Program-made: the position numbers and the translations under genes
Notes under the pieces: generated by a model
What the model saw: the letters and a program-made list of their open reading frames with translations, nothing else
What the model was told of the DNA's origin: nothing
The model's database searches: none
Part shown: one piece after another, positions 1-64,000 of the stretch
How positions within the stretch are numbered: position 1 is the first letter of the stretch
Layout: each line of letters starts with the position of its first letter
Source: Acutalibacteraceae bacterium
GTDB taxonomy: Bacteria; Bacillota; Clostridia; Oscillospirales; Acutalibacteraceae
Assembly: GCA_045655905.1 (NCBI GenBank)
Contig: JAZOQF010000193.1
Location: forward strand, 1,102-65,101
Length of the DNA stretch: 64,000 nucleotides
Direction of reading: 5' to 3'

Positions 1-326
1 CAATCAAAAGACGCATTGTAGGCGCATACTGCGCGAATGTTGTAGCGTTTGAAAATTGCAAGGATTTCTTGGCGAATGGTGTAGAGGTTGGCAACCTTGC
101 GCGTGCCTGCTTTAATCTCCTCGTAGTATTGGGGGATTTTTTCCGCATAGTAGGCACTCTGCATAAGGTCTTGCTCGCCAAAGAAAACTTCCGCATTCAC
201 ATAGGAATGTTGCTCATAGATGTTGCCCTTGCGGTCGCATACGGCAAAGCCGATGTCGTAGAAAAATGGGTCGTCAAGGGTGTTTGCGGTTTCAGTGTCA
301 AGGACAAGGTAGTAGTGTTTTTTCAT
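1..326 (-). CDS. DEDD-type 3'-5' exonuclease domain protein, N-terminal part (runs off left edge)
   Basis: ATG at 326 lies downstream of promoter 356-384. My translation MKKHYYLVLDTETANTLDDPFFYDIGFAV... carries an Exo I type LDTET motif and stays open to position 1. It replaces the antisense track ORF 69-407. Confidence 0.5.
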   Translation of the reverse strand, partial: MKKHYYLVLDTETANTLDDPFFYDIGFAVCDRKGNIYEQHSYVNAEVFFGEQDLMQSAYYAEKIPQYYEEIKAGTRKVANLYTIRQEILAIFKRYNIRAVCAYNASFD

Positions 327-355
327 AAAAGGCGGTTTCCTTTCGTGGTATACCT

Positions 356-384
356 AATTATAACACAGACAACGAAAAATGTCA
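356..384 (-). promoter_or_regulatory. sigma70/sigmaA-type early promoter
   Basis: Minus strand reads TTGACA-17 bp-TGtTATAAT. Drives the CDS ending at 326. Confidence 0.75.
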
Positions 385-392
385 AGCAAAAA

Positions 393-442
393 GTTGCACA
401 AAAATAAAAAAATTTTTTGTGCAAAATGACGGAGCGCCCGGG
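393..442. promoter_or_regulatory. operator-like inverted repeat plus GC palindrome (copy a)
   Basis: TTGCACAA 393-400 and TTGTGCAA 416-423 with a 15 bp gap, then AATGACG and GCGCCCGGGC 433-442. Sits 8 bp upstream of the -35 at 379-384. Confidence 0.5.
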
Positions 443-458
443 CCGCCTTGAGGGCGGC
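442..458 (-). terminator. GC hairpin after CDS 464-736
   Basis: GCCGCC-TTGAG-GGCGGC stem-loop just past the TAA. No clear U-run follows. Confidence 0.4.
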
Positions 459-463
459 TGACT

Positions 464-736
464 TTACAGCTCGCCCCCATAGTGGCTCTCAAGCATTGTC
501 TCAATTGCCACAATTGCGGAACCCCAAGTTTCCTCATCAGGATACCATTCAGCGCCACGCTCACACAGGAAAACAAGCTCTCCTGTGGTCTCATTCATAA
601 CCTCAATATAGGGGAATGCGTGGTCAGCCAATTTCGCCACAAGTCTTGCTTGACAATAAGAAAGATGGGGATAGGTAATTCGCGCAGTGGGCAGAGGGGA
701 ATAGGTGCGAGAGTCAAGAGTAACGGTATAGGTCAT
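464..736 (-). CDS. hypothetical early protein (90 aa)
   Basis: Internal ATG of track ORF 464-886 (MTYTVTLDS...), with an AAGGAG RBS upstream, its own promoter 765-793 and a TAA stop. Confidence 0.65.
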   Translation of the reverse strand: MTYTVTLDSRTYSPLPTARITYPHLSYCQARLVAKLADHAFPYIEVMNETTGELVFLCERGAEWYPDEETWGSAIVAIETMLESHYGGEL

Positions 737-764
737 AATAGTTCTCCTTTTTTTGTTATACCTA

Positions 765-793
765 ATTATAGCACATTTTTGGTCTCTTGTCAA
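765..793 (-). promoter_or_regulatory. sigma70/sigmaA-type early promoter
   Basis: Minus strand TTGACA-17 bp-TGcTATAAT, preceded by an AAAAATTTTTTT tract. Confidence 0.75.
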
Positions 794-816
794 GAGGTTT
801 GGCAAAAAAATTTTTC

Positions 817-843
817 CGCCCGGGCCGCTGCCAAAATTTACCA
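817..843. repeat. 27-nt intergenic repeat, copy 1
   Basis: cgcccgggccgctgccaaaatttacca is identical to 1431-1457. Confidence 0.85.
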
Positions 844-856
844 TTTTTCGCATAAG

Positions 857-878
857 AAAAAAGAGGGACAAGCCCTCT
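857..878 (-). terminator. intrinsic terminator
   Basis: AGAGGG-loop-CCCTCT stem followed on the minus strand by U6. Confidence 0.7.
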
Positions 879-882
879 TTTC

Positions 883-1308
883 TCACTCTGCTTTTGCCTT
901 GTTCCGTCTTGCAGAGTCAGCCGCAATCTTGCGAGCCTTTTTCTCTGCGGCGGCTTTGGCTTTCTGTGCCTTTTCCTCCAAGTCAATCGCATAGGACTCC
1001 AACTCTGCGTTGATGTCGGTATCCAATGCCTTGATTTTGAGGTCAATGGCGATGGTGATAGCACCAGAGCCTCCCTCGTTAGAGATGCCATCTGCGATGG
1101 CGTCGCAAGGGATTTCTACAAGGACACCGTCTGCGGCTCTGCCGACTACCTCAAACTGCTCTGCGAAATCCTCGCAAAGTGCGGCAAGCAACTCTGCTTT
1201 GAGGGCATTTCGTTCAGTTTGATGGATTTGCTCAATGCCAGCGGAATTGACGGTCACACGAAAATCTCTGTCCTTGATGGCGGAAATGAGTGCGGAAAAA
1301 TGAGTCAT
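883..1308 (-). CDS. hypothetical early protein (141 aa) with Lys/Ala/Glu-rich C-terminal tail
   Basis: Track ORF with ATG start, AGAGAGG RBS, promoter 1343-1371 and TGA stop. Confidence 0.7.
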   Translation of the reverse strand: MTHFSALISAIKDRDFRVTVNSAGIEQIHQTERNALKAELLAALCEDFAEQFEVVGRAADGVLVEIPCDAIADGISNEGGSGAITIAIDLKIKALDTDINAELESYAIDLEEKAQKAKAAAEKKARKIAADSARRNKAKAE

Positions 1309-1342
1309 ACCTAATACCTCTCTTTTGTTTTATTGTACTATA

Positions 1343-1371
1343 ATTATAACGCAAATTGCGGTAAAAGTCAA
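1343..1371 (-). promoter_or_regulatory. sigma70/sigmaA-type early promoter
   Basis: Minus strand TTGACT-17 bp-TATAAT. Confidence 0.7.
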
Positions 1372-1379
1372 TAGGCAAA

Positions 1380-1439
1380 TTGCACAAACTTTTACGAAAA
1401 TTGGAATGGAATTTGTGCAAAATGACGAAGCGCCCGGGC
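1380..1439. promoter_or_regulatory. operator-like inverted repeat plus GC palindrome (copy b)
   Basis: TTGCACAA 1380-1387 and TTGTGCAA 1413-1420 with a 25 bp gap, then AATGACG and GCGCCCGGGC 1430-1439. Sits 8 bp from the -35 at 1366-1371. Confidence 0.5.
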
Positions 1440-1457
1440 CGCTGCCAAAATTTACCA
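1431..1457. repeat. 27-nt intergenic repeat, copy 2
   Basis: Identical to 817-843. Confidence 0.85.
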
Positions 1458-1469
1458 ATTCGCGACAAT

Positions 1470-1496
1470 AAAAAAGAGAGGGGCTTTCGCCCCTCT
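1470..1496 (-). terminator. intrinsic terminator
   Basis: AGAGGGGC-GAAA-GCCCCTCT stem followed by a U-run on the minus strand. Confidence 0.8.
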
Positions 1497-1500
1497 TGCA

Positions 1501-1809
1501 TTAGTCAAACAGATTTACCGTAGGGGTAGGCTCTGCGACCTTTGCGGACTTCTTACGCTCTACCTTGACAGTGGGGTCAGCGGTGGAGATGGTAAGAGCA
1601 AGATGTGCGTACACAGTGTTACCTGTGAGATGGTCTTTCGCGACAGGAATGGAAAGACCGCCATTGACATTGGTCACAACCTCTGCGAGATTGGGGTTAG
1701 AGCCAAGTGCGGAAACTACCTGCCCCATAACCTGAGTCGCTACCATAGAGCGAACCTTTGCGGAAACATTGCCCTTCTCGTTAGTGAAAGAAATTACAGA
1801 CATAGCCAT
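1501..1809 (-). CDS. hypothetical early protein (102 aa)
   Basis: Track ORF with ATG start, GGAGAAAGG RBS, promoter 1865-1893 and TAA stop. Confidence 0.7.
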   Translation of the reverse strand: MAMSVISFTNEKGNVSAKVRSMVATQVMGQVVSALGSNPNLAEVVTNVNGGLSIPVAKDHLTGNTVYAHLALTISTADPTVKVERKKSAKVAEPTPTVNLFD

Positions 1810-1864
1810 AGTGGAAAAACCTTTCTCCGTTTTTAAGAGTGACGGCTCTCTTATTTACATACAT

Positions 1865-1893
1865 ATTATACCACAACCTTGGTGGTTTGTCAA
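1865..1893 (-). promoter_or_regulatory. sigma70/sigmaA-type early promoter
   Basis: Minus strand TTGACA-17 bp-TGgTATAAT. Confidence 0.75.
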
Positions 1894-1967
1894 GAGGTTC
1901 TTGAAAGTTTTTTGCAAAAACTTTTTACAGACCAAGCAACGCAATCTCTGTTTTCCACTCTTGACAT
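1890..1967 (-). CDS. possible leaderless micro-ORF (25 aa, MSRVENRDCVAWSVKSFCKKLSRTS)
   Basis: The ATG lies 4 nt after the -10 of promoter 1972-2000, and the TGA stop sits inside the next -35 hexamer. The ATGTCAAG start context is shared with 5749. Confidence 0.2.
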   Translation of the reverse strand: MSRVENRDCVAWSVKSFCKKLSRTS

Positions 1968-1971
1968 AACT

Positions 1972-2000
1972 ATTATACCGCATCTTCCGCCAAAAGTCAA
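1972..2000 (-). promoter_or_regulatory. sigma70/sigmaA-type early promoter
   Basis: Minus strand TTGACT-17 bp-TATAAT. Confidence 0.65.
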
Positions 2001-2012
2001 GACTTTGTTGTT

Positions 2013-2078
2013 CGTCATTTTGCACAAAGTTTTTTGTTTTTTGAGAGGGAATTTGTGCAAAATGACGGGCGCCCGGGC
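2013..2078. promoter_or_regulatory. operator-like inverted repeat with 16-bp arms plus GC palindrome (copy c)
   Basis: cgtcattttgcacaaa 2013-2028 is the reverse complement of tttgtgcaaaatgacg 2052-2067. GCGCCCGGGC lies at 2069-2078. Confidence 0.55.
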
Positions 2079-2080
2079 GA

Positions 2081-2096
2081 GTTAGCATATGCTAAC
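2081..2096 (-). terminator. perfect 16-bp palindrome hairpin overlapping the TAG stop
   Basis: GTTAGCATATGCTAAC. No U-run follows, so function is uncertain. Confidence 0.3.
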
Positions 2097-2346
2097 TCTC
2101 CCACTTTTTTGCGACTTCTTTCGCGTGGAGTTCTTCTTTAAGTAGTTGTTCTACACCAATTTCAACGCCCTCTTTAATGGTGTCAAAATCGTCCACAGAA
2201 AAATAATAAGTGTCTCTATATTTTGTGCGAAATATTTTCCAATTTGGTCTTACTACCTCGTATATACTAACTTCGCACATCGCACAACCAATAGAATAAG
2301 CACGACATTCAAAAGTACGCCCTTCTTTTTCAATAACTACTACCAT
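2092..2346 (-). CDS. hypothetical early protein (84 aa) ending in TAG
   Basis: Internal ATG of track ORF 2092-2406 (MVVVIEKEGRTFE...), with GTGAGGT RBS and promoter 2378-2406. This is the only early-region gene whose stop is TAG. Confidence 0.6.
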   Translation of the reverse strand: MVVVIEKEGRTFECRAYSIGCAMCEVSIYEVVRPNWKIFRTKYRDTYYFSVDDFDTIKEGVEIGVEQLLKEELHAKEVAKKWES

Positions 2347-2377
2347 AATGGATACCTCACTTTTTATTTCTATACAT

Positions 2378-2406
2378 ATTATATCATAAGACATACCAAA
2401 AATCAA
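2378..2406 (-). promoter_or_regulatory. sigma70/sigmaA-type early promoter
   Basis: Minus strand TTGATT-17 bp-TGaTATAAT. Confidence 0.6.
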
Positions 2407-2431
2407 TGGTCAAAGTATACAAAATAAAACC

Positions 2432-2464
2432 GTACAATTGTGCAAAATGACGAAGGCCGGGCGG
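2432..2464. promoter_or_regulatory. operator-like element with abutting half-sites (copy d)
   Basis: GTACAATTGTGCAA followed by AATGACG and a degenerate GGCCGGGCGG. Confidence 0.35.
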
Positions 2465-2602
2465 TTATTCAAAACCGCGCTGCTTCTGCTTGCGTAGCTG
2501 CTTGTCCAGCTTTTCTTGCTTCGTGGGCGTTTTCCGCGTGTACAAGCCGCCCCAAGTGGGGCGCTGCTTGCGTTCCTGTTTTTCAATGTTCTTTTTCAGC
2601 AT
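2465..2602 (-). CDS. small basic protein (45 aa)
   Basis: The ATG follows an AAGGAGAG that overlaps the TAA of 2615-3118. Sequence MLKKNIEKQERKQRPTWGGLYTRKTPTKQEKLDKQLRKQKQRGFE, below the track size cutoff. Confidence 0.5.
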   Translation of the reverse strand: MLKKNIEKQERKQRPTWGGLYTRKTPTKQEKLDKQLRKQKQRGFE

Positions 2603-2614
2603 CTCTTGCTCTCC

Positions 2615-3118
2615 TTATAGCGTCTTGCTTTCCGCTACAAAATATTTGGCGTTGTACTTGCTCAAAATAGCCTTTACTATCTCGCTTTCGTGCTGCGTAG
2701 GGCAATAGCAATTTACAATAGCATACTTGTCTGCCACCAAGATGTTATTTGCAATGCCTAATTGTTGTAGCGTTTTCACCAACTCCGCGCTTTCGTGTAG
2801 CGGAACTGTTGCTTCCACTTTCCAGAGTTTATCCTTGCGCTTCTTGAACTCTACTGCTTTCACGACATACACGCCAATGAGGTTAGCAATGCCAATGATA
2901 ACTGCTTTCCAGAAAAGACCAAGACCGTCAATGGTCATATAGACCACGACAACCGTATAAAGCGCATAGGCTACTGCGTTTGTGGCTGCTGCCGCCCACG
3001 CTCCCCATTTTACGGTGGCGATGCTCTTGATGGTTTGGATAACAACATTGACAATATTAAGGGCTACAAAGACCCAGAGAAAAACCGATAACTCAAAACT
3101 AAACCAATCCATATTCAT
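2615..3118 (-). CDS. integral membrane protein (167 aa), UPF0316/DUF2179-like layout
   Basis: Track ORF with hydrophobic helices in the N-terminal ~100 aa and a soluble C-terminal domain. The family call is from memory of that layout only. Confidence 0.6.
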   Translation of the reverse strand: MNMDWFSFELSVFLWVFVALNIVNVVIQTIKSIATVKWGAWAAAATNAVAYALYTVVVVYMTIDGLGLFWKAVIIGIANLIGVYVVKAVEFKKRKDKLWKVEATVPLHESAELVKTLQQLGIANNILVADKYAIVNCYCPTQHESEIVKAILSKYNAKYFVAESKTL

Positions 3119-3138
3119 TCTCCTTTTGTTTACAATCT

Positions 3139-3167
3139 ATTATAACACATTGTGGTGCTTTTGTCAA
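3139..3167 (-). promoter_or_regulatory. sigma70/sigmaA-type early promoter
   Basis: Minus strand TTGACA-17 bp-TGtTATAAT. Confidence 0.75.
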
Positions 3168-3176
3168 GGTATAATG

Positions 3177-3227
3177 TTGCACAAAGATAATGCGGCGAAA
3201 TTGTGCAAAATGACGGCGCGCCCGGGC
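3177..3227. promoter_or_regulatory. operator-like inverted repeat plus GC palindrome (copy e)
   Basis: TTGCACAA 3177-3184 and TTGTGCAA 3201-3208 with a 16 bp gap, then AATGACG and GCGCCCGGGC 3218-3227. Confidence 0.5.
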
Positions 3228-3229
3228 CA

Positions 3230-3250
3230 CCCTCTCCTTAACGGAGAGGG
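3230..3250 (-). terminator. GC hairpin overlapping stop codon
   Basis: CCCTCTCC-TTAAC-GGAGAGGG. Confidence 0.5.
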
Positions 3251-3462
3251 ATTTCCCAAGCGACCATACCGCAATCTAATGCGTATAGGTGCACACCACG
3301 CTTTTTGCCGTTGCATTCCAAGCCGTTTCGTGCGTTGCTGCGCTTCAAAGACATTGCGATTTTGTAGCAGATTCCGCACACAAGGCTACGGTCATCGGTT
3401 AAGCCGATGCGTTCAAAAACTTCACCAGTTTCGTAGTTGACGATGCGATAAGCGATATCCAT
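3238..3462 (-). CDS. hypothetical early protein (74 aa)
   Basis: Internal ATG of track ORF 3238-3522 (MDIAYRIVNYETGE...), with GAGGAG RBS, promoter 3494-3522 and TAA stop. Confidence 0.6.
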   Translation of the reverse strand: MDIAYRIVNYETGEVFERIGLTDDRSLVCGICYKIAMSLKRSNARNGLECNGKKRGVHLYALDCGMVAWEIPLR

Positions 3463-3493
3463 AATAAGTTCTCCTCTTGTTTGGTTATACCTA

Positions 3494-3522
3494 ATTATAC
3501 CACGGATCGGGACAAAAGTCAA
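3494..3522 (-). promoter_or_regulatory. sigma70/sigmaA-type early promoter
   Basis: Minus strand TTGACT-17 bp-TGgTATAAT. Confidence 0.7.
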
Positions 3523-3560
3523 GGGTTTTGCGAAAAAAATTTTTTGGCCCGGGCTAGGCC

Positions 3561-3579
3561 GCGAGGGTCAAGCCCTCGC
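3561..3579 (-). terminator. GC hairpin overlapping stop codon
   Basis: GCGAGGG-TCAAG-CCCTCGC. Confidence 0.5.
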
Positions 3580-3999
3580 TTCCAGCCATTCTACCATTTT
3601 TCTACTCTCGTCTTTCGCTCTGATTTTGGTCTTGCTACCATTTTTCTCGCTCTCGCGGGTCAAGTAGCCAAATTCGGTAACGAAAGTTCTAAACTCGCTC
3701 GCGTTCATCTCGTAGACCTTGAACTCGCGACTTACATAGGCGAAAGTCTTGCTCGCGACTCTTGCGAAATAATCGTCAAGCATCTCGCTCATTGTAGAGC
3801 CTTTCAGTTGCCCACCAGAGCAGAGGGAGAACTTGGCACTCTTGACGCTCATATCAAGTTCGGGGATATCAGAGCCTTCATACCATTTGAGATTGCCGTG
3901 CTTGCGGAGGCAACCAGTCTTTTCGTATGTAAGGGAGGCTTCACAGTTTTGACCGTGATTGGCATAAGCGGAGATATTAGAAATAAAGTAAGTAGTCAT
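3568..3999 (-). CDS. early paralog family member 1 (143 aa)
   Basis: Track ORF. Shares an N-terminal NHGxN..E, a central S(A/V)K(S)A...C.G and a C-terminal ESEKNG..K.R.KDES..M.E.LE.RA with 5881-6282 and 6493-6894. Confidence 0.7.
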   Translation of the reverse strand: MTTYFISNISAYANHGQNCEASLTYEKTGCLRKHGNLKWYEGSDIPELDMSVKSAKFSLCSGGQLKGSTMSEMLDDYFARVASKTFAYVSREFKVYEMNASEFRTFVTEFGYLTRESEKNGSKTKIRAKDESRKMVEWLEARA

Positions 4000-4032
4000 T
4001 TGGGGTATCCTTTCCTCTTGTGGTTATACCTA

Positions 4033-4061
4033 ATTATAACATACCTCGGGCAGTTTGTCAA
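4033..4061 (-). promoter_or_regulatory. sigma70/sigmaA-type early promoter
   Basis: Minus strand TTGACA-17 bp-TGtTATAAT. Confidence 0.75.
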
Positions 4062-4200
4062 GGGGTTTGGCGAAATTTTTTTTGAAATTTTTTTGTGGCT
4101 ACTGCTGCTGCTCGCATTGGTAAAATTTACCAGGGGCGCTAGCGCGCCCGGGCTGCTTATTTTATCCTTCAGGGATCCGGGCAGCCGGGCCGGGCGCAAT

Positions 4201-4228
4201 AAAAAAGGCCTGCCGAATCCGGCAGGCC
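4201..4228 (-). terminator. intrinsic terminator
   Basis: GGCCTGCC-loop-GGCAGGCC followed by U6 on the minus strand. Confidence 0.8.
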
Positions 4229-4233
4229 CGCGG

Positions 4234-4515
4234 TTAGGGATTTTCCCTAACCTCTGCGGTATGGATGTTGAGCCGCTCATTGCATTCGTAGCAAGTTTTT
4301 GCGGCATAGTAGTCAAACGGCTTGCAGTATTCGCGCATAAAAGCGGAAATGTGTCTGCGGGTAGTTGCGGAATAAAGCCCGTATACGGTTAGCCATCCGT
4401 CCGCGTCAAGTTCGGCTACGCGCGTATAGTAAGAGTAAAGATGGATGTTGCCGTTGTCGTCAATCTCAATGTGTGCTTGTGCATAGGGCATTGCGGAAAG
4501 TTTCTTGATAGTCAT
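4234..4515 (-). CDS. hypothetical early protein (93 aa)
   Basis: Track ORF with ATG start, AAGAGGA RBS, promoter 4549-4577 and TAA stop. Confidence 0.7.
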   Translation of the reverse strand: MTIKKLSAMPYAQAHIEIDDNGNIHLYSYYTRVAELDADGWLTVYGLYSATTRRHISAFMREYCKPFDYYAAKTCYECNERLNIHTAEVRENP

Positions 4516-4548
4516 TGTTGTTATCCTCTTTTCTTTTGGTTGTACCTT

Positions 4549-4577
4549 ATTATACCATATATCGGGCAGTTTGTCAA
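4549..4577 (-). promoter_or_regulatory. sigma70/sigmaA-type early promoter
   Basis: Minus strand TTGACA-17 bp-TGgTATAAT. Confidence 0.75.
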
Positions 4578-4611
4578 GGGTTTTGATGAAAAAAGTTGAA
4601 ATTTTTTGTAG

Positions 4612-4636
4612 AAAAAAAGAGGGACATTATCCCTCT
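4612..4636 (-). terminator. intrinsic terminator
   Basis: AGAGGGA-loop-TCCCTCT followed by U7 on the minus strand. Confidence 0.75.
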
Positions 4637-4752
4637 TTGTGTAGCGCGTGGCTTGGGCATTCTGTACAGTGACAGTTGAAGCACATTTCCTCATCCTCGT
4701 GGGGATTGCGGTCACACCAACGCTCTGGTTTTTCTATGATATTTGTAGTCAT
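4627..4752 (-). CDS. Cys-rich small protein (41 aa, probable zinc binder)
   Basis: My translation is MTTNIIEKPERWCDRNPHEDEEMCFNCHCTECPSHALHKEG, with AGAGGAAAG RBS and promoter 4785-4813. The track ORF 4521-4715 is in another frame and lacks these signals. Confidence 0.5.
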   Translation of the reverse strand: MTTNIIEKPERWCDRNPHEDEEMCFNCHCTECPSHALHKEG

Positions 4753-4784
4753 TTGTCTTTCCTCTTTCTTTTTTGTTATAACTA

Positions 4785-4813
4785 ATTATACCACATATCG
4801 GGTAGTTTGTCAA
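4785..4813 (-). promoter_or_regulatory. sigma70/sigmaA-type early promoter
   Basis: Minus strand TTGACA-17 bp-TGgTATAAT. Confidence 0.75.
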
Positions 4814-4965
4814 TAGGTTTGTAAAAGTTTTTTATTTTTTCTGCGAGTTTTTCGCTTGCCTTGTTTTTTATCCTCGCGCAATTTTCTGAGCCTTGCGCGC
4901 TGACAACAAAAAGCACGCGCGAACTTATCCTCTTTATAGTCTTTTTTATGTTCGTTGTTCGCCAT
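4810..4965 (-). CDS. very basic small protein (51 aa)
   Basis: My translation is MANNEHKKDYKEDKFARAFCCQRARLRKLREDKKQGKRKTRRKNKKLLQTY, with AGAGAGG RBS. The TGA stop is embedded in the next -35 hexamer (TATTGACA). Confidence 0.5.
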   Translation of the reverse strand: MANNEHKKDYKEDKFARAFCCQRARLRKLREDKKQGKRKTRRKNKKLLQTY

Positions 4966-4989
4966 TGTTTTTACCTCTCTTTTGTATAT

Positions 4990-5018
4990 ATTATACCATA
5001 TTTCGGCTCATTTGTCAA
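4990..5018 (-). promoter_or_regulatory. sigma70/sigmaA-type early promoter
   Basis: Minus strand TTGACA-17 bp-TGgTATAAT. Confidence 0.75.
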
Positions 5019-5058
5019 GAGTTTCGGCGAAAATTTTTTTGGCGCCCGGGCCGCGGCC

Positions 5059-5077
5059 GAGAGGGATGTTCCCTCTC
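5059..5077 (-). terminator. GC hairpin overlapping stop codon
   Basis: GAGAGGGA-TGT-TCCCTCTC, followed by GGCCGCGGCCCGGGCGCC. Confidence 0.45.
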
Positions 5078-5237
5078 AAGCCACCTCTGTATAGGTAACA
5101 ACATTGTTGACGGTATACAGTTTTTCAATCTTGATTGACGGATTGGTTTTGAAGACATAGTTGCAAAACTCACCGCCATTTTCAAAATAGAGTCTGCCGT
5201 TGTTAAGGGTTACGATGATATAGGAAAGATGTGCCAT
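5076..5237 (-). CDS. hypothetical small early protein (53 aa)
   Basis: My translation is MAHLSYIIVTLNNGRLYFENGGEFCNYVFKTNPSIKIEKLYTVNNVVTYTEVA, with AGAGGTAAA RBS and promoter 5271-5299. Below the track cutoff. Confidence 0.55.
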   Translation of the reverse strand: MAHLSYIIVTLNNGRLYFENGGEFCNYVFKTNPSIKIEKLYTVNNVVTYTEVA

Positions 5238-5270
5238 AATTTTTACCTCTTTTTCTTTTTGTTATACCTA

Positions 5271-5299
5271 ATTATACCATATCGGGAGAGGGATGTCAA
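5271..5299 (-). promoter_or_regulatory. sigma70/sigmaA-type early promoter
   Basis: Minus strand TTGACA-17 bp-TGgTATAAT. Confidence 0.75.
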
Positions 5300-5347
5300 G
5301 GGGTTTTGAAAAAAAGTTAAAAAATTTTTTGGCGCCCGGGCCGCGCA

Positions 5348-5384
5348 CGAAAGCACCCCAAGCAAGAGGAAAAACTTGGGGTGC
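5348..5384 (-). terminator. intrinsic terminator of the RNA cassette
   Basis: GCACCCCAAG-12 nt loop-CTTGGGGTGC, a 10-bp stem followed by CUUU on the minus strand. Confidence 0.65.
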
Positions 5385-5562
5385 CAAATAGGGGAACCGA
5401 AGCCCACACCTATTTTGTTCAATTTTAATTTACCCTTATTTTTAAGGGTTGAGTGTTGTAAAAGGGAAGCCTTGCAAGGTGACTTCTCCCCTCTCCTAGC
5501 ACCTTTTCTCCCTCTGCGAGAGTGGCAGCCTTGAAGTACAGTTCGTCGTCCTTCCCTCTTAC
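5348..5562 (-). ncRNA. candidate structured small RNA (~215 nt)
   Basis: Lies between consensus promoter 5569-5597 and terminator 5353-5384. The transcript contains no AUG. A closing helix GUAAGAGGGAAG / CUUCCCUUUUAC is present, plus hairpins AAGGUG..CACCUU, ACCCUUA..UAAGGGU and AAAUAGG..CCUAUUU. Confidence 0.4.
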
Positions 5563-5568
5563 ACTCAT

Positions 5569-5597
5569 ATTATACCACAAAACTTGTGGTTTGTCAA
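5569..5597 (-). promoter_or_regulatory. sigma70/sigmaA-type early promoter
   Basis: Minus strand TTGACA-17 bp-TGgTATAAT. The -10 abuts the ATG of track ORF 5425-5610, which argues against that ORF. Confidence 0.75.
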
Positions 5598-5668
5598 GGG
5601 ATTTCTGCAAAAAACTTTAGAATTTTTTGCATCCTCGTGCGTTCCTATGCGACTCGTCTATCGCAATT

Positions 5669-5749
5669 TTATGAGCACTAAGGTCTATTGCTACTTCCAA
5701 CCGTAGCCCCACACCGCAGATGTGGCTCAGAGGTATCTCCCCTTGACAT
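5669..5749 (-). CDS. possible leaderless micro-ORF (MSRGDTSEPHLRCGATVGSSNRP, then TAG-CS-TAA) or short RNA
   Basis: The ATG lies 4 nt after the -10 of promoter 5754-5782. The ATGTCAAG context matches 1967. The region also folds into several small hairpins. Confidence 0.2.
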
Positions 5750-5753
5750 TATT

Positions 5754-5782
5754 ATTATAACATATTGTGGCTTGCTTGTCAA
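5754..5782 (-). promoter_or_regulatory. sigma70/sigmaA-type early promoter
   Basis: Minus strand TTGACA-17 bp-TGtTATAAT. Confidence 0.7.
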
Positions 5783-5791
5783 TATGGCATT

Positions 5792-5851
5792 TTGCACAAA
5801 CTTTGGGGCTGCTGGCGCGCAGCTTTTGTGCATATTGACGGGCGCCCGGGC
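5792..5851. promoter_or_regulatory. operator-like inverted repeat plus GC palindrome (copy f)
   Basis: TTGCACAA 5792-5799 and TTGTGCAt 5826-5833 with a 26 bp gap, then ATTGACG and GCGCCCGGGC 5842-5851. Confidence 0.45.
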
Positions 5852-5866
5852 GCTAGCGGCCGGGGC

Positions 5867-5895
5867 AAAAAAGAGAGGGCTTATACCGCCCTCTC
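5867..5895 (-). terminator. intrinsic terminator
   Basis: GAGAGGGC-loop-GCCCTCTC overlapping the TAA, followed by U6 on the minus strand. Confidence 0.75.
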
Positions 5896-6282
5896 CTCAA
5901 GATATTTCAGCATTGCTTGTGACTCATCTTTTAATCTCATCTTAACCGCACCGCCGTTTTTCTCGCTCTCGGTTGTAACCGTTGCAAATGCGGTACAGAA
6001 TGCGATGTATTCGGCTTTAGTCATCTTGTATGCGATGCCAGCCTTTGTGCCGTAGATGTATTCGGTAGCACAGTCATCTTCAAGATACTTGACGATGTCA
6101 GTGCCCTTGCACACAGTTGCTCTCGCGCTCTTGATTTGGTAAATCAGGCAATCAGTGCCTTTGTTGTGCGCGATGTTGTCGGCTTTTTCAAGCTTGCCTG
6201 TGAGCAAGTAGCGGATGGATTGCTCTACATTGTGCCCGTGGTTGTGGTAGTTGTTGAGATAAGTGAAGTTGAAAGTAGTCAT
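5881..6282 (-). CDS. early paralog family member 2 (133 aa)
   Basis: Track ORF. About half its residues match 6493-6894 (LTGK.EKADNIAH.KGTD, KSARATVCKGTDI, ESEKNGG). Confidence 0.75.
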   Translation of the reverse strand: MTTFNFTYLNNYHNHGHNVEQSIRYLLTGKLEKADNIAHNKGTDCLIYQIKSARATVCKGTDIVKYLEDDCATEYIYGTKAGIAYKMTKAEYIAFCTAFATVTTESEKNGGAVKMRLKDESQAMLKYLEERAV

Positions 6283-6314
6283 TGATTGTGTCCTCTCTTG
6301 TTTGGTTGTACCTT

Positions 6315-6343
6315 ATTATACCATATAAACCCGGGCTTGTCAA
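6315..6343 (-). promoter_or_regulatory. sigma70/sigmaA-type early promoter
   Basis: Minus strand TTGACA-17 bp-TGgTATAAT, with CCCGGG inside the spacer. Confidence 0.75.
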
Positions 6344-6376
6344 GGGGTTTGCAAAAAATTTTTAAAAAATTTTTGT

Positions 6377-6490
6377 AGCTGCTGCTGGTGCGCGTGTGCG
6401 CGTGTATACACGGGTGCTGCTGGTGGTGCTGCTGGTGCTGCGTGTGCGCATATATATACGCGGGCGGGCGGGCGCGTGCGCGTGGACGGG
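6377..6490. repeat. simple-sequence mosaic I
   Basis: Successive blocks of (GCT/GGT)n, alternating GC/GT runs (gcgcgtgtgcgcgtgtatacac), tatatata and GGGCGGGCGGGC...GGGG. Confidence 0.9.
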
Positions 6491-6509
6491 GCTCACCTTG
6501 CGGTGAGCC
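6490..6509 (-). terminator. GC hairpin overlapping stop codon
   Basis: GGCTCACC-TTGC-GGTGAGCC. Confidence 0.5.
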
Positions 6510-6894
6510 ATTCCAACATTCTTTGTGTTTCGTGTCCCAGCCTGATTTTTGGGGTTCCCCCGTTCTTTTGGCTCTCACGGGTTACTGTGCCGAAGACTTG
6601 CACAAATTGCTCATATTCAGTACGGCTCATTATGTAGGCGGTGCCGTCTTTGGTGATGTAGGCGTATTTGCTTGCCTTGTCGGCATCAAGGTAGGCTTTG
6701 ATGTCGGTGCCCTTGCAGACGGTTGCTCTTGCCGATTTTACGGAATAGATGCCGATGTCGGTACCCTTGTCATGTGCGATGTTGTCGGCTTTTTCAACCT
6801 TACCCGTTAGGGTGTAGCGGAACCATTGTTCAAGGTGTTGTCCGTTGTTGCGGTAGGTGCGGTTAAAATTGGGGGTTAGAGTGAAGTGTTTCAT
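6493..6894 (-). CDS. early paralog family member 3 (133 aa)
   Basis: Internal ATG of track ORF 6493-6954 (MKHFTLTPNF...), with AGAGAGGA RBS, promoter 6926-6954 and TGA stop. Confidence 0.75.
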   Translation of the reverse strand: MKHFTLTPNFNRTYRNNGQHLEQWFRYTLTGKVEKADNIAHDKGTDIGIYSVKSARATVCKGTDIKAYLDADKASKYAYITKDGTAYIMSRTEYEQFVQVFGTVTRESQKNGGTPKIRLGHETQRMLEWLTAR

Positions 6895-6925
6895 TTTTGT
6901 ATCCTCTCTTGTTTGGTTGTACCTT

Positions 6926-6954
6926 ATTATACCATATGCACGGGCGGTTGTCAA
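6926..6954 (-). promoter_or_regulatory. sigma70/sigmaA-type early promoter (leftward arm, first cassette)
   Basis: Minus strand TTGACA-17 bp-TGgTATAAT. Confidence 0.75.
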
Positions 6955-7039
6955 TAGGTTTTTGAAAAAAAGTTAAAGAAATATTGCACAAATTTGAGAG
7001 GGAAATTTTGTGCAACTTTTTTTCAAAAACCTATTGACA
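6949..7039. promoter_or_regulatory. palindromic divergent control region
   Basis: The 26-bp arm tgtcaataggtttttgaaaaaaagtt (6949-6974) is the exact reverse complement of 7014-7039. Each arm contains a -35 hexamer. TTGCACAA 6984-6991 and TTGTGCAA 7008-7015 lie between them (copy g). Confidence 0.8.
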
Positions 7040-7062
7040 CGGGCGGAAAAGTGTGCTATAAT
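7034..7062 (+). promoter_or_regulatory. sigma70/sigmaA-type early promoter
   Basis: TTGACAcgggcggaaaagtgtgcTATAAT with a 17 bp spacer. Confidence 0.75.
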
Positions 7063-7095
7063 TAGTACAGAAATAAAGAAAGAGAGGGAAAAACA

Positions 7096-7197
7096 ATGTT
7101 AGGCGGTATTCTTTTTTTCGCAACCGTTGCGCTGTGTGCTTTTCTTCTTTGGGGCGCGTTTGGTGTACGCTCTATCAGAGAAGCGATTATGAGATGA
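7096..7197 (+). CDS. small hydrophobic peptide (33 aa)
   Basis: MLGGILFFATVALCAFLLWGAFGVRSIREAIMR, with GAGAGGGA RBS, TGA stop and terminator 7200-7222. Confidence 0.5.
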   Translation: MLGGILFFATVALCAFLLWGAFGVRSIREAIMR

Positions 7198-7199
7198 GA

Positions 7200-7222
7200 G
7201 GGAGCCGAAGGCTCCCTTTTTT
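7200..7222 (+). terminator. intrinsic terminator
   Basis: GGGAGCC-GAA-GGCTCCC followed by T6. Confidence 0.85.
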
Positions 7223-7258
7223 CTTAAAAAATTTTTTAAAAAATTTTTCAAAAAGTGC

Positions 7259-7287
7259 TTGACACGGGCGGAAAAGTGTGCTATAAT
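7259..7287 (+). promoter_or_regulatory. sigma70/sigmaA-type early promoter
   Basis: Same 29-mer TTGACAcgggcggaaaagtgtgcTATAAT as at 7034 and 8330. Confidence 0.75.
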
Positions 7288-7322
7288 ATAGACAGAAAGC
7301 AAGAGAAAGAGAGGAAAAGAAA

Positions 7323-7460
7323 ATGCTTTGGACTATCAAAAACACAATAACAGGACAGGTAGCCGCGGCTTTTGGTGTTACCAAAAAAGAGGCTTGCGAT
7401 GCTCTCAATTGGAATTATCGCGTTTGCGAAGTTCTCGCCTCTACTTGCCGTTATTGGTAA
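7323..7460 (+). CDS. small early protein (45 aa)
   Basis: MLWTIKNTITGQVAAAFGVTKKEACDALNWNYRVCEVLASTCRYW, with AGAGAGGAAAAG RBS, TAA stop and terminator 7469-7491. Confidence 0.5.
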   Translation: MLWTIKNTITGQVAAAFGVTKKEACDALNWNYRVCEVLASTCRYW

Positions 7461-7468
7461 GAGGGAGA

Positions 7469-7491
7469 GGGAGCCGAAAGGCTCCCTTTTT
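7469..7491 (+). terminator. intrinsic terminator
   Basis: GGGAGCC-GAAA-GGCTCCC followed by T5. Confidence 0.85.
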
Positions 7492-7520
7492 GTATTGCTT
7501 TAATGTTAAAATTTTACAAT

Positions 7521-8034
7521 TTTTAATGCTACTGCTTGCTGCGTGTTGCCGCTGCTGCCTGCTGCTGCTCGTGCTGCCGTCGCCGTTGCTGATGGCGTGT
7601 GCGTGCGTGCGTGCGTGCGTGCGTGGGTGTGTGTGGGTGTGCTTATCCCTATCCTATCCCTATCTTATCCCTATCCTATCCCTATCCTATCCCTATCCTA
7701 TCCCTATCCTATCTTTATCCTATCCCTATCCTATCTTTATCCTATCTTTATCCTATCCCTATCCTATCTTTATCCTATCTTTATCCTATCCCTATCCTAT
7801 CTTTATCCTATCCCTATCCTATCTTTATCCTTGTCTTGTCTTGTCTTTGTCTTGTCTTTGTCTTGTCTTTGTCTTGTCTTTGTCTTGTCTTTTGTGTGTG
7901 TGTGTGTGTGTATGTGCAGACGGAGAGCGACGGACAGAACAACGGAGCAACGGAGAGAGAGGGAGAGAGGGAGAGAGGGAGAGAGAGGGAGAGAGGGAGA
8001 AAGGCTTTTTCTAAAAAAAAAAAAAAAAAAAAAA
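7521..8034. repeat. simple-sequence mosaic II (about 510 bp)
   Basis: Ordered blocks: CTG/GCC-rich 7528-7595; (GTGC)n and GT-rich 7605-7642; a G-free TATCC/TATCTT-type repeat 7643-7830; (CTTGT/CTTTGT)n 7829-7892; (GT)n 7893-7916; ACGG-rich 7921-7953; polypurine (GGGAGAGA)n 7953-8003; A22 8013-8034. Confidence 0.95.
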
Positions 8035-8057
8035 TAAAAAAAATTTTTCAAAATCCC

Positions 8058-8086
8058 TTGACACGGGCGAAAAACTATGTTATAAT
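8058..8086 (+). promoter_or_regulatory. sigma70/sigmaA-type early promoter
   Basis: TTGACAcgggcgaaaaactatgtTATAAT with a 17 bp spacer. Confidence 0.75.
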
Positions 8087-8139
8087 TAGTACAGAAAGAG
8101 GGAAGGAAAACCGACTAAACCAAGAAAGGAAAGAGGAAA

Positions 8140-8256
8140 ATGTTTGATAGAAATGCTTTGGAAAACTTTGTGTGTGGTATCGTTACAAAAGGCTGGATTG
8201 TAGTCGTTGCAATGTTTGCAGTAACTATGGCTTTGTTGATGACAGTAGGAGCATAA
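8140..8256 (+). CDS. small hydrophobic peptide (38 aa)
   Basis: MFDRNALENFVCGIVTKGWIVVVAMFAVTMALLMTVGA, with AAGAGGAAA RBS and TAA stop. Confidence 0.5.
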   Translation: MFDRNALENFVCGIVTKGWIVVVAMFAVTMALLMTVGA

Positions 8257-8263
8257 AAGGAGA

Positions 8264-8321
<58 letters not shown>

Positions 8322-8329
8322 AAAACCCC

Positions 8330-8358
8330 TTGACACGGGCGGAAAAGTGTGCTATAAT
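8330..8358 (+). promoter_or_regulatory. sigma70/sigmaA-type early promoter
   Basis: TTGACAcgggcggaaaagtgtgcTATAAT. Confidence 0.75.
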
Positions 8359-8415
8359 ATAGACAGTAAAAGGGAAGGAAAACCGACTAAACCACAAGAA
8401 AGAAAGAGGTAAAAA

Positions 8416-8598
8416 ATGAAACTTTATATTGTTATGTTCAAGGATGCTTGCGAATGGGAAGCACAGGAATGGTTGGGCGGAGTATTCTCCACCGAGGAAA
8501 AAGCTCAGGCGTATATGGAAGCATACATCAACGATGATGATGACGACGATGTAGAAGGATACATCACCACCCGCACCTTGGATGACGATGAGTTATAA
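8416..8598 (+). CDS. acidic small protein (60 aa)
   Basis: Track ORF with AAGAGGTAAAAA RBS and a D/E-rich C-terminal half (DDDDDDVEGY...DDDEL). Confidence 0.7.
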   Translation: MKLYIVMFKDACEWEAQEWLGGVFSTEEKAQAYMEAYINDDDDDDVEGYITTRTLDDDEL

Positions 8599-8605
8599 AA
8601 AGAGA

Positions 8606-8629
8606 GGGAGCCGAAAGGCTCCCTTTTTT
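8606..8629 (+). terminator. intrinsic terminator
   Basis: GGGAGCC-GAAA-GGCTCCC followed by T6. Confidence 0.85.
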
Positions 8630-8631
8630 CT

Positions 8632-8653
8632 AAAAAAAAAAAAAAAAAAAAAA
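8632..8653. repeat. poly(A)22 tract upstream of promoter
   Basis: A run of 22 A. Confidence 0.95.
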
Positions 8654-8675
8654 TAAAAATTTTTTTAAAAACCCC

Positions 8676-8704
8676 TTGACAAACCCCTCAAACTATGCTA
8701 TAAT
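8676..8704 (+). promoter_or_regulatory. sigma70/sigmaA-type early promoter
   Basis: TTGACA-17 bp-TGcTATAAT. Confidence 0.75.
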
Positions 8705-8735
8705 ATAGACAGAAAGAACGAAAGAGGTAAACACA

Positions 8736-8834
8736 ATGAAAACACTTAAAACTTTTGCAAGAGAGAATAACGCGACTGAGGTAAACATCTACCATCGCAG
8801 AAAGACCGCAACCTTAAAGGGTCTTTGCAAGTAA
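8736..8834 (+). CDS. basic 32-aa peptide, paralog 1
   Basis: MKTLKTFARENNATEVNIYHRRKTATLKGLCK, with AAGAGGTAAA RBS. About 70 percent identical to 9363-9461. Confidence 0.55.
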   Translation: MKTLKTFARENNATEVNIYHRRKTATLKGLCK

Positions 8835-8840
8835 CCGAGA

Positions 8841-8865
8841 GGAAGCCGAAAGGCTTCCTTTTTTT
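8841..8865 (+). terminator. intrinsic terminator
   Basis: GGAAGCC-GAAA-GGCTTCC followed by T7. Confidence 0.85.
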
Positions 8866-8900
8866 ACTAAAAAATTTTTTAAAAATTTTTCAAAAATCCC

Positions 8901-8929
8901 TTGACAAATGCCCGGGAATTTGTTATAAT
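8901..8929 (+). promoter_or_regulatory. sigma70/sigmaA-type early promoter
   Basis: TTGACA-17 bp-TGtTATAAT, with CCCGGG in the spacer. Confidence 0.75.
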
Positions 8930-8986
8930 TAATACAGAAAGAGGGAAGAAAAACCGACTAAACCACAATACAGAAAGAGGTATAAA

Positions 8987-9235
8987 ATGACTAAACTTGA
9001 ATTGATGGCAATGCTTGAAGGTATCGCAGATGATGCAGAAATCACTTTTGTAGAAAGCGTGAGAGACCGCGATGGTTATCCCCAAGATGAAAGAGTAAAG
9101 GTCTACAAGGTACTTGGTGGCGAGGTTGTAAGTGTGAGAGGCGAATGCGGTTGCTACACTCTTGAAAATCTCACAGATGAAATTGAGTATATCCGCTGGA
9201 ATGAATATGGCGGATATTACCGCAGAAAGAAATAA
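8987..9235 (+). CDS. hypothetical early protein (82 aa)
   Basis: Track ORF with AAGAGGTATAAA RBS and TAA stop. Confidence 0.7.
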   Translation: MTKLELMAMLEGIADDAEITFVESVRDRDGYPQDERVKVYKVLGGEVVSVRGECGCYTLENLTDEIEYIRWNEYGGYYRRKK

Positions 9236-9242
9236 AAAGAGA

Positions 9243-9266
9243 GGGAGTCGCAAGACTCCCTTTTTT
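9243..9266 (+). terminator. intrinsic terminator
   Basis: GGGAGTC-GCAA-GACTCCC followed by T6. Confidence 0.85.
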
Positions 9267-9302
9267 ACTAAAAAAATTTTTAAAAAATTTTTTATAAACC
9301 CC

Positions 9303-9331
9303 TTGACAAACTCGCCAAACTATGATATAAT
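9303..9331 (+). promoter_or_regulatory. sigma70/sigmaA-type early promoter
   Basis: TTGACA-17 bp-TGaTATAAT. Confidence 0.75.
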
Positions 9332-9362
9332 TAGTACAGAAAGAAAGAAAAGAGGATACAAA

Positions 9363-9461
9363 ATGAAAACCCTGAAGACCTTCGCAAACACCGCAAACAT
9401 CACCGAGGTAAACACTTACCACCGCAGAAAGCCCGCAACCCTGAAAGCAATGTGTAAGTAA
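9363..9461 (+). CDS. basic 32-aa peptide, paralog 2
   Basis: MKTLKTFANTANITEVNTYHRRKPATLKAMCK, the tail of track ORF 9162-9461, with AAGAGGATACAAA RBS. Confidence 0.55.
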   Translation: MKTLKTFANTANITEVNTYHRRKPATLKAMCK

Positions 9462-9467
9462 GGGGAT

Positions 9468-9516
9468 GCCCCCCTCTCTCCCGATAAAATGGGAGAGACC
9501 CCGGGGGGGTGTTTTT
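9468..9516 (+). terminator. long GC hairpin terminator closing the rightward early arm
   Basis: TCTCTCCC-GATAAAAT-GGGAGAGA inner stem, flanked by C6/G7 runs and followed by T5. Confidence 0.65.
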
Positions 9517-9659
9517 GTGGAAAAAGTTGACCGCCAAAAATGCGTAACGAACACTGGGCAAAAGATTATCTACGCAATTTTTCAGCTTCCCACATTCCAA
9601 AACCCAAACAAAATTAAACCCCACACTCCAATCCAGCCTTTTCCATCCAATCCTCAACT

Positions 9660-9688
9660 AAAAAAAGAGAACCCCTTTCGAGGTTCTC
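9660..9688 (-). terminator. intrinsic terminator
   Basis: GAGAACC-loop-GGTTCTC followed by U7 on the minus strand. Confidence 0.75.
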
Positions 9689-10058
9689 AATCCATTAAAA
9701 TTCGCTTGATCTAATTTAAGCTTTCGACCGCAATTCCTGGAGCGCTCAATTCCAATCCAACCAAAACATTGCCGCTTCTTTTATAAATTCCAGAAGCCAA
9801 ACTGAAAATCATATCGCCACCAACGATCTTACAGTTCAAAATTTTCAACTCTTCTGCGGTCGAAAAATCCAACATTGCGGCAAAAGAGCCATCAGACTGC
9901 ACACTGACCTGAACATTTTGCGGCGGGATCTAACAAAAATGCGCGAGGTTAGCTTGTTTTTCCGCGACGGTGCGGGATAATAGCTACTGAAAGTCAATAT
10001 TGTTTGGACATACTTCGTCTTCTGGCATTATTTTTGTTGTTTTTACTGTTGTTTCCAT
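9687..10058 (-). CDS. hypothetical protein (123 aa) with 3 in-frame TAG
   Basis: Extends track ORF 9711-9902 through TAG at 9711, 9930 and 9984 to a TGA at 9687. Promoter 10121-10149. No good RBS is present, so the start (ATG 10058 or 10028) is uncertain. Confidence 0.4.
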
Positions 10059-10120
10059 ATCTTTTGTAACGGAAGATTTGTTTGTTTGTTTTGTTTCCGT
10101 TCTCCTGTTCTCCTACAATT

Positions 10121-10149
10121 ATTATATCGCAATTTGCGGCCGAAGTCAA
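10121..10149 (-). promoter_or_regulatory. sigma70/sigmaA-type promoter
   Basis: Minus strand TTGACT-17 bp-TATAAT. Confidence 0.65.
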
Positions 10150-10173
10150 GTTCTTTTTTACGCCTCTGTAAAT

Positions 10174-10202
10174 TTGACTTTTACAATCTTTTGTGGTATA
10201 AT
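10174..10202 (+). promoter_or_regulatory. sigma70/sigmaA-type promoter at head of packaging/structural operon
   Basis: TTGACT-17 bp-TGgTATAAT, 29 nt upstream of ATG 10231. Confidence 0.7.
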
Positions 10203-10230
10203 TATAATATAAGGATGAAGGAGGAAAGAA

Positions 10231-11232
10231 ATGATAGAATTCAAAACTGCAAAATGTCCGAAGTGCGGCAAAATTGCGGAAATAATTTTCTCAAACAATC
10301 CTCTGGTGCCAGGAATTTGCAATCGTTGTATTTGCAATGAATTGGATGGCGGAAACCTTGAACAAGCAGATTTCTTTTGTAGAACTTATAATTTGCCCTT
10401 TAGACCAGAACGTTGGATCGAGTTGTAGGAAAGATGCGGCGAAGGAGTTTTTAAGCAATACACCAAAGAATTTTTTGAGACAGATAGCAATAATCTTTAT
10501 CGACAGGACGTGACTCCTGATTGGTGGAAGCGAATAAATGAAGAGTGGGCGAATTGCAGAACTTACGAAGAAGTTTTAGCTAAAATTGAACCCATTAAAC
10601 AATCTTTTATTGCGCGAAGCCAAATCAAATGGGGGCCTAACTACACTTTTGAAGAATATGTGCAGTTAGATAGTTTGTTAATTAGCACATTGCGTGCTGG
10701 TGACATTTCTAACCCTTTGCGAATTGATGCTATCAAAAAAGCTTGTAAGATTTCCGTTGAATTGGATAAAGCCATTTACGCTGGCGATAGCAAGGGTATT
10801 AAAGAGTTGTCCAGTTCTTATAGTTCATTTACGAAATCCGCTCAGCTTGACGAAATTATTGCATCAGACAACAATGATGTAATTTCCACTGTTGCGGAGC
10901 TAGCCGACTACATTGAGAAATGCGGCGGCCAGTATACATATTATGACGGTGTTCAGCGCGACATCGTTGATAAAACAATTGCAGATATTAAAGAATATAT
11001 CCGAGTTTTGGTTCAAGACGCGACTGGTTTGAGTGCAACATTGGAAAATATTGCGGAAAATTATAAGCGTAGTGTGGCTACAGCTGCGGATGAAGAGTCT
11101 TTTGCCGCGGTTTCGTTAGAAGAACTAATGAAACAAAATGAAGGAGATAATGAAGTGCTGGATGCCGAACTCGCGGCGGAAAGCCTTGATGAAGACTTCA
11201 TGGGTGCAGAAGACGGAGATGAATATTTTTAA
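10231..11232 (+). CDS. zinc-ribbon protein, positional candidate small terminase (333 aa)
   Basis: Track ORFs 10231-10428 and 10510-11232 share a frame and are joined through TAG 10426. GGAGGAAAG RBS, N-terminal CPKC...CNRC, acidic C-terminus, and a TAATG overlap with TerL. Confidence 0.55.
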
Positions 11233-13016
11233 TGAATACCTCTGATCTTCTTTACATAGAGCCTGAAATTGATGAATATATAAGTTTTTTCAATTCAGCA
11301 AATACAAAAGATGTTAAAATATTGCGGAAAGAGCGCGTTAAAGAAAAACTTCCGCTTTATTTAGAAGCATTAAACACATTCCTGGTTTATCCTGATATTT
11401 TGTCGGACATCATGACTCCCAAAAAGAGTAAGTTCAGTATGTTCTTTGCACAAAGAATTGTATTGCGCTCGATGGCTCGACACCGACAATCTTTTTTAAC
11501 ATTCCCGCGTGCATTTAGTAAGTCTTTTTTGGCTGACTATTTTGGTAACATTAAATCGATGTGTACTCCACATTGCGATGGCTTTGTTGCCGCAGCAACC
11601 GGTAAACAGGCGGCTCAAATCGTTAAACAGAAGTTTAGCGGAGACCTCTGGGTTAAGTTCCCTTTGCTGAAAAACGAAATGCGGCGAAATGGCCCAGTTG
11701 CACCATACATTCAAGGTGAGGACTATGCGGAATTTCGATTCACTAATGGTTCGAAGTTTGACGTAATTGGCGGACACCCTCGTGGTGGCCGTCGTAGTTA
11801 TGGTATTTTTGAGGAGATTATTGAACAAGACCAAACAAAGGTTAATGAGGAACTTATTCCTCTAATGAACTCGCCGCGAACCCAGTTCGACGGCACGCTT
11901 AATCCCCACGAAAAACAAGGGCAAAAGATTTATATCACAACCGCAGGTTATCAATAGACTTTTGCATACGATAAATGTATTGAAACGCTTTGTTACTGTG
12001 CTCTTGACCCTGACAACTATATTTGTTTGGGCGGAAGTTATGTAATTCCTTTGATGCACGGTCGTCTTGAGGAACAAACAATGCGCGAACTTTTCTCTTC
12101 TCCGTCTTTTGACCGAGGAAGTATGGAACGCGAGTATTGCTCAAGATGGTCTGGCGCAAGAAGTGGTTCAATATTTGGAAGCAAAACTATTGATACTTTG
12201 CGCAAGGTTGTGCGTGCGGAATTTAAAAAAGGCAGTCTTGATGAAAAAGAATTTTACGCTATTTCAGCGGATATGGCGAAAGATGGTAGCGCAAATACCG
12301 CAGTAATTGTTTATAGAGTTACGCCCACTGAATATATGTTCAATTATAGGGCAATTAATTTGTTTACAATTAATAGCACAGACTATGAAATTGTGGCGAA
12401 TGAGCTTAAAAAGACAATTATGAACTACGATGCTCGTTTGTTTATTTATGACGCAAACGGTATTGGTGCGGCATTGCGAGACTGGATCAACAAGCCCACT
12501 CGTGATCGTGAGTCTGGAATGACTTTGCCTGGGTATGGAATTATTAATCCTCCTGATAGTGCAAAATCAGACCTGATTACTTACACAAAAGACCGCGAAA
12601 TTTGCTACGAGATTAAATCTGGTGGTAAACAGGGCGAAATGATTCATAAAATATTCTTTTCTCGTCTTAGTAATGGCTCTGTTCGTTTTCTTATTAGAGC
12701 AAATGAGGCGATATTGCGGCTTTAGAGAAATAAAAATTTTTTATAGGCTCCAGAACACGTAAAACGCGCAAAACTTGCTCCATATAAGTTCGCGGATTAG
12801 ATGGAAGAGGAACTTAAAAACCTCATTATCACAGACACAAGCGATAATATTACAAGTACAATGCGAGTTGAAAGACGCAGTAAAAAGATTCAAAAAGACT
12901 TTTTCTCTGCGGCAGAATACGGCATTTATGGCGTGTCCACTTACATTGAACAAAAATATTACGCAAAGAAAAATAAGCCCACATTCCGCTGGACTAATGC
13001 TGTTTTAATAAGTTGA
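11232..13016 (+). CDS. terL: terminase large subunit (594 aa)
   Basis: Three same-frame track ORFs joined through TAG at 11955, 12723, 12744 and 12798. Walker-A-like FPRAFSKSF, Walker-B-like GIFEEI, nuclease-region acidic motifs ISADMA and IYDANG, and a TGA stop. Confidence 0.8.
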
Positions 13017-13026
13017 GGTGAGTAAA

Positions 13027-14553
13027 ATGCCACTTTTTAAAAAATCAGCAAAAAGCGAGCCTCAAATAGATACAGAAAATTTAGCTCGTTTTAAAATCAC
13101 AAAGGCTGGCATACAGTAGATGTATGCTGATGATTAGAAGGTGCGTGCGGCAGCTGGTAAAGCAACCAGCGGCTCTTCCACGCTACGCTCTCTGACCGCG
13201 GATACCTTCACTTCAAACTACTATAACTTGGGTAGTTTGGATATAGTCAGAAAATACTCCAAAGAGGCCTATGATTTTTATCCCGCATATCAGATTTTAA
13301 TTGATTATCTTGCAAATATGTGTTTATGGAAATACATTTACACTCCACGCAAGGTAAAAGATAAGAAATCTGCGGTAAATTTTGAAGAGGTCTATTAGGA
13401 AATGAGCCAGGTAGTTGATGGTATTTCTCTTGAAACTACTGGCCCGCAAATTATAACCAACTTGCTTATCAATGGTGCAGTTTATTTGTATAGTGTTAAA
13501 CACACTTCTTCAAAAACTGTTACAACAATCCAATTGCCTGTTAAGTATTGCAGACCTGTTGGTTTAACCCAGTTCGGAACCTATCTTTATCAGTTTAATT
13601 ATCAATATTTTGATTCTTTGAGCCTCTCTGCAGAAGAACTTTAGGTAGTTATGTCTATGTATCCTTCTGAGATGGCCGCTGGATATAAACTTTATAAGGA
13701 GAATCCTTCTTTGTATCAATGGCAACAGCTAAACTCCAAGTTTAGCGGCGCGATTCTGCTGAATGATGATGGTTTCCCTACCAAGTTAAGAGCTTTGTTA
13801 AACATTCTTCACTACAACGAGTATCTGGAGAATGAATTAACCAAGAGCCAGCAACAGCTTGATAAAATCATTTCTCACAAAATTCCCACTTGGCAAGATC
13901 AATTGCTTATGGGAATGGAAGAAATGGCTTCGTTACACAAGTCTATTGCAGACAGGCTGTCAGTTAATAAGCACCTTAAACTTGTTACCACTTTTGGTGA
14001 TATGGGTGTTTTACCTGTTGGTAAGGACGACACCAAAGAAAATAAGACATTGAGCAACGCATATGATGCAATATTCAATAATGCGGGCGAAAATGCTCAT
14101 CTTTTCTCTGGAGATTTAAAGGAGTCGGTTGAATTTGCTTCAAAAAGAGATCAATCAATCGTTCTCAAATATGTAAATTAGATTGCAAATTATTTTAATC
14201 TGGTTGTAAATAATTTGTTTAATTTTAAAGGCTATCAATGTGACATTCAAATTTTGCCAATTACAATTTATAACTACAGTGATATGATGGAAATGTACCG
14301 TCAGTCTGCCACTCTTGGTGCGGGCAAGCTTGAGTTTATTGTTTCTACTGGCACAAAACAATGTCATATTGCCGATAAAATTGAACTTGAAGATTATTTG
14401 CGATTGGATAAACTTAAACCTCTGTCTACTTCTTACACACAGACTGAAACCGTTACCGAAACAGAGGAAGTGGTTGAAGAACCTGTTGTTTCTCCCGAAG
14501 AAGAGAAAGAGGAAAACACAACTGAAGTGGAACAAGAGGTAGTAACAGAATGA
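13027..14553 (+). CDS. portal protein candidate (508 aa)
   Basis: The ATG at 13027 and four same-frame track ORFs are joined through TAG at 13117, 13135, 13396, 13642 and 14179. It lies directly after TerL, has an acidic C-terminus and ends in TGA. Confidence 0.55.
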
Positions 14554-16001
14554 TAAGAATACCAACCAATGTTCCCGCTTTTATTCAGTAGGTCGAGGAT
14601 GCCGGCTCTGGCAAATATTCTAAGGCAAAACTTAGCGTATTTTATCAGGGTCGTACGGCCGATAACCGCATTTTTACAGAGCAGTTTTCCAATGAATTAC
14701 TGAAAACTTTACCTCTGACTCCTGTTGTTGGTTATTTTTCAAAAGAAAAAGACGACTTTAAGGGACACAATCCTGAACAGTATATTTATGGTGTGGTTCC
14801 AGAGTCCGCTACAATCTCTTTTGAAGAAGACGATGCAGGACATAAATTTGCGGTTGTTGATGTCATTCTTTTTACTGAGAGAAATGACAATATTGGCGAA
14901 GTTGCGAAAAAGATTGTTGGAAAACAACAGTCCTTGGAACTCAACAAAAACAACCTAAAATATAAGATTAATAGAGACCATTTTGGCCGCTTCGAAAGTC
15001 TTGAGTTTATTTCTGGTGAATTTGTTGGTTTGAGTGTACTTGGTGATGATGAAAAACCCGCATTTCCTGGGTCTCACTTCTTTACCGCTGAAGATGCTCC
15101 TGAACTTTGCACAAAGCTTGAAACATTCTTGCAGATGCTGAATGATGATGGAGGCAATATGGAAACTTTAGAGATCAAAGAATTCGAAGGACCTCTTGCA
15201 AGTTTCATTGAATGGACTGCGCAAGAGACTGAAGAAGCAATTTATGCGGCTTTGGCCCGCAATAATGTCTACGGCTACATTCTTCAGAACACAAGTTCCT
15301 ACGCTATCGTCCGCTGCTACAATGAAGCAACAAGAGCTGCTGAAGACTACAAGTACCCCGTTACAGTTAACGAAGAGTGCGTTGCAGTTCTTGGCGATCC
15401 TGTTCGAGTTTACGGTCGCTTCTACACAGAAGAGGAGATCGAAACCACCGAAAGCAAAGAGATCTTTGCCGAGGAGGAAAAGAAGGAAGAGGAAGATGCG
15501 GAGAAAGAACCTGTTGAAGAAACTCCCGCTGAAGAGACTCCTGAAGAAGAGAAAACTTCTGAGGAGAAAACTGAAGAGGAGAAGTTTGCTGAAGAAAAAT
15601 CTACTGAAGAGGAAGAGCCTTCCGAAGAAAAATTCGTTGAGAAGGAAGAGGAAGAGGAAACTCCTTCCGTAACAGAAGATGACCCCGTAGAAGAAAAAGA
15701 AGAAGACAAGCGAGACGAAGAAGAGGAACGTGTAGAAGATACCGCAGATACTCATTCCGCCGCATTGTCTGATAAAACAGAAGGAGAAGAACTTCATGGA
15801 TTTACCGCATCGGTAGATGGATCTACCCCAGAAGCAGTAAAGTTCTCTAAAGAAGAACTTGTAGATGCTTTGGCCGCGGCGCTTAAGATTGTCATGAATG
15901 ACAATGATGGAGTTGTTCCCGTTGTAACCCGTTTCGTAGAAACTACTCCGGCTTATGATGAAACCAATCCGGAGCATGTAATAAAAAAATATTCTAAATG
16001 A
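14550..16001 (+). CDS. head scaffolding / prohead-protease-like protein with Glu/Lys-rich domain (483 aa)
   Basis: ATGA overlap with the portal gene, TAG at 14589, same frame as track ORF 14793-16001. Contains a long EEK low-complexity segment typical of scaffolds. Confidence 0.5.
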
Positions 16002-16015
16002 GGTGCTAATTTAAT

Positions 16016-16516
16016 ATGATTACTCGTTTAATGCCTAAATTTAAGGTACTTGAGCCTAGCAATCTGACTGGTCTTAGAAATGGCCACGTGCTCGCTCAGA
16101 TGCCCGTTGCAGCTGACATCACCGTCAAGACTGTAGGTGAGCACAAGTTCATCGAGAATGGTCTTTTTGTTGGCCTGAATGCAGAAGGCAAGATTACTAA
16201 TCTTGACGATGCTACAAGTAAGCAGGTTTTCGTTCACTTTGACGAAGAGCTCTCCACTATTCTGGATGCTGCTTGCTACTATGCTACTCCTGTCGAGGAG
16301 TCTGAAGAAACTTATATCCGTGCCGTAGCTATGTATGTTGGTGACACAGTTGTAACTGACAACTATGCTGGCGAGCTTACTACTGCTAAGTATGCAAAGG
16401 TTGTTGACGGTGTTGCTACCCTCCAGACCGCTGCTGATGAGAGCTCCCTGTTTATCGCTAAGGCTACCACTCTTCCCACTGGTGAAGCAGCTGTAGAATT
16501 AATGCTCTACAAGTAA
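16016..16516 (+). CDS. hypothetical head protein (166 aa)
   Basis: Track ORF with no TAG. GC3-rich codon usage like the adjacent capsid gene. Confidence 0.65.
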   Translation: MITRLMPKFKVLEPSNLTGLRNGHVLAQMPVAADITVKTVGEHKFIENGLFVGLNAEGKITNLDDATSKQVFVHFDEELSTILDAACYYATPVEESEETYIRAVAMYVGDTVVTDNYAGELTTAKYAKVVDGVATLQTAADESSLFIAKATTLPTGEAAVELMLYK

Positions 16517-16540
16517 TTTAAATTGAGAGGTATAATATAA

Positions 16541-17554
16541 ATGGCTACTGTAACTGAATTAAAGACTCTGATTAAGAGTGCTCTTACTCCCGCATCCGCT
16601 AATTTCAGCGCAGACAATGCACTGGTTGAGGCTATTTGCGAGACTTATGACCTCCGTAACGCTAGTGCTCGTGAGATCCGCGCTCACCAGGCTGAGGTTT
16701 TTGCTCTGATTGAGGAGCAGATTGAGGCTGTTCTGCCTAAGGCAGTTGAAAACATTGTAGGCGGCTTTGCTGAGGTTAAGACCTTCGCTTATGACGCTGA
16801 GCCTGTTTTTGAGCTGAAGGGTATGGGCAAGGCTCGTGCTCGTATGGGTATCGTTCCTGGCGCACGTGCTGGTATTTACAAGGCTAGACGCCTTGACAAC
16901 AAGTATGTTTCCGTTCCTGTAAAGGTTGAGACCGTTGCAGTTATGGTTACTCTTGAGGAAATTCTGCTTGGTAAGATGTCCCTCGCAGAGCTCATGGCTA
17001 ACATTGCTAATGGCTACGCTGAGCTGATTTACATCAATGCTATTAAGGCTCTCCGCACCGCTAAGACCCTTGCTCCTGCAGCTAACTGCAAGACTGGTAG
17101 TGGTTTTGATGGCGCTGCACTTGATGGCCTGGTAAGCATCGCTAGAGCTTACGGTTCTCCCGTTATCATGGGCTTCCGTTCTGCTCTGTCTAAGATCAAC
17201 AATGGTGCAGGTTGGGATAATGTAACTCCTAACATCTCTGCAGCTGATGCAGATGACATCCGTAGAGCTGGCGTTATTGCTATGTATCACGGTGTTCCCG
17301 TAGTTGAGCTTCCTAACTACCTGGTTGACGAAACTAATTCCGGCTTCGTATTCAGCGAGGGCGATATCTTCGTTCTTCCCGCTGAGTCCCGTCCTGTAAA
17401 GGTTGCTATGAAGGGTGACCTTGTAATCGTAGAGAACCAGCATGCTACTGGCTCTATGGAGCAGCAGGCTCACCGTTTGATGGGTGTAGGTCTTGTACTC
17501 GCTAACAATGTTTGCGTTTACACTGACAGCTCCATCTCTGGCGGTATTGCTTAA
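16541..17554 (+). CDS. major capsid protein candidate (337 aa)
   Basis: Track ORF located after the scaffold gene. It has a strong RBS, distinct high-expression-type codon usage, no TAG, and hairpin 17568-17593 downstream. The long antisense ORF 16559-17605 is rejected. Confidence 0.6.
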   Translation: MATVTELKTLIKSALTPASANFSADNALVEAICETYDLRNASAREIRAHQAEVFALIEEQIEAVLPKAVENIVGGFAEVKTFAYDAEPVFELKGMGKARARMGIVPGARAGIYKARRLDNKYVSVPVKVETVAVMVTLEEILLGKMSLAELMANIANGYAELIYINAIKALRTAKTLAPAANCKTGSGFDGAALDGLVSIARAYGSPVIMGFRSALSKINNGAGWDNVTPNISAADADDIRRAGVIAMYHGVPVVELPNYLVDETNSGFVFSEGDIFVLPAESRPVKVAMKGDLVIVENQHATGSMEQQAHRLMGVGLVLANNVCVYTDSSISGGIA

Positions 17555-17567
17555 TTGATTTAAAATT

Positions 17568-17593
17568 GAGGGTGAGTGAAATATCTCACCCTC
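17568..17593 (+). terminator. hairpin after capsid gene (attenuator or terminator)
   Basis: GAGGGTGAG-8 nt-CTCACCCTC with no T-run. Confidence 0.4.
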
Positions 17594-17616
17594 CCCAAAA
17601 CACAAGGAGAAAATAA

Positions 17617-18096
17617 ATGGCGCGCGAAACCCAAAATTATTATGATATTGTAAAACTTTGTAAAGGTGGGCTGGTTCTTAATTTGCCTTCTCACGACTCC
17701 ACTGTTCTTTCTCGCAGAATTGAGTTCGCTCATAATGTAGATAAGATCAGAGTTCCTCGTACTCATGCACTCGGTATTTTTATTGATGGCACTCTTGAAA
17801 GAATGTATAAGGAAGGCTACTTTAAAGTAGAGCCCGAAGCTTTTTTTAACGCAGAGATTGAGGAGATTTTCTTTCCTATTCAGGGAGTTGCAGAGACCTT
17901 TGATGATGAAATAGTTACCAAAGCTCTGATGTCTGGTAATAGAATGAAGATTAAGGAGATTATTGGCACAAGTGCTGTTAATCGCGACAAGGTATTAAAG
18001 ATTTCTAAGGAAATTCAGGCCGATCTATCCGTTGCAATGATTAAAGATCTTGAAAAGATTTTTGGGGTAGAGTTAATGGTCGATGATGCAGAATAA
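17617..18096 (+). CDS. hypothetical virion protein (159 aa)
   Basis: Track ORF with AAGGAG RBS and TAA stop. Confidence 0.65.
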   Translation: MARETQNYYDIVKLCKGGLVLNLPSHDSTVLSRRIEFAHNVDKIRVPRTHALGIFIDGTLERMYKEGYFKVEPEAFFNAEIEEIFFPIQGVAETFDDEIVTKALMSGNRMKIKEIIGTSAVNRDKVLKISKEIQADLSVAMIKDLEKIFGVELMVDDAE

Positions 18097-18562
18097 TTAT
18101 TGGACTAAAATATTATATCCGGTTTTTCTCGCTGGCATAGACAGTTGTACTTTTGCTTCTTTAAGTGACCAAGACCTGTAGCAAGAACTTGATTTTCTTG
18201 CGCAGCGTGCTGTTGCACAGTTCAAATTTCCTCATATTAATTTGAGCTATGGTTTTGATGAAGAGCTTGAAGACAGCGGCACAGAAAAGGGCTATTACTT
18301 TAATTCTGAGATAACTTTCAAGGAAATAAATGTAATAGTTGCTTGGATGCGCGCGTTTTGGCTTGAGTTCCAACTTGCAAGAGAGAAAAACTACCAAAAT
18401 CTTTATGCAGATAAAGATGTAAAAGCATTTTCAAGTGGTAATTTAATCAGTAGTATTTTGAAAGCATATGAGAGCGCTGTAAAGCACGCTCGAAAAGTTG
18501 AGGAAGAATACGGTAGAGTTACCATTGATGGTGTGCCTGCGATTGGAGCGATAAATGTCTAA
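18083..18562 (+). CDS. head-tail connector-like protein (159 aa)
   Basis: ATG 18083 is in frame with track ORF 18242-18562 through TAG 18179. The function call is from position only. Confidence 0.45.
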
Positions 18563-19361
18563 ATTTGGCACCTTCCGCAGAAAACATGAAGTGTCTGAGT
18601 CCTGTCAGCAGAAATATGAGAGTTCTTTCATTTTTGAAGGCACTGGTTCGGCAGTGATTCATCACTTTAGACCCAATAGAAATAAGAAGGCCGCAATTAT
18701 CTTAACCGATAAAGAAGGCCCCGACATTTCTATTATTTTCACTTTGAAAGAAAATAAAGAAGATATAAACCTTCAAAAAGGTGACTATTATTCTTGGGAA
18801 GATAAAATATATTTTGTTTATGAAAATGTCGACCTTGTAAGAGAGGCGAATTTCATTAAACAAAAGAGCTATCAATGTAATGTGCAGTTTGAAGTTGCGG
18901 GAAAAACCTATTATGGATACTTCGTTTCTTCGTTACAACGTTACGCGGACACGCTACTTCAAAAAAATATTGTTATAAGCGATACCGACAAGCCAGTGCT
19001 TATTTTGCCGCACTCCGATTGGATTTGCAAAGACAAGAAGATTGTGATTGGTAAAAAGCCTTATCGTATTGTTTCTTATGATGATATGACAAATGCGGGA
19101 ATTGTTTATGCATCTCTTGACCGCGATTTCATTTCTGATGAAGGTGATCCAGCAGTTGATGTGAACAGAGTCCGCGCAGGTGATGAAGTAACTGTTGCAA
19201 TTTGCAATGGTTATTTTGATACAGATTTTGAAGTAGAAATTATTGATCTGTCTCTTGATAGCGTAACTTTTAGAATGCCTTTTGGCATTGACAAAATTAA
19301 AGTTTTCTCGCGAGATGAAGAAGGAAACAGTGTTGTTAAAGAAGTGGAGGTTACTTTATAA
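18555..19361 (+). CDS. hypothetical virion protein (268 aa)
   Basis: Track ORF overlapping its neighbours at both ends. Confidence 0.65.
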   Translation: MSKFGTFRRKHEVSESCQQKYESSFIFEGTGSAVIHHFRPNRNKKAAIILTDKEGPDISIIFTLKENKEDINLQKGDYYSWEDKIYFVYENVDLVREANFIKQKSYQCNVQFEVAGKTYYGYFVSSLQRYADTLLQKNIVISDTDKPVLILPHSDWICKDKKIVIGKKPYRIVSYDDMTNAGIVYASLDRDFISDEGDPAVDVNRVRAGDEVTVAICNGYFDTDFEVEIIDLSLDSVTFRMPFGIDKIKVFSRDEEGNSVVKEVEVTL

Positions 19362-19843
19362 TGTTCGAGAGAATAGAAAAAGCACTTTTCGCCATTAGAA
19401 GCGTTATTCTTAATGACGAGGAGATCCGCAAGCTGATTTATAACACTGAGTTTAATCCTCTTGCGGGCGAACTCCCCTCAATTGAGGATACGCTACCTTA
19501 TGTTACAATGAAACCATTTCTTACCTTTGATAATGAAGAAGGATACACAAGAAATGTTGAGTTGAACATTTATGTAGCACTTGGCAGCAGCGAAGATGAT
19601 GTTGCTTCTGCCGCTGTTAGAATTAATATCGTCGTTAACCGTGACAAGTGGGAGATTAAAGATGCAATCCGCCCGTTAAGAATTGCGGATAAGATTGTGG
19701 ATTTATTGGATATGGAAACACATATCACTTCAAATCCTCTTATGTTCCATTCTGTTACTGAATTGGTTGTTGATGATAAATTAGCTGGATATAGCGTACT
19801 GTTCGATATTGCGGATGGTATTGCTACAATAAATAAGTTTTAA
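19361..19843 (+). CDS. hypothetical virion protein (160 aa)
   Basis: Track ORF with a TAATG overlap. Confidence 0.65.
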   Translation: MFERIEKALFAIRSVILNDEEIRKLIYNTEFNPLAGELPSIEDTLPYVTMKPFLTFDNEEGYTRNVELNIYVALGSSEDDVASAAVRINIVVNRDKWEIKDAIRPLRIADKIVDLLDMETHITSNPLMFHSVTELVVDDKLAGYSVLFDIADGIATINKF

Positions 19844-19857
19844 GAGGTAAACAATAA

Positions 19858-20616
19858 ATGGCAAATGTAACTTTTGACCAGTTGATGAAGGGCTTTGGCG
19901 TCGTTACTGTTATGAATGCTACTATTTATAAATTAAATGAGGGGCATAGTTATGTTGGACGCGGAGCTTGTCCTCACGGTGGTGCAAGTGGTGAAGCTTT
20001 AAGACCTAGTGATTTTTATTGCACAGGCCTTTATCTTGACACTCTGAAGATTGCTAACCTGAACCAGGAAGGTCCTACAAAGACTATCACTGGTGGTCAG
20101 TATGCAAACCCCCTGATTAAATATGGTAAAACCATGACTTGCGAGATGCAGGACGCTCTCGGCCGCCAGGCAGTTATGACTGAATTCTTTGGTTGTAAAT
20201 ACGACAAGGACACTGAAACTCTTTCTATTGGTGATACATTCCCCGGTCCTTTTGCGATTGAAGGAGACACTTTCTTTATCGATCAGAAGAGTGGTGAGCA
20301 GGTTTCTGTTCATATCTTCATCCCTCAGTTCATTCCTGATGGTATCCTTAACCTTACCCAGGACGCTGAAGGCGATGCCACTGTATTCGACCTTAACGGC
20401 ACTCTCGGCATGACAGAAATTGTCGTTATCGATAAAGAGGGTCAGGAAGTCAAGGAGCAGGAGTCTGACAAGGCTAAGACTGAGAAAGTCTTCTACCAGA
20501 TTAGATCTACTTCTTGGTTTGAGAACGCAGTTACTTATCCCACTGATCGTAAAGACGCAGAAGATAACTATCATGAAGAGGGGACAGAACATGATGATTC
20601 CCCTACTGGTGAGTAA
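19858..20616 (+). CDS. candidate major tail (tube) protein (252 aa)
   Basis: Track ORF with AAGAGGTAAA RBS and no TAG, followed by strong terminator 20637-20665. Confidence 0.45.
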   Translation: MANVTFDQLMKGFGVVTVMNATIYKLNEGHSYVGRGACPHGGASGEALRPSDFYCTGLYLDTLKIANLNQEGPTKTITGGQYANPLIKYGKTMTCEMQDALGRQAVMTEFFGCKYDKDTETLSIGDTFPGPFAIEGDTFFIDQKSGEQVSVHIFIPQFIPDGILNLTQDAEGDATVFDLNGTLGMTEIVVIDKEGQEVKEQESDKAKTEKVFYQIRSTSWFENAVTYPTDRKDAEDNYHEEGTEHDDSPTGE

Positions 20617-20636
20617 TCCAATAATAAAAATTTTTC

Positions 20637-20665
20637 CCTCAGGAGCTTAGCCTCCTGAGGTTTTT
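20637..20665 (+). terminator. intrinsic terminator
   Basis: CCTCAGGAG-loop-CTCCTGAGG followed by T5. Confidence 0.85.
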
Positions 20666-20679
20666 ATTTCCCCAAAAAC

Positions 20680-20708
20680 TTGACAAATAGAACAAAATAT
20701 GTTATAAT
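20680..20708 (+). promoter_or_regulatory. sigma70/sigmaA-type promoter inside the structural operon
   Basis: TTGACA-17 bp-TGtTATAAT. Confidence 0.7.
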
Positions 20709-20732
20709 ATAAATATAAGATGGAGGTTGTCT

Positions 20733-21446
20733 ATGAACAAATTATATGAGTTTGGCGGTTTAGCGACCGTTACTTTAAAAACAAAAGTCCCCGTTACCAT
20801 TGGGGGAAAAGAATATGAAGCAGGCGAACCATATACTGTAATGGACGATGTAGAGGTTTCCTTTACATATAAGCCTATTTCGTCTGAGTCGTCTGGCAAA
20901 AGGACGGTTTATTCGGGGCAGGAAGCGTATCCTACCTCAATCGTTTTAGATAAAGTGCCGATGCAGACAAAAATCCATGACTTAATTTTTTAGCCCTATG
21001 ACACAGAAATGCTTGTGCATACTGAACGGCTTATTTTGACCGCGAGAGATGGAAAAATTATTTTGCCAAAATAGCCGCGAAATTTTGAGTCTGTTTTTGT
21101 TTATGATATGGGATATTCTAAACAAACTAAAACTGCGCTAAATGATAATATTTTAGAAGGTGAATTTGCGGAAAAAGAAGCATATTTTGTATTCTTTGAA
21201 GTAGAGGAGCCTGCCCATGTTTATAGTTTAGACACTCCAAGATTGCCTTATTTTTCAATGGAGATTGAATTAAAGGGTAATGTGGACAAAAAACCTGGTT
21301 GTGGTTTTATTTGTTTTGATGCGGTGTCTTTACAAGCAACGCCGAGCTTAGATATTGCAGTACAAGATGTAGAAAATTCTACATTAAGGTTTAATCCTAT
21401 TTATACCAATCAGAAAAAACCTTATTTTGGATTACAAAAGAGGTGA
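20733..21446 (+). CDS. hypothetical tail-module protein (237 aa)
   Basis: ATG 20733 with GGAGG RBS. Track ORFs 20727-20993 and 21108-21446 share a frame through TAG 20991 and 21072. Confidence 0.55.
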
Positions 21447-21452
21447 TGAACC

Positions 21453-22991
21453 TTGGCTGAAAAAAACAAAAAAAATAGCGGGCCGGTCGCAAAAACCAGT
21501 AAAGCCGCTGTTGATAGTATCGCAAATTGGGTCTCTACTAATTATAGCACGCTTGCTCAAAAGTATTATTTACATACAACAGATAGATATTTTTCTGTAG
21601 CAGCCATGTCGATTTATGAAAAATTACAGACTAAGAAAAAATATTATCGACAATTCACATCGAAAAAATTAAAAACAATAATAGATATCTGTGAACAAAA
21701 AGAAGAAGAAATTTATGAAGTGCTTTTTGGAAACAGTGATTGTAATTTTGGAAGAAAGAAAATGCAAGAATGGCTTTCGGCTATGTTATCCACCTCTTCT
21801 GATTTGTCAACTTTGATAGCTCTTAGAACTCTCCAAACGCAATTATATTTTAAAGAGACGGAAAGCGCAGAAGCAAGAAAAGTTTTAGAAGACGGAGCAG
21901 AATCAATGTTTTAGACGATATAGAAAACAATACAAGATGAAAATGCTCCCGAGATTATAAGAAAAAGATTTTAGACTTTTTTATCACGAATTTTTAAAAA
22001 ACAGGTTTCTGATATAGATTATGTATAGTTATTAGAGTCCTTAAAAAATCGAGATGAAAAAACTATTACTTAGCTTCTTTCCGCAAGTAAAGAAGCACTA
22101 GCAAGTGAAGGTTTTTTAGCTGAACCCTTTTTTGTTGACCTGGTTAATAAGGCCATAGAAAAAAATCCAGAGATAGTAAAACGAATAGGCGATAAATATA
22201 TTGGAGCAGAACTTTTTGGTAGAGAACTTGGAGCAGGAAAACAGGGTTCTACTGACGTAAAAATTACTATAGGTGATATAGAATTTGGTGTGAGTCTTAA
22301 ATTACAAAGGACAGTATCGGGTTTTTCGGGATAGAATACATGGGGTGGCTTTATGTTCAAAAAAACAGAAGGTAGCTTCAGCAGGGACAATAAAACAGTA
22401 AATGATATAGTAGAATACCTTGGGAATAGTGTTCCGGGGAGTGATTTATTTTATATAAGAGATGGAAAATTTTTACAAGAACTTAGATATCTTTTAACTA
22501 ATATGCGCACTACGAGAACGTCTTTTATACGAGGTAATAAAAATAAAATTTATACAGAAGTTTACGAAATTGCTTACTTAAAAAGATTAATTTTTAGTGT
22601 CTTTGGCGAAGGTTCTAGCGGAGACACTATCGATTTAGATGTTTTGCCAATATTTTTAGTTAGTGGTGATCAATTTATAGCGAGCGCAGAAATTGCCAGA
22701 TATTTATTTAAAAAAGTCGGCTCGCATACTTTAACAGGCAATACATGGACTCTTCCTGATATTTACCCAGGCGGCATTATAAAACAAAAGAAAGAAGTTT
22801 TAAAAGCTGCTTTACAGAAAAGAAAAGAAGGTGGGGATTTCGTAGATCCTCAAGATGGTCTTTATTATAGATTGCTCACAGAAGATGAAGCGGCAATTAA
22901 TTTATTTAAGAGCCTCTACAACAATACTTCTCTAGCCTGTAAAGTGCAATATAAAGCGATTTTATCATCTGTAAAAAGGAGTGGACTATGA
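21453..22991 (+). CDS. hypothetical tail-module protein (512 aa) with 6 in-frame TAG
   Basis: TTG start after an AAGAGGTGA RBS. Track ORFs 21453-21914 and 22353-22991 share a frame. TAG at 21912, 21921, 21972, 22026, 22071 and 22332, with no TAA/TGA between them. Confidence 0.45.
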
Positions 22992-23713
22992 CCTTTCAAG
23001 ATAACTTTTCCCGCGTACTCCTTTTATCTGAGTCGCCTGTATTCTTTTACCTTGATGACCCTTATCTTGTTGAAACTACAACAATAACAATGAGATTTCT
23101 CACTATACAAGAGACTCTTACAGATCCATATATACAGACAACGTTAAGTGTTTTAAACATGATTAGCGATGATATAAAAGAAAAGCTCAAAATGCCAAAC
23201 TGTTCTTCAGTCTGGGAATTACTTAAAACATTAAAAACATATGGTGGAACAGATCAAGTTTCACGTCACTTCAATTATTTTTGTGAAAAAATTTTTGGAG
23301 ATCAATTTGTATCCACAGATAGCGGATGGAAACTTGGCATTTTTGAACTTGATGAATAGCTCTTCGAGCGCATATCAGAAATTTAGTTAATCGCATCGGG
23401 ACTTAAAAAATACGAAGATCAAAATAACGGAAAAATTAAAAAACCTCGTACTATGATCGAGCAAGAGGAGCGCATTAGACGAATCAAATCTCGTGCAAAG
23501 AATGGTAATCCTCTAGACGATGGATACGATAATCTAATGAAAATGTTCTTGCCGATTAATTACGAGCTTGGATATACATTTGAACAATTGTTTCAAATGA
23601 ACCAATATCATGTTTTGGCACTGTAGCAGCAAATAAGTAAAATTGTTCGCTACGATATTCAAAAACGCCAAATCATGAGCAAAAAGAAAATTACCTATAT
23701 TACAGGAGATTAA
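22988..23713 (+). CDS. hypothetical protein, positional tail-assembly chaperone candidate (241 aa)
   Basis: ATGA overlap. Track ORF 22988-23359 extends through TAG 23357, 23384 and 23624 to TAA 23711. Confidence 0.45.
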
Positions 23714-23715
23714 AA

Positions 23716-24120
23716 ATGACTAATACACAACTCTTAGAGCTTTTCAAAACTATTGCTGAAGTTGATAATTGTTTTGATCGCGAAATTATGCTTAAAAAAG
23801 CTAAAAAACAATACAAGAAAAGCTATTTTTACAGAGAAACAAAGATGAATATTCATCGCGCTTATGCGGTTTTTACGCTATCTGGATTAAGCAAAATTGC
23901 CGCAATTTTGAGCAGTCCTATTCTGTCTGCTTTTGCGAAGGGCGATGTTAAGGCAATTATCGAGCAGATTGAAGAAGGCATCAAAAACTTTGACAAAGCT
24001 TCTCTTGACGGAATTATCGCTTATGTTAATGATAATTTTAGCACAGACCTTGAAGCCGCTCGTGCTTTAATTGGTGAATACAAAGGAGTTGCAGAATTGC
24101 TCTTAGGCTCCTTGAAATAA
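23716..24120 (+). CDS. hypothetical protein (134 aa)
   Basis: Track ORF immediately upstream of the tape measure gene. Confidence 0.6.
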   Translation: MTNTQLLELFKTIAEVDNCFDREIMLKKAKKQYKKSYFYRETKMNIHRAYAVFTLSGLSKIAAILSSPILSAFAKGDVKAIIEQIEEGIKNFDKASLDGIIAYVNDNFSTDLEAARALIGEYKGVAELLLGSLK

Positions 24121-24133
24121 GAGGTGGTGAATA

Positions 24134-27100
24134 ATGGGAGCAAATAACTCCACAACTTATACAATAGACTTTAAAGCCCAATTTGATGATTTAAAAAGGC
24201 TTCAATAGACAATTCAAGGTATTTCTGAAAGTGCAGATTTTAAACTTGATGACAAGCTAAAAGGGCAAATAAGTTCTTTAAAAATGGATTTTGGTAGCGC
24301 AATGCAGTCCTTGGAACAGGATATGCAAAAGGGGCTACTTACTCCTGAAAAAGCGAAGACATATACATCACTTTTTTAGGGGCTAATTACTTAGGCACAG
24401 ACTCTTTAGCAAGACCTTTCAAAAACGAGTTTTGGCGAACAACTTCAAAAAGATATTAAAAAAGTAGATAACCAAATTAGTAATTTAAAGGCAAAAATTG
24501 CAAAAAAGACTGGTACAGAAGGTTATAGACCTGAACTTGATGATCAAGGTAATGCTATTGCTATGCAGGCTACACCGCAGCAATAGGCAAAAACTTGGCA
24601 GAGTCTGACCAGAGGTCAGACAGGTTTTGATACTGCGGCAAAAGCGCAAGAAGCTCTTAACCAGGGACTCGTCGAAGAAGAACGACAAAGACAACTATTA
24701 TTAGAGCTTTTGGAACAATACGACATTCAAGTAAAGAATGATCAAGCCCTTGCTGTATAGACTTATAATGCAAATAAAGATGGTGCAAAAGCAGAAATTG
24801 ATGCCCTGCAAGAGAAAATTCAGCTCAGGGATCAGCTAAAATCTGGAATAGAAGGAACGCCGCAATATCAACAACTTCAAGAACTATCTAAAGCAGCAAC
24901 TGATGCAAAAGTTTCTTTAAGTGCGGCTGCAGATTCCACTGGCGATTTTAATAAACAGCAAAAAAAGACAACTACAACAGTCGAAGACAATACAGAAGAA
25001 CTAAAAAAGAATGCGGATACGACTAAAAAGACTATAGGTCAGGTATTCTCATTCCGAATGGCTTTACAAGCACTTCGTCAACTTTTACAAAGTTCCATTC
25101 AAACTATAAAAGAAATGGATGCCGCGCTTACGAACATGACGGTCGTTACTGACTTAACTCGTAAACAGGCACAAGAACTTACAACAACATTCTCTGCATT
25201 AGCAAAAGAGACAGGTACAACAACAACTGAAATTGCGAATATGACAACTTTGTATTTGCAACAAGGTAAAACACTTGCTGATGCAATTACATTAACTGAA
25301 ACCGCAGCGAAAGCGGCAAAAATCGCAGGTATTAGCGGTCAAGAGTCTATTGACCTTTTGACTAACGCGATGAACGGCTTCCAGTTAAAGGCTGAAGAAG
25401 CTCTTGCAGTTTCTGATAAATTCGCGGCTCTGGCAGCTGCATCTGCAACAGACTACGAGGAAATGGCTACTGCGTTAAGTAAGGTAGCATCTCAGGCAAA
25501 CCTGGCCGGTATGTCTATGGACTTTACTCTGGGTCTGCTTGCAAAAGGTATTGAAACAACTCGAGAAGCGCCTGAAACAATCGGTACCGCGTTAAAAACT
25601 ATCATCGCGCGTATGCGTGAGATTACTGACTATGGTGAAACACTTGAAGATGGCTCTGACATTAACCGAGTTGAAAAAGCACTGGACGTCGTCGGGGTTA
25701 AACTTCGTGATGAGGCCGGTCAGTTTAGAGACCTCGAGTCTGTATTAACCGAGGTTGGTGGAAAATGGGATACATTAACGACTAACCAGCAAGCGAATGT
25801 TGCGGTTGCATTAGCGGGTACTCGTCAGCAGTCTCGTTTGATTGCTATGATGCAGAACTTCGACCGCACACAAGAATTAGTTAATATTTCCATGAATTCT
25901 GCTGGTGCGACAATTGCTCAGCATAGTAAATATATGCAGGGTATGGAAGCGGCCACAAGTAAAATGACCGCGGCATATCAGTAGTTAATTACGAATTTAC
26001 TTAATAGTGACCTTATTATTGGGGTTATTAATACAGCTTCAAGTGCCTTGGAAACATTATCTGAGAACACTTGGATAATTTATACCGCTATGGGAGCGAT
26101 ACTTGCTCTTTCTGGTCCTCTGCTTGCCAATAAGGCAGCTGAGCTGGTACTTACCACAAAAGAAATTGCTCTTAGCGCAATTAGTATTTTTTCTAAAAAA
26201 GCGGAAACAAAAGCAATAAATGAGCAAACTAAGGCAAAACTAGCAGAGACAGTGGCTGAAAAATCGGTCAACGCGGAAAAAGAAAAAGAAATTGCTCTTA
26301 CCACAATATTAAACGCTCTTAAAAACGCGGATCCCATTTACTTTATTGTGGCTGCTGTTGTTGCGCTTGTTGCAGCATATATTATGTTAAATAAAGAGTC
26401 AGAAACGGTTGTTAATTTCATGCAATCTATGAAGAATCTTTTTAGTACTCTCGGACAGATTCTGGGCTCTTTGCTTAATATTGTGATGTCTTTGGTAGAA
26501 GTTATCTTTTAGATCCTTGAACCTGTTTTAGATTTAGTCTTTACCGTTCTTGCTGCAGCATTAGATTATGTTGAGTCTTTACTTAAACCAGTAATGTTGC
26601 TTATAAATGTTATAGCAAAACTTGTTGAGGGTTTTGTTAATTTCAGCAGCTAGCTGATTGATGGCTTTAAAAACTTTTTAAATGACCTTGGTTTAACCGA
26701 AGATGTTTTAGAAAGAATATTTTTATTTATTATGTCTTTTGCTACTGGCAACATTTTTGGTATATTATCCGCAATTTTTGGCCCTGAAGAATTTGAAAAG
26801 CAGATGGACGAAGCTCTGGAAGCAATTGAAGAGTTCTTTATGACCAGCGAACAAAAAGTTGAGAAGTATGCTGACAATATTGTAAAAGCACAAGAAAAAA
26901 TTTATGCAGCGAATGAAACTAAAAAAACCTTAGACCCCCTGCTTGATGAATACGATGAGTTAAGTAAAAAAGCTAATAAAACCACAGAAGATTTTGAGAG
27001 ACTTAAAGAAATCGAACAGTCTATCGGCGAAATTGAGGGCGGCAAATTTAAGCGAGAAGATGGCACTGTAGATTTTGAGGCTGCTGCATAGGCCTTAGAA

Positions 27101-29272
27101 GATGCCGATACCATTATTAAAGACAACACTGCCGTAGCTTATAGAGAAGCTCAAGCCGCACAAAAACTTCTTAAAAAAGGGACAAAAGCATCAGCAGAAA
27201 CAATAAAAACAATCAAATCTGGTATTTCTCAAAAATGGTTACAAGACACTCTTGGCAGCGAACTTGAAGAAAATATCAAGGCAAATGTTATTAGTGGTTT
27301 TGAAGCTGCTATGAAACAATTGAGCGAAGAGCAACTTGCTACTTTTACTGAAGACGACCAAAAGAAACTTTATGATGGTATTGTAGAAATGCAAGAAATT
27401 CTTGCAGATCAAGATGCCGAATTGATAGATAAACTTGAAGTTTATGAAAAACATTTGGCAGAAATGCCGGATGAAGCTCGAGATGCTTTTAAGGCTATTT
27501 ACTAGTCTTATGCAAATTATAGCGACTTAATTGGTACAATAGGGTCGCAGGCTGGAAAGAAGGAAGCCTTTGACTCGATAGCCAAACTTGGTCTAAGCTC
27601 CACCTCTTATGAAGAAATGCAGAGCAAATGGCTTGAAGGAGATGAAAATCGCACAAAAGAGCAGTTTGATGAAATTCTTGGGAGCATCCTCGCAAAAGGC
27701 GGTTCGAGAGAAGAAATGGTAGCTGCACTTCTTCAAGTTGCTGGCGCAGGCGAAGATAACCAAGAAATTCGTAACGCTTTTGAAAAAAATCTTACTAAAG
27801 GTCAGCAAAATGCGATAGAAGAATTAACAAAAGCAGTGTCTAAATCTGACAATATAATGGAGCTTCAAGAAAAGATGCTTACCGGCGGACTTTCTGCCGA
27901 AGAGTTGCGTTAGATTGGCCAAGATTATGAAGACATTCTCGGTGTTGATAACAACTGGGAAAAATTCCAAAAAGGCGAGCTGACCCGACAGGACTTAATC
28001 AATTAGGCGCGTGCAAAAACTATTGAAGAACTTAAGATAGAATTGCAATTTGCCAAAGCAAATGGTGAAGCAGACTCTTTTAGAGTTTAGATTTTGGAGC
28101 AAGAATTAGAGCAACTTAAATACGCCCATCTTTACGCTACAGAGCTTTGGAAACAATATTACAATCAGACTGAAGAACAAAAGCGTCAAATTCGCATTAC
28201 TGCAGAGCTTGAACGCGCGCAGAAAGATTATGAAAAAGCCGCAACTAAATCTGCAAAAACACGAATTGCTCTTTTACATGAGCAGCACGCATTGTATCAA
28301 GCACAAATTGCAGATGCTGAAGCACTGCTCAATAATGAAAATTATTTAACGGCTCTTGAGAGAGGCGCTGTCGAAATTGTTAATGGTGAAATTATCATTG
28401 ACCAAGAAGCGTTAAAACAAGATCCGGATGCTCCTTGGGTAGCTTGGGTAAGTGATTATTAGGACTTACTTAAAGAAGCCTATAATACAGTTAAAGAAGC
28501 TAAAGAAGCTCAAGAAGCGCTTATCGAAGAATACAAATCAATTCTTCAGGAACAGTATGAAAGAGAGAAGGCAGCATGGGAAAAGTTGCAAACTTCTTTT
28601 GATGAATATTGGGAGAAGATTGATAAGAGAGATGAAGAAGTCGAATATATAGAGAATCGCGAATCTTTGTTAAGACAAATTTCTGCAGCATCAGGCGGGT
28701 CTGATACAGCAAGTAAGACCTTGCGCAAAGACTTATTGCAAAAATTGCAAGAGCTGAATGAAGAAGAGCAAGACAGACGTCGTGAAGATATGCGCGATGA
28801 TGTGCAAAAGAGAATTGAAGACCATGTGGCTAGCATTGATAAAAAAATTGAGGCTATCCCTGGACTTAATTTAGCACAGACATTAAAAGAACTTGGCGCA
28901 GAAGCGCTTGGTGAAATTACTTTTGTTTATGGCGAAAGAGGTCACGGAACAATTCTTTCAGATGGCAAACAAGTAACCGCCTTTGCGAGTGGTGGTCTCG
29001 TAGATTATACTGGTCCTGCATGGGTTGATGGTACCAAACGCAATCCTGAAGCATTCCTTAGCGCAACAGATACAGCACTTATTCAAAGGCTTGTAAACAG
29101 TCTCTATGAAGAAGGCACCGCAGTTGGAGGCGTAACAATTACGAATTTGAATATTCACACAGATCATTTGGATAATAATCAAGATTTTGCTAACGCCGGC
29201 AGATTTCTTGCAGAAGAATTTAAGAAGGCAATGGATAAACGGGGGATAAGACGAAATGCCAGCAATAAATAA
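24134..29272 (+). CDS. tail tape measure protein (1712 aa)
   Basis: ATG 24134 after a GAGGTGG RBS. Seven same-frame track ORFs are joined through 15 TAG (24206, 24377, 24392, 24407, 24584, 24758, 25982, 26510, 26651, 27089, 27503, 27911, 28004, 28088, 28460). The core resembles the TP901-type tape measure region (TGTTTTEIANMTTLYLQQGKTLADAI...NAMNGF), followed by transmembrane segments and coiled coils. Confidence 0.8.
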
Positions 29273-30569
29273 TGTTTATGGTTATGTTGATAATTATATG
29301 TATTTCTCTTTTGCGGGAAAACATTCAAGTCAATATAATCTGTTTATGATTAATGAGGGAGAAGATTTACAATTTTATAGTGATCTTTCTTCTTCAAGCG
29401 ATTATACATCCCCTGCATTTTAGGAAGTAACATATCATCTTGGTACATATAATACACAAAAGACAATATCAAAGAGATGCGCGGCGAAGGGTCTTTCCTT
29501 CGCTGCGTGCCAAGATATGTTGAAGTGGTTAAAACCAGGCACAACAGGTATATTAGTTTTTGATAACAATCCTTATTGGGGGTATACCGTTGTTTTGGAA
29601 AGTGTTTCTGATACAACTTTTTATACCGCAGAAGAAGGATATATTATTGAATTTGAGTTGAATTTTAAGACAATTGGAAAATACTATGCGACAGGAATTC
29701 GCACCCCTTATTTAGACGATCTTTCTTTGGGGGACGAAAATGATTACAATCCTTATAGAGCTTCTTTGGCGAATGAATATGGAATTATTGAAATAGTAAG
29801 CACAGATTTAATAGAAAGTTATGCAGACGATGTCTCGGAAGAACCTGAAAAAGAGCCTAATAAAATTGTCCTTTATCTATGTCCTATTGCGAATGAATAT
29901 ATGTTCTTTAATTTAAAAGATTTCAATTTTGTGGGCTTAATTGACGACGAGCGGACATATATTATTGAACTCTCTGTTGATGACGAAATTGTAGCCCATT
30001 ATGAATTTAAATTTTCGAATAATGCACAAAAAGACAGTTCTCTAACTTTGTCTTATTACGGAGAGAATGGCCTTTGGATTTCCGAGGGTGAAGTTTCAAA
30101 TGTTATCTTTGAAAAGAGTTTAAAAGAAAATGAATTAGTATATGGTTATACTTCTCCTGTTAAAATCTCTTGCACCCCCCCTCGGACTATTAATAATGAT
30201 AATGATTTTAATAGCCTTTTCCTAAGTAGCGAAGAACAAGCAGAAGATTGTTACCACAGAGCTGTGTTTAAGAGTATAGCAGTACACAAACCAGCGACTT
30301 ATTGGGATGAGCAGGACAGTGTATTTGACTGTTGGTTCTCTTCTGACACAACTATTTATGACGAAATTTCTTATCAGGAACCAATAGATTCTGCACAAGT
30401 CACATTTGACGGAGTAGGTTCTCCAGAAGGCCCTTAGATTATTACTGCAGGCTATGCAAATAAAATCGTTCTCTCTATTAAAGAAAATGTTCCAGATGGC
30501 AAAGAGGAAAGTGCAGAATTAGCAATCAAAGGAGGTTCTGTTGAAGTTTATCGCTTCAACACGATTTAA
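29256..30569 (+). CDS. distal tail protein (Dit-like) (437 aa)
   Basis: ATG 29256 is in frame with track ORF 29517-30437. TAG at 29421 and 30435, TAA at 30567. Siphovirus Dit-like N-terminus and position after the tape measure gene. Confidence 0.6.
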
Positions 30570-30571
30570 GT

Positions 30572-32878
30572 ATGAAGAGTTTTAAACTTTATATTAAAAA
30601 AGGACGCTCACGTATTCTTGTTACAGAATTTGACAACCTCAAGCATGAAAGCTATTTTAACGCACTTTCGACTTTTGACGAAAATCTTTCTTGCGAAGAG
30701 AACGATAAATATCAATTAACTTTTTCACTTTCAAAAACTATCCCGTAGATTGGCAAAAGTGGAGAAATGGAATATGCTCTCAACCCATATTTTCCGCTTT
30801 TGTCCTTCGGGGCAAAAATTATTCTTGAACTCGATGAACTTGATGAAATTGAGTTTGTTATAACGGGTATTTCGCCAAAAACAGGCAAAAACGGAGCAAT
30901 TTTAGAATATACCGCGCAAGATTCTTTGTCTTATCAGTGGAGTCGTCGCAGACTCGGTTATTCTTACACCAACAGTTTTGCTGATGATGAAAATGCTCCT
31001 GGTCCTGAAACGATATATGAAATTGCGCGAAAAGTTATTGATGAAACATATATGTGGATTGACGGCTGGTCTTTGGCCACTGTCCCAGATGATAATTTGT
31101 CAAAAGAAAAATTTACTTTATCTGTTTAGGATAGTAACCCATATAATGTGTTAATTGAGGCTTGCACTACAATAAATGCGTACATGAAAGTAGATTTTAG
31201 ACAAAAGAAAATTTCTTTTATTCGCAAAGATACTATCCCATTTTCTGGCTATCGTTTTAGGCCTGATGTCAATATGGTTGATTTTAAGCCTGACTTTTCA
31301 GCTGATGATATGGTAACCGTACTTCATGTAAAGGGCGCCGAAAATGAATATGGCGAGGTTCTATCTCTTGTTCCCGCGATTCCTGAGGCTATTGAAATGT
31401 GGTTAACAGACCATAAAACAGATTGGATGGAACGGAACATTGACGAAGTCTTTTCAGAGACAGACCAGACCGGTAAGGAAACTCAATATACTTTTTGGGA
31501 ATGGATTGAAAAAGAGTCCACAAAAGAATGTCTTTGGCAAATAGTGGATTCGCTGTCTTCAAATTTGGATCCTGACTATTTAACAGAAGAAAAGAAAAAG
31601 GAATACGATAAACAGGTAAAATTGATGAAGGACTTTACTACTATTGCTAATAAAGTCCCCTATCTCGGCCAATTTATTATTAATCTTGACTTTTTTAAAC
31701 ATTGTGGCGAAATTTTAGATGCAGAAAAAGGGTCTTTGGACAATGTTCTTAAATAGATGCGAAATTGCAATGTGTTTTTAAGATTTTATAATGCTTTAAA
31801 ATATAAATTATTAAGTAATATAGGCCTACAGCTTGTTAAAGTAGAAGAATATGCTTTTCAAATTAAAACAACTGAAGAAGCCATTGCAGAAGCTGAAGAG
31901 ACTATTAAAGAATATGAAGGCAATGAAAATCAATGGGCTTTGCTTGAGCAAGCAAGAGAAAATAAAAGAGTAGCAGAAGAGACAAAAGCATAGGCCATCG
32001 CAGATTTTGATATGTCGATGAAAGACTTGATCGCCTTATTAAAGGAATTTTATGGCTTTGCGGTAAGCGTCGGGACAAAAAGTTGTCCGGAATATGACCA
32101 TTATGTCTCAAGACTCTCCGCTTATAAAGAACTTCTAAAAGATTGGGAAAGGCAGGCTCGCATCGCCCGAAAAAAATATGGCGATATATTGAAGCAGGGT
32201 TAGGTTGATAGTTTAGTAATATACCATTGGAAACAAAAAGTTGCTGAAGCAGAACAATCTGTTAAAGATTATAATAGATATATTGCAGCATACAATCTCA
32301 TACTTGATGGAATAGATGTGATAGAAGGCGGAAAGCCATATACAAAAGTTAAAGGATGGAATGATTATAGCGGAGAGTAGACTTTTGAAATTACTATTAA
32401 TCAGCGCATTTCCGAACTTGAAAAACAATCTGCTTTAATTTGGCGCACATTCTACGTTCTCTTTGGTGATTACATTATTGAGGGTGAATATTCTGACGAT
32501 ACAGAAATAGATTCTATAAGTTTGTTTAACCAAGCAATTTCCCATTTTGAGTCTTTGCATCATCCAATTCAAAATTATAGTTTTGAGGCTCTTGACCTTT
32601 CAATCCTTGAACCTATCGCAATTCCTCGGCTTAGCGTTGGTAGTAAAATTAAAGTTTTTGACCCTATGATTAATTTAGGCGAAAAGCTTCTTTATGACGA
32701 CGAAGGCAATGTTGCTGGTATTGAGGCTACCCTTAACGACATTTCTTATACAAACTATGATATGACAGTTTCTTCGTTGTCTTACCCATTACGAAATGCG
32801 GAAAAAGTGTCTATCTCGATTGAGCAAATTATACCTTATCAAATTCTGCTGGAAAAGATGATAATGCAGGTTAAATAA
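30572..32878 (+). CDS. tail-associated (Tal / minor structural) protein (768 aa)
   Basis: ATG 30572 plus five same-frame track ORFs, with TAG at 30746, 31127, 31754, 31991, 32201 and 32378. Prophage-tail-like N-terminal region and a TAA stop. Confidence 0.6.
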
Positions 32879-32880
32879 TA

Positions 32881-32914
32881 AAAAAGAAGAGGAGACTTAA
32901 CATCTCCTCTTTTT
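32881..32914. terminator. bidirectional intrinsic terminator between convergent operons
   Basis: A5-AGAGGAGA-7 nt-TCTCCTCT-T4, between Tal (ends 32878) and RuvC (ends 32918). Confidence 0.8.
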
Positions 32915-32917
32915 CCA

Positions 32918-33625
32918 TTAAAAAAGTTTCTGGGGCGTTTTTTCTTTCATTTTGTCTGCCGCATATTTTCCAATTAAAATTGCTTCTGCAACATCATCAC
33001 TAACTTTTACACCGTACATTTTCTAAACAAGTTCAACAGCCTTCATTTTTTCTTCAATGCGTTTTTTGCCGTCAATCATAAAATGTTTACGCCAAACCTT
33101 GCTTAAAACAAGGTCAAAAGCAATATTGTTTTCTCTTGCCGCAGTTACGGAGCTGCCCAAGAGCATAGACAAAACCTTAAAAACATAAACATTATTCTAC
33201 TGCTAAATGTCTTCGAACATAATAAAATCTGGTCGCCATTTTTTAATAATTTCATTTACTAAAAAGTGTCTATTTTTTACAATTCGGTCTATCGTTTCAC
33301 CATAAAATCTATACAAATTATAATAAACTAGCTTTCCGTTATCAAAAACTGACACACCCATGTTTTCTGTTGCATTATCAATAGCCACAAGTCGATGACC
33401 AATTTTTACGGGAATTTCGTCACGCAATCTCGAACTATCTTCTCCCGCGCATTCCTGACAACAGAAACGAGCATCTCGTATAGTTCTGTAATTGGCTTCT
33501 GTCTTGTGTCCTTTTGAGCATTGCAGTCTTAAAATGGTATCCAAATTTTTATATTCATCAACATTCTCGCAAGAAAAACCTTTTTCGCCCAGTGTCTTTA
33601 AAATTTCTTCTTTAGATATTCTCAT
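32918..33625 (-). CDS. ruvC: RuvC-like Holliday junction resolvase with N-terminal zinc ribbon (235 aa)
   Basis: Track ORF 33203-33625 continues through TAG 33203, 33197 and 33023 to TAA 32918. Motifs LVAIDNATENMG, FMFEDI-TAG-Q-TAG-NN and DDVAEAILIGKYA match the phage RuvC layout. Confidence 0.7.
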
Positions 33626-33801
33626 TTTCTCAGTTGTGCAAGCTATTGGAAGTCCGAAATCGCGGCCAAGAGCTCTGCATTAATATTAGTCATGCAGCTC
33701 AAAACTCGCAGTATTTCAGCATTCAGGCGGTCAATTCTCTCCTGTCCGCAAGTTGCAAAATTTGTTAATTGTAATTCTCTTAATAGAGTTTGTTCATCCA
33801 T
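33622..33801 (-). CDS. small hypothetical protein (59 aa)
   Basis: ATG 33801, TAG 33643, and an ATGA overlap with the ruvC start. My translation begins MDEQTLLRELQLTNFATCGQERIDRLNAEILR... Confidence 0.4.
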
Positions 33802-33804
33802 AGA

Positions 33805-34344
33805 TTAAAACCCCACATCTTCTTCCTGTCCTTTCATACAGGAGTAAATTTGAATAAGAGCAGCGGCGTCACTTAATGCGCTATGCGCTTCATATTCAAT
33901 ATCATAAAAAGCAGCAATAGTTCCTTGTTTTAAATTGGGGACACTAATTTCTCCAGCCTTGTTCATTCTGCGCGCGAGAGCAAGTGTGTCAATAACATCA
34001 TACTGCGGCAGTTTTGTGCCGTATCTCTCACATTTTGCGTTAATAAAACTAAGGTCGAATGATTTGCAGTTATGCCCAATAATAGTGATATTGCGCTTTT
34101 GACTCAACCATTCTGTAAAGTCAAACAACACCTCTTTTTCGGAACGACAATTGCGCAGAGCCTCATTTGTAATACCTGTCAATTCGGTAATTTTAGGCGG
34201 TACTTTTCTGCCAGGCTTAATGTATTCGTGGAACTGGTCGATAATTTCGCCCGTGCTTGGATCATACTCTATCGCCGCAATTTCGATTATATAGTCCCAA
34301 TCTCTACTAAAGCCTGTAGTTTCAATATCTAAATAAATTTCCAT
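33805..34344 (-). CDS. DnaQ-like DEDDh 3'-5' exonuclease (179 aa)
   Basis: Track ORF with motifs LDIETTG, GHNCKSFDLSF and HSALSDAAAL. Confidence 0.85.
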   Translation of the reverse strand: MEIYLDIETTGFSRDWDYIIEIAAIEYDPSTGEIIDQFHEYIKPGRKVPPKITELTGITNEALRNCRSEKEVLFDFTEWLSQKRNITIIGHNCKSFDLSFINAKCERYGTKLPQYDVIDTLALARRMNKAGEISVPNLKQGTIAAFYDIEYEAHSALSDAAALIQIYSCMKGQEEDVGF

Positions 34345-34346
34345 TT

Positions 34347-35459
34347 TTACTCCTTATACAATAAGTTTAAATATTCCTAAATATTCTGTTTATTAATCAA
34401 ATTTGAATTTAAAGTTTCATATCCCCATTGGGTAAAAACAAATTCACTATAGTTATCGTATTTTCCACTGGCAATAATAGATAGTAGAAAATCTATATTT
34501 GGGTTATCCCATTTTGAAGGATTGTTTAGTATATTGTACCAAAAAATTCCTTCAGTCTGTGTTTTGTGATGGGTAATAAACTCGACATAACTTAATTTAT
34601 GGCAATATCGAGTCCAATATTCAAGAAGAGTGTTACCACCATTTCCCGCAATTATCACACACCGCAGCTTTGCCCTTTTAAAATTATGGATAATTTCCAG
34701 ACACCTGCAAAAATCAAAGTCCCATTCTTGTACGAGTCTTCCTTTTATTGGCACAAAACCCAAATCACTTTTGGTCTTTTGCCGCAATTTCGTTAGAAAC
34801 TCTATAATTGGTTTACTGTCTTTTGCTTCTGAGCCGTAGTCATTTCTCCACTTAAAGAGCGTTCCTTTACTAAAATGTAAGTCTAAAAATTTTTGTTGAA
34901 TTTCTATATTATTGATTATTTTTTCAAGCGAAATCGGATGTAAAAAAGCTATATTTTTCTCTTCTTTTAAGACTTCTAAACAAAATAAAATTTCTTTTTC
35001 TTCGTGTTGCCAAAAGTCTTTATCAGTCACAAGTGTTTTCTTATGGTACTTGCGTGTGCTATGAAAGTCTTGGCGTTTTTTTATTAGTTGTCCATTAACA
35101 TAAAAATTAATAAAATGAGCGTTAGAATAGGCATTTTTCTCTTCCTCTGGATACAATAAATAGTCAGGTCGACATCCTGCAATTACCTTGTTCAATTTGA
35201 AAGTTTTAAAAAACTTAAATCCTTCGCCAACTAAAAATACATTCTCTTTGTCAATGATGCTGCGCGGAGGCATTTTTCCTTTTTCTGATGCTTTAAAAAT
35301 ATACATCACATCAAAATCCATCAGTATATGAGCTTCTTCTTGCACAAAATTAATTTGTGCGCCTTTTTGCTTATAAAAAGAAGACATCTTCATACAATCA
35401 ATGTTAGGAATGCTGCCTCGCGCGTAATACCAATCGACATCCCACAATGTCACCAACAT
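34347..35459 (-). CDS. hypothetical protein (370 aa)
   Basis: Track ORF 34377-35459 reads through TAG 34377 for 9 more codons to TAA 34347. TAATG overlap with the polymerase gene. Confidence 0.6.
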
Positions 35460-38400
35460 TACTCTGACTTCCTCAACAAATAATCAACCTCTCCCGCATC
35501 ATTCAATATAATGCGGAGAATGGGGTCAAATCCTGTTTCTTTATAGGTCTTTGGTACAAAAACATTACCGCGATAGATACCTGTCACCGCAAGATGGACA
35601 CCCTTTTTAAAGAAACTGTCCTCTAACACATCCTTTTCTCCATCTTCTTCTGAAGAAACTATATGTGTGTAACGAGCAAATTGTTGTTTAAAGACTTTAA
35701 TATCTACAACATCATGCTCTTTTGTTTGAATGGTAACAAGTCCTTTAATTTTGTCTTTGTCAATAACCGTACCCATAATCGTTCTTAATTTGTATTTAGG
35801 AACCGATCTGCCCTTAATCATCCAGAAGCCATCAAACTCATTTTCAACAAGTGAAGAAAGCGGGACAGTTTCAATAGGTAAAACTGTATTTGCAAGCGGA
35901 TGGGTGTTATAATAAAAACTTAAACTATCAAGCTCCCACTGCGAAGGGTCTCCACTTGCGTACTTCTCGTATTCTTCATCAAACAAAATTTTGTTTAATT
36001 TAGCAAGCAGTTCATCGTGATTTGCTTTGATGTAGGCTCTTGCCTTGTCCATGATGGAGTCATAAGTTGCGTCCCAAAGTTTTTCACTAATTACGCTAAC
36101 AATTACGCCGTCTTTTTCAACTTGCTTGACCTTACTCATATCAAAATGCTGACCATAAAATCTTAAACCATTGGCCTCATCTAAAATATAGTTGCTCATA
36201 AAACGCTGTTTACGAATATATTTTGTAAAGTTATAAACCTTAACACAGAAATCAAGCTCAGGCGGAATAAGACCTTTATTTACAAGCATTTGGAAGTTCT
36301 GCAAAGTTAAACGCTTTTTGGTATCTGCAATAGACTGAATAAAACTATACAAAATTTCTTCGGTGCTCTTGCCTTCGATGCGGTTAAAAGCGCCCGCTTT
36401 AATTAAGTTAATAACTTTATCTTTGCTAATTAACTTTTTACCGTCAGAAGCGACCATTCTTTGCACAAAGTCGTCAAGCGATGCGTAAGGTTGGTTGATA
36501 ATAATGTCGTGGATAACATTTTCACCAATTTTACTTATACCGCGCAATCCAAAACGCACAGTATTATTCTCAACATCAGGAGTAAAACCAAAGCGAGAAT
36601 TATTGATGTCTGGCAGCGCGACTTCGCCAGTCTGTCTAAACTTAATAATCGCAGTTGCCATCTTACCATATCTTACTTTTGTTTGTTTACGCTTGTCATC
36701 ATCGTCAATAAGTTCGAGTGTACCGGTTTCAACAAGATTATAAAAGTCTTCATCATTAATTGCGCCTGCGTCAACAGACAGACAGGCTGTTTTCCAATAA
36801 ATGTTGGGATAGAAATAGAACAAGTTCATTTCTTGCAATGCTATGTAAGAATATGCAGTTGTATGAATGTCGGAGAATGAATAACCTGCCTGCCGCAGAA
36901 TTTGAACATTCCACACATAATCCAGCAACTGTAACGATGTGCCGCGTTCCAATCCCTTGTTGTAAAAGAGTTGTCTACCTTGTTCAAGAACTTCTCTCTT
37001 TTTCTTCGCAACACCTTTACGCAAGATGTTTGCTTCTGCAATCGAGAATCCCGCAATTTCCTCATCCATACTCATCATCATCATTAATTCCTGAGAACCT
37101 GCAACACCATAAACAGGCAGCAAATATTTTTCAAGAATTCGCTGTTCTTTGAGAGTTAGACCGGCTTGAGTCATTTCCTCATACCATAGCCCAATATCGC
37201 GGCGATAAGCTGCATAAATATTTAGAGGCTGTTCTTTTCCATCTTCTGCCATAAGTCGCAGAATACTATTGATGGTAAGAAGCTCAAGCAAATTTGTTGG
37301 ATGAATAAGTTGTACCGCTTGTCCACCAACGGCAGTATCAAACTGAAAACAAGAAGGAATTTCTTTGTTAAAGAGTGCGTCCCACATACCCTTATTATCA
37401 TAATTTAGAACTTTTGGATCTAAATACTTTTGGTATGTTTTGCGAAGAGATCCTTGCCATTCCATCGCGCCATCTTCAAGCATCCAGTTCATACAAACTC
37501 GAATTTTGTCCAGTGCTTCAACTGTCAGATAGTCATACTTTACGCCAGACATCTGTTCGCTATCACCGAGGTCAAAAGCAGTTACAAGAACTCCCGCAGA
37601 AGTTTTCATGACAGAATTAGAACGCCAAACAGGCTCATTTAATGCCAAAACACCAGATGCGTGACAGGTTAAAGAAGTTACAAGACCCTCAATTTTGGAA
37701 GCTACCTCCCACAACATAGGATACTTATTAATTTCTTCTACAAAAGCCTGAATTGGTTTATGCTCATCATCGCCCAAATAACATTGACGAAGTGTCCAGT
37801 CAAAACCGCGGTTGTTAGGAATCATCGCAGTCAAATAACTACCAACATCTTCGTTAATTTCAAGACCCTTAATTGCTGCATTGATTGCACCTTTTGCTTT
37901 TTCTGTACCGAATGCGCATACATGGATAAGGTCACCACCGATATTGCGGAAGTAATCTTGTACCTTGTTAAATACTGCAACTCGTTTAGATGCTTCTGTG
38001 TCAATATCAATATCTGGCAAACCAGGTCGGTCAGAGTGAATAAAGCGCCAAAATGGCAACTTTACGGGCTGGCTAAGCGGGTCAATCTGTGTGATACCAA
38101 GCAAATAATTGATAAGAGAACTTGCGGCAGAACCACGGGCAGGGCCAACAATAGAGTTCGCATCTTCCCACATAATGTCAATCATCTTTGCCATTGTGAT
38201 GAAGTAGTCAGACATGGATTGCTTTAATGCTTGACCAATTTTAAATAACTGCTCAAACTCATAATCCAATTCTATAACATATTCTCTCTCACGCTCCGCT
38301 GCAATTTTTTCATGCCACGGAGACACAAGCATATTAAGAAGATGAATATCTGCTTTATTTCCATTGACAATAACTTGTTGAATATAAGATGTTTCTTCTG

Positions 38401-39373
38401 GATACTTATTAACGACAGTACGATAAAATGGGTTCAGAGCTTCTTCTTCATAAACAATTTTAGGAATAACGGAAGTACGCGCGAGATTGTAACCTTGAAC
38501 TCTGGCTGCAATTTTGTTAGTATTATCCCGCATTTCCTCAATTATTTCAAGAGACAGTCCTTGTCCCACAAAATAAGAACAAATTTCTTCATAAGACATC
38601 AAATAAGCAGAAGAATAGAAACTATCTACTTCTCTGTCACCACTGCTTTTAGAGTTCAAAAAAATCTTATGAATTTTTCTGTCTGCTAATTTTAAGTAAT
38701 GGCTATCAGTTGTCATAATAAAAGGATACTTGTCCCAATAATGTTCAATCATATAATTATTGTAAAGTATCTGGTCCTCTTGTGTGGAAGGCTGCAGCTC
38801 GATAAAGAAGTTGTCCTTTCCAAACAGCTCTTGCATACCTTGCAAATGACGATCAATTGCTTCATATTCGCCAATTGAAAACATGGAACCGCAGTAGCCA
38901 CCAAGACAAGCAGTAGAAGCGACAACATGGCCAGGATTTTCACCAATAATTTCCCACAAGTCCTCACTAAAAGTAGGAGTTCTCATAATTGCGCGGACAT
39001 AACCTCTCGTCCATGCTCTGGAACTTATTTGTCTAATCTGCTCATGCCCGATGTCATCAAGAGCAATTAGAATAAGATGATAAAACTTTTCGCCTTTTTT
39101 ATGCGTTTCCTCTGTTAAGTCGCTTCTGCATAAATAAATTTCATTACCTAAAATAAGTTTATACTTTTCTTTTTGTTCGTCAGAAAAAGCTTTATTATAG
39201 TAATTCCAAGCCCTAATATGACCACTAACTGTATCATGGTCAGTAATTGCAAGAGCAGTAAGGCCTAACTCAAAGCCGTATTGGACAAGCTCTTCGACTT
39301 TATTAATACTATCAATTAACTTTAAATTAGACTGTTCTGTATGATTATGCAGACTTGCATATGACATACACAT
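35459..39373 (-). CDS. dnaE: DNA polymerase III alpha subunit (DnaE-type, 1304 aa)
   Basis: Track ORF with an N-terminal PHP domain (SLHNHTEQS...AITDHDTVSGH). Size and layout fit Pol III alpha. No in-frame TAG. Confidence 0.85.
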   Translation of the reverse strand: MCMSYASLHNHTEQSNLKLIDSINKVEELVQYGFELGLTALAITDHDTVSGHIRAWNYYNKAFSDEQKEKYKLILGNEIYLCRSDLTEETHKKGEKFYHLILIALDDIGHEQIRQISSRAWTRGYVRAIMRTPTFSEDLWEIIGENPGHVVASTACLGGYCGSMFSIGEYEAIDRHLQGMQELFGKDNFFIELQPSTQEDQILYNNYMIEHYWDKYPFIMTTDSHYLKLADRKIHKIFLNSKSSGDREVDSFYSSAYLMSYEEICSYFVGQGLSLEIIEEMRDNTNKIAARVQGYNLARTSVIPKIVYEEEALNPFYRTVVNKYPEETSYIQQVIVNGNKADIHLLNMLVSPWHEKIAAEREREYVIELDYEFEQLFKIGQALKQSMSDYFITMAKMIDIMWEDANSIVGPARGSAASSLINYLLGITQIDPLSQPVKLPFWRFIHSDRPGLPDIDIDTEASKRVAVFNKVQDYFRNIGGDLIHVCAFGTEKAKGAINAAIKGLEINEDVGSYLTAMIPNNRGFDWTLRQCYLGDDEHKPIQAFVEEINKYPMLWEVASKIEGLVTSLTCHASGVLALNEPVWRSNSVMKTSAGVLVTAFDLGDSEQMSGVKYDYLTVEALDKIRVCMNWMLEDGAMEWQGSLRKTYQKYLDPKVLNYDNKGMWDALFNKEIPSCFQFDTAVGGQAVQLIHPTNLLELLTINSILRLMAEDGKEQPLNIYAAYRRDIGLWYEEMTQAGLTLKEQRILEKYLLPVYGVAGSQELMMMMSMDEEIAGFSIAEANILRKGVAKKKREVLEQGRQLFYNKGLERGTSLQLLDYVWNVQILRQAGYSFSDIHTTAYSYIALQEMNLFYFYPNIYWKTACLSVDAGAINDEDFYNLVETGTLELIDDDDKRKQTKVRYGKMATAIIKFRQTGEVALPDINNSRFGFTPDVENNTVRFGLRGISKIGENVIHDIIINQPYASLDDFVQRMVASDGKKLISKDKVINLIKAGAFNRIEGKSTEEILYSFIQSIADTKKRLTLQNFQMLVNKGLIPPELDFCVKVYNFTKYIRKQRFMSNYILDEANGLRFYGQHFDMSKVKQVEKDGVIVSVISEKLWDATYDSIMDKARAYIKANHDELLAKLNKILFDEEYEKYASGDPSQWELDSLSFYYNTHPLANTVLPIETVPLSSLVENEFDGFWMIKGRSVPKYKLRTIMGTVIDKDKIKGLVTIQTKEHDVVDIKVFKQQFARYTHIVSSEEDGEKDVLEDSFFKKGVHLAVTGIYRGNVFVPKTYKETGFDPILRIILNDAGEVDYLLRKSE

Positions 39374-39408
39374 CGTAAAACTACCTCACATTCTTTTATA
39401 CTATAATA

Positions 39409-39437
39409 ATTATAACGCATTTTTCGTTAAAATGCAA
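39409..39437 (-). promoter_or_regulatory. possible promoter for polymerase gene
   Basis: Minus strand TTGCAT-17 bp-TATAAT. Confidence 0.4.
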
Positions 39438-39834
39438 TTTCCCATTCCAAAAAATAAGCTATCGCAATCAAAAAAGCCATAATATCAGCAGATGTATAGT
39501 ACGCTTCCGGAATTGCGGGATAGGAGGCTAAATACAATCCAAGATCAAAAACCGCAGTTTCTTCTTCAAACTGTTCTGTAATGGCTTCTGCAGTTTCAAA
39601 TATCTGCTCAAAAATATAATCAAAGTCAATATTTTGAGTTTCTTGTGTTAACTTGAAAACCTTAATGTATTGCGTCATAGCCTTTTCAAGCGCGGTTTCG
39701 ACAACACTGCTGTTGGTTATAATCGCGCGAGCCACCTCGGCGACGTCGCAATTAAAAATTGCGACCTCGTAACTCAAAGTGGTGGTATCTTTTAGTTTAA
39801 TCTTTTTAAAAACTTTCTTTAAATTAACTCTCAA
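39427..39834 (-). CDS. hypothetical protein (135 aa)
   Basis: Track ORF overlapping the recJ stop. Confidence 0.6.
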   Translation of the reverse strand: MRVNLKKVFKKIKLKDTTTLSYEVAIFNCDVAEVARAIITNSSVVETALEKAMTQYIKVFKLTQETQNIDFDYIFEQIFETAEAITEQFEEETAVFDLGLYLASYPAIPEAYYTSADIMAFLIAIAYFLEWEIAF

Positions 39835-41585
39835 AACAAGCTCCTTGCCGCGACTTCTTCAAACTCAAAACCTTCGATTTTGATTTGAGGATCTGTGCGA
39901 CCATTCCAAGTATTTAATTCGACCTTGCCGACGATTTTACATTTAATATTGCCGACTCCATCAAGCTGCTCTGCAAGTTGAGCCTTTTTTAGAGCAACGC
40001 AACTTAATTGACCAACCTTAATTCTGACAGAACTTCTGTCTTGCCCCATAATAAAGATGTTTTGCGCGGGAACATATGCCTCAATAGCAAATCGAGGCTC
40101 TGGAATTCCGGTTGTATACAGGTATCGTTGATTAGCAAAATTAAGAAGTAAACTTTGGTTTACACTTTCCTTAAAAATCTGTTCGACTTCAATAAAGTCG
40201 GTGCCGAAATCAATAGAAGCAAGGGCTTCATTACTGCGAGCAATAAATGCTTTTAATTCGCTTGCCTTAATGCTTGTACCAAAAGCAAAGTCATGGCCTT
40301 CTGCATAAATTACAGCAGGATCTTTCTTCATAAACTGCAAGAAAGAATTGAAACCTTCTGCCTTTGCGGCTCTGGCACTACCAGAATATGCGTGAATTTC
40401 AGTTGTCACTTCTACTCCGTCAATAATCTGTGTGACCTTTTCTTTTCTCGCACGCAAAACAAGCGCAGGCTTCTTATATTCCTTTTGCAGCTCCATGGCG
40501 ATAAGTCCATTAAGTGTAGAAGGGCATCCAACAGACTCTGCGTCTGTCACAATTGCAATAATAATCTTGTTTTTATCGGCTCCTTCTTTTTCAATTTTGC
40601 TTTTCAGAGCCAAGAAATACTTATTCTTTTTACGGTCTTGGCGAGTTTTCGTATTATACGAAAGTCGCGCAATTTCGTCTCGGTCTAACATAGTTGTTTT
40701 TGAGCCTTCAAGAAAACCGCGGAAAAGTAAGCTTTTTTCTTCTTGAGTGCCTTCGCGAATTACGCCATTAACAATGGGCGACACATAGAATACAATTTCA
40801 GTCTTTGTAGGAAGATTAACATCCTTAATACTGAAAGCCTGTTTCTTCAACAAAGCAGCGAGCATTGCATTTTTGATATTATGTAAACCTTTGTATACAA
40901 TATAGTTATTATCCAAAGTGCGCATATCCATACAGTCGCTTAAAATTCCAAGCGCTGCGAGGTCATAAAAGTCAGAAGCTCGCACAAAAAGGTCGGGATA
41001 GACTTCATCATAAGCCTCAATAACTTTTAGCACCATTCCAGCGCCGCTTAGCGCTTTATTACTAAAATGGGGACTGGTTTGATTATTTACCAACACAACA
41101 TTCTCGTGATAGAATCTTCCGTCAACATGGTGGTGGTCGATAATAATAACTTTCTTTCCCATATTTACAAGTTCTTCCTATTGCTGTAAGTTCATACTAC
41201 CGGCATCTGGAACAACCACATAATCGCAGCCGTGCGGAATTCTATTCATAATAATTCCGTGCTCTTTTCCATCGTGCAACATCCATTCGATTTTTGCTTC
41301 GGGATATCTGCGAATGAAATAATTATAGAAAATTGAAGAAGAAGTGTAACCATCAGTATCACTATCTACAATTAAGAAGATTGAGGCATTATTAACAAAA
41401 GCTTCATGCAAAAATTGGATACATTTGTGTATATCTTCCAAAAGCCAATGGCTGAGTCTATCCTCCGAGGGAGGAGTTCTCAAAAAATGGTCTGGTTCTT
41501 CAACCCCCAAACTAACCAAATACTCTTTTACTGGGTCGGAGCTAAGGGGATTAATTGCTCCTTTTCTCAATTTGTACTTTAACAT
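39831..41585 (-). CDS. recJ: RecJ-like DHH-family ssDNA exonuclease (584 aa)
   Basis: Track ORFs 41178-41585 and 39831-41162 share a frame and are joined through TAG 41178. Motifs IVDSDTDGYTSS, VVVPDAGS and IIIDHHH. Confidence 0.75.
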
Positions 41586-42655
41586 TATAAATAAATTCTA
41601 TTAGAATAGATCCTTTCAAAAATTTCTTTTCCCTTATCAATGGGAGAGTCTTTGTAGTCCAAAAGACCATCAAAGTCAATTAGTACACACACAGTAAAAA
41701 AGTTTTTTAAAGAAGCGGCTATTCGTTTATATTCTTCACGCTTTGCCCGCAATGTCGCATAATCATAATAGTCTGCGTCATATGCCAATACGACTTCTCT
41801 AATTCCGAGTTTAAGTAGTTGTCTAATTTGTTGTTGAGATATTGTTTTTCCAAGTGTCGCGACAGAGCAATTATTTTGTGGGCCATAATAAGTGTCCATT
41901 TTCATAACACTTTTTTCAGACTCGAAGATAATTGCGCGACGAGCTTTTTTTATTGTGTTTTTATTGTGAAAAATACCATACAAAGTAGCGGAACTTGGGT
42001 GGCTTAAAACCTTTCCGTTCCAAATAATTGGGCGGTATTTGGCAGGGGCGTCTTCATTTAAAAAGCGCCCACGAATACTGATTAAGTTTCCTTCTGTATC
42101 TCTATTTGGAATTATAATACAATTTTCTATCGGGTCATACATAATTCCATATTTTTGAAGAGTTTTATCGTCAATACCTTCGTCACGCCAAAGATCCAGC
42201 GCAGGGTCATCACTTAAAAATCTTTCCAAAACTATTTCATCAAGTAGCGGCAAAGGAATATCGGTATATTTTTGTTTTAGTAAGTTATATAAGTAATTGA
42301 TATCGGCTTCTGTTGTAGAATTTTCTTCGCCTAATTTTCTTAATCCTTCTGTGTCTATGCCACATAACCGAATTGCTTGAAAAAGATTTATCTCATTTCC
42401 GCGCATCTTCTCCATTTTCATTAAAAGCTCAAAAATGTCAAAGGCACTATCGCATTCGGTATAACATTTAAAAATCTTGCTATCAAAATAATAATATAAC
42501 TTGTTGCTTCCGCCATCAAGATTGTGGCAGCAGGTAGGAAAAACAAAGGAACTGCTCGTTTCTCGTACCGGAGATACATCATAACGCGCTAAAATACGCA
42601 ATATATCATCCGGAGTTAACTTTTCCCGCAGTTCCTCAAAATCTATATTACTCAT
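41585..42655 (-). CDS. dnaG: DNA primase (DnaG-like, 356 aa)
   Basis: Track ORF with a CHC2-type zinc finger (CCHNLDGG...KCYTEC) and TOPRIM acidic motifs (IIFESEKS, LAYDAD). Confidence 0.7.
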   Translation of the reverse strand: MSNIDFEELREKLTPDDILRILARYDVSPVRETSSSFVFPTCCHNLDGGSNKLYYYFDSKIFKCYTECDSAFDIFELLMKMEKMRGNEINLFQAIRLCGIDTEGLRKLGEENSTTEADINYLYNLLKQKYTDIPLPLLDEIVLERFLSDDPALDLWRDEGIDDKTLQKYGIMYDPIENCIIIPNRDTEGNLISIRGRFLNEDAPAKYRPIIWNGKVLSHPSSATLYGIFHNKNTIKKARRAIIFESEKSVMKMDTYYGPQNNCSVATLGKTISQQQIRQLLKLGIREVVLAYDADYYDYATLRAKREEYKRIAASLKNFFTVCVLIDFDGLLDYKDSPIDKGKEIFERIYSNRIYL

Positions 42656-44186
42656 AGTCTTCCAAGTTAATCCTTTCTACTTCACATTCAAGTGTTGGTA
42701 TATCTGTTAAAATTTCATATCCTGTTGTTGTTATTAGAATGTCGCGTGTGCGGCAAGTACCATAATTAAAGTTTCTAAAAATCTTTACATTACACATTTT
42801 TCCGCGACGGTTTTTGTAAATGTCAATTACAATGTTTGGAAGCGGCAGTTTCGACTCTTCACAGTATGTTCTTACCTGCTGCAATTCTTCATCGGGGCAT
42901 CTGATACCAATCATCGCTACGTCAACCTTATCTACGATTGATTTTGCGCCTCGGATCATGTTCGCATTACGAATTGTTTTTCCTTCCCAACTGCCGTTCA
43001 GCTGGGTACCGGTCATAAGAAATACATTATAAGTCGCCGCAATTTCCTTCAATGTATTGGAAAGAAGCATTAACACTACATCTTCACGAAGGCCAACTCC
43101 AGAAAATTCGCTCATTAGTCCTGCAGAAGTAAAAATATAATCATAAAAAATATATTCTATATCTTCTTTTAAAATGTAGTTTGTAATCATACTCTTTAAA
43201 CTTTGCACAGACGGGTTCGGAATCATCTCTATAACAAAATTCTTTTCATACTTTTCCATAATTGAAGCAGCAATGTTTAACAATCGAATTTCATCGTCTG
43301 AACAAGTGTTCATCAAAATCTTTTCTTCATCAACACCACTGATATACGCAAGAATCATTGTTTGGATTTCATCTGCCTGTTGCTCTGTAGCAATATACAA
43401 AACTGGGTGTAGATAATCACTAATTACAATTTTACCATTCTCTATGCGTGGAAAAGCAATAGAACAGGCATTTCCTACCATTGTTCTACTTTTACCACCA
43501 CCGCTATTAGAGGAATACATATACATTTTACCTTTTCTGCAACCTCTTGTAGCATAATTTAAGATTGTTCCTTCTATTGGCAAACCAATTTCTGGCTCTT
43601 GACTTAAATTTTTCAATAACGTTCTGATGCCTTTTGCGGCATATTGTCCTCTTGCATCTTGTTTGGCAAGATTTTGATTTTCTACAAGCTGAATTTTGTT
43701 TCTAATTCTACCCAAAATGTCTTGTATTGAGAGTTGATTAAACTTAATTTCTTCGTCTTCGCTATTTAACAAATTCGGGTTATAGAACTCGTTAATGTTG
43801 AAGCCTTTTCGCCGCAATTCCCTTAATACAGAGAATTTTTTAAGTCTATCATAATATAGATTAAATTGTCCAATATCAAATTCTTCGGTTAACTCATACA
43901 AATAATTTAACAATGTGATGCCATCTTGATCACTATAATATTGATATTGGTTTTGGTACGCTGTAAGATAAAGGTCGATATTATTCGGTGTTATCTTTTC
44001 CGCACCTTGAAATGATAAGTTGTAAACTGCGCCAAAAATTATTGTATACAGTTTTTCGTCAAAATCGTCAACTGTTAAGATATATTTATCTTCCAAATAC
44101 AACAAACTCGGCTGATGCATTAGCCCCCCTATAACATATTGAGCGGCATAAGCATCAAAGAGGGGCGCCTGATTTACTTTATTCAT
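42648..44186 (-). CDS. dnaB: replicative DNA helicase (DnaB-like, 512 aa)
   Basis: Track ORF with a DnaB-type N-terminal domain and Walker A SNSGGGKSR. Confidence 0.75.
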   Translation of the reverse strand: MNKVNQAPLFDAYAAQYVIGGLMHQPSLLYLEDKYILTVDDFDEKLYTIIFGAVYNLSFQGAEKITPNNIDLYLTAYQNQYQYYSDQDGITLLNYLYELTEEFDIGQFNLYYDRLKKFSVLRELRRKGFNINEFYNPNLLNSEDEEIKFNQLSIQDILGRIRNKIQLVENQNLAKQDARGQYAAKGIRTLLKNLSQEPEIGLPIEGTILNYATRGCRKGKMYMYSSNSGGGKSRTMVGNACSIAFPRIENGKIVISDYLHPVLYIATEQQADEIQTMILAYISGVDEEKILMNTCSDDEIRLLNIAASIMEKYEKNFVIEMIPNPSVQSLKSMITNYILKEDIEYIFYDYIFTSAGLMSEFSGVGLREDVVLMLLSNTLKEIAATYNVFLMTGTQLNGSWEGKTIRNANMIRGAKSIVDKVDVAMIGIRCPDEELQQVRTYCEESKLPLPNIVIDIYKNRRGKMCNVKIFRNFNYGTCRTRDILITTTGYEILTDIPTLECEVERINLEDYE

Positions 44187-44190
44187 TTGT

Positions 44191-44550
44191 TCACACCAAC
44201 TGATTTAAATCAATTGCCTTTCTGCTTGTTTTTGAATTTTCAGAGGGCTTATATTTTATAACTTTTGCTTGCCCTTGATTCGCAGCTCTCTTTTGAGCTT
44301 CTCGCGCCTTTCGTTCTTGTTCGAAATAGCGGCGAGCCTCGTCAATAACGAAGGGGACTATGCCGATGCCATATTTTAAGTCAACGGTTTTGCCCTGAAT
44401 GTCTGTAAAATAACACAAAGCACGAGCAATGTCTTTATAACTATACCCGTGCTCTGTTACATATTTGTTAATTTGCCGCAGGATCATATCATTACATTTA
44501 TTAATGTTAAATAAATCACAAATAAAAGTAACAAGTTCCTGTTTTGTCAT
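44191..44550 (-). CDS. hypothetical protein, possible replisome organizer/helicase loader (119 aa)
   Basis: Track ORF. The function call is from position upstream of dnaB only. Confidence 0.55.
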   Translation of the reverse strand: MTKQELVTFICDLFNINKCNDMILRQINKYVTEHGYSYKDIARALCYFTDIQGKTVDLKYGIGIVPFVIDEARRYFEQERKAREAQKRAANQGQAKVIKYKPSENSKTSRKAIDLNQLV

Positions 44551-44556
44551 ACAATA

Positions 44557-45546
44557 TTATACCAGTAGATCACTCAAAGAAGTGAAGGCAACCTGCAATT
44601 TTTCAAGTGTTGCCGCGGACTCCGTTAAAGCGGAAAGCCGCTCGCCCTTAAAGATGTTAAATAAAATTGTGTTAACTTCGTTTTCTTTGCCTCGTTCAGT
44701 TGCTTGGACGGCTGTGTCAATAGTCTTTTGCAGAAGAACCGCAAAATCTTCTTTACCTTGTTCATAAAGATTTACAGGCACAATCGCATCAGGCATCTGT
44801 CTTCCTTCTTCCTCATACTGTCTCTGAATTGCAACTGCAAATTCATGCTGCAGATTTTCATATGTAAACTCGAAACGAGGAGACAAAAACTTACTTCTGG
44901 TTTTAGTGTCAATGTCCACAAGGTTAGAATAAGCATAAACAGTGGGGGTTCCGTCCGCGTCACCGTCGCGTGGTTCCTTATGTAAGAAAAGACAGAAGTC
45001 AGACAGACCCTTAATAATGAGGTCAGGTCGTTTATCGATGTCCATTTTTACAACCGTGGTTTTTTGCTTTGTAACTTTGTCTTCGCGCTCAACTTCATCA
45101 CTATGGGCAATAAGAATTAATCCATATCCCATCTGCGGAATTGCGCGGACAGTGTCTTCAAATTCAAGACGAATCTTTTTCCAGCCCATACCAAATGCAC
45201 CGGCTTGACCAGGTTCGTCAACGCCCATCTGGGTTAACATATACTTGTAGCAAAGTTGATAAAGTTCGCCGACAGTATCAATTGCGATAATATCAAAACG
45301 ATCTTTGTTCTTTTGCATACCAAGCTGTTTTACCGCAGACTTGAAGTCGGACCAGCTCTGAATGAGAATTGGCATAGCACCATTGATAAGTTTAAAACCT
45401 GCTTCACAAGCAAGAAGAAGGTGTCGAGGGAAAGAACAGGCGACAGAAGTTTTTCTTGTCGCCATCTCTCCGTAAAATAACCAAGTTTTGTCAGACAAAT
45501 TAGGAGTTACAACATTAGGTTGCACATTATCTAAATTTACTGCCAT
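44557..45546 (-). CDS. RecA-fold ATPase, Sak4-like recombination protein (329 aa)
   Basis: Track ORF with degenerate Walker A YGEMATRKTS and Walker B IIAIDTVGE. Confidence 0.5.
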   Translation of the reverse strand: MAVNLDNVQPNVVTPNLSDKTWLFYGEMATRKTSVACSFPRHLLLACEAGFKLINGAMPILIQSWSDFKSAVKQLGMQKNKDRFDIIAIDTVGELYQLCYKYMLTQMGVDEPGQAGAFGMGWKKIRLEFEDTVRAIPQMGYGLILIAHSDEVEREDKVTKQKTTVVKMDIDKRPDLIIKGLSDFCLFLHKEPRDGDADGTPTVYAYSNLVDIDTKTRSKFLSPRFEFTYENLQHEFAVAIQRQYEEEGRQMPDAIVPVNLYEQGKEDFAVLLQKTIDTAVQATERGKENEVNTILFNIFKGERLSALTESAATLEKLQVAFTSLSDLLV

Positions 45547-45562
45547 AACCAGTTACCTCAAA

Positions 45563-46435
45563 TTAAATCAAAGAGCTTCTACGAGTAATTGCGCCCATTG
45601 CGGCAGCAGCAGGAGAAGCAGGAGCTGCGGGAGCAGAGCTTTCCTTTGCGGCAGCCAGACGAGCTGCATCGGCGTCCTTATAAGCCTGAATGAAGCGAGT
45701 GATTACTTCCTCGGAGTAGCAGTTGGGAGAATCTACATCATAAGGCTCATTACCGCCCTTAATGCGATATACCTTTTCTACAGAAGTATAAGTCTTAGAA
45801 ACAGGGTTACCAAATGCAACTTCTTCAGTCTTGGTTACAGAACGACTGGTATACTGGATTTCACCATTGAAACATACACTTGCGCCAGGCAGGTAATGTG
45901 CCTCAATTGCGGAAGCGATATTCAGGTCGTCCTTGTCAATGTCAAAGCGAACAATCTGAATAGCGGTATCGTTGTAGTTAGCCTGTGCAACTTCAATACG
46001 GTATCCAATAACATTGCCTTCACGGTCGGTGCGCTCATAAATGGGCTTAACGACGAAGCCGTTAAACTCAAAAGTGATTGCATCTACTGCATCGGCTCTC
46101 GCGGCGCTAACGAACTTAGCGTAAACTTCATTAAACTTTCTAATGGTGCCTTCCTGAGTTACCATAGAACCCTCACGAAGCTCAGCGGTTACGCGAACAC
46201 GCTTATTCAGGTATGCCTCGAGAGTAGAGAAAGTCTGATATGCCTTGCTGACGGAACCATCCTTGGTGAGCTCAAAAGCAAGAACCTTGAGGTCAATAAG
46301 GTTTTCTACGCCATTACTTACAGACTTTACAACAAGTTTGCCGTTGATATACTTTCTACCATCGGCGGTCTGGCGGATAGAGGTATCCACTTCAACAACT
46401 GTACCCACCACAAATACTTTATTAATCTTTTCCAT
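45563..46435 (-). CDS. putative ssDNA-binding protein (290 aa)
   Basis: Track ORF next to the recombinase, with GC3-rich high-expression-type codon usage. The OB-fold assignment is a guess. The antisense ORF 45488-46459 is rejected. Confidence 0.4.
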   Translation of the reverse strand: MEKINKVFVVGTVVEVDTSIRQTADGRKYINGKLVVKSVSNGVENLIDLKVLAFELTKDGSVSKAYQTFSTLEAYLNKRVRVTAELREGSMVTQEGTIRKFNEVYAKFVSAARADAVDAITFEFNGFVVKPIYERTDREGNVIGYRIEVAQANYNDTAIQIVRFDIDKDDLNIASAIEAHYLPGASVCFNGEIQYTSRSVTKTEEVAFGNPVSKTYTSVEKVYRIKGGNEPYDVDSPNCYSEEVITRFIQAYKDADAARLAAAKESSAPAAPASPAAAAMGAITRRSSLI

Positions 46436-46536
46436 TTTAATTCTCCAATCTGTTATTAATATTTTAATCTGTGTTCTTTATCGTTAGTTTGTTTAATTTA
46501 TTAACTATTTTAATAAAGTATCAAAATATTTAAGCA

Positions 46537-46565
46537 GGGGATGTTACAGCCCAAATAACATCCCC
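46537..46565 (-). terminator. hairpin terminator
   Basis: GGGGATGTTA-9 nt-TAACATCCCC. Confidence 0.55.
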
Positions 46566-46602
46566 ACTTTTAATTATTTAAACTTCTAAGTGTTAGAACG
46601 AA

Positions 46603-46887
46603 TTACGCACCGAAAGCGCGGCCAGCGTCAGTCAGGTGGTAAGTAGTGTAGGGCTTAGTGCCAGTCTTACCAGCCTTGTCGGTGTAAGCAGCCTCGCGAG
46701 AGCCCTTAGCAACGAGCTCATTCTTAACGAGGGAGTTCATAACACCATGAATACCCTTGGGATTGAGACCCAGAGCTGCAGCGATATCTGCACCGAAGTA
46801 ACCCTCGTCACCGCAATCGTTTGCTCTCATCCACTGAAGTACTGCCTCACAGTTCTCTGTAAGCTTAATTTCTACCATTTCTGCCAT
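46603..46887 (-). CDS. small winged-helix-like DNA-binding protein (94 aa)
   Basis: Track ORF with GC-rich biased codons, AAGGAGAAA RBS, a long leader and its own promoter 46982-47010. Confidence 0.5.
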   Translation of the reverse strand: MAEMVEIKLTENCEAVLQWMRANDCGDEGYFGADIAAALGLNPKGIHGVMNSLVKNELVAKGSREAAYTDKAGKTGTKPYTTYHLTDAGRAFGA

Positions 46888-46981
46888 TTTTAAATTTCTC
46901 CTTGTAATTAAAAGTTTTTGTTTGTTTTTTTATTTTTTAGTTCAGAGAAGAGTGGGCTTTTCTCTCCCTTTTACTATATAT

Positions 46982-47010
46982 AGTATATCACAATTTTCGC
47001 TCTAAATCAA
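46982..47010 (-). promoter_or_regulatory. sigma70/sigmaA-type promoter
   Basis: Minus strand TTGATT-17 bp-TGaTATACT. Confidence 0.55.
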
Positions 47011-47044
47011 TTTTTTAGAAGCTATATCTCAAACTTGACTTTTC

Positions 47045-49303
47045 TCAAATCGAGATTATTTTCGCGGATTCGGAGTTCGCAATTTTGGCTCCGACCGCGG
47101 TTTTGCCTTTTAGGGCAAGGGTCTTTTTACTGCACCTTGTAATTTTTGCATCGTCAATCAAATAATAGAGTTCATCTACCTTTGCAATTAAGGTTGTTTT
47201 TTCCGCAATTACCTGACCCTTTCCGCCTTTCGCAGTTAAATGAAATTCGGAGATAGGTGTTCTTTTTCCCTTACCTTCCGCAATACACACAACTTCTTCT
47301 GTATCATGCCCAATTGCGGCAGATACAACAACATCAGCCATTCCCTTAATTCCAACAGTAGTTCTACCTGTTGCGCTAATACTTGAAACTGCAAGTTTAA
47401 GAACTCCACCACCAGCACCAAGCAAGAGTAAGTTATCATGCTCTGCCGCGCATCCGCACCAAAGCAGTTCGTCTCCTTCTTTAATCTTGACTGCCGCACC
47501 AGATCGTCTCGACTTCGTATACTCCGAAATTGCGGTCTTTTTGATTATTCCGTTTTTGCTAACAGTTATCAAGTAATCTTTTTCAAGTGTAGGAAGAACT
47601 TGTACAAGCTCTTTCGCCGCGATTTCGTTTTCCATTCCAACGCCTAACTCGGCACAATTTACTAAATACATTCGGCCACTCTTGTCAAAAGCATAAACGA
47701 TTGAGGTGTCCTTTGCCATAAAACCAAATTTAACCTTTTGTTTTGTAATTACGGCATTTTTCTTATTCAATACAATTTTATCTTCTGGAATTAGTGGCAA
47801 AATACTATCATTATCAAGTACCAAGTAAAGAAGTGTTGCAGAAGATTTTTCTGTCTCTTCTTCATTTCGCTCAACTTCTTCTTGGACTTTTGTTCTACGA
47901 GGGTCGCCAAACTTTTTCGCAGTTTCTTGCCACCCTGCAATTAGACAACCATTAAAAAGTTCTGGAGTTTCAAGAATTTCTGTAATGCGGGCAATTTCAG
48001 CCTCAAGTTTTTCTTTTTCAGATACTAATTTATTAACTTCGAGTTTTGCCAAACGAGCCAATTTAATATCTAAAATGGCTTTTGCTTGAACTCCATCAAG
48101 AACAAAATTCTCAATCAAGTTCTTTATCGCTTCTGCATTATTGCTGGAATGTTTAATGACCGTAACAACTTCATCAATATTTGCCAAGGCTATCAAAAGG
48201 CCATTAACAATATGGACACGATCTTGGGCTTTTGCTTTGTCAAACTCAAACCCTTTTCTATAAACAATTTTTTCATGGTCAATATGCGCCTATAAAGCCT
48301 GTTTCCAAGTAAAGACTTTCGGGAATCTGCCATCCTCAAGCATTGTCATATTAATGGAATAGAAAGATTGTAGGGAAGTGTTTTTGTATAAAAAATCTAA
48401 AACACGATTATAATTAATTCCCTTTTTTAAATAAATTTCAATTAAAGGTGTTCCTTTAGTCAAATCTTTATATATATCAATTCCGGGGTTTTCATCTCCA
48501 TTTACAATGTTATCAAGCTCACGACAAATGGTATCTGTATAAACTCCATATGGAATTTCAGTTACAATAAGACAGTTTTCTTTTTCAGAGTAAGTAATAA
48601 CCGATCTTAACTTGCACGCTTTGCCCTGGCCGTTCTTAAGACTTTCTCTTACCTCTGCAGGATTAAGAAGAAGGCCACCGGTCGCAAAGTCTGGCATTAT
48701 AATAAGCTCTTCATCCGCGATTTCTGGATTTTGCAAAAGACGAATAAGTGAACTATTCAATTCTTTAATGTTAAATTGAGGAATTGAAGAAGATAAACCA
48801 ATACCAATACCAAAGCCACCATTACAAATATTGTAAAATCCCTTTGACGGCAACACCGCGGGATATTGTTCAGTATCGTCATAGTTATCTCTCCATTCTT
48901 CAATTGTGTTCTTCTTCATATCTGCAAACAAATAATTTGCGACAGAAGAAAGACGAGAAGAGGTGTAACGAGGAGCAGACCAGTTACCACTTTCCATCAA
49001 GTTGCCATAAGAACCTTCAATTTCAACGAGAGGATATCTCATAACAAAAGGCTGTCCGGCTCTCATGATAACGCCCACACAAGAACTGTCTCCATGGATA
49101 TAAAGACGCATTGCAGAACCGACAGATTTAAGAGTTTTCTTAAAAGGCTTGTTTTCTGTAAAACCATCGGTTTCCATACAATAAAAAATTTGACGTGCGG
49201 AGGGTTTTAAGCAGTCTCTTACATCAGCTAATGCTCTACTCTGCAGAACTGCACCAGCATATTGTGAGAAACTTTCTTCAATTATTGGTTTTAATTCTGC
49301 CAT
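47045..49303 (-). CDS. type IIA topoisomerase subunit A (GyrA/ParC-like, 752 aa)
   Basis: Track ORFs 48290-49303 and 47045-48196 share a frame and are joined through TAG 48290. Motifs LKPSARQIFYCM, the catalytic-Tyr region SAPRYTSSRL and NGLLIALANIDEVV. Confidence 0.85.
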
Positions 49304-49306
49304 TTA

Positions 49307-51166
49307 TTACTCCTTTATCATACTAAAATCTATATTTTCAAAAATGAATTTGCGGCGTTTTTCCGCATCTTCACCCATTAATTCTTCTAAAAGTGTTAAA
49401 CCTTCGACATCTGGTGTTAGAACTTCAAGTCTTTGGTATTGCGGTGTGAACATTGAAATGTGGGCCTGGTCTGCGGAAAGAGAACCTAATCCCTTATTGC
49501 GCTGGACTTCACCTACCACTTTACCTCTCGCGGCATCCATTTCTTCATCGGTAAAGAAATAAGATTCTTTTTTTCCGTTCTTTACAATATACAGAGGAGA
49601 TCTCAACCAACACAATCTCCCTTCTTTAATAAATTGGGGCGCGAGCTTGTACAATGCAGCCATGATAAGCAAACCTATGTGACTACCATCACTATCGGCG
49701 TCAGTACATATTGCGACTTTACCATATCTTAATTTACTACTACTGTAATTACCAGGGGTGATGTTCAATGCACTTAACAGCAACTTGATCTCTTCATTGT
49801 CAAAAATATCTTCTTCACTGTTTGCAAGACAATTTATCATTTTTCCTTTCAAACCGAGAATACCATATTTCTCAACATCTCTTGCAACGGCCATTGAACT
49901 CGCTGCACTTTTACCCTCTACCAAAAGCAAAATGCTATCTTGACCAAGAAATTTTGCATCTTTAAGTTTGTCGCTCGCAAACACTTTCTTGCGCTGATTG
50001 ATTTCAACTTCTTTGGTTGCTTCCATAACCTTTTTGCGCGCGTTTTCTGCCGCTGCTTCGGCTTTTACAACCTTGTTCAAAATTTCAACCACTCTTGCAA
50101 AATCCGCAGGGTTTTTCGCCGCGAATTCCTTCAATGCGTTGGTGATTGCTGTTGAAGTCGCGGTTCGAGCCTCGGGGTTTGCCAAAGCGGTCTTTGCTTG
50201 GTTAGAGAACTGACCAACCCTAACTTTAACAGAAACAAAGCCATCAAGAACATCTCTAATCTGCTCACCAGTGAACTTGCCACCGCTTAAATTATTAAAT
50301 GCTTTTGTTAGAGAAGTCCTAAAGCCTGTAATAAAAGCACCACCATCGGGCATAAACAAGCCATTTGCATAACCCCTAATATCACCTTTTTTCTGCACCC
50401 ACTGCAAAGCCAACTCAACTTTACAATCAGGTGTTTCATAAAAATATGAAAAAGGTTTAGATATGGGCTGCGGGTGTTCAAGACCGTCAACCAAACCGTT
50501 TTTACACAAGAAAATTTCTTCAGTTCCATCAACATCCAATACAATCTTCAGTCCAATGGTAAAATAAGAAATTTCTGTGAGCATTCTGCGAAGTGCGGCC
50601 ACATCAATAAAGACATCGCCATAAACCGCAGGGTCGGGCTGATATACAATGTATGTGCCGGTTGCGGGAGTGCCAGGAAATTCTTGCACTTCACTTAACG
50701 GATGTGCGCCTTCATCATTACTCTCAAATTGCTGACGATAAATCTTACCATCACGATGTACTTCTACTTTTAACCATTTGGCGGTATGACAAACTACCTT
50801 ATTTCCTTCTCCGTTAATACCAATTGCGCTTGAATATGCACCTTCTGTATGTTTGCCACCAGAATGGGGGATGAGAAACGCCGCGGTTAACGAGTTAATT
50901 CCATCTTGTCGAATGCCGACGGGAATGCCTCGCATATTATCTTCTACGCTAATTATGCGGTTAATCGTATCAAGACGAATTTTCAAGAAAGGATTTCTTG
51001 GTTTATATATTTCATATTCATCTTGCACATTTACAATCAATTCACGCAGACCAAGGTTAATTGCTTCCTGTCTGTCCGCGCTAAGATACATACCGATCTT
51101 CTCTCGGAACGCGCGGCCAGCAGATAAACTTACTATTTGCTCTGCTCCATAATTTGTTGTTGACAT
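49307..51166 (-). CDS. type IIA topoisomerase subunit B (GyrB/ParE-like, 619 aa)
   Basis: Track ORF with an ATPase N-box ELIVNVQDE, TOPRIM LLVEGKSAASS and CTDADSDGSHI. Confidence 0.85.
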   Translation of the reverse strand: MSTTNYGAEQIVSLSAGRAFREKIGMYLSADRQEAINLGLRELIVNVQDEYEIYKPRNPFLKIRLDTINRIISVEDNMRGIPVGIRQDGINSLTAAFLIPHSGGKHTEGAYSSAIGINGEGNKVVCHTAKWLKVEVHRDGKIYRQQFESNDEGAHPLSEVQEFPGTPATGTYIVYQPDPAVYGDVFIDVAALRRMLTEISYFTIGLKIVLDVDGTEEIFLCKNGLVDGLEHPQPISKPFSYFYETPDCKVELALQWVQKKGDIRGYANGLFMPDGGAFITGFRTSLTKAFNNLSGGKFTGEQIRDVLDGFVSVKVRVGQFSNQAKTALANPEARTATSTAITNALKEFAAKNPADFARVVEILNKVVKAEAAAENARKKVMEATKEVEINQRKKVFASDKLKDAKFLGQDSILLLVEGKSAASSMAVARDVEKYGILGLKGKMINCLANSEEDIFDNEEIKLLLSALNITPGNYSSSKLRYGKVAICTDADSDGSHIGLLIMAALYKLAPQFIKEGRLCWLRSPLYIVKNGKKESYFFTDEEMDAARGKVVGEVQRNKGLGSLSADQAHISMFTPQYQRLEVLTPDVEGLTLLEELMGEDAEKRRKFIFENIDFSMIKE

Positions 51167-51168
51167 TT

Positions 51169-52161
51169 TTATGCCTCCGTACGAATTCTTACGAGTCGAG
51201 GATGTCGCAAGCTGCCATCACTTGTAATTTCCATACAAGAAACAACAGCAACAAGTTCGCCATTTTCTAACATCTGTTGAGCTTCTTCTGTCGCAAGCCA
51301 TTCTCGGTCTGCATCACTCAATCCGCTTGTGACTCTTACTTTTGTGTTGCCATTGAGGACTACGACACCATTTTTCCAGCCAAAATAATAAGGCTTTGTC
51401 ACCGCGACTTCGTCTTTCCAGTATTTCCAACTGTCATGTTCTGTGCCAGTATAAAGTTTGGTAGGCTCAATTAAGTCTACAATAGGCAATTCTAATTCCT
51501 TTGTGATTTTCTTAACCTTGAGAGTTTTCCACGCAGTGCGTTTACCTGGCTCATATTTGGCGTCACAGCGATGAATTACAATTCCTTCACCGCCTCTTGC
51601 AAGAATGTCCTGCAAAAATTCTTCAAATTCAATGAGCTGCCAATTGGTTAAACTAATGTATGTAAAACTTCTTGTGCTTATCAAACCAAAAGCCTCTTCA
51701 AGTCTGGTCACATATCCATAAGAACACAGGTCTTTTCCGCTTACACATAGACAATCAAAAACCTTAAAAACAAGTTTCTTTGTCGCCTGTCTTGCTACGG
51801 CTTTTGCTGGTAAACATCTCAAAATGGAACCAACATCTTTACTTGTCGCAGTTACGTCTTCAAAACAAAGCTCACCCAACAGTACAGTCCCAACTGGGAG
51901 GTTTCTTGCCTCTTCAATAATGTGGGGGATGTGCAATGTTTTATCGCCATATTCACCAGTTACCTTACTAATAGTGCGACTTTGCGCGATAATGCCTTCC
52001 TCGCCTACGATTAGCCGGCACCATTCTCCATCGAACTTTTGAGTAGCAATATAGTCATGATCACGATTTTCAATCATATTTCGCGCATTTGGTAAATCAT
52101 AATTCTGTGGCTGATAATACTTCTGCGGCACCATTGTAGAATAATGTTCAAAAAAGTCCAT
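51169..52161 (-). CDS. ATP-dependent DNA ligase (330 aa)
   Basis: Track ORF with the adenylation motif TQKFDGEW (KxDG). Confidence 0.8.
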   Translation of the reverse strand: MDFFEHYSTMVPQKYYQPQNYDLPNARNMIENRDHDYIATQKFDGEWCRLIVGEEGIIAQSRTISKVTGEYGDKTLHIPHIIEEARNLPVGTVLLGELCFEDVTATSKDVGSILRCLPAKAVARQATKKLVFKVFDCLCVSGKDLCSYGYVTRLEEAFGLISTRSFTYISLTNWQLIEFEEFLQDILARGGEGIVIHRCDAKYEPGKRTAWKTLKVKKITKELELPIVDLIEPTKLYTGTEHDSWKYWKDEVAVTKPYYFGWKNGVVVLNGNTKVRVTSGLSDADREWLATEEAQQMLENGELVAVVSCMEITSDGSLRHPRLVRIRTEA

Positions 52162-52209
52162 TTAGTCCTCCTATATGTTAAAATTTTTCTTTCCTTATTC
52201 TCTATTATT

Positions 52210-52238
52210 ATTATATCAAAAATCGCGGAAAAAGTCAA
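52210..52238 (-). promoter_or_regulatory. sigma70/sigmaA-type promoter
   Basis: Minus strand TTGACT-17 bp-TGaTATAAT upstream of the ligase gene. Confidence 0.7.
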
Positions 52239-52259
52239 ATTTTAAGCCGAAATTAAGGC

Positions 52260-52430
52260 TCAAATAGACTTTTCCGCGTCTTCCATAATTTTATTTATTT
52301 TTTGTTCTATGGAGTCAAGTCGTTGCAAAATTTCTGCAAGCGTTTCTTGTGTTGTATTGTGTTCTTCGATATTTAATGTTTTGCCTTCAAGCTATAAAAG
52401 AAAAGACAGAACGGTTAAAATATCAAGCAC
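52260..52430 (-). CDS. possible small coiled-coil protein (56 aa)
   Basis: GTG start is uncertain. In-frame TAG at 52392. Sequence ...LEGKTLNIEEHNTTQETLAEILQRLDSIEQKINKIMEDAEKSI with a TGA stop. Confidence 0.3.
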
Positions 52431-52450
52431 TTCAATACTATTATTTATAT

Positions 52451-53704
52451 TCAAAACAGTTTTCCTCCGCTTTGCTCTATCTTGTTTGTGGCAGAAAAAT
52501 AAAGCAAAACATCGAAATCAATTAAACAAAGTTGATTTTTCGCGCGAGTAATGGCAACATATGCAATATTACGCTCTTCAGTTGAAGTAATAGGAAAATC
52601 CACAAGCACAACATTGTCATATTCAAGACCTTTTGCTTGATGCACTGTGCTTACATTGACAATATTCATAGACTGAAGTTTTTTAACTTGCTTGTTGCTA
52701 CGGCACAAAATTTGTGTTTTAGGGTCTTCAAGCAGTCTGCGAATTAGAAGCGTGTCATTATAGTGTCGACCATCAACTAAACTTTCGCATTCACCCATTT
52801 CCGCAATTCGATAAATTTGTGCGCCGCTACCTCGTTCACACTCTATATCACAATAGTCCCAAGAGTCAATATCAAGAGTTGAAAATTTACGGTTATTTCC
52901 CGCAATTTCGTAGGTTGCCATCTTTCTAAATTCTTCTGCAAAATCTAAAATTTCTTGGTAACTTCTGTAATTTGTGGTTAACTTAAAAGCATCAAAATCA
53001 TCTAATTTTTCAATTACTTCTTCAAGAGAACCTCTGAATTGGTAAATACTTTGATTAGGGTCTGCAATATAGAACTTTTTAGAGGCTTCGACAAGATTAA
53101 AAACATCATATTGCACAGGGTCGATGTCCTAAAATTCGTCAACAAACAATGCTTGAGTGTCTGTAATTGTTAAACCAAATTCTTCAAGTTTGTCAAGCAA
53201 GTATTTTGGCAAATCGGTAAAATCATAAAGCTGATTACGGGCTTTAAATTTTACATAGTCATGTCGGATAAGCTCAAAAGTGCGCTTAATTTTTTCGTCA
53301 ACATCAACATTATAGTTGCCCATAACAAAACTAAACAAAAGATACTGATTTAAATAATATTGTTTACGATTGTTACAAAGCCGCTTCAAAATTTCTTTAA
53401 TTATGTCTTCTTCAAGCAACTGAACTTTAAACCCATATTGTGCGCTCATTTCCCGCAATTTCGAGAAAGCCCAAGAATGGATTGTGCTAATGCTAATGCC
53501 CATAATTTTAATACGAGATTGTAATTCTGCGGTGGCTTTCTTTGTAAAAGTAATTGCGGTAATATGATGCGTGGGATGCTCATGATGATATTTTTCTATC
53601 GCACCAACAAGTGTCGCAGTTTTACCCGCGCCTGGCGGAGCAATAACCAGCATTTTTTCGCTTTCCGCATCAATTACTTTTTGTTGTGAGGTATTATACA
53701 GCAT
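52451..53704 (-). CDS. UvrD/PcrA-like superfamily 1 helicase (417 aa)
   Basis: Track ORFs 53129-53704 and 52451-53116 share a frame. Walker A APPGAGKT. Motif II reads VDEF-TAG-DIDP, so TAG sits at the conserved Q of DEFQD. YQFRGS is present downstream. Confidence 0.8.
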
Positions 53705-54167
53705 CTTCGCGCTCCTTCAATCCAAGAGTTTCAAGAAAAACTTGAAGATGATGAACAGAGGGAAAAGTATAAATTGCTTCTTCTGGAGAGTACCATCTAA
53801 CTTGCTCGTCAAAATCTTTGAAAACTTCTCTTGCCTTTCGAAGATAATCGTCAAAAACATCAGTATTACCATAGGCAGGAGCCACTGCAAGAATCATGTC
53901 AAATTTCATATTGGAACGCTTGTCAAGGTTGCCGTAAATAATATTATTGGTTTTATCTTTAAACCATTTTTTAGGGCCTTTTGTAGTTCTAAAAGCCTGA
54001 GACAATAGGATATTTGCGGCAGGATAAGGCAATTCATTCTGTTCTTCAAACATAAGAGCCATTTCCTATATAGAAAAGACCTCTGTATCGTCATAGCGGC
54101 CGTGAAGCCCCTGCGCAATATCGAGTATCTGCATTGGGTGTATTGATGTTAAAACTAAAATGTTCAT
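53694..54167 (-). CDS. hypothetical protein (157 aa)
   Basis: ATG 54167 overlaps the RNase H stop (ATGA) and is in frame with track ORF 53694-54062 through TAG 54066. Confidence 0.5.
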
Positions 54168-54616
54168 TTGTCTCCTTCTTTTTCCAGAGCTTTGCGGGCT
54201 TTTACCGCAGTTTTGTCTGCTAAATTGTTATATTCATCGTCTTTATGCGCTTGTGCTTTTAATATTGTTACTTGTAATTGTTCGTATAGTGATAGCATTT
54301 CTTCCCAAAGGTCTTTGTTTTTAACCGGTTCGCCTGACATATTTTTCCATCCGTTGCGACGCCAGCGCGCATACCATTTTGCATCGAAGCAGTTGAAAAC
54401 ATATGCGCTGTCTGTATAGATAGTATGAGGAGATGCGGGAAAAGAGGCTAAATGTCGAAGCGCATTAACCACTGCCAGCATCTCCATGCGATTTCCAGTT
54501 GTGTTACGCTCTGCCCCTGATAAGATTGTAGGGGGAGAGTCGTTGTTTATGATTATGGTAGCCCATCCTCCAATTTGGGACTTGGAGGAGTGGGCGCCGT
54601 CAGTGTAAATTATCAT
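54164..54616 (-). CDS. rnhA: ribonuclease HI (150 aa)
   Basis: Track ORF with motifs IYTDGA, GNRMEMLAV, IYTDSAYV and the WRRNGWKN..G.PVKNKDLW region. Confidence 0.8.
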   Translation of the reverse strand: MIIYTDGAHSSKSQIGGWATIIINNDSPPTILSGAERNTTGNRMEMLAVVNALRHLASFPASPHTIYTDSAYVFNCFDAKWYARWRRNGWKNMSGEPVKNKDLWEEMLSLYEQLQVTILKAQAHKDDEYNNLADKTAVKARKALEKEGDK

Positions 54617-56754
54617 GAAGAGAGGGGATACAAAGAGCCAGTTTTCTCGATATCACCATCGGAATTTCGTCTAACAATTTGTATACATATATTTCCATTT
54701 TCTGCTGTTACAAAAGAAAGCTCGTAAGACTTACCGCCTTTGTCAGAAAAAAACAAAGACTTTAATCCATTTGTTTTATTACCTATAGAAAGTAAATTTG
54801 GCGCAGATGGAACTATATTATGATATAAAATTTTATTGTTTTCGTCCTCTTCTGTACCTATTTTCCACCCCACATGAGAATAGGCGTCATCAAATCCTAA
54901 TCCTGTAACGATTACAGAAGGACTCAATGCAAGTAAGCTTGTTTCGCCGATTGTTTGTTCCCCTACAAAAAGAGAGGGGGCGTTTTTTATTACTTTTTTA
55001 GTTAATTCAGTGTAGGCGCTGGTTAATGTTTTTGGCCATTTAAAAACAATTTTTCCTTTTATTGTTATTGTTACGGTACTGTTACCTACTAATACTATAT
55101 CTTTTATTTCTGTTTCTGAAGCTGGGGCATTGAAGATATTAGAAAAAGCAGTATTCATATTGCCAATTCTAGTTTCTGCAGTATATTTAACAGAAGTATT
55201 GTCACTCTATCCCCTGTCAATATTTTTTATTTTTATCTTTTTTTGTTTTTCTTTTCCTAAAGTTTCTGAGGTTTTTGTGTCTGTGTTTATATCATATTCA
55301 ACGTCATATTGTAGGAAATAACATCCATATTTTTTATAATAGGTTTCTAATCTCCCATCATAGGTAGCTGGTTCAGTAATTAATAAATCAAAATCCTAAC
55401 CAAGAATGGTAGACACATTTATATAATTACTGTATCCTCTGAATGTTTTAGGAGGGGTAATTTCTAAAGATAAACCATTCTCTTTATTGGTTGTAATGGT
55501 AAAATTGTCCTCACCATTTTTTACTTCCTCGCCATTTACTTTTGTTAATTCCCAGACTCTCGAACCAACAATTATAGAAGAAAATACTGAAAAAGGACCT
55601 GGCAGCAATAGCCCTGGACCATAATAGACTATACCAGATTCATAAATAAGTTCAAATTCTGCAATTTCTTCATCCGGTAATTCTATGGTTTGATTGTCCG
55701 ATACAGAGAAGTCATCTAGTCTAGAAGAAATCATACCAGCATGCAATTCAGAGAACGGAGATTCCTTTTCCCCAAGAGCAACACGCTCTCCATCAATTGG
55801 AAAAATACCGTTTTCGGATAGCTCTAGATTTGCAGGCTCTATATATTTTGCCTATAGCGTTGCATCAACCTCAAAACCGCTGTATGAAATTGAAAAATCA
55901 AAATTACAATCATTTTCTGTAGTGCCAGGCCCCTTTATACTAGCTTCGACTGTAAAATACACTTCATCAGCTGAAGAACCTTCATATCTTCTATTGCGTG
56001 TTATAATTTGTACATTCATGGCTACACCGCCATCGTTATATTGATATAACGTTACTGTATTGGCGGCGGTTTCGCAATTGACAAAAATGTCATCTTCTAA
56101 TTCGCAAGCTAAACTGAGGTACCCGCTGGTACCATTTGTATTTGCTTTAAAATTCTTAATACAGAGCATGCCGTCACTAAAATTGGAAATATCAAAGGTT
56201 TTTGACCATCGATATAAATTTTCTATCTAGTCGTCTTTTGTGCGAGGCACTGAAATATTAAAATGCCTTTCTATTTGATCAGGCCTAGTAGTAAAAGTTA
56301 ATGCTTCTGATAGGTCATTAAAGAACATTCCACCACCGCTTTTAGATTCTATATTTATTTTATCTTTGACTTCGGCGCCCGCTATTGCATCAAAAATAAT
56401 TTTTTGAGACGTGTCTTCAGGTTTTGTGCCTGTAGCTGTAATACACGCATTACCAGACTCATCATGGTGCATTTTTAAAACGCCCATGCTGTTTTTCATC
56501 ACAATGCAAGGCAATTTTTCGTCACCTACAACACCCATTTTTACAAAAGACGGAGAATTGTCACTCTAGGTTAATGTAAGTTCTTTTGGTGTTAATTCTG
56601 CCTTGGGGCCGTTGTTTGAAGTTAATGTAATTTGCTCCGGTGCCAGTTCTGTTTTAGGAGGTTCTGTACTATTTTCTTGTGTATCTGCAGTTACTAAAAC
56701 TTTTTTTGTTTTTAAACTTGGCGCCTGAGCATCGCTATAAATTTCTAATGCCAT
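54613..56754 (-). CDS. large hypothetical beta-rich protein (713 aa) with 5 in-frame TAG
   Basis: Five same-frame track ORFs (56566-56775, 56227-56538, 55852-56169, 55396-55746, 54613-55158) are joined through TAG at 56566, 56227, 55852, 55396 and 55207. I translated the gaps by hand. ATGA overlap with rnhA. Confidence 0.6.
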
Positions 56755-56758
56755 TTTA

Positions 56759-57193
56759 TTACCCCACAAGTTCAACTCTATGCCACTTATTCATAACACT
56801 CATTCCAAAACAATTCACAATTGTCTTATAGTTCACGAGCCTCATTAGATTAGCATAAGTCAAACAAAAATTTTTATTTTGACACGACATTCTAAATTCT
56901 TCATGTCGCGGTTCATCCATAATTAAAATATCAATTAAGCATCTTGCCGCAATTAGCTGCAGTTGCAAAAACAGTTCGCCGTCCTTTACAAAATCTGGCA
57001 ATATACACTCAAAAACAGTATTTTCCCGCAATTTCGCAACATCTATTGTTTCAAATGCCTATTCAATTTTGCTATAGTAGTGTTCATAATGTTCCAGATC
57101 GTCATCATCCAATGGAACAATAATCTGCACCACTTCACATTTTTTAAGTGGCCGTTTTACCACCACATTTTTTTCAAAATTAAACAATTTCAT
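56759..57193 (-). CDS. hypothetical protein (144 aa)
   Basis: ATG 57193 with a GGAGAA RBS, TAG at 57059, then the frame of track ORF 56759-57031. Confidence 0.45.
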
Positions 57194-57740
57194 TCTAACT
57201 ATTCTCCAATTCGTTTAAGAAACAAAAAGCGTACAAAGTTCCCCACACATCTGCATAAGCATTATGTTCATTAAAAAGAATATAGCCACCTTCTTTAGCC
57301 ACATCCCTTAACTTGAGGTCCTTTTTACGCTTTAAAAGTTTGCGTGCATTGTTGTAGGTACAATAGCGATGCACAAATTGATCAAAACAAAAACCGTTTT
57401 CACACAGTAAATTTATATCATCGTCAACACCGTGGCTAACAATTAAACAATCTTGTGGATCGATATCGAATATGACCTCTTCCATCAATGCCTTCGCTCC
57501 GGACTGATCAATTCCATTGTCGCAAAGGTAATCATTGTTGATATTTGTGTAATTGCGAAAGAAGCTATTTAGCGCGCGATCAGGTCGTAAATATATGTTA
57601 ATGCTTCTTGTTAATTCATAAATACCTGGTTCTACTTGGCTGAGAATGAGAAAGGCGGTTTGAACCAACAGGCTTTGGTCATACTCGATATCAAAGAAAA
57701 CAATGTTTCTTTGTTCTATGTTTTGTAATTGTATTTTCAA
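57180..57740 (-). CDS. DEDDh-type 3'-5' exonuclease (186 aa)
   Basis: TTG start after an AAGGAAG RBS. Motifs FFDIEYD, SHGVDDDINLL and HNAYADV. TAG 57195 is followed by 4 codons and TAA 57180. Confidence 0.6.
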
Positions 57741-57770
57741 GATATTGTTTCTTCCTTATTTACTGTAATT

Positions 57771-57799
57771 ATTATATCACGGTTTTTGTTAAAAGTCAA
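57771..57799 (-). promoter_or_regulatory. sigma70/sigmaA-type promoter
   Basis: Minus strand TTGACT-17 bp-TGaTATAAT. Confidence 0.7.
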
Positions 57800-57941
57800 A
57801 TTTGTGAAAGTTTATAAGGAAAATTGCAGAAGGTTTATGTTTTGGGAAGGATTAAGTCTCTCCTTATTTTTTCGATGGCCTCTTTACGAATTTTCTCTCT
57901 GGTCTCTTTTAACCACTCTTTGAAATTGGTTACTTTGATTC

Positions 57942-58592
57942 TCATATTTCAACACCCTCTAATTCATAAATATCTACAAAACATTCTTTTGGTAACGTGT
58001 AGGTGCCATCTACATTTTGTTTAATATAAACTATTATAGCCGGTGTCATTATACCTGGAAGATAATTATCATTTTGACAATATAATGGCACAACACGGAA
58101 CTCTTCGCTACTCGAGCTAAAATATGTTACGTAATGAGTACCTGTGTAGTTTCCATCAGTGCCATTATACACGTCCCCCGTAAATAAGTAGTACGATTCC
58201 CATACTACAAAGATATCTACGTCAATATCGTCACCTTCTGCCATATAGGGGACATCATCCGGCGTGCCAAGCACAACTTTTAGGATGCGACGGGTATCTT
58301 CTGCTTCCCACAGTTCTATACCATCACCGTAATTCGAAAATTCATGCGCGCGATAAATATTACCGTTTATGTCAATTTCATCGCCTTCATAAAGCTCACA
58401 ATAATCTATTAAATTTATACGCTTAAAAAGCTTCCATCCGGCAGAAGAAGAAGTTTTACCCTCTTCAACGCCAGCGGCATAAACTTCATCAACCCCCGCC
58501 GCAATTCCGTCGAGTGTTAAAGGTTCTTCTCCACCAGTTTTTGCTCTAATCGCGTCAGCAATAGCTGTCATTTTTTCATTAAAAGTTGCCAT
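57942..58592 (-). CDS. tail fibre / receptor-binding-like protein (216 aa)
   Basis: ATG 58592 (TAATG overlap) with AGGAGG RBS. The N-terminal MTAIADAIRAKTGGEEPLTL motif is one I recall from fibre-type proteins of gut phages. Confidence 0.5.
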   Translation of the reverse strand: MATFNEKMTAIADAIRAKTGGEEPLTLDGIAAGVDEVYAAGVEEGKTSSSAGWKLFKRINLIDYCELYEGDEIDINGNIYRAHEFSNYGDGIELWEAEDTRRILKVVLGTPDDVPYMAEGDDIDVDIFVVWESYYLFTGDVYNGTDGNYTGTHYVTYFSSSSEEFRVVPLYCQNDNYLPGIMTPAIIVYIKQNVDGTYTLPKECFVDIYELEGVEI

Positions 58593-59635
58593 TACCAAGA
58601 GCCTCCTAAAATTTCTTCTTCAATCGTAATTTTAAGTGCGGCAAGAGCGTCATCAACATATTGTTTAGTAGTAGCATGTTCGCTTTTAGTGGGGGTGCCA
58701 ACAACTAAGATCCCCTTGTCTCCTCTCTCTGCTATACTCCAAGATGATGCCTATGCGAACGCTATGGGCTGCATCTTTTGTTTGCCACCCTCGATGATAT
58801 AGGCTTTTGTGCCCGACTCGGTGGATTTATTAAGTTTGCCGTCAAGAGGAATCTTGATTATTGCGAGAGGCTATTCTTGTTCTGATGTATAGAGCGCCAA
58901 AACATTTGCCTCGCTATCAAACTCCAAACGCAAGCCGTAAATCATTCCAGTAGCATAACCAAGCGCCTCACCAATACTGTTCCAAACACCACCAGACTGC
59001 ACAAGATTTGAGCTGCCCTCTGTGGGCAGAACATCAGCATTAGCAACAAGATTTTCTACATACTGACTTGCAAATTCCTCTGCAACTTGAGGAACCCAAC
59101 TATAAACTCCACCAGAGCTGATTAGTCGCAAACTGCCTTCAGTCGGAATTTCGTCAACGGGAATGTTCTTAATTTGTTCAAGAACATATTTTTCCAATGT
59201 AGCGGTCTGCTCACTGATCTGGGTCTCTAAAGCCGCAATTTCGTCATCAGTGTAAACTTTTAGTTCAGCAACTTTTTCATCAACATACCCCTTTGTTGCA
59301 TTAGGATCAGCAGGACGACGAGGATGACCAATAGTGCCCTCTCTTATAATAGACGTGAAAACTGGGATCTCTGTCGCAGTAGTAGAAATTTCATCTCCCG
59401 CAATAACACCAACAAGTAATTGCGTGCCATTTTTCACATAAGGAATCGCGGCTTTTCCGTCTTTAATTTCCTCGTCCCAATAATATTTATTCCAAACAAA
59501 ACGAGCATACAAGGGTAAAGAAGACCAGTCTTCGTCAAAAACAAAAGAAAGAACATAATCCTCATTTTCAGCGACAATTCCCTGTCCCTCGTAAGATGCT
59601 ATCCTGTTATTAATTTTTACTTGTAATTCTGGCAT
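58592..59635 (-). CDS. tail fibre-like protein (347 aa)
   Basis: Track ORF 58871-59635 extends through TAG 58871 and 58751 to TAA 58592. Contains a coiled coil and a repeated PTEGS..L(V/I)SSGGV motif. Confidence 0.5.
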
Positions 59636-59661
59636 TGTTATAATACCTCATATTTATTTTT

Positions 59662-59684
59662 GGAGAGGAGTTTGACTCCTCTCC
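59662..59684. other. 10-bp GC hairpin between fibre genes
   Basis: GGAGAGGAGT-TTG-ACTCCTCTCC. T-runs flank it on the plus strand only, so it is not a canonical terminator for the minus-strand genes. Confidence 0.5.
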
Positions 59685-59693
59685 TTTTATTAA

Positions 59694-59942
59694 TTATAAA
59701 TAGTAGCGAATTCTTTCTGGTATATTTTTTATGGCCTCAGGATTAAGCGACTTGATTTCAGAAAACCACTCCATAATTTCGGGGTCGTCTACTTCTCTGC
59801 CGCGCGTGACTGCCTTTTCCCAAATATCAAATGCGGCAAGAAGAGGTTTTCTCAATTGTCGAAGAGCGTCTTGTTCCGCAGATGTTCCTTTTAATAATTC
59901 GATACTATTGCTATCAATTGGCTTTCTTTTTATAATTCTCAT
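59694..59942 (-). CDS. small protein, possible fibre assembly chaperone (82 aa)
   Basis: Track ORF with an ATGA overlap to the upstream fibre gene. The function call is from position only. Confidence 0.5.
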   Translation of the reverse strand: MRIIKRKPIDSNSIELLKGTSAEQDALRQLRKPLLAAFDIWEKAVTRGREVDDPEIMEWFSEIKSLNPEAIKNIPERIRYYL

Positions 59943-62900
59943 AGACTCTCTCCATTAGTAAAATATGTCTAAGTGATTGTTATCTATGGACCACCTGTTG
60001 TTGTACCATCTTTTGATATTGTACTTTCTGTTCCGTTTGGCCATACTGTATAAGAATTTGTCATTGTTATTTTTTCTCTGTCGCCGTTACTGCGATAAAT
60101 AGTTTGGTTTAAAAGATCAACATATTCCTGACTACCTAACTTAATTGAGGTCTCTGGCGCCATTACCGACTCCTCAGAGCCATTAAACGATCTAATACCA
60201 TAGAAAGTAATTTCACTATTGCCATTGTTCTCAATACGACTTACTAATGTCTTACTGCCACTAACAACATTGTCGGGTGTTACCCACTCAGAAACATCGC
60301 TACTCTCAAAAGTAGTTTCTAAAATTTGTGCCTGCCATGGAAGCGTTTTTAAAAAGTCCACTTTACTCGTTAAAGTTTCAAGGTCTGAAACAATAACAGG
60401 AATTTTGTCTTCTATAAGCTGTATTCTTAATTCTTGCTCTTCAATTAAAATCTATAAATCTTCTAAAGATGCAAAAGAATAATAAGTTTGTCGGACGGTC
60501 AATGTGGGCGCGCCGACTTCGTAAGAGGGGATTATTTCCTCTTTTCCATTTTCATCTTCTATTAACAAATAAGAATTGCTGTTAGTGCTGTATATGGTTT
60601 CAGTAGGTGAGCCTGCAGTTTTTCCATAAAGAACTAATGCAAGAGCGTTCCAATTTGCTTTCCAATCGTCGAGCGTGGTGTACTTTGAATTTCTAACATA
60701 AAAGTTGTAGTCGCTATATCCTCTTACCATGTAGAAAGTTTTATCTTCACTTAATGTCTCGTCATATTTATATTCAGAAAGCATAAAGTTTGCTGAATAA
60801 GGACTCCCCACCTAAAAGAGTTTATCAATATAAAGCGAAAAGGAGACTACGCCACTTTCTATTTGTGTTGTTGTTTTCAGTTTGTCAGCACTAATTTTAC
60901 TTGGAAGACTAGTGCCTTTGAAATAATCATATAAAGTAACAACGTTTGGAGAAGAGAAAATTAAATACGACCACCTGGGAATTTCTATACCTTCGTCATG
61001 ACCTAAAATTTCTACTTTATTTTCCCTAGCGCTGTTTCCATTAGAATCTGTGCATCTCACACTTTTAAAACGCGCATGCTGGGGGCCTTCGCTCTCGTCA
61101 AAGACTGTATCACCATCAATTCTTAATACGCGGGTAGTAGGAAGAACGCTTTCGGGAAGTTCACCGTACCCCGTTGGAATATTTATACCTGTTGTGGAAG
61201 AAGTGAAAGTTCTTGTGGCTTCATATTCAGATAAGCCACCGGTATAGTGCAAATCAAGAATTAATTTATTAATATCATCAATTCTATTTTCTAACTCTTG
61301 TACTTCCTCGCTTGAGGCTCCTGAGCCGCCACCGCCTCCTTGGCCAATATTCTTAACTTCGCTAATTACCTTGCCATTGGCAGTAAGTTTTAATGTTTTT
61401 GTTGCACTGTCATATGACATTGCGTCTGCTTTTTCTTTATCTAAAACATCAATGTCACTTCCTATTTCGTCAAGGGCAGAAGATAAACCAGCTATTGCAT
61501 CGATTGAATGCTAATTGGGATCATATCTTCCTCTAAGTTCACTATGTTCTGTAATACTTACAACATTATCAACATATTTTTTTACTCCGCCAGAGGTTAT
61601 AAGATATTCGCTATCGTCTCTGGGTTCGTCATCTATTTTTGCTAAAAAATAGGATTGATATATAGCGATGCTACTATTAGCACCACGCCAACCAAAAGCT
61701 GTTTCTTTTCCGCCATGAAATACTGTATATGTAAACTTATTGTCGTCAGTATAGGAAGCACTACCGGTATTACCACCAAAATCATATGCTATTCTATCTG
61801 TCTCAAAAGTGATTACTCCAGGACCAGTTAATTTAGCTATACCTTGTGGGATAAGAAGTTTGCTTTTAACATTTCCGTCAGCATCTGTGCTTTCAATATA
61901 AGACAAACTTGCTCCTGCAGCAACTCTTATTTCATAAACAGTTGTTAATGTACCGTCGACTACATAAGCACCATTTGCTGTCTCTCTTGTGGTAAAAAAT
62001 GAGTCGCGGCGGCTTGACATCTCTTCCTCGGTTTCTCCACGAGAAAAAATTTCAGGGACACCTTCCAAGTTATTTGTAACTACTTCTTGAATTTGTGCTG
62101 TCGCGGCTTTTAAGTATTCCTGCACTGCACCAACAGTAGGGACAGTAGTTTTAGACTCTTCTTGTCCGTCCATGGACATACTTTCGGCAATTTCAAATTT
62201 GTAATATCTGATGACTTTTGCAGCAATGTTGTCAGTGTCCATGCCACTTGCCGGAGATACCTAAATTCTGTAGCCATCATCAGTTTTGATTACTTCGTAT
62301 TCTAAATAAATTTCTTCATAAGAAGTGTCGTCCCCTTTTACAAAAAATACACTTATTTCTTCATTTGGATCTGCTGTTATACTCTTTGCCCAGGGGCTAT
62401 TTTGATGCTTCGTAAAGTCAGACAACGGAAAAGAATTCAACGTAGCATAACAATAAGAAGAAGGTATATTAAAAATTGTCTGTCTCGGAGCCAATCTTGA
62501 AGGAGTTTTTGTAAAAGTAATTGTACTATTCCATAAGTCTTGCTCAGTTGGCAAATAATAACCACCGGCACTATCTCTAAACAATGTAAAAGTAGGAATT
62601 CCGGCATCAGCATTTTTTACAAAAATTTCATCTTCATGCGGCGCAAGTTGCTAAGGCTCATCATAATAAGCAATTTCTCCAGATTTTTCAATAACTTTGC
62701 CATAGCTATAAAATCCAGTGTTATTGGGGATATTTTCATAAATGCTTGTGCCAAGATTGTCACGATCAAAAATAATATACAAGGGAAGGACGGCAGTTTT
62801 ATCAATTGTTTCCCCTATTCCATAAGTATCTATTACATAAGCAAATATGGAACCGCTAGCACCAGATAAAACTATTTTGACTTGATGCAGATTCTCTCTG

Positions 62901-63298
62901 TCGGGGTCTCCTTCATAAAACCAGCTTTCAAAATTTTGACAAGCTCCGGCTTCTTCTTCTCTTGCCTTATTGTAAAAATAATTTTTAGGCTTAAAAGCGT
63001 ATGCTTTTTCCACTATAGGAACAAGCTCACCGCCGTTATCCACTTTTACAACTTCAATTAAGTCGCCTGTATAAAAACCACTATATTTTCCGTAAGGATG
63101 AACGAACGCATATTCGCCATATTCTTTACTAAACTGAATATAGCCATGCTGTAATAAATCTCTGCTAATTCTTTCCGAGTCTTTTCTGACCTGCGCAACT
63201 TCGCGGTCAATAATCCGCATATTCGCGTTAATTGTGCTGCCCCAGTTTGTGGAGCCTTGCGAGGGCAAACCAAGTTTCAAATTCTTTGTCTGAGCCAT
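59939..63298 (-). CDS. large tail fibre protein (1119 aa) with 7 in-frame TAG
   Basis: Six same-frame track ORFs are joined through TAG at 62651, 62261, 61511, 60812, 60452, 59984 and 59969. The true stop is TGA 59939. Fibre-type N-terminus MAQTKNLKLGLPSQGSTNWGSTINANMRIID, plus Gly-rich and coiled-coil segments. Confidence 0.65.
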
Positions 63299-63708
63299 TA
63301 CTCATCCACCTCGTCGCTGTCTTCGCTCTCTGCCTCCTTTTCTTCAAGGCTTCCATCTAATTCAAGAGCAAAAACATATTCATTAATCAACTCTTCAAGA
63401 GAGCTAACTCCTTCGCTTTCAAGCAATGTTTCCCAAGTCGCGGGAAAAGTGTCTTTAATGGCTTTTTCCACCCAAGCAAGTTTTTCTGCACCACGCCCAG
63501 AGCCAGTAAAATGTTTCTCGGCAACTTTAATGCAAAAAACGATGAAATTCTCGACCATCTCAGCTCTCTCCTTATCGGAGGCACGATAAAACTTGATAGC
63601 GAAAAACGCCGCGATTCCGGCTACCGCAACAGCGGCAGCGACAGCAATCCAAAGTCCGAGGTTAGACGACTCTTGAACTACTGCAGAAAGGGTCAATAAT
63701 TCTTTCAT
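63298..63708 (-). CDS. holin-like membrane protein (136 aa)
   Basis: Track ORF with a single N-terminal TM helix, then AEKHFTGSGRGAEKLAWV, which resembles the LL-H holin family as I recall it, and an acidic tail. Confidence 0.45.
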   Translation of the reverse strand: MKELLTLSAVVQESSNLGLWIAVAAAVAVAGIAAFFAIKFYRASDKERAEMVENFIVFCIKVAEKHFTGSGRGAEKLAWVEKAIKDTFPATWETLLESEGVSSLEELINEYVFALELDGSLEEKEAESEDSDEVDE

Positions 63709-63722
63709 TTTTTCACCTCACA

Positions 63723-64000
63723 TTACAAATGTAATGTTCTTTCTTTTATTTCTTCTGTACGCCCCTGATTCCAATACTGGCTACCGATATAACCGCAAGT
63801 TCGACGAGCAACATTCATTGTGTTTTGGTCTTGGTTATGGCAATTAGGACATTCCCAAATAAGCTTACCATCTTCATCCTCAACAATTACAATTTCACCG
63901 TCATACCCACACTTCTGACAATAGTCACTTTTGGTATTCAGTTCGGCATACATAATATTCTCATAAATATACTAAATTACCGCAATTACTGCGTCCAAGT
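63723..64000 (-). CDS. nrdD: anaerobic ribonucleoside-triphosphate reductase, C-terminal part (runs off right edge)
   Basis: Zinc site CQKCG...CPNC and glycyl-radical motif RRTCGYIG. The frame stays open upstream of the track start through TAG 63972 to the window edge. Confidence 0.7.

Follow-up and report, generated by a model that had tools for sequence, protein, structure and literature searches.

A large SPbeta-like siphophage genome in which TAG appears to be reassigned from stop to glutamine

The window, by which we mean the whole 64-kb stretch of DNA that was analysed, is most of a contig and begins with a region of small open reading frames (1-10,200), mostly on the minus strand, that has no confident TAG-containing gene. 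GC content in this region is higher than elsewhere (0.44-0.46 vs 0.35-0.40) and the AT skew is reversed; the ORF lists for 1-10.2 kb hold no long gene with any code, no protein similarity to syntenic relatives was found from 3.1 to 10.2 kb, and the sole PHROG match is that of 4237-4626 (minus strand). It looks like a region compatible with the standard code, and probably an early one. The original prediction had TAG read as sense from 9687 to 64,000; such a region is present, but its left border has to be moved, since the ORF at 9687-10118 (minus strand) is doubtful and the first convincing gene with a TAG starts at 10231.

This gene (10231-11232, plus strand, 333 aa, one TAG at 10426) matches phrog_3314, of unknown function, and lies upstream of the terminase large subunit gene, in the small-terminase position. 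The terminase itself (TerL, 11232-13016, plus strand, 594 aa) has four TAGs, at 11955, 12723, 12744 and 12798, and is held in PHROG only as two halves (phrog_15503 and phrog_24618). It is followed on the same strand by the portal gene (13018-14553, 511 aa, phrog_2739), with five TAGs at 13117, 13135, 13396, 13642 and 14179, and by a gene for a head-associated protein (14550-16001, 483 aa, one TAG at 14589) that is syntenic with the YonD_N gene of its relatives. A block of seven plus-strand head-core, connector and tail-tube genes (16016-20616), including one in the major-capsid position (16541-17554), has a single TAG, at 18179. PHROG matches in this block are to virion structural proteins, and the syntenic genes of relatives match the Pfam families YonB, YomW and YomU_Tube; in the Pfam copy that was searched, no model was reached by the capsid and tube proteins of the window itself.

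Three tail-associated genes of unknown function (20727-23713, plus strand; 239, 512 and 241 aa) contain two, six and three TAGs. The tape measure gene (24134-29272, plus strand, 1712 aa), whose homologues carry Pfam PF10145, has 15 in-frame TAGs and no in-frame TAA or TGA, while the other frames across this span contain 115 TAA and 116 TGA. It is followed by genes in the distal-tail position (29256-30569, plus strand, 437 aa, two TAGs) and the Tal/baseplate position (30572-32878, plus strand, 768 aa, six TAGs), neither of which matches a PHROG or Pfam family. A second late block near the right end, on the minus strand, comprises a gene for a 720-residue protein of unknown function (54613-56775, five TAGs), a tail-protein-like gene with weak C-terminal PHROG matches to minor tail proteins and hyaluronidase (58592-59635, 347 aa, two TAGs), and a gene for a fibre-like protein (59939-63298, 1119 aa, seven TAGs) named from its size, position and Gly-rich and coiled segments only. 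The TAG counts predicted for TerL, the portal, the tape measure, the gene in the Tal position, the 720-residue protein and the fibre-like protein were all recovered from the sequence, as were the other gene-level claims, but the earlier names 'Tal' and 'fibre' describe position and size, with no PHROG or Pfam match to either.

Between the two late blocks, on the minus strand, lie a RuvC-like Holliday junction resolvase gene (32918-33625, 235 aa, phrog_827 and phrog_159; TAGs at 33203, 33197 and 33023) and a replication and recombination block (33805-54616) in which TAG is sparse. The latter includes, by PHROG annotation, PolIII alpha (35459-39373, no TAG), RecJ (39831-41585, one TAG), DnaB (42648-44186, no TAG), a GyrA-like gene (47045-49303, one TAG), a GyrB-like gene (49307-51166, no TAG), an exonuclease, a primase, a Sak4-like protein, a ligase and an RNase H, together with a UvrD/Rep-type SF1 helicase (52451-53704, 417 aa, phrog_1967 DNA helicase) with one TAG at 53129-53131.

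TAG is a sense codon from 10.2 to 63.8 kb. The 45 genes in this interval (17,425 codons) have 72 in-frame TAGs, close to the 75 or so first estimated, of which two or three hinge on the choice of start codon; about 24 of the genes have an internal TAG. In-frame TAA and TGA are absent, as predicted, where about 1,222 would be expected were the frames unconstrained (with off-frame frequency as the yardstick). All of the merged genes end in TAA (31) or TGA (14), so that TAG, at about 4 per 1,000 codons, terminates none of them, and neighbouring genes overlap by four bases of the ATGA type at seven junctions and by one base at five. The expectation that standard annotation would fragment the region is borne out: with one identical simple gene caller applied to 10.2-64 kb, code 11 gives 91 genes with a mean of 186 aa and 85.4% coverage, and code 15 gives 62 genes with a mean of 313 aa and 97.6% coverage; coverage with code 4 (82.0%) or with TAA as sense (80.4%) is below that of code 11. 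Homologues that consistently end at the TAG positions would have argued against this reading, but at least 116 of 120 TerL homologues span all four sites and a single one ends beside a TAG. The Geobacillus virus E3 TerL aligns in a single HSP (residues 29-566, 36% identity), Staphylococcus aureus GyrA (8-474) aligns across the TAG of the GyrA-like gene (PDB gyrases, E = 1.8e-86), the RecJ PHROG match covers residues 15-577 of 584 with the TAG included, and the portal match to phrog_2739 (residues 73-505, E = 4.7e-44) has three TAGs inside it.

TAG was predicted to be sense throughout the middle and late genome, which holds, but its use is uneven. For packaging, tail and fibre genes, its share of glutamine codons plus TAG is 0.155-0.184, and for replication genes 0.039 (p = 6e-7 vs late genes), the replication block and RuvC together (32918-54616) having 10 TAGs in 7,008 codons. 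It hardly occurs in the block of head-core, connector and tail-tube genes (one in 1,501 codons; a share of 0.026 against about 0.16 for the remaining late genes, Fisher p = 0.018). Its scarcity in these most highly expressed genes suggests that UAG may be decoded more slowly, or more leakily, than ordinary glutamine codons.

Tabulating the residues opposite TAG, as the original prediction proposed, points to glutamine as the best-supported meaning. The lone TAG of the UvrD-like helicase falls within the catalytic motif II, DE(F/Y)QD, which in the window reads VDEF-TAG-D; it aligns with the Q of 'IDEYQD' in GajB chains, and the relative L024 has CAA at this column (helicase 192). Relatives have CAA or CAG at further TAG columns, including TerL 242 and 498, portal 40 and 388 (CAA in five relatives at the latter), GyrA 338 (3/3) and RecJ 136, among others. 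A likelihood test, with substitution profiles derived from the same alignments, ranks glutamine first, with serine 28.7 and lysine 38.7 nats behind; glutamine is on top in 81-95% of column bootstraps, and its margin over serine is 11.7 nats after column normalisation. At the 14 TAG columns where the nearest relative is at least 50% identical, glutamine is seen six times (43%) and serine once; as a benchmark, genuine glutamine codons give 36% glutamine at such columns and genuine serine codons 6%. A public protein collection holds a sequence (P0121) identical to the tape measure with glutamine at all 15 TAGs, but the glutamines of such collection homologues, for TerL as for the tape measure, may themselves be code 15 translations, and only the codon-level comparisons are independent. 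Most TAG sites are at variable, surface-type positions, and many columns are therefore only weakly informative.

The 64-kb window yielded neither a tRNA nor any Rfam family, and no GGQ motif of a release factor, in keeping with the prediction that the decoding machinery lies outside it. All TAG-recoded relatives with a readable module (L043, L056, L062, L064 and L065; L001 and L058 are likewise TAG-recoded) have a conserved tRNA with a CUA anticodon, which sits in a nucleotide-metabolism module (NrdD-PhoH-dUTPase-FolD) of a kind that is outside the window. On the Rfam tRNA model its score is 52.7 bits, and 9 of 23 pairs show compensatory changes; none of the loci read had an RF2 or an aminoacyl-tRNA synthetase. 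This tRNA is 90-91 nt long, with discriminator A or G and a long variable arm with a 4-5 bp stem. The arm is an oddity, being unexpected for a glutamine tRNA: under the classical identity rules it is the mark of leucine, serine or tyrosine tRNAs.

Such a class II tRNA would be recognised by SerRS regardless of its anticodon, and TAG might therefore specify serine, or else leucine or tyrosine. Variation of the discriminator base argues against LeuRS and TyrRS and is acceptable to SerRS; serine is also second in the likelihood ranking, and tape-measure TAG columns 92 and 1124 are rich in it. We nonetheless regard this as improbable. TAG occupies the invariant glutamine of helicase motif II, six or more glutamines in 14 best-matched columns would arise from serine codons with p of about 1e-4, the likelihood margins favour glutamine with or without normalisation, and a reciprocal analysis of the relative carrying the tRNA again puts glutamine first. 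Depletion of hydrophobic and aromatic residues at the tape-measure TAG columns excludes leucine and tyrosine.

A similarly small probability attaches to the idea that TAG means glutamine but is decoded by the host, which would either supply a suppressor tRNA or itself use TAG as sense, leaving the phage in no need of machinery of its own. This would fit the lack of a tRNA or release factor in the 64 kb, and suppressor tRNAs are detected in only about 40% of TAG-recoded genomes (Borges et al.). However, all TAG-recoded relatives whose NrdD/PhoH/dUTPase module could be retrieved have the tRNA, and this module is simply absent from the window, the source contig of which spans about 66 kb against about 93-110 kb in relatives. 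With a host that decoded TAG, its depletion in replication genes and in small early ones would not be expected, and no bacterial lineage is known to read TAG as glutamine.

Two further explanations can be set aside. That the TAGs are true stops, in pseudogene fragments of a decaying element or in deliberately split genes, could appeal to the code 11 fragments remaining open and to the PHROG families for the TerL halves, but is already refuted by the counts of TAG against TAA and TGA: genes are interrupted by TAG alone and none is terminated by it, homologues align across the sites, the fragments always stay in frame (16 consecutive pieces in the tape measure, chance about (1/3)^15), and related contigs from independent samples have the same pattern at other sites. 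Systematic C-to-T miscalls at modified cytosines, turning CAG into TAG, would mimic a glutamine meaning exactly, but 226 CAG codons are still present, TAG density varies 4- to 6-fold among gene classes of one molecule, relatives assembled independently show TAGs of their own alongside a matching tRNA(CUA), and many TAG columns are not glutamine in relatives, as fits evolved sites.

We think it very probable that the window derives from a large (about 100 kb) SPbeta-like Firmicutes siphophage that uses genetic code 15, TAG having changed from a stop into a glutamine codon. By analogy with its TAG-recoded relatives, the phage would bring its own amber-suppressor tRNA, encoded outside the window in the NrdD-PhoH-dUTPase-FolD module, which once expressed would out-compete host RF1 at UAG. 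TAG-free genes (the small genes at 1-10 kb and those for the core replisome, PolIII alpha, DnaB and GyrB) would be translatable by an unmodified host, but the packaging, tail and fibre genes, in which TAG makes up 15-18% of glutamine-type codons, could not be completed before suppression was set up; if so, recoding would act as a translational gate on late functions. RecJ, GyrA, the helicase and RuvC need TAG decoding too, so a gate between early and late genes would not be clean, and the timing of the genes is a prediction.

Reassignment of TAG to glutamine is not novel: as first recognised, the phenomenon is published, and the literature also covers clades of mixed code and the bias towards late genes. 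It is well described in code 15 gut and rumen phages (Ivanova et al. 2014; Borges et al. 2021/2022), among them crAss-like, Lak, Agate, Sapphire and other clades, which share in-frame TAGs that align with glutamine. According to the Borges et al. preprint, TAG gathers in structural and late modules dispersed across the genome and is used to varying degrees in replication genes; the phages are low in GC, prefer TAA and have suppressor tRNA(CUA), and codes 11, 15 and 4 occur side by side within clades. The structural bias, the variable replication-gene use, low GC, TAA preference, mixed codes in the clade and, in relatives, the tRNA are all matched here. By description, the nearest counterparts are the Agate phages, of about 127 kb and known from cattle, pig and tortoise, in which several structural modules are recoded. 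The window's lineage differs in its long-variable-arm suppressor tRNA and in having no RF2 or synthetase in the loci read, and the scarcity of TAG in head-core genes is a feature that this study does not stress. A distant relation is phAss-1 of the proposed Phassvirus (Babkin et al. 2023, PMC10607447; NCBI 'Caudoviricetes code 15 clade'), a 136 kb gut siphophage whose genes for TerL, portal, tape measure and fibre contain TAG, read as glutamine, and whose tRNA(CUA) lies in a large tRNA cluster. Its TerL is detectably homologous (27% identity), but the Sup-CTA tRNA, an ordinary type I molecule of 77 nt, resembles tRNA-Gln in having U1-A72 and G73, whereas that of the window's lineage is 90 nt with a long variable arm.

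The YonF-type TerL is shared with SPbeta-like siphophages (Bacillus SPbeta, Geobacillus virus E3, Brevibacillus Sundance, whose homologue is annotated YonF, and the Lactococcus 949 group). These phages have the same structural-module order, and relatives of the window match Pfam YonD_N, YonB, YomW and YomU_Tube. The window's phage also encodes PolIII alpha, DnaB, a primase and further replication proteins of its own. The named phages use the standard code. The classical Escherichia coli amber suppressors supE (Gln), supD (Ser), supF (Tyr) and supP (Leu) illustrate the same principle as the relatives' tRNA, a CUA-anticodon tRNA competing with RF1 at UAG, and the anticodon loop of that tRNA, CUCUAAA, also occurs in supD- and supF-type suppressors. 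The E. coli suppressors are single-mutation host alleles giving partial read-through of rare stops, whereas in the window TAG is a regular sense codon with no role as a terminator.

When TAG is taken as a sense codon, leaving TAA and TGA as the stops, adjacent ORFs of this phage DNA (GC 0.39) fuse into long genes. On the plus strand these include TerL (11232-13016, four in-frame TAG codons), the portal (13018-14553, five), a 512-residue protein with no assigned function (21453-22991, six), the 1712-residue tape measure (24134-29272, fifteen), and a protein named Tal from its position (30572-32878, six). On the minus strand they include RuvC (32918-33625, three), RecJ (39831-41585, one), a GyrA-like protein (47045-49303, one), a UvrD-like helicase (52451-53704, one), a 720-residue protein with no assigned function (54613-56775, five), and a fibre-like protein of 1119 residues (59939-63298, seven). 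The 45 genes between 10.2 and 63.8 kb comprise 17,425 codons, and contain 72 in-frame TAGs but not a single TAA or TGA. Read in their two other frames, these genes contain 1,181 TAA and 1,262 TGA, such that about 1,222 would be expected in each unconstrained frame. The genes terminate with TAA (31) or TGA (14) and never with TAG, as do those of the related phage locus L058 (20 TAA, 7 TGA, no TAG), and neighbouring genes often share short ATGA-type overlaps. The original prediction was of TAG as a sense codon throughout the middle and late genome, with about 75 in-frame TAGs and with merged genes ending in TAA or TGA, often overlapping the next start, and these counts bear it out.

Genes were also re-called under alternative codes with a single simple gene caller based on codon usage, whose training set was limited to ORFs open in all of the codes. 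Reassignment of the other two stops does not help: of the 10.2-64 kb region, 82.0% is covered with TGA as sense (code 4; 85 genes, mean 194 aa) and 80.4% with TAA as sense (76 genes, mean 214 aa), both below the 85.4% of code 11 (91 genes, mean 186 aa), and coverage rises only with TAG as sense (code 15), when 62 genes averaging 313 aa account for 97.6%. The 91 short ORFs of code 11 are the shattering of the genome that had been anticipated for standard-code annotation. The longest plus-strand ORF, 469 codons under the standard stops, similarly reaches 1713 when TAG is sense, compared to 479 for TGA and 535 for TAA. Taking the stop counts, the terminators, the code comparison and the ORF growth together, the observation is therefore confirmed, far beyond chance. 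A count of stop types within six-frame-versus-six-frame HSPs to the relatives was dropped with its signal swamped, because DNA-level similarity gives rise to off-frame and antisense alignments and to HSPs that cross gene borders; the gene-level counts, the comparison of codes, and alignments to distantly related standard-code proteins were used in its place.

Homologues that end at the TAG positions were named at the outset as the observation that would count against read-through, and what we find is that full-length homologues of TerL, the portal, GyrA, RecJ and the helicase align across them. The TerL of Geobacillus virus E3, a standard-code phage, matches in a single alignment (residues 29-566) that spans all four TAGs, and the alignment to Staphylococcus aureus GyrA (residues 8-474, E = 1.8e-86) continues across the TAG at residue 338. 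PHROG profiles for RecJ and the portal extend across residues 15-577 of 584 and residues 73-505, respectively. C-terminal truncation is seen in only four of 120 TerL homologues from a large protein collection, one of which ends beside a TAG site; these column counts were used for read-through only and not for residue identity. The only PHROG matches to the window's TerL are phrog_15503 (residues 14-219) and phrog_24618 (373-581), both of 'unknown function', and most simply these are probably fragments derived from code-11 annotation of recoded phages.

As to which amino acid is inserted, glutamine is the best supported, by the helicase motif, by a likelihood test, and by a nearest-relative test with controls. 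For these analyses we compared codons rather than database translations in 40-odd related loci from IMG/VR, JGI, ENA and Logan. The sole TAG in the UvrD-type helicase lies in VDEF-TAG-D, which corresponds to SF1 motif II, DE(F/Y)QD; it aligns opposite the Q of GajB 'IDEYQD' and its column is CAA in one relative (L024). This is the most telling site. CAA or CAG also occupies TAG columns in the nearest relatives at TerL 242 and 498, portal 40 and 388, GyrA 338 (in three of three relatives), RecJ 136, column 34 of gene 53694-54167, and column 33 of gene 18083-18562. In the likelihood test, where each candidate residue is represented by its own substitution profile drawn from the same alignments, Gln ranks first, with Ser 28.7 nats and Lys 38.7 nats behind; when the 44 columns are resampled Gln wins 81% of bootstraps with raw scores and 95% when column-normalised. 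At the 14 columns for which the nearest relative is at least 50% identical, Gln is present in six (43%), and in the same alignments genuine Gln codons are matched by Gln in 36% of cases and genuine Ser, Lys or Glu codons in about 5-6%. At the tape-measure TAG columns polar residues (K, S, Q, D, E) prevail and L, I and Y are depleted, which excludes Leu and Tyr. The gene caller used for the protein collection already translates TAG as Q, as can be seen from L058 and from P0121, a public protein identical to the window's tape measure with Q at its 15 TAGs; because of this the Q counts among TerL and tape-measure homologues in that collection are not independent, and we take the codon-level comparisons to be the independent evidence for glutamine. 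Insertion of glutamine at code-15 UAG codons in crAss-like phages is described as validated by metaproteomics in Peters et al. 2022 (PMC9523058).

The decoding machinery had been reported as absent from the window, and in agreement with this ARAGORN at default settings finds no tRNA in the 64 kb, no Rfam family matches it, the relatives' suppressor tRNA family has no match within it, and the GGQ release-factor motif is absent both from the window and from all related loci searched. In IMG/VR the closest relative with TAG recoding is contig 3300045988_176179 (103 kb), whose TerL is 80% identical to the window's in its N-terminal part, and it provides a likely location. Upstream of its synteny with the left end of the window, this contig contains small ORFs followed by a tRNA cluster, and beyond the cluster a module with FolD, dUTPase, PhoH, NrdD and a tRNA(CUA), which lies at L043 5889-5978 (minus strand). 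This tRNA also occurs in a second IMG/VR contig, L056 (4966-5055, minus strand), and on the plus strand of three ENA/Logan contigs, L062 (3563-3652), L064 (297-386) and L065 (920-1010); these four contigs open only with TAG as sense. The relatives' tRNA scores 52.7 bits on the Rfam model and shows compensatory changes in nine of 23 pairs among four distinct sequences, and the likelihood and alignment analysis of a relative that carries it also favours Gln. The contig from which the window derives is about 66 kb, compared to 93-110 kb for the relatives, and the part of the genome beyond the window is the likely home of the tRNA(CUA) module; because this module lies outside the window, we infer a tRNA(CUA) in the window's phage from its relatives. 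Suppressor tRNAs are common but not universal in such phages, having been detected in about 40% of TAG-recoded genomes (Borges et al.).

In L043 the NrdD gene (1102-3903, minus strand) is apparently split by a GIY-YIG-type endonuclease ORF (2278-2928), which suggests an intron or homing element, in a gene that also contains in-frame TAG.

The shape of the tRNA(CUA) is the sole lead that goes beyond confirmation. At 90-91 nt with a stem-loop variable arm the relatives' tRNAs have a class II architecture, and in all of them the 1:72 pair is weak (G.U, A-U or U.U), with U72 invariant and either A or G as the discriminator. A long variable arm classically marks Leu, Ser or Tyr tRNAs, and U1-A72 with G73 is typical of tRNA-Gln, so this is an unexpected shape for a tRNA that, by the alignments, ought to insert glutamine. 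The amber suppressor of phAss-1, a distantly related code-15 phage, is in contrast an ordinary 77-nt tRNA with U1-A72 and G73. There are three possible explanations: a class II-shaped body that accepts Gln, a second, unseen tRNA that does the decoding, or decoding that is partly ambiguous. With ambiguous decoding, TAG could be read as both Gln and Ser and the alignments would show its dominant meaning alone. It is conceivable, and in our view rather unlikely, that the amber codon in the window's SPbeta-like lineage is read by an undescribed type of suppressor with a 7/5 cloverleaf, a class II arm and a weak 1:72 pair that delivers glutamine. Were such a suppressor at work, its charging would follow an unusual route, which might involve ND-GluRS with GatCAB, a GlnRS that accepts class II bodies, or a phage factor.

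The window's TerL is homologous to that of E3 and to the Sundance 'YonF' protein. SPbeta-like phages have the order YonF-type TerL, portal, YonD-like, capsid (YonB), YomW and tube (YomU). No Pfam family matches the window's own structural proteins, and syntenic relatives 40-76% identical to the window match YonD_N, YonB, YomW and YomU_Tube; from its YonF-type TerL and these Pfam matches the phage is a putative SPbeta-like large siphophage. Six structural genes have no PHROG match, RuvC has no match in a PDB sequence search, and the Tal-position protein has no relative in the IMG/VR locus search. Among the related loci compared, the nearest lineages (L001, L058-61) are TAG-recoded. Most of the more distant relatives (L002-L019, L027-L040) have in-frame TGA opposite the window's W (66), Y (31) and F (28), which is code 4, with TGA read as Trp, and a tape measure of about 1,600 aa whose frame opens only if TGA is sense. 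TAG-recoded and TGA-recoded lineages therefore coexist in the clade, and the clearly standard-code relatives in this set are distant SPbeta-like phages alone.

TAG is not used evenly across the genome. The ratio TAG/(CAA+CAG+TAG) is 0.155 in the packaging and portal genes, 0.157 in the tail, tape measure and baseplate genes, and 0.184 in the minus-strand fibre block, but only 0.039 in the replication and recombination genes (p = 6e-7 versus late genes), where PolIII alpha (1304 aa), DnaB and GyrB contain no TAG at all. Phages described by Borges et al. show the same pattern, with TAG sparse in replication genes and heavy in structural modules, which the authors took to gate late genes at the level of translation. 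The ratio is also low (0.026, p = 0.018) in the head-core, connector and tail-tube genes (16016-20616), which have one TAG in 1,501 codons against 5-8 per 1,000 in the flanking late genes. TAG is thus strongly avoided in the virion genes that are presumably the most highly expressed, suggesting that UAG decoding carries a cost; together with the class II tRNA shape, this avoidance bears on the efficiency with which UAG is read and on the charging route. Between 10231 and 21446 the window has 14 TAG positions, not one of which coincides with any of the 10-12 TAGs of L001 and L058, and individual TAG codons therefore turn over quickly.

Recoding of TAG to glutamine in phages is already established. 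Borges et al. describe 473 alternatively coded gut phages, including an Agate clade that resembles the window's phage in descriptive features alone, as compared by description; the 136-kb phAss-1 has TAG in its TerL, portal, tape measure and fibre genes (Babkin et al., PMC10607447); and NCBI has a taxon 'Caudoviricetes code 15 clade'. The finding is correct and matters for annotation, and it extends the known code-15 set by a further Firmicutes-phage lineage. Under the standard code the terminase, portal, tape measure and fibre genes resemble pseudogenes, and table 15 is required. The mixture of TAG- and TGA-recoded relatives and the late-gene bias agree with the published picture, in which phages switch genetic codes within short evolutionary distances and late genes are gated by recoding.

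The left end of the window (1-10200) differs from the remainder in GC content (0.44-0.46 versus 0.35-0.40 elsewhere) and in a reversed AT skew; its ORFs are all small and lie mostly on the minus strand, with no TAG in the confident ones. Relatives syntenic with the window to the left and right of 3.1-10.2 kb show no protein similarity to it across that interval. Recoding of TGA or TAA in this poorly coding region was considered and rejected, since no reassignment opens long ORFs, and it is probably a hypervariable early-gene block compatible with the standard code. Within it, positions 874-1974 (minus strand) give one 376-aa single-frame alignment to the related locus L003 across stops at 883 (TGA) and at 1330, 1501 and 1855 (TAA); this could reflect either small paralogues arranged in tandem and in one frame, or the disruption of a gene in the window.

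Follow-up and report, generated by a model that had tools for sequence, protein, structure and literature searches.

The locus analysed here raises the question of what times the late genes of a phage that reads the amber codon TAG as sense: transcription from its late promoters, or the ability to decode TAG. Borges et al. 2022 (10.1101/2021.08.26.457843) put forward a model of stop-codon recoding for phage late/lytic genes. Their preprint does not discuss promoters, the idea of recoding as a timer has never yet been tested at promoter level, and a literature search brought up no study that follows the expression of a recoded phage over time. An earlier note on this DNA had argued that the late operons carry the same host-type consensus promoters as the early genes, so that TAG decoding rather than transcription might set their timing.

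Layout of the window and distribution of TAG

The window, i.e. the whole 64-kb stretch of DNA that was analysed, falls into five parts once TAG is read as a sense codon, and its final ORF is given after them:

1-9.7 kb: array of small genes without recognisable function
10231-32878, plus strand: packaging, head and tail block
32918-52161, minus strand: replication block with Pol III alpha (DnaE), RecJ-like protein, primase, DnaB-like helicase, gyrase A and B, and ligase
52451-57740, minus strand: operon with an exonuclease-like gene, RNase H and a UvrD-type helicase
57942-63708, minus strand: fibre-like genes
63723-63953, minus strand: final ORF, C-terminus of an anaerobic ribonucleotide reductase

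Related contigs measure 97-122 kb, and the window therefore covers about two thirds of a phage genome of roughly 100 kb. Orthologues of its capsid protein, tail-tube protein and their neighbours belong to Pfam families named after SPβ, viz. YonB, YonD_N, YomW and YomU_Tube; these matches are precomputed ones, on orthologues with 57-69% identity to the window capsid protein, which has at least 479 homologues. The capsid protein itself showed about 27% identity to SPβ phages in tblastn, and the portal protein matched phrog_2739, while megablast of the window against GenBank phages gave no match, exact-protein look-ups and an exact DNA scan of IMG/VR for the genome of the window were negative, and no Rfam RNA family was found in the window or in the related loci L003 and L005. 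The window comes from an amber-recoded gut phage with structural genes resembling those of Bacillus phage SPβ. Its host is most likely a member of the Bacillota (Firmicutes), since the distant capsid matches all lie in phages of Bacillus, Enterococcus and Clostridioides, and the TGnTATAAT promoters and strong AGGAGG motifs at the ribosome-binding sites agree with a host of this type.

The late genes on the plus strand, with the number of TAG codons where counted, are as follows:

10231-11232: first gene of the packaging operon, 333 aa, phrog_3314, in the position of the gene before TerL in SPβ
11232-20616: remainder of the packaging, head and proximal-tail operon, comprising the next five genes and further ones
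11232-13016: TerL, 4 TAG
13027-14553: portal, 5 TAG
14550-16001: YonD-like, 1 TAG
16541-17554: major capsid, 0 TAG
19858-20616: tail-tube-like, 0 TAG
20733-32878: tail operon with distal tail and baseplate genes, up to 32878
20733-21446: first gene of the tail operon, TAGs at 20991 and 21072
24134-29272: tape-measure gene, 15 TAG

When TAG was counted block by block, its usage was distributed in the following manner:

Early genes: none in 1964 codons (0 per 1000), 0 of 23 genes with TAG
Replication block: 6 in 6156 codons (0.97 per 1000), 4 of 15 genes with TAG
Plus-strand late block: 46 in 7409 codons (6.2 per 1000), 11 of 18 genes with TAG
Operon from the promoter at 57799: 9 in 1682 codons (5.35 per 1000), 5 of 6 genes with TAG

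Every complete early ORF ends in TAA or TGA, and the early genes, free of TAG throughout, are workable under the standard code of the host. The agreement with the Borges et al. model, which had been asserted beforehand, is thus borne out by the rise from 0 in early through 0.97 in replication to 6.2 TAG per 1000 codons in structural genes; as in that model, the early genes fit either code, the structural genes are TAG-rich and the replication genes vary. ORF sets were compared under each code, and TerL and portal of the window are full length only with TAG read-through. Seven of the 18 late genes, i.e. major capsid, tail-tube-like and five others, are free of TAG, and most of these have a ribosome-binding site of their own. 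The minus-strand operon at 52451-57740 also encodes, between the exonuclease-like gene and RNase H, a 713-aa protein (54613-56754) with five TAGs and no family match.

The earlier note had drawn attention to the first gene of each late operon, in which a TAG comes up within about 90 codons. The positions were found to be right, with the first in-frame TAG at 10426 (codon 66 of the gene at 10231) and at 20991 (codon 87 of the gene at 20733), but this placement is not special, because at the 6.2 TAG per 1000 late codons for which it was computed the chance of finding both is P = 0.18. The TerL ATG overlaps the stop codon of the first gene (TAATG) and the TerL ribosome-binding site is weak, so that the TAG at codon 66 could also lower TerL; on this arrangement TerL could be translationally coupled to the first gene and be reduced by TAG termination within it.

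Two late promoters and their class

We scanned the window with the strict pattern TTGACW-N17-TATAAT and derived the expected count from shuffled sequence. As against 0.03 matches expected, 28 were observed, of which 23 lie inside the 9.4-kb early array and five elsewhere, the latter all intergenic at 10149(-), 10174(+), 20680(+), 52238(-) and 57799(-). The promoters and the elements associated with them are:

357-9331: early array with 23 strict promoters, 16 on the minus strand at 357-6954 and 7 on the plus strand at 7034-9331
9667-10058, minus strand: transcription unit of the divergent promoter, with one 123-codon ORF (10058-9687) and a terminator (9688-9667)
10149-10121, minus strand: divergent promoter TTGACT-17-TATAAT, without TG (CGa), 11 of 12 consensus bases
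10174-10202, plus strand: packaging/head promoter TTGACT-17-TGgTATAAT with extended -10, 11 of 12 consensus bases
20637-20660, plus strand: intrinsic terminator closing the head operon, 9-bp stem followed by TTTTT
20680-20708, plus strand: tail operon promoter TTGACA-17-TGtTATAAT, 12 of 12 consensus bases plus TG
52210-52238, minus strand: promoter AAAT-TTGACT-TTT ... TGaTATAAT heading the TAG-poor ligase, gyrB, gyrA ... DnaE block
57771-57799, minus strand: promoter heading the operon of the exonuclease-like gene (TTG start near 57740), the 713-aa gene, RNase H and the UvrD-type helicase

The coordinates, hexamers and 17-bp spacing given previously for 10174-10202, 10121-10149 and 20680-20708 were all correct, as was the distance of 29 nt from the -10 hexamer of the packaging promoter to the ATG at 10231, which is preceded by AGGAGG at 10219-10224. 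The second consensus promoter heads the tail genes, and it is placed directly 3' of the intrinsic terminator. Leaders of the late promoters measure 24-28 nt; no hairpin or terminator and no obvious operator was seen in the 28-nt packaging leader, and no hairpin in the tail leader. The packaging promoter is doubled, in that TTTACA-17-TATAAT at 10180-10208, offset by 6 bp, makes two overlapping near-consensus promoters. We conclude that the packaging and tail operons start with promoters that the host sigma-A/sigma-70 holoenzyme should recognise. The presence of host-type consensus promoters on the late operons is thus upheld by the excess of matches over expectation, by their intergenic position and by the conservation of their hexamers described below.

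The -35 hexamers of the divergent promoter at 10149 and of the packaging promoter are separated by 24 bp. L003 and the L001 group likewise have a divergent promoter, at a distance of 155-300 bp. Its transcription unit in the window has a single long ORF, 10058-9687, which contains three in-frame TAGs, lacks a ribosome-binding site, and gave no Pfam match and no homologue in any of the loci fetched; whether it codes for protein is uncertain. The divergent transcript showed no unusual RNA structure (z = 0.18).

The early promoters, which the earlier note had counted as 24, came to 23 strict matches plus one near-match. The TG of the extended -10 is present in 21 of the 23, and there is about one promoter per small gene. 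Most of them carry an upstream element, AAAAATTTTTTCAAAAACCCC, with an A-tract/T-tract at about -40 to -60, which looks like a complete UP element made up of a distal and a proximal part. This conserved A/T tract, together with CAAAAACCCC immediately 5' of the -35, marks the early class and is missing in all five non-early promoters. When a weight matrix was built from the 45 nt 5' of the -35 in the 23 early promoters, 18 of them scored above +14 bits, while 10149, 10174, 20680, 52238 and 57799 scored -9 to -32 bits. The split was less clean in the 20 nt downstream, where the non-early promoters scored -6.7 to +5.9 bits and five of the 23 early ones fell in the same range. Five of the 23 early promoters are also without the UP-like tract, so the boundary between the classes is not absolute. 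Thus, the claim that the late promoters look the same as the early ones held good for the consensus core and failed for the region upstream of it.

The promoters at 10174, 52238 and 57799 have in common the -35 context AAAT-TTGACT-TTT and an A/T-rich start region, and weaker versions of this context occur near 39420 (before DnaE) and at 47010-46982. Since it shares AAAT-TTGACT-TTT with them and lacks the UP-like tract, the packaging promoter groups with the promoters of the replication genes and not with the early ones. The tail promoter at 20680 has TTGACA in place of TTGACT and shares with the packaging promoter only the downstream ATAAATATAAG. Going by these flanks, the late promoters form a second, UP-less class of promoters of the host sigma-A type.

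Several further observations were made in the array at 357-9331, which looks like a host-takeover early array. Runs of 20-35 A residues precede the plus-strand promoters 8058, 8330 and 8676. The early promoters without the UP-like tract (385, 1371, 2000, 3167 and 5782, minus strand) have TTTGTGCAA instead, which is found upstream of 6954 and 7034 as well and at some early promoters forms the inverted repeat TTGCACAA...TTGTGCAA; this repeat is a possible operator. No nearby ORF with a ribosome-binding site follows the early promoters 5569-5597, 5754-5782, 1865-1893 and 1972-2000 on the minus strand or 8058, 8330 and 8901 on the plus strand, and a repeated leader, ACAGAAAGAGGGAAGGAAAACCGACTAAACCA, is common to three plus-strand promoters of this kind. 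Such promoters may give rise to small RNAs or long leaders.

We also looked for transcription machinery encoded by the phage itself. In tblastn, SPβ YonO had no match in the window or in 40 loci, the D-x-DGD motif was absent from ORFs above 250 aa of the window, L005, L007 and L008, and Pfam scans of 50 proteins from the window and its relatives returned no sigma, DNA-binding or regulator domain, all of which holds at the sensitivity of Pfam, tblastn and motif search. The early ORFs had no function recognisable by Pfam, and any of them could in fact activate late genes, act against a sigma factor or modify polymerase.

Code states, promoters and the suppressor tRNA in relatives

Packaging-to-tail regions of 12-14 related lineages were taken from IMG/VR, ENA and Logan, and the window proteins were aligned to their translations. 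Three code states were found within this one phage family, in whose closer members TerL is 55-78% identical to that of the window:

TAG in frame: the window (23 TAGs in 4492 aligned codons) and L003 (10 TAGs)
TGA in frame, mostly against Trp of the window: L010, L011, L017, L014, the L001/2/4/9 group and the L026-29 group
Standard code: L012, L013, L015 and the L021/22/25 group, with full-length gene calls and 0 in-frame stops in about 3600-4100 aligned codons

L003 and the window have no TAG site in common. In-frame TGAs fell on Trp of the window at 10 of 13 sites in L010, six of seven in L011 and 11 of 14 in L017. The L001/L002/L004 group, which has no in-frame TAG and uses TAG as stop, was considered as a further standard-code group and rejected on account of its in-frame TGAs on window Trp. 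TerL is interrupted in L003 (about 11293-11539), L004, L010, L013, L014 and L017, often with a GIY-YIG endonuclease gene inside, and the ribonucleotide reductase gene of L008 is interrupted in a similar way, which suggests intron or homing-endonuclease insertion in TerL.

Both late promoters were present at orthologous sites in all lineages whose operon start could be located. Orthologues of the packaging promoter were found in 13 related loci (11 of them used for identity), 21-36 nt before the first gene begins, with the form AAAT-TTGAYW-17-(TGn)TATAAT and 9-12 of 12 consensus bases. At the tail junction all 12 lineages had a hairpin plus T-run followed by AAC-TTGACA-N14-TGn-TATAAT, the hairpins of the relatives being read by eye off the alignment and the terminator scan being run on the window alone. 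Here the -35 is identical in 12 of 12, the -10 in 11 of 12 (one has TACAAT), and both the TG and the 17-bp spacing in 12 of 12. Taken over 11-12 lineages, whose proteins are 55-78% identical, hexamer identity was 0.78-1.00 as compared to 0.40-0.47 in the spacer and in the 30 nt upstream, and the spacing was always 17. As the same promoters occur in standard-code, TGA-recoded and TAG-recoded members, their design is ancestral and does not depend on recoding; members with the standard code cannot owe their timing to a stop codon. A possible tendency to stronger packaging promoters in recoded lineages was looked for: the values were 10, 10, 10, 11 and 11 of 12 in standard-code lineages (the fifth from L024, whose code state is uncertain) and 9-12 of 12 in recoded ones, and with lineages so few and non-independent we claim no trend.

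A motif, ATTCCAA, lies upstream of the packaging -35 at a fixed -27 or at about -52 in eight of the 14 loci scanned, among them L010 (2169-2185), L017, L014, L015, L001 and L002, and in some it forms the palindrome ATTCCAA-N-TTGGAAT; upstream of the packaging promoter of the window and of L003 there is none. Its position hints at a candidate regulator site.

The 64-kb window contains no tRNA gene. The closest TAG-recoded relative, the L003 phage with 78% TerL identity, was walked via L005, L007 and L008 into the part of the genome that is missing from the window, and the counterpart of this part contains, besides genes of nucleotide metabolism and 12 ordinary tRNAs, a single tRNA(CUA):

L008 15506-15595: amber-suppressor tRNA(CUA) of the L003 phage, 90 nt

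The tRNA(CUA) operon starts at TTGACT-17-TATAAT-ATATATATAAAGGA (15198-15226) and continues into dUTPase, PhoH (4 TAGs) and the reductase gene. Its promoter is of the UP-less and not of the early class, as known from this one relative with 78% TerL identity; the early promoters of the same relative carry the palindrome GTAGTCTG-N-CAGACTAC. A region past the early array, at about 13000-20500 in L005, has poor coding potential under either code and a run of alanine codons, and contains no tRNA gene and no Rfam family. A phage-borne suppressor tRNA(CUA) in a relative and mixed code states in one clade are further likenesses to the Borges et al. model.

The tRNA(CUA) of L008 has a long variable arm of 5 bp, a G1-U72 pair and the discriminator A73, and was labelled tRNA-Pyl(cta) by ARAGORN. 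It is, as far as its predicted shape goes, Leu/Tyr/Ser-like, the long variable arm setting it apart from the usual tRNA-Gln. We compared 15 TAG sites of the window with four relatives. Four sites (11955, 12723, 14179 and 18179) align mainly to CAA/CAG, and four, all in the portal gene (13117, 13135, 13396 and 13642), mainly to GAA/GAG, three of the latter in all four relatives and one in three of the four. The remaining sites align to Tyr/His, Thr, Met or others, with 10426 at Tyr or His. Gln fits best among the candidates for the sense of TAG, but the long-arm tRNA(CUA) of the relative does not speak for it.

What sets the timing of the late genes

With the suppressor tRNA of the relative expressed from an UP-less promoter, TAG decoding cannot lag far behind late transcription unless transcription itself is timed. 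If the UP-less promoters fire immediately, the tRNA is made immediately; if they are delayed, the delay is transcriptional; TAG decoding is therefore no replacement for transcriptional timing, although accumulation of the suppressor tRNA could add some lag. The claim that TAG decoding rather than transcription sets the timing is not sustained, given the orthologous promoters in standard-code and TGA-recoded relatives, and further points against it are the absence of the early UP-like element from the late promoters, the same UP-less class of promoter on the tRNA(CUA) of the relative and the TAG-free late genes, which include major capsid and tail-tube. A plausible role for TAG gating is that of a partial translational checkpoint, which would at most be extra to transcriptional timing.

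The better reading, which we consider moderately probable, is a hierarchy of host-promoter classes to which TAG suppression adds a second, partial checkpoint. Host RNA polymerase would transcribe all temporal classes, and the early promoters, having a consensus core, an extended -10 and a full UP-like element, would outcompete the others for polymerase when infection begins. The UP-less promoters would gain later, through the action of early genes, reduced competition and template copy number. In the TAG-recoded member the suppressor tRNA, made from the same UP-less class, would add a feed-forward translational checkpoint, so that terminase, portal, tape-measure and baseplate proteins would not appear in full length before enough of the tRNA had built up. 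This checkpoint would be partial and secondary, and transcriptional control would stay in place.

That the promoter matches are chance occurrences or functionless relics is hardly credible: consensus scans in general are no proof of function, but the surplus of matches over expectation, the intergenic position of all the non-early ones, and hexamers and spacing kept in 11-12 lineages while the flanks drift all speak against it. A model in which the late promoters fire immediately along with the early ones, and the decodability of TAG alone times the late proteins, would account for late cores as near consensus as the early ones, for a 28-nt leader free of terminator and obvious operator, for the early TAGs in both first genes and the coupling of TerL to gene 1, and for TAG-free early and TAG-rich late genes in a phage where no polymerase or sigma factor of its own was found. 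We hold it to be quite improbable, however, because these promoters are shared by relatives with the standard code, in which neither TAG nor TGA could act as a gate, seven of the 18 late genes escape the gate and are mostly provided with ribosome-binding sites of their own, the UP-like element that marks the early class is missing from the late promoters, the suppressor tRNA of the relative, being on the same promoter class, would be made just as early, and early TAGs in both first genes are expected by chance with P = 0.18.

Timing might instead be wholly transcriptional, with a factor among the unannotated early proteins that switches on the UP-less promoters, frees them from repression or silences the early ones. 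Recoding would then be there for some other reason, e.g. to keep down the amounts of low-copy proteins, to prevent expression in the wrong cell or state, or because of conflict with the host or other phages. Distinct promoter classes with class-specific flanks are in keeping with such a factor, as are the regulator-like ATTCCAA site in eight of 14 loci, the GTAGTCTG-N-CAGACTAC sequences at early promoters of relatives and the TTTGTGCAA inverted repeats at some early promoters of the window; TAG, moreover, is enriched in the low-copy TerL, portal, tape measure and baseplate and absent from capsid and tail-tube. Against this, ATTCCAA is missing upstream of the packaging promoter in the window and L003, no DNA-binding or sigma domain was seen in any scanned protein, and the copy-number rule is not strict, as the L003 capsid gene has one TAG. 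We regard this alternative as rather unlikely, and prefer the hierarchy of host-promoter classes with a partial TAG checkpoint.

The comparison with known systems places this arrangement more clearly. In SPβ the structural and lysis genes form one operon (Forrest et al. 2017, PMC5467207). Its promoter lies 5' of yonK and is used by YonO, a single-chain RNA polymerase. The window has a homologous structural module in the same order (first gene, TerL, portal, YonD-like, capsid), but unlike SPβ its late genes form two plus-strand operons, each with a sigma-A consensus promoter, plus the minus-strand fibre-like genes, and neither a YonO homologue nor a D-x-DGD motif was found here. The late operon of phage lambda stands on a constitutive host-type promoter, PR', and is gated by a terminator just downstream that is read through with Q. 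What we propose is similar in that a host-type late promoter would be timed after initiation, the gate here being translational; it differs from PR'/Q in that no terminator lies between the late promoters of the window and their first genes, the sole terminator being upstream of 20680. Promoters boosted by UP elements are known from E. coli rrnB P1 and from the host-takeover early regions of SPO1 and T5. The early array of the window is like these in its consensus core, TGn and AAAAATTTTTTCAAAAACCCC, a putative UP element, and the late promoters, being without AAAAATTTTTTCAAAAACCCC, are unlike them. Taken by itself, the finding is an ordinary, well-conserved promoter pair, since sigma-A promoters and recoded phages are already known kinds; what is added to the work of Borges et al. 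is that late promoters have been mapped and seen to be independent of the code.

A further proposition, to which we give only a slim chance, is that the family lacks a YonO-type late polymerase and has closely similar UP-less host promoters on its middle and late operons, so that in recoded members stop-codon suppression alone would split late from middle expression, via a tRNA made as a middle gene. If true, this would be a feed-forward translational timer, with recoding as the substitute for a missing late transcriptional switch, and it would explain why recoding has occurred repeatedly in the family, with TAG in at least two and TGA in at least six of about 14 lineages sampled. Nature has set up an experiment in this family, whose members share homologous late operons with orthologous host-type promoters and differ only in having TAG, TGA or neither in their late genes. 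Given an isolate or a surrogate host, the timing of late mRNA versus late protein across the three code states could separate timing set by recoding from a transcriptional programme.

Follow-up and report, generated by a model that had tools for sequence, protein, structure and literature searches.

The phage whose DNA makes up the window (the whole stretch of 64,000 nucleotides that was analysed) very probably uses genetic code 15, in which TAG is read as glutamine and TAA and TGA remain stop codons, a reading to which, on the strength of comparative sequence analysis, we assign a probability of roughly 0.9. One of its TAG codons lies in a helicase gene, where the CTA found at window positions 53129-53131 of the + strand corresponds to an in-frame TAG on the - strand:

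52451..53704, - strand: UvrD/Rep/PcrA-like SF1 helicase, 417 codons with one TAG (Pfam and PDB matches)
53129..53131, - strand: in-frame TAG at the Gln position of motif II (DEFQD) of this UvrD-like helicase

In this open reading frame, the codon stands in the context ...TQALFVDEF[TAG]DIDPVQYDVFN.... Pfam matches the protein to UvrD-helicase (1.2e-30), UvrD_C (5e-18) and AAA_19, and phmmer searches against the PDB retrieve GajB, Rep, UvrD and PcrA at 1e-19 to 1e-12, together with RecB. The motifs that can be read off the translation are the Walker A APPGAGKT, DEF[TAG]D, ADPNQSIYQFRG, VHQAKGLEYD and YVAITRAK, so that the features characteristic of SF1A, namely Walker A, DE(F/Y)QD, motif III (QSIYxFRG), motif VI and matches to the family-level profiles, are all present. 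At 417 aa, the window helicase is a short form of about the size of GajB.

The first-pass annotation had placed this TAG on the invariant Gln of the DEFQD box and had suggested an alignment of the helicase family, which agrees with the proposal. Among the GajB alignments displayed by phmmer against the PDB, the Q of 'FIDEYQDSD' faces the TAG. In a MAFFT alignment with the best 119 of 937 homologues from a large protein collection (43-60% identity), the TAG column holds Q in 119/119 sequences, some of which may owe this Q to a TAG since the collection calls genes across in-frame TAG, translates it as Q, and holds such Q-for-TAG translations of the window's own contig. The V, D, E and D of the columns beside it are invariant in the same best 119 of 937. 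The PDB matches and the tally made at the DNA level are unaffected by this practice, and in the DNA of related loci the position is CAA or CAG in seven out of seven cases. In a phage written in genetic code 15, the helicase TAG would therefore be nothing but the ordinary motif II glutamine, spelled with a recoded codon.

The same codon recurs all over the window, which holds 70 in-frame TAGs across 43 genes and 17,065 codons. These genes stop at TAA (30) or TGA (13), none of them ends in TAG, and all 70 in-frame interruptions are TAG, with zero TAA or TGA. Once TAG is taken as a sense codon, open reading frames with 150 codons or more go from 68% to 90% coverage, and 37 of the TAG sites are bridged by homology, with tblastn matches to relatives extending over at least 20 residues on each side. 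Counting TAG among them, Gln-type codons amount to 653 out of 17,065 (3.8%), of which TAG contributes 10.7%.

Taken at face value, a window in which the standard code splits about 26 of the 43 genes, including those of the helicase, gyrase A, resolvase, terminase, portal and tape measure proteins, and in which no suppressor tRNA is found, might also be read as one where TAG has kept its role as a stop and the genes are defective, be it in a decaying prophage, through sequencing errors, or with no more than rare leaky read-through by near-cognate tRNAs of the host. We regard this as scarcely conceivable, since neither pseudogenes nor sequencing errors would give a single type of stop, whereas here every interruption is TAG, the frame and the homology run on across the 37 bridged sites, and the frequency with which TAG coincides with Gln columns is far above chance. 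Moreover, one TAG is kept in two ENA contigs (ERZ28633374 and ERZ27297437) with 95-98% nucleotide identity to the window; these contigs span only the TAG-poor capsid block, where the codon at 18179 is the single TAG. A scan of metagenome contigs brought up no relative with more than about 69% identity in the tape measure protein, while viral and genome contigs scanned for exact 50-mers, and GenBank phages searched with megablast, gave no match. As for leaky termination, natural read-through is estimated at about 1% per codon, a rate too low for a full-length product of the tape measure gene with its 15 TAGs. At the level of sequence, these observations establish that TAG needs to be read through, and those that follow that Gln is the fitting residue.

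The residue itself was addressed with 91 related loci from IMG/VR and metagenomes, compared by tblastn with all window proteins, in which TAG was represented as X. Using an empirical substitution table derived from the same alignments (about 10,000 ordinary sites), 26 TAG columns were scored for 20 candidate residues. Q came first, followed by E (-7.8 nats), K (-10.1), S (-11.0) and A (-11.7), and none of Tyr, Leu and Trp ranked among the top eight; when only the 19 sites with a flank identity of at least 0.4 were considered, E dropped to -10.2 nats relative to Q. The mean Q fraction in the 26 TAG-aligned columns was 0.218, a 6-fold enrichment over the 0.036 of all sites, and was attained by none of 20,000 random site sets. 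This value lies inside the 95% range for sets of true-Q sites (0.172-0.425) and above the highest value seen for any set made up of sites whose true residue is E, K, S, Y, L or W. The tally also holds in the reverse direction, since the in-frame TAGs of recoded relatives face a window Q most often (11/37), and the closest recoded relative, scored at its own 40 TAG sites, again puts Q ahead, K following at -6.2 and E at -7.4 nats. The raw, unweighted tally against distant relatives gave a mixed picture (A, Q, K, E), which was resolved by the calibration on sites of true known residue. A position-specific tally of this kind had been suggested together with the original proposal that TAG stands for Gln, and across it no other residue dominates the TAG columns.

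Besides the helicase, TAG sites were considered one by one in five other genes:

47045..49303, - strand: DNA gyrase/topoisomerase IV subunit A homologue, 752 codons with one TAG (Pfam DNA_topoisoIV 1.6e-100; PDB GyrA 1.8e-86)
48290..48292, - strand: in-frame TAG in GyrA, codon 338 (KQAL[TAG]AHIDHEK)
32918..33625, - strand: RuvC-like Holliday junction resolvase, 235 codons with three TAGs (PHROG 827/159)
33203-33205, 33197-33199 and 33023-33025, - strand: the three RuvC-like TAGs, as read from the DNA
39831..41585, - strand: RecJ-like DHH exonuclease, one TAG at 41178-41180 (Pfam DHH, RecJ_OB)
11232..13016, + strand: terminase large subunit (YonF-like), four TAGs (tblastn to phage terminases)
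13027..14553, + strand: portal protein, five TAGs (PHROG 2739 portal; alignment of 96 homologues)

The strongly conserved TAG sites all correspond to Q, and comprise the helicase motif II, two RuvC-like sites and GyrA. In the RuvC-like gene, the first two TAGs flank a CAG exactly as the first-pass annotation had described, the DNA reading ATT TAG CAG TAG AAT (FEDI-TAG-CAG-TAG-NN), and both flanking columns are Q in six of six relatives (EDIQLQKN or EDIQYQNN). For GyrA, where E or Q had been announced as the residue of the bacterial protein, the expectation is upheld by the phage GyrA relatives, which at codon 338 mostly have Q (42/60) and otherwise often E (9/60), and fails for the GyrA of Staphylococcus aureus, the best PDB match, which has V at this position (KEALVHYLEHQK). 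The four closest relatives have Q at two terminase sites, 242 and 498, and also at site 385 of the portal protein, whose column in the 96-homologue alignment contains 52 Q and 26 E. At the RecJ site, the closest relative, L086, has Q; a reading of this position as a His column was rejected, since H is present only in distant relatives with poorly aligned flanks. 

The portal protein is also the place where glutamate, alone or in a Gln/Glu mixture, finds its best arguments as the meaning of TAG. Sites 31 and 206 lie in columns with an E majority (64/96 and 52/96 homologues, respectively), sites 37 and 124 lie in variable columns, and among 14 sites, E stands at three to four in the four closest relatives. 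In the window tally Glu is the runner-up and, given that the exchange of E for Q is common and that GAG becomes TAG by a single base change, it represents the only serious rival. A mixture could arise if a non-discriminating GluRS charged the tRNA and the subsequent amidation by GatCAB were left incomplete. We nevertheless consider a contribution of Glu very unlikely: Q is ahead by 7.8-10.2 nats, sets of true-E sites peak at a Q fraction of 0.196 against the 0.218 of the TAG sites, and Glu cannot account for the columns where Q is invariant, such as those of the helicase and the two RuvC-like sites, nor for the 42 Q against 9 E of GyrA. The E-majority columns of the portal protein are in turn explained by the common, conservative nature of the E-to-Q exchange. 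Given these two portal sites and the many TAG sites that are variable, the margin of Gln over Glu is large and not absolute.

The window covers roughly two thirds of a large tailed phage's genome, in which the virion module is SPbeta-like and the replication genes are of the DnaE type. That the genome is partial follows from the length of the public contig, 66,029 bp, compared with 97-120 kb in the relatives, which come from gut and rumen metagenomes. On the + strand, between 10.2 and 32.9 kb, the small and large terminase subunits, the portal, a YonB-type capsid, a YomU-type tube, the tape measure and the distal tail are encoded, whereas the - strand carries, between 32.9 and 54.6 kb, the RuvC-like resolvase followed by the replication genes, with putative fibre genes beyond. 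The first 10 kb, which on account of a GC content of 45%, simple repeats and runs of poly(A) were considered as foreign or eukaryotic DNA, are collinear with the DNA that lies upstream of the relatives' terminase, and that possibility was rejected. The remaining features and their TAG content are as follows:

16016..20616, + strand: capsid and tube block, with YonB-type major capsid, YomW and YomU tube (Pfam labels on the near-identical contig L180)
20733..24120, + strand: virion or tail genes without assigned function, with 2, 6, 3 and 0 TAGs
24134..29272, + strand: tail tape measure protein, 1712 codons with 15 TAGs, the most TAG-rich gene (Pfam PhageMin_Tail 1.1e-33)
29256..32878, + strand: two distal-tail or baseplate-like genes, with 2 and 6 TAGs
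33805..54616, - strand: replication module, 5 TAGs in 6645 codons
54613..63298, - strand: large genes, probably for tail fibre or receptor-binding proteins, and small genes, with 5, 1, 1, 0, 2 and 7 TAGs

The replication module encodes a DnaQ-like exonuclease, DnaE (40% identical to YorL of SPbeta), RecJ, a primase, DnaB, an AAA_24 protein, GyrA, GyrB, an ATP-dependent ligase, the UvrD-like helicase and RNase H. The block at 54613..63298 gave zero matches in the Pfam and PHROG scans. The use of TAG is far from even among these modules. The capsid and tube block is nearly free of it, with one TAG in 1501 codons, and the share of TAG among Gln-type codons is 2.6% in this block and 2.1% in the 17 replication genes, compared with 17.2% in the virion, tail and fibre genes outside these two groups (replication genes against the rest, Fisher p = 3.6e-10). 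The base 3' of TAG is A or G in 54 of the 70 cases and T in only 4, compared with T in 48 of 225 cases after CAG. A purine after TAG is the direction expected from classical suppressor genetics for efficient suppression and poor termination by RF1, and the bias fits selection for efficient suppression.

How such a code would be put into practice is suggested by the relatives of the phage. No tRNA was detected in the window with ARAGORN or with Rfam, either at the gathering threshold or at E <=1, and neither a release factor nor an aminoacyl-tRNA synthetase was found among its proteins in the Pfam and PHROG scans. The closest TAG-recoded relative, the IMG/VR contig 3300045988_176179 (103.3 kb), is syntenic with the window from 10.2 to 52.2 kb and carries an array of 12 tRNAs with a tRNA(CUA) about 3.3 kb beyond it (L177 15425-15514), or 13 tRNAs when the CUA tRNA is counted; the array and the tRNA(CUA) are located in a segment without counterpart in the window. 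This tRNA(CUA) is atypical: it measures 90 nt, its variable arm is long, its D-loop small and its 1:72 pair weak, and the sequence does not reveal which amino acid it would carry. The second TAG-recoded relative, L082, has a canonical tRNA(CUA) of 75 nt, whose bases 7-40, from the D arm to the anticodon, are 91% identical to those of the CUA tRNA of the crAss-like phage cr53_1, annotated as tRNA-Gln. A degenerate pattern for Gln-like tRNA(CUA) matched 82 viral contigs, the L082 contig being the sole member of the window lineage among them. A scan of genome contigs for the tRNA with the long variable arm returned one contig of 6.5 kb, binned as Candidatus Nanosyncoccus, which is uninformative on the host.

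By analogy with published recoded phages, and from the two relatives that carry a tRNA(CUA), we infer a suppressor-tRNA mechanism for this phage. Upon infection of a host with the standard code, an amber suppressor tRNA (CUA) of the phage, charged with Gln, would compete with release factor 1 at TAG codons. The TAG-rich products, such as the tape measure, tail and fibre, terminase and portal proteins, would be completed only after the appearance of the suppressor, and the TAG-poor replication genes could be expressed earlier in infection. The suppressor is predicted to lie in the roughly 30 kb of the genome outside the window, where the closest recoded relative has its tRNA array. A precedent is the supE (glnV) suppressor of Escherichia coli, a CUA tRNA that inserts Gln at UAG in competition with RF1. 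A purine-rich context on the 3' side of TAG, such as the window shows, favours suppression of this kind; unlike supE, a weak host mutation tolerated in the laboratory, the read-through would be a necessity for the window phage, being needed for about 26 genes.

The shape of the tRNA(CUA) from the nearest recoded relative, with a long variable arm resembling that of class II tRNAs, might be taken to indicate that TAG encodes another residue, such as Tyr, Ser, Leu, or Lys/pyrrolysine. The nearest relative also has Y at two of the TAG sites, and Lys comes second in the tally of the nearest recoded relative's own sites, at -6.2 nats; the pyrrolysine label given by ARAGORN is applied by this program to any CUA tRNA. 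Such a residue is hardly credible in view of the window tally, where K and S stand at -10.1 and -11.0 nats and the first eight places include none of Tyr, Leu and Trp, and of the calibration, where sets of true Y, L, S and W sites reach Q fractions of at most 0.135. Genes for the synthesis of pyrrolysine (pylS, pylBCD) had no Pfam match among the window proteins scanned. Further evidence comes from phAss-1, the large siphovirus-type gut phage genome for which the name Phassvirus was proposed (Babkin et al. 2023, PMC10607447) and which NCBI places in the 'Caudoviricetes code 15 clade'. One of its tRNA-Sup-CTA genes matches the closest recoded relative's tRNA(CUA) at 91.5% identity and has the long variable arm as well, and the authors of the phAss-1 study too infer that TAG is Gln, reading it as such in the terminase, portal, tape measure and fibre genes (PMC10607447). 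phAss-1 is a distant relative of the window phage and belongs to another genus, the terminases sharing only about 27% identity. The long-variable-arm tRNA(CUA) common to it and to the nearest recoded relative is the one unusual item, and it lies outside the window.

With TAG as Gln, the window phage resembles the code 15 phages of the gut in that its TAGs fall opposite Gln, TAA and TGA still terminate its genes, its relatives carry a suppressor tRNA(CUA), and close relatives use other codes. Recoded phages of this kind were described by Borges et al. (10.1101/2021.08.26.457843) among crAss-like, Lak and 'gemstone' clades, and for the crAss-like phages metaproteomic proof of TAG = Gln is given by Peters et al. 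2022 (PMC9523058). The window shares with the phages of Borges et al. the abundance of TAG in structural and late genes and its scarcity in replication genes; these authors (10.1101/2021.08.26.457843) propose that recoded late genes become translatable only after a code switch driven by the phage. The almost TAG-free major capsid block (2.6%) is an exception to this enrichment. The 64 kb window, being a partial genome, contains neither a suppressor tRNA nor a release factor; a suppressor tRNA was found in only about 40% of the TAG-recoded genomes of Borges et al. (10.1101/2021.08.26.457843). The crAss-like phages differ from the window phage, whose virion is SPbeta-like, with a YonB capsid, a YomU tube and a YonF-type terminase, and whose polymerase is DnaE.

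It is doubtful that this SPbeta-like lineage owes its code to a non-canonical tRNA(CUA) with a long, conserved variable arm, shared with the distant phAss-1 group, that is charged with Gln through an unusual route, possibly with partial Gln/Glu ambiguity. If this were true, the ambiguity in charging could account for the columns with a Glu majority at some TAG sites.

The assignment of TAG to Gln in this DNA is already known, and code 15 translations of the same contig are public. The Q-for-TAG versions of the helicase, the portal protein, the RuvC-like resolvase, GyrA and two more TAG-containing proteins are found as exact public entries, as are two TAG-free proteins of the window, and all eight trace to a single NCBI contig, 66,029 bp long. 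This settles the question of novelty, since some pipeline had already translated the contig with TAG = Gln, and it constitutes annotation rather than evidence. The value of the result is therefore practical and no new question is opened by it: translation table 15 is required for annotation because the standard code splits the roughly 26 of 43 genes mentioned above.

Other members of the lineage have taken a different path, since in-frame TGAs of the relatives face a W of the window in 49 of 103 cases, as in K-TGA-QPDF against KWRPDF in the window, which points to TGA = Trp. This feature of code 4 is absent from the window, where in-frame TGA is not found (zero cases) and TGA is the stop codon of 13 genes. 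The lineage is one more in which members with the standard code, with TGA = Trp and with TAG = Gln are mixed, as reported before by Borges et al. (10.1101/2021.08.26.457843), who found relatives with other codes in four of eight clades.

Three codes coexist in one lineage. Besides the TAG-recoded phages, in which in-frame TAG is read as Gln (genetic code 15), there are many relatives, with 40-80% protein identity, that carry in-frame TGA, and this codon stands opposite a window Trp in 49 of 103 cases. These relatives (L002-L015, L019, L023, L025 and L026 among the fetched loci) are therefore TGA = Trp recoded. In the RuvC-like gene, for example, L023, L025 and L026 have K-TGA-QPDF where the window, around 33.2 kb, has KWRPDF. 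No in-frame stops were found in relatives L016-L018 and L020-L022.

The following tRNA genes were located in phages that read TAG as an amino acid:

L177, 15425-15514: tRNA with anticodon CUA, 90 nt, in the closest TAG-recoded relative (IMG/VR contig 3300045988_176179, at about 17.9 kb)
L177, 8366-12134: array of 12 further tRNAs in the same relative
L178, 3992-4079: tRNA-Sup-CTA gene of phAss-1, a distant code 15 phage
L082, 7647-7721, minus strand: tRNA(CUA) of canonical length in a second TAG-recoded relative

The tRNA(CUA) of the closest relative has a long variable arm, UAUUCCCUCUGAAGGGGUUG, together with a D-loop of 6 nt, a G1.U72 pair and A73. Across positions 10-79 it shares 91.5% identity with one tRNA-Sup-CTA gene of phAss-1, and the variable arm is the same in both. 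Such a class II-shaped amber suppressor is unexpected in phages that otherwise resemble TAG = Gln. The only contig in the genome collection that exactly matches the core of this tRNA is L179 (JAZQXF010000002.1, 6.5 kb), binned in a Candidatus Nanosyncoccus MAG, and it is probably a misbinned phage contig.

In the tRNA(CUA) of L082, A1 and C72 are mismatched, position 73 is G, and the gene itself encodes the CCA end. From the D arm to the anticodon (bases 7-40) this tRNA shares 91% identity with the CUA tRNA that is annotated as tRNA-Gln in the crAss-like phages cr53_1 and cr60_1, and a pattern derived from the L082 gene matched 82 IMG/VR contigs.

The array of the closest relative comprises Leu (three), Ser, Gln-UUG, Gly, Ile, Met (two), Thr, Asn and Pro tRNAs. 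Since it sits in a genome segment with no counterpart in the window, the window probably lacks about 30 kb of its phage's genome, including any tRNA genes.

Within the window, the recoded codon is avoided by the most abundant virion proteins: the block encoding the YonB-type capsid, YomW and the YomU tube (16016-20616) uses TAG once in 1501 codons, and the neighbouring virion genes are rich in it. The base 3' of the 70 in-frame TAGs is A in 28, G in 26, C in 12 and T in only 4, a strong depletion of T compared with CAG (48 of 225), which fits a context selected for suppression rather than termination. The main counter-signal against a pure Gln reading comes from two portal sites in Glu-majority columns, codon 31 (13117-13119; Glu in 64 of 96 homologues) and codon 206 (13642-13644; 52 of 96).

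The species of the window phage is also present in other samples, since two short metagenome contigs, L180 (ENA ERZ28633374) and L181 (ERZ27297437), show 95-98% nucleotide identity to window 15.9-20.9 kb and both keep the TAG at 18179-18181.

The left end of the window (1-10200) has a GC content of about 45%, versus about 38% in the remainder, and only short ORFs, mostly on the minus strand. A foreign origin was rejected, as this region is collinear with that upstream of the terminase in relatives L001-L003, and it is therefore probably an early-gene region. Positions 7599-8360 form a low-complexity stretch unusual in a phage, and no comparable repeat array occurs at the corresponding position of L001. 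It contains (GTGC)x9, (TATCCCTATCC)x17, (CTTGT)n and (GGAGAGAG)n repeats. There are also two poly(A) runs, one 31 nt and the other 35 nt long, and after each of them comes a promoter close to consensus, TTGACAcggg...N...TATAAT, which faces the plus strand.
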